Below, in pieces: positions 1 to 19,876 of a stretch of DNA of 19,876 nucleotides. Numbering within the stretch: the first letter of the stretch is position 1; every line of letters begins with the position of its first letter. The notes below the pieces were generated by a model. That model worked only from the letters and a program-made list of their open reading frames with translations. It ran no database searches and had not been told where the DNA came from. The DNA is from a virus. Its lineage: Duplodnaviria; Heunggongvirae; Uroviricota; Caudoviricetes. A program made the translations under genes and the position numbers. The stretch lies in IMG/VR virus record IMGVR_UViG_3300037471_001079, positions 1 to 19,876 of that record. The stretch is one strand, 5' to 3'.

Positions 1-101
1 ATGACCTATACGCAGCGGCGAGCGTGGACGCGCTCCGCGAGGTGCTCAACCGAGCCTCGCCGCTGACACAACTGGAGCACAGAACTTGCACACCGACCTG
101 A
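1..101 (+). CDS. 3' end of an upstream gene (partial; ...DLYAAASVDALREVLNRASPLTQLEHRTCTPT*)
   Basis: The frame starting at base 3 is open from the window edge to TGA 99-101 with coding-like codon usage; product unknown. Confidence 0.4.
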   Translation, partial: DLYAAASVDALREVLNRASPLTQLEHRTCTPT

Positions 102-112
102 CCACCCCATAT
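85..112 (+). promoter_or_regulatory. sigma32/RpoH-like promoter (CTTGCA-N14-CCCCATAT)
   Basis: CTTGCA 85-90, 14-nt spacer, CCCCATAT 105-112. Near-perfect match to the E. coli sigma32 consensus CTTGAA-N13/17-CCCCATNT; the same motif and spacing recur at 3679 and 10092. Confidence 0.6.
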
Positions 113-116
113 AACT

Positions 117-192
117 AATTGATACCAGGGCTGAATTTCTCATTTTAAAAGAACCGATAGTTCAGCCGGCCAACTCAGCCCTGGTATTGATT
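117..192 (+). repeat. Long inverted repeat / leader RNA structure
   Basis: ATACCAGGGCTGA (122-134) and TCAGCCCTGGTAT (175-187) are perfect inverse complements. As RNA the stem extends to 18 bp (117-134/175-192) with two G-U pairs. Confidence 0.8.
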
Positions 193-312
193 TTATTGGG
201 TTTTTTGGCGTTTTTCGCGGTTCTTTTGGTAGAGCGAATTACGCCTGTGATGACTCGGTGAGCCGCTAACTGGCTCTCTTTTTCAAACACATTGACACTT
301 TTTGGGGTCAGA

Positions 313-816
313 ATGGAAATGCAACCACAGGGCGTGAAAGCCCGCGTCACCGAACTCTATTATGAAGGGTACACAGCGTCAGAAATCTATGAACAGGTCG
401 GCCATCGTATCGGCCTGGACACCATCAGGGTCTATGTCAACGAGGTCATGCGCAGCCCTGACGCGTCGAAGCGGAAACACCGGACACCGATGGTCAAGCC
501 CGGCCCGACGGCGATCAAGGATGCCGACACCACTCCTGAAGCCCGATCTCTTGGCGGGATGCTGCAGACCTATCGACTGAGAGAAACCGGCCTCCAGCCG
601 GCGGTGTTCTGTGATGAGTTTGATTTCGCGAACCCCCAGTGGCTCCGGCGTATGGAGTCAGGCAGTTGGGACTTCCGTATGAGCGAGGTCAGACGCCTCT
701 CAGGTGTGTTGGGAACCTCGGTAGGAGATATCTACCGAAAGATTGCCGACGCTTGTGACAGGTCCGACACAGTAGCAATAGCTAGGGAGGAAACCCATAA
801 TCAGATCAGGATCTAA
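313..816 (+). CDS. Putative transcriptional regulator with two HTH domains (N-terminal GcrA-like HTH, C-terminal XRE/Cro-C1 HTH)
   Basis: N-terminal RVTELYYEGYTASEIYEQVG resembles the GcrA-type HTH. C-terminal LGGMLQTYRLRETG...WLRRMESGSWDFRMSEVRRLSGVLGTSVGDI follows the XRE pattern. Start ATG 313 or 319 (ORF track begins at TTG 292). Confidence 0.6.
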   Translation: MEMQPQGVKARVTELYYEGYTASEIYEQVGHRIGLDTIRVYVNEVMRSPDASKRKHRTPMVKPGPTAIKDADTTPEARSLGGMLQTYRLRETGLQPAVFCDEFDFANPQWLRRMESGSWDFRMSEVRRLSGVLGTSVGDIYRKIADACDRSDTVAIAREETHNQIRI

Positions 817-874
817 ATGGTTATAGATTGCAACCAGTTGTTTCATGTAATTCGAAACTACCACAAGACTATAC

Positions 875-921
875 CACAGCACGAGAGGGAGCTGGCGCTT
901 TCGCGCCAGCTCCCTGCTGTG
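875..921 (+). other. Strong intergenic hairpin
   Basis: AGGGAGCTGGCGC (886-898), loop TTTC, GCGCCAGCTCCCT (903-915): perfect 13-bp stem, extended by CACAGC/GCTGTG (875-880/916-921). No clear U-tract follows. Confidence 0.7.
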
Positions 922-994
922 TTGGATATACCGAGAACCTCTCTTGAAACTCGGAGATTTCTTCCGATTTTCATTCAACATGAGACCAAACGCT

Positions 995-1336
995 ATGCTC
1001 AGAAACGACACGCCAATACTGGCTCAGGACCTCATTGACATCGAGCTCAGGATGGCTCCGCTGATAGCTGAGGCCGACGAGATCAAGGATAAGCTGCGCG
1101 ACCATGCCATCACCCTTGGCAAGGGGTTCGACGAGCCAGGTGTCGGGGGCAAGGTAAAGGTCTCGAAGGAGGCCAGGCGGGAGTTCCGCGGGCGCAAGCC
1201 CCAGTTCGACGCGACCAAGTTCATCGACCTGATCCCAGCACTGCAGGACAAGATCATCGCAGCCGGGGTCGTCACCTGGGTGGATGATTACTCGTCCCCC
1301 CGCAAGCCCTCGGTGACGGTCGAGCTCGATGATTGA
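995..1336 (+). CDS. Hypothetical phage protein
   Basis: GC3-rich coding-like codon usage from about 1020; overlaps the next gene. Start uncertain (ATG 980 or 995; ORF track 944). Confidence 0.7.
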   Translation: MLRNDTPILAQDLIDIELRMAPLIAEADEIKDKLRDHAITLGKGFDEPGVGGKVKVSKEARREFRGRKPQFDATKFIDLIPALQDKIIAAGVVTWVDDYSSPRKPSVTVELDD

Positions 1337-1895
1337 GGTCGACCGTTACGGCCTGCACTGGGTCTCAGGCCTACCCTTCCTGGTTGAGAAGGACCAGGCA
1401 ATGTGCCTGGCGCCAGGGATGGAGGCCATGCCGGCCCAGTTCAAGGTCCGCAACGGTCAGCCTTGCCCGCACAACCTCATCCCGGCGTTCGGCGCGACCG
1501 ACGGCGAGATCAGGGCGTCACCCTATCTGAAAGCCTTCGCTCCCATCCCGGATGGGGGCGCCTACTACATCGAGGACCTGCCCGATGATGCCGCCGCGAT
1601 CACCGCCGGCCAGAACCTGTTCTGGCCCCGGTTCCGCGGCGACTTCAGGAAGCTGATCCGGGAGCTGACGCTCACCAACCTGGCGCCGCTGATCCTGACC
1701 GGCTTCGGCATCAAGGACCACATCTTCCTCGATGATCTCAACACCCTACCCCGAACAAGAACCCTAATTTTCAAGGATGGCGTCAAGAAAAACTGGATGT
1801 CTCCGGTCAAGACCAGGCAACTGGCACAGTTCAATATCAACAACGGATGGAGGCTTTTGAAACAACATGTACAACGTCAGATGGATACCGTTTGA
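1329..1895 (+). CDS. Hypothetical phage protein (188 aa)
   Basis: Long ORF with coding-like codon bias that overlaps the upstream stop; no motif recognised. Confidence 0.75.
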   Translation: MIEVDRYGLHWVSGLPFLVEKDQAMCLAPGMEAMPAQFKVRNGQPCPHNLIPAFGATDGEIRASPYLKAFAPIPDGGAYYIEDLPDDAAAITAGQNLFWPRFRGDFRKLIRELTLTNLAPLILTGFGIKDHIFLDDLNTLPRTRTLIFKDGVKKNWMSPVKTRQLAQFNINNGWRLLKQHVQRQMDTV

Positions 1896-2085
1896 TCTCG
1901 CCGACAAGAACGACCACCCATTGGAGTGGTATGAGAAGTCTAGAACCTGTTCCAACGAGACAGAAGCTTTCGAGTTTGCCAGCAAGCTTGGCAAGTCGGC
2001 CAAGATTTTCTTCGGACATCAATTCATTTGTGAGGTGACCCCTGATTATTCACGTCAACAGACAGTTCATCGCCCAGAACGCTAA
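1867..2085 (+). CDS. Hypothetical protein (72 aa)
   Basis: GGAGG at 1849-1853 upstream; fills the gap between neighbours; AT-richer than flanks. Confidence 0.5.
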   Translation: MYNVRWIPFDLADKNDHPLEWYEKSRTCSNETEAFEFASKLGKSAKIFFGHQFICEVTPDYSRQQTVHRPER

Positions 2086-2293
2086 GGACGGGCTCAACCG
2101 GCCGGTCTACACGGTCAAGCACAAGGGCAAGACGACCTATGCTCACGGCATCAAGATCGAGGGCGGGGTCGTCGAGCTGGTCGATCCTCGCACTCACAAC
2201 CAGCTCTCTTGCGGAGCCAGGGCCTGGCTGGAGGTGACCGGCGGCCAGGTCGAGCTGATCGATCCCTGCACGTTCGCGGAGGCGCGAGCGTGA
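2042..2293 (+). CDS. Conserved-looking small phage protein with a non-canonical start (LIIHVNRQFIAQNAKDG...LSCGARAWLEV...)
   Basis: Absent from the ORF track. The frame is open 2039-2293 after TGA 2036-2038 with strong GC3 bias, and its stop overlaps the helicase GTG (GTGA). The IHVN...N.K.G...LSCGA..W pattern resembles a widespread phage hypothetical family. No ATG/GTG/TTG precedes the conserved N-terminus; CTG 2042 or ATT 2045 follows GAGGTG (2032-2037). Confidence 0.7.
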   Translation: MIIHVNRQFIAQNAKDGLNRPVYTVKHKGKTTYAHGIKIEGGVVELVDPRTHNQLSCGARAWLEVTGGQVELIDPCTFAEARA

Positions 2294-3657
2294 ATCAACT
2301 TCGGCCCGACCAGATAGAAGACCTGGCGCTGCTGATCTCCAACCCGAAGTTCATGCTCCTGAACGAGCCCGGCACCGGCAAGACGCCGACGGCTTGTGTC
2401 TACACCGAATACCTGGTGACGCGCATGAACATGGGCGTCATCTGGCTCCAGCCGCTCTCCATCATGGAGAAGAACCGTGACGAGCTCATCAAGTGGACCG
2501 GGCTCCGGTGCGCAATGGTGACGACCAACGACGTTCCCGACGACGTCGATGTCCTCTTGATGGGACCGGAACGGTTCAGGCGGGTGTGGCAGGACATCCC
2601 CAAGCGCTTCAAGGCCATCATCGGTGACGAGTGGCACATGATGTTCGGCGGCGCCACCAGCGCCAGGACGACAGCCCTCTTCGACTTCATGCGCCGGCAG
2701 GGCACGCACGTCCTGCCGATGACCGGCACCCTGATCAACGGCAAGCTGGACACGGCTTTCCCGGCCGTCCAGCTGATCGAGCCCCGCTACTACGGCGACT
2801 ACAGCCAGTTCTGCAACTACCATCACGACGTAGATCCTTGGACCGGGAAGCTGGCCGGTTACCGGAACCATCAGAAGCTGCGGTCGATCATGCTGCAGCA
2901 CGGCCAGCGGCGGACGTTCGAGGACGTCTATGGTCCTGAAGCAAAGATTATACAGATAGAATCTGTATCTTTGCTGCCGGCGCAGCGGGAGATGTACGAG
3001 ACCTTCGAGGAACAGGCCTACCTGGAACTCGAGAAGTTCGTCATCGATGGCACCCTACCAGGTACGGCCTTCATCCGATCGCGCCAGATCCTGGAGCATC
3101 CCAACAACTTCCCGGACCTGACCAACCCCAAGGCCCCGCCGATCGACATCCTCGCCGGTGAGATATCCGGCAAGGAGGAGCGGCTGGAGATCCACTTCCA
3201 GGATCACCTCAACACCGGCGAGCCACTCGTGGTGTTCTCGGCCTTGATGCCGCAACAGCGTCGCATCCTTGAACAGGCCAACCGAATGGGGCTCCGCTTC
3301 CGTCTGATCAACAGCACGGTCCTACCGTCCGAGCGTGCTCGGATAGATGAACAGTTCAGGGCTGGTGCCTTGGATGGTATCGTCTGCTCACCTCAATGTG
3401 CTTCAGTTGGTTTCAACTGGCAACTTCTCAATGGAAAGGAAATTGAACATGTAATCTTTGCGTCCATCGACTTCATGGACACATCCTTTATTCAGGCGTA
3501 TCGACGTTTCATCCGCGGTAAACGACAGAGACCTCTTCGCATAACGATGCTGAGGTATAGAGACACGATCGAAGACCGCATCTATCAGATCGTCGAGCAG
3601 AAATCCCAAGAAGCATACCTTGTCGATGAGACAAGACCTGTACTCGAATTGAGTTAG
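2290..3657 (+). CDS. SF2 (SNF2-like) DNA helicase
   Basis: Motif I EPGTGKT, motif II IIGDEWH, motif III MTGT, motif V SPQCASVGFN, and a motif VI-like QAYRRFIRG. Probable start GTG 2290 (MNQLRPDQ, a Q-motif position), coupled to the upstream stop. Confidence 0.92.
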   Translation: MNQLRPDQIEDLALLISNPKFMLLNEPGTGKTPTACVYTEYLVTRMNMGVIWLQPLSIMEKNRDELIKWTGLRCAMVTTNDVPDDVDVLLMGPERFRRVWQDIPKRFKAIIGDEWHMMFGGATSARTTALFDFMRRQGTHVLPMTGTLINGKLDTAFPAVQLIEPRYYGDYSQFCNYHHDVDPWTGKLAGYRNHQKLRSIMLQHGQRRTFEDVYGPEAKIIQIESVSLLPAQREMYETFEEQAYLELEKFVIDGTLPGTAFIRSRQILEHPNNFPDLTNPKAPPIDILAGEISGKEERLEIHFQDHLNTGEPLVVFSALMPQQRRILEQANRMGLRFRLINSTVLPSERARIDEQFRAGALDGIVCSPQCASVGFNWQLLNGKEIEHVIFASIDFMDTSFIQAYRRFIRGKRQRPLRITMLRYRDTIEDRIYQIVEQKSQEAYLVDETRPVLELS

Positions 3658-3665
3658 TACAACTC
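3651..3665. promoter_or_regulatory. Palindromic site GAGTT-N5-AACTC (copy 1)
   Basis: GAGTTAGTACAACTC overlaps the helicase stop; recurs at 10074 and 17516. Confidence 0.6.
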
Positions 3666-3678
3666 CGTTCAGGTACCA

Positions 3679-3706
3679 CTAGCAAATCTACCCAGCATCA
3701 CCATAT
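3679..3706 (+). promoter_or_regulatory. RpoH-like promoter (CTAGCA-N14-CACCATAT)
   Basis: Same element spacing as 85-112 and 10092-10119; lies upstream of the 3782 gene. Confidence 0.5.
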
Positions 3707-3715
3707 CAGGTTAGG

Positions 3716-3746
3716 CTCAGGGACAGCCAGTCCTTGGGCTTTTTTT
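3716..3746 (+). terminator. Intrinsic terminator-like hairpin
   Basis: GCTCAGGGAC-agcca-GTCCTTGGGC (10 bp, two G-U pairs) followed by T7 (3740-3746). Confidence 0.7.
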
Positions 3747-3781
3747 AACCTGACCTAACTCTTCTCAAGGAAACACGAACT

Positions 3782-4435
3782 TTGTCCAACCAAACCTCTA
3801 TTGACGCCGCCATTGCCGCCGCTTCCGCCGCCGCCAAGGCCGCCGTCCCTGCCACCATCGATCAGACCAGCACCGCTCTCGCCACCGTCCAGCCGGGCAA
3901 GGCGCGCTCGATGCTGACCGCGCTCGAAACCACCGGCACGACCGCCGACCTGTGGGTCAAGGTCGACGCCAGCGGCATCAAGCTCGGCTCCGATCACAAG
4001 ATCTACGAGAACTTCACCGCCAAGATCGAGCTCGACAAGGTCAAGGCACCCTACGCTCTGCGCTACAGCGTCAACGACTCCGCGACCTACAAGAAGTCTT
4101 ACGACGGCGTCGTCTCAACCGACGGCCGCCCGTGGGCAGAAGTGGTCGCCGAGGGCAAGCGTATCGATCCCAAGGCGACCGTCTATGACGCCGTCGAGGT
4201 GATCATGACCCTCAACGAGCCCCTGCAGAAGAAGGACGGCTCGATCATCGAGGCCGGTACCCAGATCGGCTACCAGACCGCCCCCACCGGCTTCCGGAAC
4301 TTCAAGAGCTGGTATGGTGACGCCGTCTCGGCCTTCGGCCCCGACGCCGAAGTCACCGTCCTCGTCGGCTACGAGGTGAAGTCGAAGAAGGGCAACAAGG
4401 ACTGGGGCGTCTGCACCTTCGAGACCGTGCAGTAA
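3782..4435 (+). CDS. Abundant phage replication protein, candidate ssDNA-binding/annealing protein
   Basis: TTG start with AAGGAA SD; extreme codon bias; bracketed by hairpins; sits next to the helicase. Beta-rich, aromatic/lysine-rich body with an Ala-rich N-terminus. The SSB function is inferred from context only. Confidence 0.8.
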   Translation: MSNQTSIDAAIAAASAAAKAAVPATIDQTSTALATVQPGKARSMLTALETTGTTADLWVKVDASGIKLGSDHKIYENFTAKIELDKVKAPYALRYSVNDSATYKKSYDGVVSTDGRPWAEVVAEGKRIDPKATVYDAVEVIMTLNEPLQKKDGSIIEAGTQIGYQTAPTGFRNFKSWYGDAVSAFGPDAEVTVLVGYEVKSKKGNKDWGVCTFETVQ

Positions 4436-4442
4436 GCGTACC

Positions 4443-4478
4443 AGGCGCCCTGCCGCTTAACAGTTCCACAGGGCGCCT
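4443..4478 (+). other. Hairpin just after the 3782 gene
   Basis: AGGCGCCCTG (4443-4452) / CAGGGCGCCT (4469-4478): perfect 10-bp stem with a 16-nt loop. Confidence 0.65.
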
Positions 4479-4483
4479 TCCCG

Positions 4484-4520
4484 CCCCCCAGGTTGTGTCG
4501 CGACCTGGGGGGTTTTCTTT
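4484..4520 (+). terminator. Intrinsic terminator
   Basis: CCCCCCAGGT (4484-4493) / ACCTGGGGGG (4503-4512) followed by TTTTCTTT. Confidence 0.85.
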
Positions 4521-4540
4521 GCCAATTTACAAGGAAACCA

Positions 4541-4858
4541 ATGGCTTCTGTCGTTATCGATGGAAAATCCTTCAACGGCAATAACATCACAATTCGGAAC
4601 GGACGGGTGACCGTCGATGGCGTCACTCAGGATGGCACCCTTCACGGTGTTGTCGAGGTACGCGTGGTCGAGGGTGTCCTCGCCAAACTGGAATGTGATG
4701 CATCCGTAACCTGTGGCGACGTCTGCGGAAGTGTTTCCGCCGGCGGATCAGTCACATGCAACAACGTCGGCGGGCACGTCTCAGCCGGTGGTAGCGTTAG
4801 GGCAGCCGGAAAAACCGGCGGCAACACCTCGGCCGGCGGCAGCGTCCGCATCGGCTAA
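4541..4858 (+). CDS. Small protein with SAGGSV repeats (predicted beta-helix / bactofilin-like)
   Basis: ATG 4541 with AAGGAAA SD; three SAGGSV repeats spaced 15-16 aa apart. Confidence 0.8.
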   Translation: MASVVIDGKSFNGNNITIRNGRVTVDGVTQDGTLHGVVEVRVVEGVLAKLECDASVTCGDVCGSVSAGGSVTCNNVGGHVSAGGSVRAAGKTGGNTSAGGSVRIG

Positions 4859-4875
4859 CAACTCAAGGACAATTT

Positions 4876-5124
4876 ATGACTGACACTCAATCTGTAGCAG
4901 CTGACCAGCTGAAGTCCCTCGTCGAGCGTATCGAGCGCCTCGAAGAGGACAAGAAGGCGATCTCCGATGACATCAAGGAGGTCTACGGCGAGGCCAAGGC
5001 CAACGGCTTCGACGTTGGCGTCCTGCGCACCATCATCCGTCTGCGGCGTCTCGCCAACGACGAGCGTATGGAGATGGAGGCGATCCAGGAGCTCTACCTC
5101 CAGGCACTCGGCATGCCGACGTGA
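4876..5124 (+). CDS. gapR: GapR / DUF2312 (UPF0335) nucleoid-associated DNA-binding protein
   Basis: AADQLKSLVERIERLEEDKKAISDDIKEVYGEAKANGFDVGVLRTIIRLR...LYLQALGM matches the DUF2312 consensus; AAGGA SD. Confidence 0.92.
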   Translation: MTDTQSVAADQLKSLVERIERLEEDKKAISDDIKEVYGEAKANGFDVGVLRTIIRLRRLANDERMEMEAIQELYLQALGMPT

Positions 5125-5228
5125 CCGTCGTCCGTCTCATCCAATTCACACTTCTGGCGGCGGGGATCTTCCTCGCCGCTCAGGCTGTTGGCACGGTGGT
5201 GCTGATCATCAAATCATCATTTGGATAA
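5121..5228 (+). CDS. Small single-TM protein (35 aa)
   Basis: MTVVRLIQFTLLAAGIFLAAQAVGTVVLIIKSSFG; GTGA overlap with the gapR stop; not in the ORF track. Confidence 0.55.
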   Translation: MTVVRLIQFTLLAAGIFLAAQAVGTVVLIIKSSFG

Positions 5229-5233
5229 TTTTC

Positions 5234-5338
5234 ATGTACGATCTTACGGATAAAATCAGGGAAGTCGTTTTCACAACTGTTGCCATTTGTGCAGCGGCGA
5301 TTGTCGTCAAATTCACGATCGATATCCTTCTGTCGTGA
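5234..5338 (+). CDS. Small single-TM protein (34 aa)
   Basis: MYDLTDKIREVVFTTVAICAAAIVVKFTIDILLS; its stop overlaps the GTG of the exonuclease. Confidence 0.5.
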   Translation: MYDLTDKIREVVFTTVAICAAAIVVKFTIDILLS

Positions 5339-6081
5339 CAATCCACATTCATGACGCCAACGGCGTCATTCGTCGCAGCCTGGAAGCCGACCGTATGGGT
5401 CGGTTTCCTCGCTCCATCTTCACCCGCATGACCACGGTCGACGAGCCCAACGTGTGGGTCTTCGACGGCCGCAACTCGCTCGCCAAGCGGCGGGAGCTGT
5501 ATCCTGCTTACAAAGACGGGCGTAAACCTCCGCGCGAAGACTTCTATCCCATGCTGCACTTCATCAAAGAGGTGCTCGCGTTCACGCGCGCCATCGTCGT
5601 CGAGGTGCCGGGGTACGAGGCGGACGACATCGTGGCGACGCTCGCCAAACGCTACGAGCCGGCCGGTGTCCACATCAACTCAAACGACCGGGATTTCCTG
5701 GCCCTCCAGAACGAAAGGATCAAGTGTGATGCTACTCCCCTCACTGGTGTTGAGGCTTCTGAAGTACGCCTCTACAAAACTCTCGTTGGTGATCCGTCGG
5801 ACAATATCAAAGGACTGAAAGGGTTCGGGCCGAAGGCCTGGGAGGGTCTGAACCAGGAAGACCGTGTCTACCTGCAGCTATGCTTCCAGCATGACCTGCC
5901 CCCAGGTGCTACCGCTGACAAGGTCATGCAGCGTATCCAGGTTGAGTGGTCTACCCTCAAGACCTACTGGGATATCGTCGGCTTTTACGACGTCGATCTC
6001 AAGCTGATCGAAGACCATATGGTCATCGGCAGCAACAACGTCGCCGAGGGCGACGCCTACCTTAAGAGGTTTCATCACTGA
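5335..6081 (+). CDS. 5'-3' exonuclease / flap endonuclease (PolA N-terminal domain-like, T5 D15/T7 gp6 type)
   Basis: HIHDANG, WVFDG, RRELYPAYKDGR, GYEADDIVATLA, SNDRDFL and the H3TH motif LVGDPSDNIKGLKGFGPKA. Probable GTG start at 5335. Confidence 0.93.
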   Translation: MTIHIHDANGVIRRSLEADRMGRFPRSIFTRMTTVDEPNVWVFDGRNSLAKRRELYPAYKDGRKPPREDFYPMLHFIKEVLAFTRAIVVEVPGYEADDIVATLAKRYEPAGVHINSNDRDFLALQNERIKCDATPLTGVEASEVRLYKTLVGDPSDNIKGLKGFGPKAWEGLNQEDRVYLQLCFQHDLPPGATADKVMQRIQVEWSTLKTYWDIVGFYDVDLKLIEDHMVIGSNNVAEGDAYLKRFHH

Positions 6082-6194
6082 TGCTATACATGATTTTCGG
6101 CCTCATATTTCTGAAGGCATTCACTGATCTGTCAATCATGGGATGTTTGGTGGTCCTCATCATATTGGGGGCTATTCGCGAGATTCTTTCATGA
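6081..6194 (+). CDS. Small membrane protein (37 aa)
   Basis: MLYMIFGLIFLKAFTDLSIMGCLVVLIILGAIREILS; TGATG overlap with the exonuclease stop; fills the gap before the polymerase. Confidence 0.5.
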   Translation: MLYMIFGLIFLKAFTDLSIMGCLVVLIILGAIREILS

Positions 6195-6215
6195 TTAAAT
6201 TCTTGAGGTATTTGA

Positions 6216-8870
6216 TTGATTACTTTACCAAACTCGGTTCTCGTCGACTGTCGGAATTTTACGGATCTGAGATCCAGTCTGATCCAGAAAGTGGCGTCCG
6301 CCAACCACATCGGCTTCGACTTCGAGACGGAAGACGACGGCCGACATGACGGACTCAACCAGTTCTGCGGCTACGATCCGGTTACGAGAAAGAAACCGAA
6401 CGGACGCAAGCTCGTCTTCGATATGCGACGGACGAACGTCTGCGGGTTCTCGATTTATTGTGACGGAGACGATACGGCCTACTATTTCAATCTGGCCCAT
6501 TCTGACACCACAAATCGACTTGAGTTTGCCGATGTCGAGCCGATACTCAAGGCCAAGAGCCCCGAAGCTTGGTGGATCGCCCACAACGCCGCCTTCGAGC
6601 TGACGGTCGCCAAGAACTGTTGGGACTTCGAGCTCGGCCAGAACATCCTCTGCACCATGCAGATGGCGGTGTCGGCCTGGGGTCCAGATACCTACAGTCA
6701 CGAGGACTGGATGGGTATCGGCCGAGGGGGCATCGAGGTTCTGTTCCCTGATCTGGTGCGCGCCTCGATCACAGGCCTGCCCAACCCTGATAACATGGAC
6801 ATGGATGCCGAGCTCTCCGAACTCGTGCGGAAGGTGCTCGCCAAGGACAGCGACGCCGCCCATTCCTGGAATGGTCTCGTCAGATCGATAGCCTTCGGCT
6901 ACGGCCTGAAGAAGATCGTCGCCAATGTGTTCGGCCACAAGATGATGACGTTCGAGGAGTGCCTCCGCGGGCGGGCTCATATGGGCCAACTCACCGGTGA
7001 CGAAGTAACTAGTTATGGAGCGGATGATGCCTTCTGGGCCGTCAAGGTGTTCCACTATCTGACCCAGTACATCATGGATCACGGCGGTGTCGATCTCCTG
7101 CGGACCTTCTACATGCAGGAGAACCCGATGGTGCAGATGTTCTCGAACATCTGGCGCGGCGGCATGCGGGTCAACGCCGAGGCTATCAGCGATGCCCGAA
7201 ACCTGGAGCGCGAGAACACGGCCGAAATCCTGCGCAACCTGAAGGCTGAGGTCAGCAACCTGCTGCCCTTCCCGGCCGAACCGAACGAGGCCATGGTCGA
7301 ACAGGAGAAGTGGTATAAGTCCAACTGGAAGAAGTATCGCCAGAACATCGAGCGCTGGGCTCTGTCTCCAGACAGCGACGACGCCTTCGAGCAGTGCTAC
7401 CAGGTGCGCAGCCCGGTCTCGAATGCCTGGGCGGCGGAGCTCGGCAAGCCTGAGAGCGCCGGCCCCAACTTCGCCCACTACATGCCGGTTCGCGTCCTTC
7501 TCTACGACCTGATCGGCGCCAAGCTGATCAAGAAGCAGGGAAAGATCCAGAGCGACGGCGAGGCCAGGGGTAAGATCCAGGACCGCGTCGAGGGTTCGGC
7601 CAAGGAGATGATCAAACTCCTTGGCGAGCTCGCCAGCGTCGACCAGCGCATGAAGCTGTACATCCAGCCCTACATGCTGCTGACCGACCAGGAGACAGAG
7701 CGGATGTATCCGGTGGTCAAATCGGAACTGGCGACCAGACGCATGTCGGCTGAGAACCCGAACGGGATGCAGCTCGCCAAGCGTGGCCCCTCGACCTACA
7801 TCCGCAGCTTCTTCAAGGCGGACGAGGATGATCACGTCATCGTCGGCGAAGATTGGTCGGCGGTCGAGCTCGTCGCGATCGGTGAGGCCAGCGGTGATCC
7901 GAAGTTCGTCGATGCCTACAAGCAGGTGCCCCACAAGGACCTGCACGTCGGCACCACCGCGGCGGTTCTGGAAATGGAAGTGCCGGGCCTGACGGAGGAC
8001 CAGTTCAAGTCGTTCAAGGGCATGACTGAGGGCATGGCCAAGGACCTGCCTCCTACCCTGCGGACGGACTTGAAGGGCCAGCCGATCCATCACGAGAAGA
8101 TCTACGGCTACTGGCGAACCGAGATCGGCAAAGGTGCCAACTTCGAGTACTTCTACTCAGGCTGGCTCAACCGTGTGTCGGAGCGTCTGGGCTGGGATAT
8201 GGAGACGACCGGCGAGGCCGTCGAACGCTTCCGTGACCACTTCCCGGTCGCAGAAGCCTGGCGCCTCAAAATCATCGAGGAGGTCAAGGAGAACGGCTTC
8301 ATCACTCTCCCTGATGGTCACAGGTATACCAGATACGAGGCAACTCGTGACTGGGGGCATGAATGGCTGCATAAATTCCAGGTCCACGGCAACGACGCCG
8401 TGTTCGGGAACTACAACCGGGTCGTGAACTTCATGGGCCGGAAGATAGCCAAGCGTGCCGGCAACCAGACGGTCAACGCCCGCATTCAAGGCTTCTGCGC
8501 GGCTCTCGCCAAGCGGACGGCGCTCAGGATGCAGGAGAAGATCGGCCACGAGCCCGGCATCCGGTTCATGCTGCCGATCCACGACGAACTGGTCTACTCG
8601 GTCCACCGCGACCTGGCTCCGGACTTCATCCCGCTCCTGCGCGAGACGATGTGCTCACATGATGACTGGTTCAAGACCTGTCGCTTGGACGCGGCTCCGT
8701 CTGTCGGCCTGAGCCTCGAGCCTTGGGGCGCCAAGGCACCGATCGGCCAGGTCGAACTGATGGAGCCACCGGCGGTGATCGTCGGGCCTGAGAGGGCCGG
8801 CAGGCCTCTGGATAGGGCTGGGATTGTCGAGGTCATTGACTACCTTTTCGAAAAAAGAGCATCACTTTGA
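6216..8870 (+). CDS. polA: Family A DNA polymerase with 3'-5' exonuclease domain
   Basis: ExoI GFDFETE, ExoII AHNAAFE, ExoIII YGADDA; TRRMSAENPNGMQL; motif A EDWSAVEL; motif B RTEIGKGANFEYFY; motif C IHDELV. TTG start with GAGG SD. Confidence 0.96.
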   Translation: MITLPNSVLVDCRNFTDLRSSLIQKVASANHIGFDFETEDDGRHDGLNQFCGYDPVTRKKPNGRKLVFDMRRTNVCGFSIYCDGDDTAYYFNLAHSDTTNRLEFADVEPILKAKSPEAWWIAHNAAFELTVAKNCWDFELGQNILCTMQMAVSAWGPDTYSHEDWMGIGRGGIEVLFPDLVRASITGLPNPDNMDMDAELSELVRKVLAKDSDAAHSWNGLVRSIAFGYGLKKIVANVFGHKMMTFEECLRGRAHMGQLTGDEVTSYGADDAFWAVKVFHYLTQYIMDHGGVDLLRTFYMQENPMVQMFSNIWRGGMRVNAEAISDARNLERENTAEILRNLKAEVSNLLPFPAEPNEAMVEQEKWYKSNWKKYRQNIERWALSPDSDDAFEQCYQVRSPVSNAWAAELGKPESAGPNFAHYMPVRVLLYDLIGAKLIKKQGKIQSDGEARGKIQDRVEGSAKEMIKLLGELASVDQRMKLYIQPYMLLTDQETERMYPVVKSELATRRMSAENPNGMQLAKRGPSTYIRSFFKADEDDHVIVGEDWSAVELVAIGEASGDPKFVDAYKQVPHKDLHVGTTAAVLEMEVPGLTEDQFKSFKGMTEGMAKDLPPTLRTDLKGQPIHHEKIYGYWRTEIGKGANFEYFYSGWLNRVSERLGWDMETTGEAVERFRDHFPVAEAWRLKIIEEVKENGFITLPDGHRYTRYEATRDWGHEWLHKFQVHGNDAVFGNYNRVVNFMGRKIAKRAGNQTVNARIQGFCAALAKRTALRMQEKIGHEPGIRFMLPIHDELVYSVHRDLAPDFIPLLRETMCSHDDWFKTCRLDAAPSVGLSLEPWGAKAPIGQVELMEPPAVIVGPERAGRPLDRAGIVEVIDYLFEKRASL

Positions 8871-9070
8871 ACGACATTAAAATTCAGAAACACAAACTCG
8901 CTATCGCGAACGCCAAGGAGTTCATTCGACGTTCCGAGGCGGCGATCAAACAGCTGAAGGAAGACGAGAACTCCTGGTTCCGATCAAAGAAAAATTCAGC
9001 AGCCCTACGTGCCAGTCTCGATCTCAGTGAGAGCCTGGTCGATCTCAGGAGAGGTAACTACATCGCGTGA
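8867..9070 (+). CDS. Small hypothetical phage protein (67 aa)
   Basis: TTGA and GTGA overlaps with both neighbours. The helical SKKNSAALRASLDLSESLVDLRR pattern is reminiscent of a common phage hypothetical. Confidence 0.7.
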   Translation: MNDIKIQKHKLAIANAKEFIRRSEAAIKQLKEDENSWFRSKKNSAALRASLDLSESLVDLRRGNYIA

Positions 9071-10080
9071 CAATCATAGCAAGAATCATCGCAGACAGTA
9101 TCAGTGAGGCGGGTGACCGCCTCACCACCATGCAGCTACGCTATCCGCGCTGGATACACGCGGAAGGGCGGACCCACCGCATCATCAGTATGGGCGAAGA
9201 GGACACGATCTTCGAGATCAAAACCCCCTCGCTCATGGAAGACCCGAACCTATCCAGGAACGCCTCGTCCTCACGAGCCATTCCCACCGAGCGTTTCATC
9301 CAAGACGTTCTCGAAGACACTGCCTATCCTGTTTGGTGGGGCAAGAACCAGCCTGGTATGCAAGCTCGCGAGGAGAACAATGAGTTCGTCGAGATGGTCG
9401 CTCAGTACGACATGAACGACCAGCTTGACTACCAGCTCCTCAAGCTGACCCGCGAGGACGGTTTTGAGGCGGCTCGCGACTATGCAATCATGGTAGCGAG
9501 AGCGTACGCCAAGGCCGGCTACCACAAGCAAATCGTCAATCGGTTCCTGGAGCCCTACAGCCACATCAACGTGCTGGTCTCGGCCACGACCTGGGACAAC
9601 TTCTTTGAGCTGCGGGACCATCCCGACGCGCAGCCTGAGATCCAGGAGCTGGCTCGGGCTATGAAGGCGGCGCTGGAGGGTTCGACGCCTGTGTACCTGA
9701 TGAACGGGAGCTGGCATCTGCCTTATGTCGATCTCGGAAGCGAAGAAGGGGGGCGCATCGAGTGGTGGGCGCGGAACATCAAAGATGACCGCCACTCCGG
9801 GTATTCCCCACAACTTCCACCTGAAAAGTGGATGCACCGAACGGTTCTGCTCGGCCAGCAGATCTCGGTCGCCCGCTGCGCCCGCGTCTCGTACCTGACG
9901 CACGATGGTAAGGAGCCTGACATCCAGAGCGACCTGGCGCTCTATGACCGTCTCGTCGGGTCCAAACCTCTCCATGCCTCTCCGGCCGAGCACGTCGCGA
10001 CGCCGATGCCTGGACGGTGGGGGAACTTCACTGGCTGGAAGCAGCACCGGCAGTTTCTGGAAGAAATCGACCAGAGTTAA
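9067..10080 (+). CDS. thyX: Flavin-dependent thymidylate synthase (ThyX/Thy1), phage type
   Basis: IIADSIS...RLTTMQLRYPRWIHAE..THR...SRNASSSRAIP, HKQIVNRFLEP, NFFELR.HPDAQPEIQELA, SVARCARVSY, HASPAEH. Confidence 0.9.
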   Translation: MTIIARIIADSISEAGDRLTTMQLRYPRWIHAEGRTHRIISMGEEDTIFEIKTPSLMEDPNLSRNASSSRAIPTERFIQDVLEDTAYPVWWGKNQPGMQAREENNEFVEMVAQYDMNDQLDYQLLKLTREDGFEAARDYAIMVARAYAKAGYHKQIVNRFLEPYSHINVLVSATTWDNFFELRDHPDAQPEIQELARAMKAALEGSTPVYLMNGSWHLPYVDLGSEEGGRIEWWARNIKDDRHSGYSPQLPPEKWMHRTVLLGQQISVARCARVSYLTHDGKEPDIQSDLALYDRLVGSKPLHASPAEHVATPMPGRWGNFTGWKQHRQFLEEIDQS

Positions 10081-10088
10081 TATAACTC
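10074..10088. promoter_or_regulatory. Palindromic site GAGTT-N5-AACTC (copy 2)
   Basis: GAGTTAATATAACTC overlaps the thyX stop and ends 3 nt upstream of a -35-like hexamer. Confidence 0.6.
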
Positions 10089-10091
10089 CAA

Positions 10092-10119
10092 GTTGCACTC
10101 ATGTCGGGGATGCCCATAT
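10092..10119 (+). promoter_or_regulatory. RpoH-like promoter (GTTGCA-N14-GCCCATAT), predicted to give a leaderless mRNA
   Basis: Same spacing as 85-112; the expected start site (about 10126-10127) coincides with ATG 10127, which has no SD. Confidence 0.55.
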
Positions 10120-10126
10120 CCCCGTC

Positions 10127-10549
10127 ATGAGCAAGAACACCGGCAAGCCCACCGAAAAGGAATTCGAAGACCGCTTTGCCCGCCTGGGCAAGGCTGCCTT
10201 CCTATACCGCTTCGTTGACGCCGCTGAGGTTCGCGGGAGAACCGGCAAGATCGGTTTCACTCGCGACGCCCCGGCAGATTATTTGATCACGCAAGAGGGT
10301 GTAACCTCTTACGCCGAGGTCAAGTCCACCAGCGATCCCACCGCATTTCGTTTCAGCCTGTTGAGGCAAACGCAAAGCGCAACCGCAGCTATGGTGCGGA
10401 TCGCGGGCGGTCTGTACGACATCTACGCCCACCATATCCCGACAGGGACTTGGTACAAGTTCCCTTACAGCCTGGTTCAGGCGGTAAAGGATGCCGGCTC
10501 TGGCTCTATTCCGTGGAAGAAGCTGGAGAATTTTATTTGGTCAATTTGA
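10127..10549 (+). CDS. PD-(D/E)XK nuclease, RecU-like Holliday junction resolvase
   Basis: GKPTEKEFE (first helix Glu), PADYLI...YAEVKST catalytic motif, LRQTQ; 140 aa; in a recombination context. Confidence 0.75.
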   Translation: MSKNTGKPTEKEFEDRFARLGKAAFLYRFVDAAEVRGRTGKIGFTRDAPADYLITQEGVTSYAEVKSTSDPTAFRFSLLRQTQSATAAMVRIAGGLYDIYAHHIPTGTWYKFPYSLVQAVKDAGSGSIPWKKLENFIWSI

Positions 10550-10692
10550 AAAAGTGGTACTCGCTTCCCGTATACGTCAGAGAAAGGATCGCCGCCATTA
10601 AGGCCCTAACCAACATCCCCAAGAATGAACGCAATCGTTTGATCTCGGAGACGTTGGCGGAGCACGAGAAGAACAAGGCGGTCAATGTCTGA
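10546..10692 (+). CDS. Small hypothetical protein (48 aa)
   Basis: TTGA overlap with the resolvase stop; MKKWYSLPVYVRERIAAIKAL...; overlaps the next start. Confidence 0.5.
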   Translation: MKKWYSLPVYVRERIAAIKALTNIPKNERNRLISETLAEHEKNKAVNV

Positions 10693-11230
10693 CATCGTTG
10701 CGTTCACCGACATCATGGTCGACATCGAGACTGGCGGCACCGACCCCAGTCACTCTCCCATTCTGCAGATCGCCGCGGTCAAGTTCGACCTGGCGACCAA
10801 GCAGGTGGACGCCACCTCGATGTTCGACCGCTGCCTGCGTATCCCGGAGGGTCGCTTCTGGGATGAGTCCACCAGGGCCTGGTGGGCCAACCAGAACCAG
10901 GCTGTGTTCCAGGACATCGTGTCCCGAGCCGAAGACCCGAAGACGGTCCTGATCGCCTTCGCCGACTGGGTCGGATACCAGAACCCCAAGCCGGTGAAGC
11001 TGTGGGCGAAGCCCATCAGCTTCGAATGGGCCTTCATCCAGGGCTACTTCCGGCAGTTCGAAGTTCCTAACCCGTTCCACTACCGGTATGGGCGAGATCT
11101 CAACACCTACCTCGAAGGGAAGGGCGTGGAGGACCCCTTCAAGTTTGCAAAGACCATTCCATTCGACGGTGACGCGCACAACGCGCTTCACGACGTCCTC
11201 AACCAAATCAAGGTTCTTTTTTCATGTTGA
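10685..11230 (+). CDS. DEDDh 3'-5' exonuclease (Rv2179c / phage exonuclease-like)
   Basis: MVDIETGG...ILQIAAVKF, T.AWW..Q, WAKPISFEWAF, RDLNT, HNALHDV. Confidence 0.88.
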   Translation: MSDIVAFTDIMVDIETGGTDPSHSPILQIAAVKFDLATKQVDATSMFDRCLRIPEGRFWDESTRAWWANQNQAVFQDIVSRAEDPKTVLIAFADWVGYQNPKPVKLWAKPISFEWAFIQGYFRQFEVPNPFHYRYGRDLNTYLEGKGVEDPFKFAKTIPFDGDAHNALHDVLNQIKVLFSC

Positions 11231-11490
11231 TGCTTCACTTCGCGCTGTTGGGCGCAATCAATCCCAACCTGACCGTCGGCCCGCGTCTGATCAACACCGA
11301 CGGCGTCCTCGCCTTCCACCTGGCGATCTATGACGAGGTCACCACTGAGCTCGTCGCCTACGAAGGTGAGCCGATCGAGATCTCGGCCACGAACCTGGAC
11401 GACATCTACGCCATGGTCGACTTCCTCGACGAGGCCGCCGACCTGCCGATCTATGTCGCCGGCGTGCCTGAGGAAACCGATTTTGCGTAA
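11224..11490 (+). CDS. Acidic hypothetical protein (86-88 aa)
   Basis: GC3-biased ORF coupled to the exonuclease stop (ATG 11224 or 11230). Confidence 0.7.
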   Translation: MLMLHFALLGAINPNLTVGPRLINTDGVLAFHLAIYDEVTTELVAYEGEPIEISATNLDDIYAMVDFLDEAADLPIYVAGVPEETDFA

Positions 11491-11755
11491 GTTCCTGCTC
11501 AAACTGGCCCTGGCTGTCGGCCTCGGCACGGCTCTCGTCTGGTTCACATACCCGGCAAAGGCCCTCACCCCACTCGGCATGATGGTCCAGATGGATCGCT
11601 GTCCGAACGTCGCTTTGCTGGTTCAGACGCCGAAGGCGCTCGCCGCCTTCGACGCCTGGGACAAGAAGCAGATCGACGACCAGCAGCTTGACGAGGCTCT
11701 CGGCGGCAAGGCTGGCGACTTCATCAAGAAATGCACAGGAGGACGTGACGCTTGA
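11483..11755 (+). CDS. Exported/periplasmic protein with signal peptide (90 aa)
   Basis: GAGGAAA SD with TTG 11483; MRKFLLKLALAVGLGTALVWFTYPAKA is a basic-hydrophobic-AxA signal; two Cys in the mature part. Confidence 0.7.
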   Translation: MRKFLLKLALAVGLGTALVWFTYPAKALTPLGMMVQMDRCPNVALLVQTPKALAAFDAWDKKQIDDQQLDEALGGKAGDFIKKCTGGRDA

Positions 11756-12687
11756 TCTTCAAAACCCTCGGCGACCCCCACCTGGGGCGCCAATTTATGA
11801 ACGGGGTGCCATTACATCGCCGAGGTGAGAGAGAGGCCCAGCAATGGGCCTCTTTTTCGTCCGAGCTTCGATCCGGCGACGAAAAGATCCTCGTCTGCAT
11901 GGGCGATCTGTTCGACAAGCCCATTGTGCCGAACGAGGTGATCGTCAAGGCCGCCGACGCTGTCATCGATGCTTCAATGCACCGTGAGATCATTATCCTC
12001 GCCGGCAACCACGACCTGGATCGAGATCTGACCAAGGTCTCGTCGTTCGACATCTTCGACCGCCTGGTCGATGCCCGGATCGACTCGATCCGCGTCATCA
12101 CCAAGCCATGGGTCTGGAAGCCATACGGGCTCGCCTTCTTCCCCTGGAACCCAATCAAATCCGCAGAGGAGCTCGTCCTTGAGACAGACCTGCACGGTGT
12201 ACACACTGTCTTTGGGCACTGGGATGTCGATCTACGCTCGCCGGCCCATAACCTCATCCCCACGAAGCTCCTGGCAGAACGGGGAGTTTATAACGCCTAC
12301 ACCGGGCACGTTCACCTGCCCGATCAGTTCGAGCGAGATGGAGTGTCCGTTACGGTCACTGGGAGTATGCTCCCTTACGCCCATGGAGAGGACGCCACCG
12401 GCGATACCTACATCACCGTGAGCCTCACCGAGCTGCGGTACCTACGCCCGGAGATCCTGCGCGACAAGTGCGTCCGTGTGGTCCTCGAGCCGGGAGAGAC
12501 GCTCGACTTCGACGTCGACTGCCTGCAACTCACCGTCAAGCGCCTCGACGGAGAGGTGGCTGACATTGCCGTCACCAGCGAGGCGTTCGATTTGGACAAT
12601 CTCTTCAAGCTGGTGTTCTCCGAACATACAGTTCCTCCATTGATTGCGGAACAATGTCTGAGACGGTTCAAAACGATTGGCGCCTGA
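11752..12687 (+). CDS. sbcD: SbcD/Mre11-like metallophosphoesterase nuclease
   Basis: GDPHLG, MGDLFD, AGNHD, GHWD and GHVH motifs; the partner ATPase lies downstream. Confidence 0.9.
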   Translation: MIFKTLGDPHLGRQFMNGVPLHRRGEREAQQWASFSSELRSGDEKILVCMGDLFDKPIVPNEVIVKAADAVIDASMHREIIILAGNHDLDRDLTKVSSFDIFDRLVDARIDSIRVITKPWVWKPYGLAFFPWNPIKSAEELVLETDLHGVHTVFGHWDVDLRSPAHNLIPTKLLAERGVYNAYTGHVHLPDQFERDGVSVTVTGSMLPYAHGEDATGDTYITVSLTELRYLRPEILRDKCVRVVLEPGETLDFDVDCLQLTVKRLDGEVADIAVTSEAFDLDNLFKLVFSEHTVPPLIAEQCLRRFKTIGA

Positions 12688-12917
12688 CGGCGCTGCAAAT
12701 GATGCTCGACCTACCCCTGGTCGATGCTGAGAGGGCGGTCCTGACTGCCCTGGTCGACTCCCACAAGGCGGGTTCCTATTGGGACACACTCTACCGGTTG
12801 GAGGCGGCCTGGGAACAAGCTGGCTCCGACCTCTCCATCCTGATCCAAAACATTTGCGCGAAGGCCCGCGAGGCGGGTCTCGATAAAACCTTTGAGGATT
12901 TGAAACGAAATGTGTAA
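12654..12917 (+). CDS. Hypothetical protein (about 72-87 aa)
   Basis: ORF fills the space after sbcD; start ATG 12654 or 12699. Confidence 0.6.
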   Translation: MSETVQNDWRLTALQMMLDLPLVDAERAVLTALVDSHKAGSYWDTLYRLEAAWEQAGSDLSILIQNICAKAREAGLDKTFEDLKRNV

Positions 12918-13296
12918 TTCTGTAACTGCTATCAAAACGGTTATGAGTAACTACGTTGATCTTTGTCCTAATGGGTTCGCCTATAGAATGGATGACCCGG
13001 CATTGACGGATCGCGAATTCATGACAAGTGATCGCTACGTTCAACAATTTGACCGTTCGGTGGAATTTCTCAATCAAGTTAAGCGAACCAAACATGTTCA
13101 ATATGGGATTTCTTCTTATAGTTGGAAACATGTGGCTGAAAATTGGCACAGACGAAAGAACGTTGATCCGGACGGCGATTATTATATAAGCAGCGGTATG
13201 TTTATAGCGGCTGCTATCTCCATGGGTTTTCTAATCAAGAAGACCGATAGCCCAAATGTTATGCTCAACATATCCAAACGATCGGATAAAGTGTGA
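12910..13296 (+). CDS. AT-rich hypothetical protein (128 aa)
   Basis: SSYSWKHVAE...YYISSGMFIAAAISMGF pattern seen in small mobile/phage proteins; codon usage differs from neighbours; overlaps both flanking ORFs. Confidence 0.7.
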   Translation: MCNSVTAIKTVMSNYVDLCPNGFAYRMDDPALTDREFMTSDRYVQQFDRSVEFLNQVKRTKHVQYGISSYSWKHVAENWHRRKNVDPDGDYYISSGMFIAAAISMGFLIKKTDSPNVMLNISKRSDKV

Positions 13297-13694
13297 TCTG
13301 GCATCCCCCGTCTGACATCCCCAACGTGGCCGAGGGTCGCGTTGGGACCTACCTGATCGCCTTCACCTCCAGGTATAATGACAAGAAGTTCGTCCGCGAG
13401 GCTTGTTATCTGAACCAGTATCCGCTGGAAGATGAAGACGGCACCCTACCATACGACCCCAACGGCGAGGCCGAGCCGGCCTACACCGGCTGGTACTTCT
13501 GCGGTGACTCGCCTCACTACGACGAGTTCTATTCGCCGGTTCGCAACGATATCGACGGCTGGGCTGAAATGCCGGCTCACCCCGGCACTGTGATCGGCCC
13601 TGTTACATTCGTAGGAACATTTTTCGATGCTGACATCTCTGGACTACTCAGTCACTTTTCCGTCGACCGGACGGACACTGTCCAACTCGATTGA
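13293..13694 (+). CDS. Hypothetical phage protein (133 aa)
   Basis: GTGA-coupled; W-H-P N-terminus and GW...P near the C-terminus, as in small phage DUF551-like proteins (tentative); overlaps the sbcC start by 68 nt. Confidence 0.65.
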   Translation: MIWHPPSDIPNVAEGRVGTYLIAFTSRYNDKKFVREACYLNQYPLEDEDGTLPYDPNGEAEPAYTGWYFCGDSPHYDEFYSPVRNDIDGWAEMPAHPGTVIGPVTFVGTFFDADISGLLSHFSVDRTDTVQLD

Positions 13695-15615
13695 TTTCAA
13701 GACCGGCGTCGGCCTGATCACCGGCCCGAACGAGAGCGGGAAGTCGCTCATCGTCGAGATGATCCGCTACGGCCTGTTCGGGAGCGAGGCTCTGCGCGGG
13801 CCGGCGGACGACTACCGCACTCTCCGCATGAAGTTGGTCTGGTCCCTCAGGGACCACACCTACATCGTCGAGCGTAATGGCCGGTCGGCCGACCTGTTCA
13901 AGGATGACGTCCAGATTGCGACAGGGGTTCGACCTGTCAATTCTAAGATCCAGGAAATCCTGGGATTTGGATTGGACGTCTTCGACATCTCCTGCGTGAC
14001 GAACCAGGGGGACGTCGAGAAGCTCGTCTCTATGCGACCGGGCGACCGGAAGTCGATGATCGACCGGGTCATCGGCGTCGACAAGATCGAGGCCTTGGCC
14101 AAGTGGTCGGGCGACGAGGCACTGATCCGTCAACGCCAGATCGCGCTCGAAGAACCCCGCCTGGTGGAGCCAGTCGCGCCCGTGACGCCGGCGACCTACC
14201 AACCGTCGGACGCGATCCAGGGCCAGCTCCTGGCCCTAGTCAGGTTCAAGGCCGAGTACGACCAGCTGGTTGGCTGGCTCTCGCACGAAAAGCGGGAGCC
14301 GATCCAGCCGGTCGACACCCAGCCGGACTACAGCTTGGACTACATCATCGAGATCGAGGCCAAGGCTGCGGAGAAGGCTCGGCTCATGAAGGAGCTGGTC
14401 ACCCTTCCTAAACCATCCGAGTGGAGGGAAGAGGACTTGGTCCGTGCCGAGAAGCAGATCGAGGCTTGGGAGTTGTGGCAGGAGCGTCTGCGCTTCGAGC
14501 AGCGTCACCCTCGACCTGATTTCAGCAGGTCCGAGCTAACGTTGGAACAGACGGCTATCGACCGAAAGGCCGAGCGGGCGCAGCTGATGCGGACGCTCAT
14601 GAACCTCCACCGCGGTGCAGTTACCTGCCCCTGCGGCCGGGAGTTCGAGCTGGAGCACGCCAAGATAGCCGAGCTACAGCAGCGGCTTGACAGCCTTCCG
14701 GCCTTGGAGGCGACCATGACCCAAGCTCTGATCAACGAGCAGCTTCATCGACACGTCGACTGGGAGTCCACCGAGACGCAGGTCGCCTACGAGTTCCATG
14801 AGAAGGCAACCTTGATCGAGAAGCCGTTCCTGGACCGGAAGGGTGTGGCGCAGATGCGACGCATCAACGAGCTCGCCGGCCGTCGGCCCGAGATTGAGGC
14901 GGCGATCAACGCTATCGGCCACCTCCCGAACGTATCTCGTTCGGAAAAGGAACGGTACCTCGCCCAGGCCGCGGTCTACGATGAGGCTGTCGCCTCCTAC
15001 CAGCTCTGGTTCGAGGAGTTCCAGCGGCGGTCGGATAGGATGGAGGAACTTCGTCCGTTCATCGCTCAGATCCCTGGCCTGCAGAAGGACCTGCTGGTCA
15101 GTCAGAACTTCGAGATGCAGCTGGCCGCCTACGAGCGGGATCTGATCCAGTATCAGGCTGCCAAGCTGCAGCTCGACGCGCTCAAGGACGAGGCGACCGG
15201 CTGGCGTGCCTGCCGGGCGGCGATGACCGAGCTCAGGTCCCGCATCAAGGCCTACCTGGTCCCGAGCTTGAACCGGGTCGCCAGCCACCTCCTGCATCAG
15301 ATGACCGGAGGTTCTCGGCAGACGATCACGGTCGACGAGGATTTCGACACCATCTTGGTCGACGGTCAGAGTATCGACACACTCTCCGGCTCCGGAAAGG
15401 CGTGTGCCAACCTGGCCCTGAGAGTGGGGTTGGGACAGGTCCTCACAAATAATGTGTTCTCATTGTTCATCGGGGACGAGATCGACGCCTCAATGGACGA
15501 AAATCGAGCCAAGAATACGCTCGAGTTATATACAACTCTGTCCGAGAAGATATTGCAAATTCTGCTTGTCACCCACAAATCCCTGATTGCGGACTACACT
15601 ATCGCGTTGCGATAG
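13627..15615 (+). CDS. sbcC: SbcC/Rad50-like SMC ATPase
   Basis: Walker A GPNESGKS, Q-loop TNQG, long coiled coil with a central CPCG hook, signature LSGSG, Walker B/D-loop FIGDEIDASMD, H-loop VTH. Confidence 0.92.
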   Translation: MLTSLDYSVTFPSTGRTLSNSIDFKTGVGLITGPNESGKSLIVEMIRYGLFGSEALRGPADDYRTLRMKLVWSLRDHTYIVERNGRSADLFKDDVQIATGVRPVNSKIQEILGFGLDVFDISCVTNQGDVEKLVSMRPGDRKSMIDRVIGVDKIEALAKWSGDEALIRQRQIALEEPRLVEPVAPVTPATYQPSDAIQGQLLALVRFKAEYDQLVGWLSHEKREPIQPVDTQPDYSLDYIIEIEAKAAEKARLMKELVTLPKPSEWREEDLVRAEKQIEAWELWQERLRFEQRHPRPDFSRSELTLEQTAIDRKAERAQLMRTLMNLHRGAVTCPCGREFELEHAKIAELQQRLDSLPALEATMTQALINEQLHRHVDWESTETQVAYEFHEKATLIEKPFLDRKGVAQMRRINELAGRRPEIEAAINAIGHLPNVSRSEKERYLAQAAVYDEAVASYQLWFEEFQRRSDRMEELRPFIAQIPGLQKDLLVSQNFEMQLAAYERDLIQYQAAKLQLDALKDEATGWRACRAAMTELRSRIKAYLVPSLNRVASHLLHQMTGGSRQTITVDEDFDTILVDGQSIDTLSGSGKACANLALRVGLGQVLTNNVFSLFIGDEIDASMDENRAKNTLELYTTLSEKILQILLVTHKSLIADYTIALR

Positions 15616-15639
15616 TTTTATTCACACTCAAGGGTTTTC

Positions 15640-16029
15640 ATGGATAGGCAAGTCATTCTCGACGAGCTCAAGCGCGTTGGCGGCAATCTCAGCAAGGTCG
15701 CCAACGCTCTTGACCTCGACTACTTCACTCTCAAACAGGAATACGGCTCGGAGGTTGATTCCTACTTCCCCCAGGCCAAAGGTCCAGAACCGGAGGATAT
15801 TGGTTCTCTGGCAGGGAACCCGAACCTTGCCAAGTACGTGATCGCGGTCAAGCCCCGCGGTGCCGAGTGGCCGTCACATTATGACGACGTCATTCGCTTC
15901 CATCGCAAGAGGTTCAACCACGGCCTCTGCGCGATCATGAGTGAAACCAGCCGGAACGGCTGGGTCATTCTCTACTCAATACCTTTTCAAACACCTCTCC
16001 CTCGTGGGAAATTTTTTGAGGCAATTTGA
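15640..16029 (+). CDS. Protein with N-terminal Fis-type HTH
   Basis: RQVILDELKRVGGNLSKVANALDLDYFTL follows the Fis/NtrC HTH_8 pattern; C-terminal domain unrecognised. Confidence 0.65.
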   Translation: MDRQVILDELKRVGGNLSKVANALDLDYFTLKQEYGSEVDSYFPQAKGPEPEDIGSLAGNPNLAKYVIAVKPRGAEWPSHYDDVIRFHRKRFNHGLCAIMSETSRNGWVILYSIPFQTPLPRGKFFEAI

Positions 16030-16535
16030 TGTCTGACATTCGACTTTACGTCGCCAACGGAAAGCTGGTCGATCCGTTCGATCTCCAGCCCGGCGACATC
16101 GACGAGACCTGCATCGCGCACGCGCTCTCCAACATCAACCGGTATACCGGCAACTACCCGTTCCCGTATTCGGTCGCTCAGCACAGCTGCGTCTTGACCC
16201 TGTTCACGGTTCCGGTTCTGCACAAGGCCGTGCTCCTGCACGACGTCAGCGAGATGTTCCTCGCCGACATCCCGAACCCGATGAAGCGCATCCTGCCGGA
16301 CTACCAGAAGCTCGAGTTCGAGATCCAGACCGAGATCTTTCGGTACTTTGGCGTCCCGATCGAGCACCTCCACGCGATCCACAAGGAGGACCGGGCGATC
16401 TGCATGGACGAGATGAACTACGGCTACGGCGCCGAGTTCAAGGACGGCCTGGGTATCGCCGCCATCCAGCCCATGAAGTGGTACGAGGCCAAGGCCATGT
16501 ACATCCGGAAGTGGGGCGAAGTTTTCGATCAGTAA
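16026..16535 (+). CDS. HD-domain phosphohydrolase (YfbR/YfdR-like deoxynucleotidase)
   Basis: IAHALSNINRYTG...YSVAQHS...LLHDVSE...DIPNPMK. Confidence 0.88.
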   Translation: MMSDIRLYVANGKLVDPFDLQPGDIDETCIAHALSNINRYTGNYPFPYSVAQHSCVLTLFTVPVLHKAVLLHDVSEMFLADIPNPMKRILPDYQKLEFEIQTEIFRYFGVPIEHLHAIHKEDRAICMDEMNYGYGAEFKDGLGIAAIQPMKWYEAKAMYIRKWGEVFDQ

Positions 16536-16549
16536 GGATATTTGAACAA

Positions 16550-17008
16550 ATGCCTTTTTATTGGAACGACATTACTGCGGCCGAGGAAGACCTCAAGCGT
16601 GAGCGTGAGCGTGACCGTGAGCGCAAGACCTACCCTGTCAGCGAGCCTGGCTTCATTAAGACGATGGAGCTCCGGTCTTCTGACAAGGACCCTGCTCCCA
16701 CCAAGATGCAGCGCTTCAACGCCGGTAAGCTGCCTCTTCACCTGGTCGATACGATCCTCGCCGAGAAGGTCGCCGAGATCCTCCGCTTCGGCATCCAGAA
16801 GGGCTACGAGCCCGACAACTGGCGCAAGGGCGGCAGCTGGCGGGAGACGATCGGCTCGTTGGAGCGGCACGTCGCCGACTTCAAGAAGGGGATTGACCTC
16901 GACCACGAGTCCAAGCTGGAGAACCTGGCTCACGCCGCCTGCAACATCATGTTTCTGCTTTACTTTTTTGAACACGGATTAGGTACTGATGACCGCATCA
17001 AGCATTGA
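16550..17008 (+). CDS. DUF5664 dATP/dGTP diphosphohydrolase-like protein
   Basis: RFNAGKLPLHLV...VAEILRFGIQKGY.PDNWRKG...SLERH...G.DLD.ES.L.NLAHAACNIMFL. Probable start ATG 16550 after AAGGA. Confidence 0.82.
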   Translation: MPFYWNDITAAEEDLKRERERDRERKTYPVSEPGFIKTMELRSSDKDPAPTKMQRFNAGKLPLHLVDTILAEKVAEILRFGIQKGYEPDNWRKGGSWRETIGSLERHVADFKKGIDLDHESKLENLAHAACNIMFLLYFFEHGLGTDDRIKH

Positions 17009-17528
17009 CAACTATCACGACTTCGTCGCCGAACTGGCGGCACCCGGCCGGCTCCGTGAGGAGCTGGTACCGCCGGCGCTCCTGAACTCGCAGCTGTTCA
17101 AGGACGCCTACAACACCCGCATCATCGACGACATCAAGAAGGCGCTGTTCTACGGTCGTGACACCGACTTGCTGGACTACTGGCGAGACCAACTGGGCCA
17201 CACAACCGGAGCCACCTACGACGTCGTCCACAAGGACTTGCTCCACGCCATCCTCGGCATGCGATCGGAGTCCGGTGAGCTGATCGAGCTGCTATACACC
17301 GCCCTGGTCGATAAGACCGAGATCGATAGGACCAAGCTGATCTCCGAGCTCGGTGATGTCCTCTGGTACCTGGCGCTCGCCTGTAACGTGCTGGGGATCA
17401 ATCTCTGGGATGTGATCGACGGTAACGTCACCAAGCTGCTCAAGCGTTTCCCGAACGCAAAGTTCTCGGAGGCGCTCGCCATCAACAAGAACGTGGACGC
17501 AGAAAATGAGTTGCTGAGTTCTGTATAA
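16989..17528 (+). CDS. MazG-like NTP pyrophosphohydrolase
   Basis: LLHAILGMRSESGEL.E and ELGDVLWY...N..KL.KRFP motifs. Confidence 0.88.
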   Translation: MTASSIDNYHDFVAELAAPGRLREELVPPALLNSQLFKDAYNTRIIDDIKKALFYGRDTDLLDYWRDQLGHTTGATYDVVHKDLLHAILGMRSESGELIELLYTALVDKTEIDRTKLISELGDVLWYLALACNVLGINLWDVIDGNVTKLLKRFPNAKFSEALAINKNVDAENELLSSV

Positions 17529-17531
17529 CTC
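17516..17531. promoter_or_regulatory. Palindromic site GAGTT-N6-AACTC (copy 3)
   Basis: GAGTTCTGTATAACTC (extends to TGAGTT/AACTCA) overlaps the MazG-like stop, upstream of nrdJ. Confidence 0.55.
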
Positions 17532-17543
17532 AAGCTTTTCTGC

Positions 17544-17571
17544 CCTGGAAATACCGCAATAGACTACATAC
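17544..17571 (+). promoter_or_regulatory. Degenerate RpoH-like promoter (CCTGGA-N14-CTACATAC)
   Basis: Weaker match at the same spacing; the predicted start site (about 17578) falls inside the hairpin's 5' arm. Confidence 0.35.
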
Positions 17572-17606
17572 CTCATGGTTCCTTCCCGAACCATGAGGTA
17601 TTTTTT
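17568..17606 (+). terminator. Terminator-like hairpin that also sequesters the nrdJ SD
   Basis: ATACCTCATGGTT (17568-17580) / AACCATGAGGTAT (17589-17601): perfect 13 bp, then a T-run. The SD GAGGT (17595-17599) lies in the 3' arm. Confidence 0.8.
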
Positions 17607-17609
17607 ATT

Positions 17610-19577
17610 TTGACAAGCCCTTCTTTTCGCGCCCAACTTATTACCCGTCGTACCTACAACCGTCCCCTCGAAGACGGCACGTTCGAGACCTGGGAACAGA
17701 CTGTCGACCGCGTCATCGGCCACCAGCGTTGGCTCTGGGAGCGCGCCCAGGGTGAGGCCCTGAACACCGACCAGGAGGACGAGCTCGCCGAGCTCCGGCA
17801 GCTGATGGTCACCCGCAAGGCTTCCACCTCCGGCCGCACTCTCTGGCTGGGAGGGACCGAGATCTCCAAGCGCCGCGAGGCTTCCCAGTTCAATTGCAGC
17901 TTCTCCTCGGTCGAGACCGTCTATGATGTCGTCGACTCGTTCTGGCTGCTCCTCAACGGCTGCGGCTTTGGCGGCCGGATGGAGAACGGCATTCTCAACG
18001 GCTTCACCCAGCCGATCGAGGACATCGAGGTCATCCGCTCCAAGCGCACGATCGCCGAGTACGAGGCTGGTGAGCGCGGTGATCCGAACACGCGTGAGAC
18101 CCTACGGCGCGGTGTCTGGACCATCAAGCTAGGTGACAGTGCCGAGGCATGGGCCAAGGCCGTCGGCAAGCTGCTGGCTCAGAAGCGGCCCGCCCGCAAG
18201 CTCGTCCTGGACTTCTCCGAAATCCGCGCCGCTGGCATCCGCCTGAAAGGCTACGGCTGGCTGTCGTCTGGCGACGAGACGATCTCGATCGCGCTGCACG
18301 AGATCGCCAAGATCCTGTCCAAGCGCGCCGGCCAGCTGCTGACCAAGATAGACATTCTCGACATCGAGAACTGGCTCGGCACCACGCTGTCGTCCCGGCG
18401 CGCGGCCGAGATCATGCTGATGGAGTTCCAGGACCCGGAGGCCGAGGTGTTCATCACGGCCAAGAAGGACTACTGGACCACCAACCCGCAGCGCGGCCAG
18501 TCCAACAACACGGTCCTGTTCTATCACAAGCCGACCCGGATGGAGCTCAAGGGTCTGTTCTCGACCATGCTTGACGCCGGCGGCTCGGAGCCTGGCTTCG
18601 CCAACGCCATTGCCGCTCTCAAACGGGCGCCGTGGTTTAAGGGCTTCAACCCCTGTGCTGAGATCCTGCTGGGCAACAAGTCGTTCTGCAACCTGGTCGA
18701 GCTCGATCTCGGCAAGTTCCAGAACCTGGCCGTGCTGATGCGCGCGATCTGGATCGTCGCCCGCGCCAACTACCGGCAGACCTGCGTCAACCTCAAGGAC
18801 GGCGTGCTCTCCGACAGCTGGCATGAGCTGAACGAGTTCCTGCGCCTGTGCGGTGTGGGCCTGACCGGTGTGGTCAAGTTCTTCCGTGGGCTGGACGCCA
18901 AGGTGTTCCAGATGATGCGGGACATGGCCCGCAGCGGCGCGGACTCGATCGCCGACGAGCTCGGGCTACCTCGCGCCAAGCTGGTCACCACTATCAAGCC
19001 GAGCGGCACACTGTCGAAGATCATGGACACCACCGAGGGCGCTCACAAGCCCCTGGGCAAGTACATCTTCAACAACGTGAATTTCTCCAAGCATGACCCG
19101 CTGATCCCGATGCTGAAGGACGCCGGCTACCACATGTTCGACAACCCGACCGACCCGGCCGGTGTAGTAGTCCGCCTGCCCGTCGCCTACGAGGACGTGG
19201 AGTTCGACGTCGTCAACGGTGTCGAGGTCAATCTCGAGTCTGCTGTCGATCAGCTGGAGCGGTACAAGTTCCTGATGGAGAACTACGTCGATCATAACTG
19301 CTCGATCACTGTCAGCTATGATCCGAGCGAGATCCCAGCGATCATCGACTGGCTGGACCGGAACTGGGACAGCTATGTAGGCGTCAGCTGGCTTCTCCGC
19401 AATGATCCGACCAAGACCGCGGCCGATCTCGGGTTCCCATACCTTCCTCAGGAAGTCGTCACGCGCGAGACGTACGAGGCGTATGTGGCCACCCTGGCCC
19501 CGATCGCTCTCGACGGCGACAGCGGTGAGGAGCTCGTGGACGATGCGTGCTCGACCGGGGCGTGCCCGGTTCGCTAA
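17610..19577 (+). CDS. nrdJ: Class II (adenosylcobalamin-dependent) monomeric ribonucleotide reductase
   Basis: RRTYNR...ETWEQTVDRV, QFNCSF, catalytic NPCAEI, FCNL, TTIKPSGT, and the C-terminal shuttle cysteines ACSTGACPVR. TTG start. Confidence 0.95.
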   Translation: MTSPSFRAQLITRRTYNRPLEDGTFETWEQTVDRVIGHQRWLWERAQGEALNTDQEDELAELRQLMVTRKASTSGRTLWLGGTEISKRREASQFNCSFSSVETVYDVVDSFWLLLNGCGFGGRMENGILNGFTQPIEDIEVIRSKRTIAEYEAGERGDPNTRETLRRGVWTIKLGDSAEAWAKAVGKLLAQKRPARKLVLDFSEIRAAGIRLKGYGWLSSGDETISIALHEIAKILSKRAGQLLTKIDILDIENWLGTTLSSRRAAEIMLMEFQDPEAEVFITAKKDYWTTNPQRGQSNNTVLFYHKPTRMELKGLFSTMLDAGGSEPGFANAIAALKRAPWFKGFNPCAEILLGNKSFCNLVELDLGKFQNLAVLMRAIWIVARANYRQTCVNLKDGVLSDSWHELNEFLRLCGVGLTGVVKFFRGLDAKVFQMMRDMARSGADSIADELGLPRAKLVTTIKPSGTLSKIMDTTEGAHKPLGKYIFNNVNFSKHDPLIPMLKDAGYHMFDNPTDPAGVVVRLPVAYEDVEFDVVNGVEVNLESAVDQLERYKFLMENYVDHNCSITVSYDPSEIPAIIDWLDRNWDSYVGVSWLLRNDPTKTAADLGFPYLPQEVVTRETYEAYVATLAPIALDGDSGEELVDDACSTGACPVR

Positions 19578-19876
19578 CGCTTACCACGAAGCCGGAGCCA
19601 CCTGGGCTTGACAGAGCCTGGTGTGTGCTCCGGCCTGTTGGGGGCCATGGTCCAAACCTGGTCTTCGACGGCGGCCTCAAGGAAGGCTATCCTGCAGGCC
19701 CCGCCGGAGAGCTTACCTTCCAGAGAGTCCAAGCACGCCCGCAGGGCAGCGCGGTGCTTCTCTCCGGGGGTCTCCGGCCACTCGTTCAAAAGGAAGCGGG
19801 CCAGGTCCGAGACCGTGGTTAGGACGCGCATCCGTCCAAGCTTGCGCGTCTCTACGGCGATCTCTTCGATCGAGAT
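19574..19876 (-). CDS. DUF982-family protein (5' end outside the window)
   Basis: V.V.....G.MRVLTTVSDLARFLLNEWP...GEKHRAALRACLDSLEG......CRIAFLEAA matches the Rhizobiales DUF982 pattern. The frame stays open beyond ATG 19831 to the window edge; its stop overlaps the nrdJ stop. Confidence 0.8.
   Translation of the reverse strand: MSIEEIAVETRKLGRMRVLTTVSDLARFLLNEWPETPGEKHRAALRACLDSLEGKLSGGACRIAFLEAAVEDQVWTMAPNRPEHTPGSVKPRWLRLRGKR

What the first reader, a model, noticed from the sequence alone, without database searches (positions are those of the whole stretch)
3651..17610. Recurring three-part expression gate: palindromic site + RpoH-like promoter + start-blocking hairpin
Seen in sequence: three intergenic gaps (before the SSB-like gene, the resolvase and nrdJ) share one layout. 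(1) GAGTT-N5/6-AACTC overlaps the previous gene's stop (3651, 10074, 17516). (2) A CTTGCA-N14-CCCCATAT-like promoter follows (3679, 10092, 17544). (3) An RNA hairpin overlaps or follows the promoter. The distances from palindrome centre to -35 start are 21, 11 and 20.5 bp, so they differ by about one helical turn. Inference: long read-through transcripts are terminated or translationally silenced at these genes, and the genes switch on only when a dimeric factor plus an RpoH-type sigma starts a new transcript inside the hairpin. This would be a staged, possibly stress-coupled switch for SSB, resolvase and RNR that I cannot match to a described system.
Basis: partly seen in the sequence, partly recalled or inferred. 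Interest (0 to 1): 0.82.

Follow-up and report, generated by a model that had tools for sequence, protein, structure and literature searches.

The report
Dyad, promoter, hairpin at phage junctions
An uncultured 84-kb soil phage starts four of its replication-gene units with its own short palindrome, set at a fixed distance before a heat-shock-type promoter box and an RNA hairpin; the layout is real and related phages share its outline, but it is a variant of regulatory cassettes already described in T4-type phages, not a new kind of switch.

Summary
GAGTT-N5/6-AACTC occurs 4 times in the window (0.04 expected), including a missed copy at 15523 inside the SbcC-like gene, and a fifth good copy lies at genome position 55655. 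Four copies sit 13, 3, 13 and 13 bp before a box resembling CTTGCA-N14-CCCCATAT. That box has a perfect copy at 85-112 and matches the rhizobial RpoH consensus. The fit is strong at 3679, 10092 and 15552, and weak at 17545.

The hairpins at 3714-3740 and 17568-17601 are ordinary intrinsic terminators. A second phage lineage has the same design there, with a different stem and one compensatory pair.

Related phages place their own, different palindromes at the same three gene junctions. The best reading is phage-specific regulator sites in front of internal promoters, combined with terminators, plus T4-style start masking at the resolvase gene. The closest known systems are T4 e/soc/I-TevI control and PeSL cassettes.

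No transcript data exist, and both the sigma factor and the binding protein are unproven. An earlier scan note describes a second palindrome family in this genome.

The parts
85..112 (+). P0: perfect box CTTGCA-N14-CCCCATAT. It has no dyad upstream. The stop codon (TGA 99-101) of the last gene of the circular map lies in its spacer.
117..208 (+). Long hairpin (117-192) followed by U-rich runs, directly after P0. It is either a candidate leader with terminator or a small RNA of about 95 nt.
   Evidence: -31.4 kcal/mol; no Rfam match
3651..3665 (+). S1 dyad GAGTT-AGTAC-AACTC, overlapping the helicase TAG stop
3679..3706 (+). S1 RpoH-like box CTAGCA-N14-CACCATAT, 13 bp after the dyad
3706..3753 (+). 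S1 intrinsic terminator: inner stem 3714-3740, U7 at 3741-3747, with an outer stem around it. The next gene starts at 3782.
10074..10088 (+). S2 dyad GAGTT-AATAT-AACTC, overlapping the ThyX TAA stop
10092..10119 (+). S2 RpoH-like box GTTGCA-N14-GCCCATAT, 3 bp after the dyad
10098..10131 (+). S2 hairpin without a U-run. The -10 box is in the loop and the resolvase ATG (10127) is in the 3' arm. There is no Shine-Dalgarno sequence.
15523..15538 (+).
15552..15580 (+). S4 box ATTGCA-N15-CCACAAAT, 13 bp after the dyad. The -10-like part coincides with conserved His-Lys codons.
15598..15616 (+). S4 weak hairpin with a short U-run, over the SbcC stop and before the Fis-type HTH gene (ATG 15640)
15640..16029 (+). 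Gene for a 129-aa protein with an N-terminal Fis-type helix-turn-helix. It is the candidate reader of the dyad (inference only).
17516..17531 (+). S3 dyad GAGTT-CTGTAT-AACTC, overlapping the MazG TAA stop
17545..17571 (+). S3 weak box CTGGAA-N13-CTACATAC, 13 bp after the dyad
   Evidence: P 0.0076
17568..17609 (+). S3 intrinsic terminator: 14-bp stem followed by U6AU4. The 3' arm holds the only GAGG before the nrdJ TTG at 17610.

Best explanation
These are the internal control junctions of the phage's replication and nucleotide-metabolism operon. Each junction combines three elements. (a) A phage-specific dyad, GAGTT-N5/6-AACTC. It is most likely the DNA site of a phage-encoded dimeric regulator and is centred about 55 bp (45 bp at the resolvase gene) upstream of the predicted start, which is an activator-type position. 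(b) A promoter of the sigma-70 family whose boxes fit the RpoH consensus better than the housekeeping one. (c) A stem-loop. At the SSB-like, HTH and nrdJ junctions the stem-loop is an intrinsic terminator that ends or attenuates transcription coming from upstream. At the resolvase gene it hides an SD-less AUG in read-through RNA, while the internal promoter, whose -10 box sits in the hairpin loop, should start transcription at or next to that AUG and give a translatable leaderless mRNA. Shown here: the elements, their non-random co-occurrence and spacing, the folds, and the positional conservation in relatives. Inferred: that the boxes fire, which sigma factor reads them, that the dyad acts on DNA as an activator site, and which protein binds it.
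For: There are four exact dyads against 0.04 expected. The box sits at gaps of 13, 3, 13 and 13 bp, with background P of 3.6e-5, 3.6e-5, 1.6e-4 and 0.0076. The box spacers share no sequence, so only the two boxes and their distance are kept. The box equals CTTGCA-N15-CCCATAT, against S. meliloti RpoH1 CTTGAA-N15-16-CCTATAT and RpoH2 CTTGCC-N15-16-CCTATCT (PMC4843759) and the E. coli sigma-32 -35 element CTTGAA (PMC10216364). Helicase relatives carry names from Mesorhizobium, Ensifer, Aureimonas and Nitratireductor, and the phage comes from rhizosphere and soil. The dyads fold weakly as RNA, at -2.2 to -3.0 kcal/mol. The S4 dyad and its -35-like box lie inside a coding region and use rare codons: TTA is 3 of 405 Leu codons and ATA is 5.6% of Ile codons. 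Phage L025 places its own dyad (AGTGTA-S-TACAC) after the helicase, before the resolvase and before the HTH gene, which are the junctions of S1, S2 and S4. The L015/16/17/31 group has a 12-bp hairpin before the resolvase ATG with GCCCATAT in the loop, the ATG in the 3' arm and no SD. The only variable stem position shows AU, GC and CG pairs. Its own dyad is centred about 54 bp from the predicted start. That group also carries its motif at the homologous SbcC codons. The terminators are canonical.
Against: There are no transcript data: all public runs holding this phage are DNA. The RpoH-like box was not found in 27 related loci or by collection scans, and the L015 group lacks a matching -35 box. 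At P0, S1 and S4 the predicted start lies at or before the first base of a hairpin with a U-run, so these promoters would transcribe straight into a terminator. The model does not explain this. The dyad is directional (GAGTT-N1-2-RTAY-AACTC, all copies on one strand) and its spacer length varies, which is unusual for a rigid symmetric dimer site. The fifth copy (55655) has no box. The covariation rests on three distinct sequences, and 85 of 500 shuffles reached it. The -10-like part of S4 coincides with conserved His-Lys codons. No binding protein has been identified.
Confidence: 0.5

Rival explanations
1. The dyad is an operator for a repressor, or a roadblock protein, that shuts the internal promoters or the read-through transcription. 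This is how palindromes work in the early regions of this phage family.
For: In the L023/24/28/32 relatives the lineage dyad GT[AC]CG-WWW-CG[GT]AC overlaps the -10 region of TTGACC-type promoters just before ribosome sites, a repressor-type position. In L025 the dyads lie only 9-22 nt before terminators, which leaves no room for a promoter in between.
Against: In this genome the dyad lies 3 or 13 bp upstream of the -35 box and does not overlap the core promoter. The 10-bp step between the two spacings keeps the dyad on one face of the helix, which is typical of activators that touch RNA polymerase.
Confidence: 0.2
2. Promoter-proximal termination control. The boxes fire constitutively into the terminators, giving short RNAs, and a phage factor loaded at the dyad lets polymerase read through. 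The factor would act either on DNA, as lambda Q does at its binding element, or on an RNA hairpin, as N does at boxB.
For: The order dyad, then box, then hairpin with U-run recurs at P0, S1, S4 and S3. In L025 and several relatives a dyad directly precedes a terminator. The dyad has the dimensions of boxB: a 5-bp stem and a 5-6-nt loop.
Against: No Q-type antiterminator family was detected. The RNA hairpins are very weak, and it is the arms, not the loops, that are conserved within this genome. In the L015 group the motif occurs in the reverse orientation after the helicase. P0 has no dyad.
Confidence: 0.12
3. The box is not RpoH-specific. It is read by the host housekeeping sigma factor, whose consensus is lax in rhizobia, or by polymerase redirected by a phage protein. 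The 'stress coupling' would then be an artefact of consensus matching.
For: The identification rests only on similarity to consensus sequences. The host is unknown. Relatives use other promoter types, and one encodes its own ECF-type sigma factor.
Against: The conserved C-rich CCCATAT lacks the housekeeping TATNNT pattern in every register I tried, yet matches RpoH -10 consensus sequences at 6 of 7 positions. No sigma gene was found in this genome.
Confidence: 0.3
4. The elements are copies of a mobile or recombination-spread cassette, like PeSLs. They would be kept mainly as module boundaries, with little regulatory meaning of their own.
For: They sit exactly at gene-module borders, and relatives differ in gene content at these borders. 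PeSLs show that such cassettes can drive shuffling.
Against: Only the short boxes are shared and the flanks and spacers are not, so there is no sign of recent duplication. One copy is written into a conserved coding region at the homologous codons in two lineages.
Confidence: 0.08

Closest known systems
T4 translational gating of late-expressed genes (e, soc, I-TevI, I-TevII/III, segB). Gene 49, endonuclease VII, is added from my own knowledge.
   Same: A stable hairpin on long early or middle transcripts hides the translation start. A promoter placed so that its transcripts lack the 5' arm frees the start (PMC2988022). S2 has this layout, and it guards a Holliday-junction resolvase, the same function as T4 gene 49.
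   Different: Here the masked element is an SD-less AUG, predicted to become a leaderless mRNA. The internal promoter is RpoH-like rather than a gp55 late promoter (TATAAATA). A dyad site lies upstream. Nothing has been tested experimentally.
PeSL (promoter-early stem-loop) cassettes of RB49/phi1 T4-type phages
   Same: These are compact intergenic cassettes with the same parts in the same order: the stop codon of the upstream gene in an AT-rich stretch before the -35 box, a promoter, a stem-loop overlapping or following the promoter that acts as a terminator, and then the next gene's start (PMC2839356).
   Different: PeSLs are strong host sigma-70 early promoters present in dozens of copies in hyperplastic regions. 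Here there are 4-5 copies in the conserved replication module, an RpoH-type box and a sequence-specific dyad. No evidence of shuffling or mini-circles was found.
Activator-dependent late promoters of P2/P4/186 (Ogr/Delta, dyad near -55) and Mu (Mor, C)
   Same: A phage-specific dyad upstream of an imperfect promoter, at about -55 with helical phasing. This comparison rests on my own knowledge.
   Different: The dyad sequence differs. No Ogr- or Mor-type protein was detected. The promoter boxes here are close to an alternative-sigma consensus.
Conserved inverted repeats bound by the phiC31 c repressor, and the lineage-specific early-gene palindromes of this phage family
   Same: One short palindrome is reused at many transcription-unit starts, and each phage lineage has its own sequence.
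   Different: Those sites overlap the core promoter, which is a repressor geometry. The GAGTT dyad lies upstream of the -35 box.
Lambda pR'-tR' with Q, and nut/boxB with N
   Same: A promoter followed closely by a terminator, with a short dyad nearby.
   Different: No Q or N homologue was found. The RNA stem is weak and its loop is not conserved. There is one dyad per terminator, rather than one site per operon.

Membership tests
RpoH (sigma-32) dependent promoter | -35 element CTTGAA-like | tested here: met
   CTTGCA, CTAGCA, GTTGCA and ATTGCA each match 4-5 of 6 positions, against CTTGAA/CTTGCC. CTGGAA at 17545 is weaker.
RpoH (sigma-32) dependent promoter | C-rich -10 element (CCCCATNT in E. 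coli, CCTATAT in S. meliloti) 15-16 nt after the -35 hexamer | tested here: met
   CCCATAT lies 15 nt after the hexamer at 85, 3679 and 10092. The fit is poorer at 15552 and 17545.
RpoH (sigma-32) dependent promoter | Transcription start 6-8 nt downstream, and dependence on RpoH | not testable with these tools
   There are no RNA runs for this phage and the host is unknown.
T4-type start-masking hairpin with internal promoter | A stable hairpin pairs the start codon or ribosome site on read-through RNA | tested here: met
   S2: the ATG is paired, -23.9 kcal/mol, z -5.2. S3: GAGG lies in the 3' arm of the terminator. This is not the case at S1, where the ribosome site lies outside the hairpin.
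T4-type start-masking hairpin with internal promoter | The internal promoter starts inside the hairpin, so the 5' arm is missing from its transcript | tested here: inconclusive
   Predicted starts are about 10126 (3' arm, S2) and about 17578 (5' arm, S3). At S1 (about 3713) and S4 (about 15587) the predicted start lies before the stem. These are predictions only.
T4-type start-masking hairpin with internal promoter | The structure is conserved in relatives | tested here: met
   The L015/16/17/31 hairpin has the same loop box and a masked ATG. One stem pair shows AU, GC and CG; the sample is small.
PeSL cassette | Host sigma-70 consensus early promoter with an AT-rich upstream region holding the previous stop codon | tested here: not met
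   The stop codon does lie in an AT-rich dyad, but the boxes are RpoH-like and sit in the replication module, not the early region.
PeSL cassette | A stem-loop overlapping or abutting the promoter that terminates upstream transcription | tested here: met
   Predicted at all sites. Termination was not measured.
PeSL cassette | Many copies in hyperplastic regions that mediate module shuffling | not tested
   There are only 4-5 copies, and no sister genomes differing in gene content are available (one search shows only identical copies).
Intrinsic (Rho-independent) terminator | GC-rich stem-loop followed directly by a U-run | tested here: met
   3713-3741 with U7 and 17568-17601 with U6AU4 are met. 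15598-15616 is weak. 10098-10131 has no U-run and is not a terminator.
Lambda-type nut/boxB antitermination site | A stable RNA hairpin with a conserved loop, read by an N-type protein | tested here: not met
   The hairpins fold at -2.2 to -3.0 kcal/mol. The arms are conserved but the loops are variable in sequence and length. No antiterminator family was found.

The most novel reading that the evidence does not exclude
A whole class of phage middle genes (replication, recombination, nucleotide supply) is driven by the host's heat-shock sigma factor RpoH together with a phage activator bound at about -55. Expression would then be tied to the stress that infection itself causes. The toxic resolvase would be made only from a leaderless mRNA born inside its own masking hairpin.
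Probability: 0.2. Interest if true: 0.7.

Novelty: new variant of a known kind. Interest (0 to 1): 0.5.

Why it matters
If the boxes are real RpoH promoters, this would be an unusual case of a phage timing its replication genes through a host stress sigma factor, in the little-studied 80-kb JWF/Seuss-like phages of soil alphaproteobacteria. The resolvase junction offers a clean, testable example of hairpin masking combined with leaderless translation outside the T4 world. The lineage-specific palindromes at conserved junctions offer a route to identify the still unknown regulators of this phage family by co-variation.

Tried and rejected
Close relatives were sought to test conservation. Megablast against GenBank phages found nothing, and a single-protein scan of viral contigs found nothing. 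Seven public runs hold the phage but are essentially identical DNA, so they gave no informative variants and no RNA.

The RpoH-like box was not found above chance in 27 related loci. Pattern scans for CCCATAT followed by the resolvase start recovered only the L015 group in viral contigs and only chance hits in metagenome contigs.

The window has no Rfam family or tRNA. The genome has no T7-type RNA polymerase, sigma-70 region 2, homologue of a relative's ECF sigma factor, or Q-type antiterminator.

A sigma-54 reading of the TTGCA box was rejected because the GG-GC spacing is 12 or 8 nt rather than 10. An RpoE reading of GAACTT at P0 was rejected because there is no TCAAA-type -10 element. Reading the dyad's TAYAAC as a -10 hexamer was rejected because no -35 element lies 16-18 nt upstream at any site. 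A possible housekeeping-type promoter overlapping the 3' arm of the S1 terminator (CTTGGG-N16-CTAACT) was noted, but it is too weak to claim.

The JWF characterisation paper is not in the library.


Full report
CONTEXT

The window is the first 19,876 bp of an 83,876-bp IMG/VR phage genome. It has 59% G+C, and a 127-bp terminal overlap indicates a circular assembly.

All window genes lie on the + strand and form a replication and nucleotide-metabolism module:
- SNF2-type helicase, 2209-3657
- a 217-aa protein of unknown family, 3782-4435
- 5'-3' exonuclease
- family A DNA polymerase
- ThyX, 9067-10080
- Holliday-junction resolvase, 10127-10549
- exonuclease
- Mre11-like and SbcC/Rad50-like proteins, the latter at 13627-15615
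- a 129-aa protein with a Fis-type HTH, 15640-16029
- HD phosphatase
- MazG, 16989-17528
- nrdJ, 17610-19577

The nearest named phages are Achromobacter JWF, Caulobacter Seuss, Achromobacter 2-1 and Xylophilus Lumi, at 36-42% helicase identity. The best metagenomic relatives reach only 54%, and several carry names from Mesorhizobium, Ensifer, Aureimonas and Nitratireductor. Essentially identical DNA is present in seven soil and rhizosphere runs, and none is an RNA run. From this I infer that the host is a soil alphaproteobacterium.

THE OBSERVATION

GAGTT-N5/6-AACTC occurs at the three stated places and overlaps the stop codons as described. There are four exact copies in the window against 0.04 expected, and degenerate versions occur at chance level.

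It lies inside the SbcC-like gene, 92 bp before its stop. The genome holds two more copies:
- 55655, in a 550-bp non-coding stretch just after a bidirectional terminator.
- 68316, inside a coding region with a G+C-rich spacer, probably chance.

The five good copies all read GAGTT-N1-2-RTAY-AACTC on the same strand.

THE PROMOTER-LIKE BOX

A perfect CTTGCA-N14-CCCCATAT lies at 85-112 (P0), with the stop codon of the last gene of the circular map inside its spacer. The sites at 3679 (S1) and 10092 (S2) each match it at 12 of 14 positions with the identical spacer length but unrelated spacer sequence. 15552 (S4) matches 11 of 14.

The gap from the end of the dyad to the -35 box is 13, 3, 13 and 13 bp. 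I scored this fixed geometry at every position of the genome. The background P values are 3.6e-5, 3.6e-5, 1.6e-4 and 0.0076. The copies at 55655 and 68316 do not pass. The geometry was derived from S1 and S2, so S4 and S3 are the independent tests.

Written as CTTGCA-N15-CCCATAT, the box is one base per element away from the S. meliloti RpoH1 consensus CTTGAA-N15-16-CCTATAT and close to the RpoH2 consensus CTTGCC-N15-16-CCTATCT (PMC4843759). It also shares the E. coli sigma-32 -35 element CTTGAA (PMC10216364). It fits the housekeeping -10 pattern in none of the registers I tried. The genome encodes no detectable sigma factor or phage RNA polymerase.

THE HAIRPINS

All fold far better than shuffled sequence.
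- 3714-3740 with U7, and 17568-17601 with U6AU4, are textbook intrinsic terminators.
- 15598-15616 is a weak one.
- P0 is followed by an 18-bp-stem hairpin (117-192) and U-runs.
- 10098-10131 has no U-run. It carries the -10 box in its loop and the resolvase ATG in its 3' arm, and there is no Shine-Dalgarno sequence. The family profile alignment supports this start codon.

I took the transcription start as 7 nt after the -10 box. On that assumption:
- The S2 transcript would begin at or next to the ATG, giving a leaderless mRNA free of the hairpin.
- The S3 transcript would begin inside the 5' arm, removing both the terminator and the masking of the only GAGG before nrdJ.
- The P0, S1 and S4 transcripts would begin at or before the stem and carry the whole terminator.

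It does not fit S1.

COMPARATIVE EVIDENCE

The dyad sequence is not conserved, but its use is.

- **L025** (41% helicase identity) has its own dyad, AGTGTA-S-TACAC, at four sites. These include right after the helicase, over the polymerase TAG stop just before the resolvase ATG, and over the SbcC TAG stop just before the homologue of the Fis-type HTH gene. Each is followed by a terminator or hairpin. These three are the junctions of S1, S2 and S4.

- **The L015/L016/L017/L031 group** has a 12-bp hairpin before its resolvase whose loop carries GCCCATAT, identical to the S2 -10 box. Its 3' arm contains the ATG, again with no Shine-Dalgarno sequence.
  - The stem differs entirely from ours.
  - Its only variable position shows three different Watson-Crick pairs. 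The sample is small, and 85 of 500 shuffles reached the observed score.
  - About 54 bp upstream of the predicted start lies that group's own dyad, CTTGTCC-N8-GGACAAG. This matches the -55, -54.5 and -56.5 positions of S1, S3 and S4; S2 is at -45, one helical turn closer.
  - The same group carries a variant of its motif at the codons of the SbcC gene that are homologous to S4.

- **S4 codon usage.** In our genome the S4 dyad and its -35-like box are written in rare codons: TTA is 3 of 405 Leu codons, ATA is 5.6% of Ile, and ACA and ACT are each about 10% of Thr. This argues for selection on the nucleotides. The -10-like part, however, coincides with conserved His-Lys codons.

- **Other relatives.** Most place a lineage-specific dyad directly after the helicase stop and then a terminator, and several reuse that dyad many times. 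In the L023 group it overlaps the -10 region of TTGACC-type promoters, which is a repressor geometry.

- **Limits.** The RpoH-like box itself was not found in other relatives or in wider scans.

INTERPRETATION

The dyads form weak RNA hairpins (-2.2 to -3.0 kcal/mol). Within a genome their arms are conserved rather than their loops. They occur inside coding sequence, and in the L015 group in both orientations. They are therefore most likely DNA sites of a phage regulator.

Their position upstream of the -35 box, with a 10-bp step between the two spacings, suggests activation. That remains inference.

The Fis-type HTH protein is a candidate reader because its gene is preceded by the lineage dyad in three lineages, and because its putative recognition helix differs between them. 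No test of binding was made.

The terminators probably partition the long operon. At S2, and perhaps S3, the stem-loop doubles as a translational mask.

What remains unexplained is why P0, S1 and S4 place a promoter immediately before a terminator. Attenuation, short RNAs or antitermination are all possible, and no Q-type protein was found.

COMPARISON WITH KNOWN SYSTEMS

Start-masking hairpins relieved by an internal promoter are established for T4 I-TevI, e, soc and others (PMC2988022). From my own knowledge this also applies to gene 49, the T4 resolvase.

PeSL cassettes of RB49/phi1 combine the previous gene's stop codon in an AT-rich stretch, a promoter, an overlapping terminator stem-loop and the next start (PMC2839356).

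Dyads near -55 are known from P2-type late promoters (my own knowledge).

The present elements differ in three ways: the box type, the sequence-specific dyad, and the leaderless design at the resolvase gene. I therefore class them as a new variant of a known kind.

I confirmed three copies, and my comparisons agree with that idea.

Noticed in passing
window 117-215: Directly after the perfect RpoH-like box there is a long hairpin (18-bp stem with an internal multiloop) followed by U-runs, and a second terminator-like hairpin at 260-276. This could be a small RNA of about 95 nt or a structured leader. It has no Rfam match.
   Followed up: partly
genome 60690, 61379, 62891, 64688 (outside the window): A second repeated junction element: a CTAACACCCACA box over TAA stop codons, followed by hairpins of the CACACTC...GAGTGTG type. 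It lies near the tRNA-like genes noted earlier in this genome.
   Followed up: no
genome 55527-56083 (outside the window): A 550-bp non-coding stretch; the minus-strand ORFs predicted there look spurious. It holds a bidirectional terminator, the fifth GAGTT dyad (55655), a G6/C6 hairpin and the first GGACAATTGTCC early operator (56048).
   Followed up: partly
L005 (Achromobacter phage JWF) 315-9920: The 15-bp palindrome GGTTCGTAACGAACC occurs 7 times between small early genes, with the upstream gene's TAA in its centre and a conserved ribosome site right after it. In the JWF replication module a different dyad, CACCA-N3-TGGTG, sits between promoter-like boxes.
   Followed up: partly
L008 1642-2076: A related phage encodes a 144-aa ECF-type sigma factor in its early region. 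This genome has no homologue.
   Followed up: yes
helicase stop codons of loci L007-L032: Most relatives end the helicase gene with TAG, the usually rare stop codon. A lineage-specific palindrome follows at once, then a terminator.
   Followed up: partly
It resembles phage protein clusters that carry Pam3_Gp34/DUF5895 labels. An alanine-rich N-terminus is conserved in all relatives at this position.
   Followed up: partly
window 313-816: The first gene after P0 encodes a 168-aa protein whose N-terminus looks like a sigma region-4/LuxR-type helix-turn-helix. It has no family match. It is a second candidate regulator.
   Followed up: no
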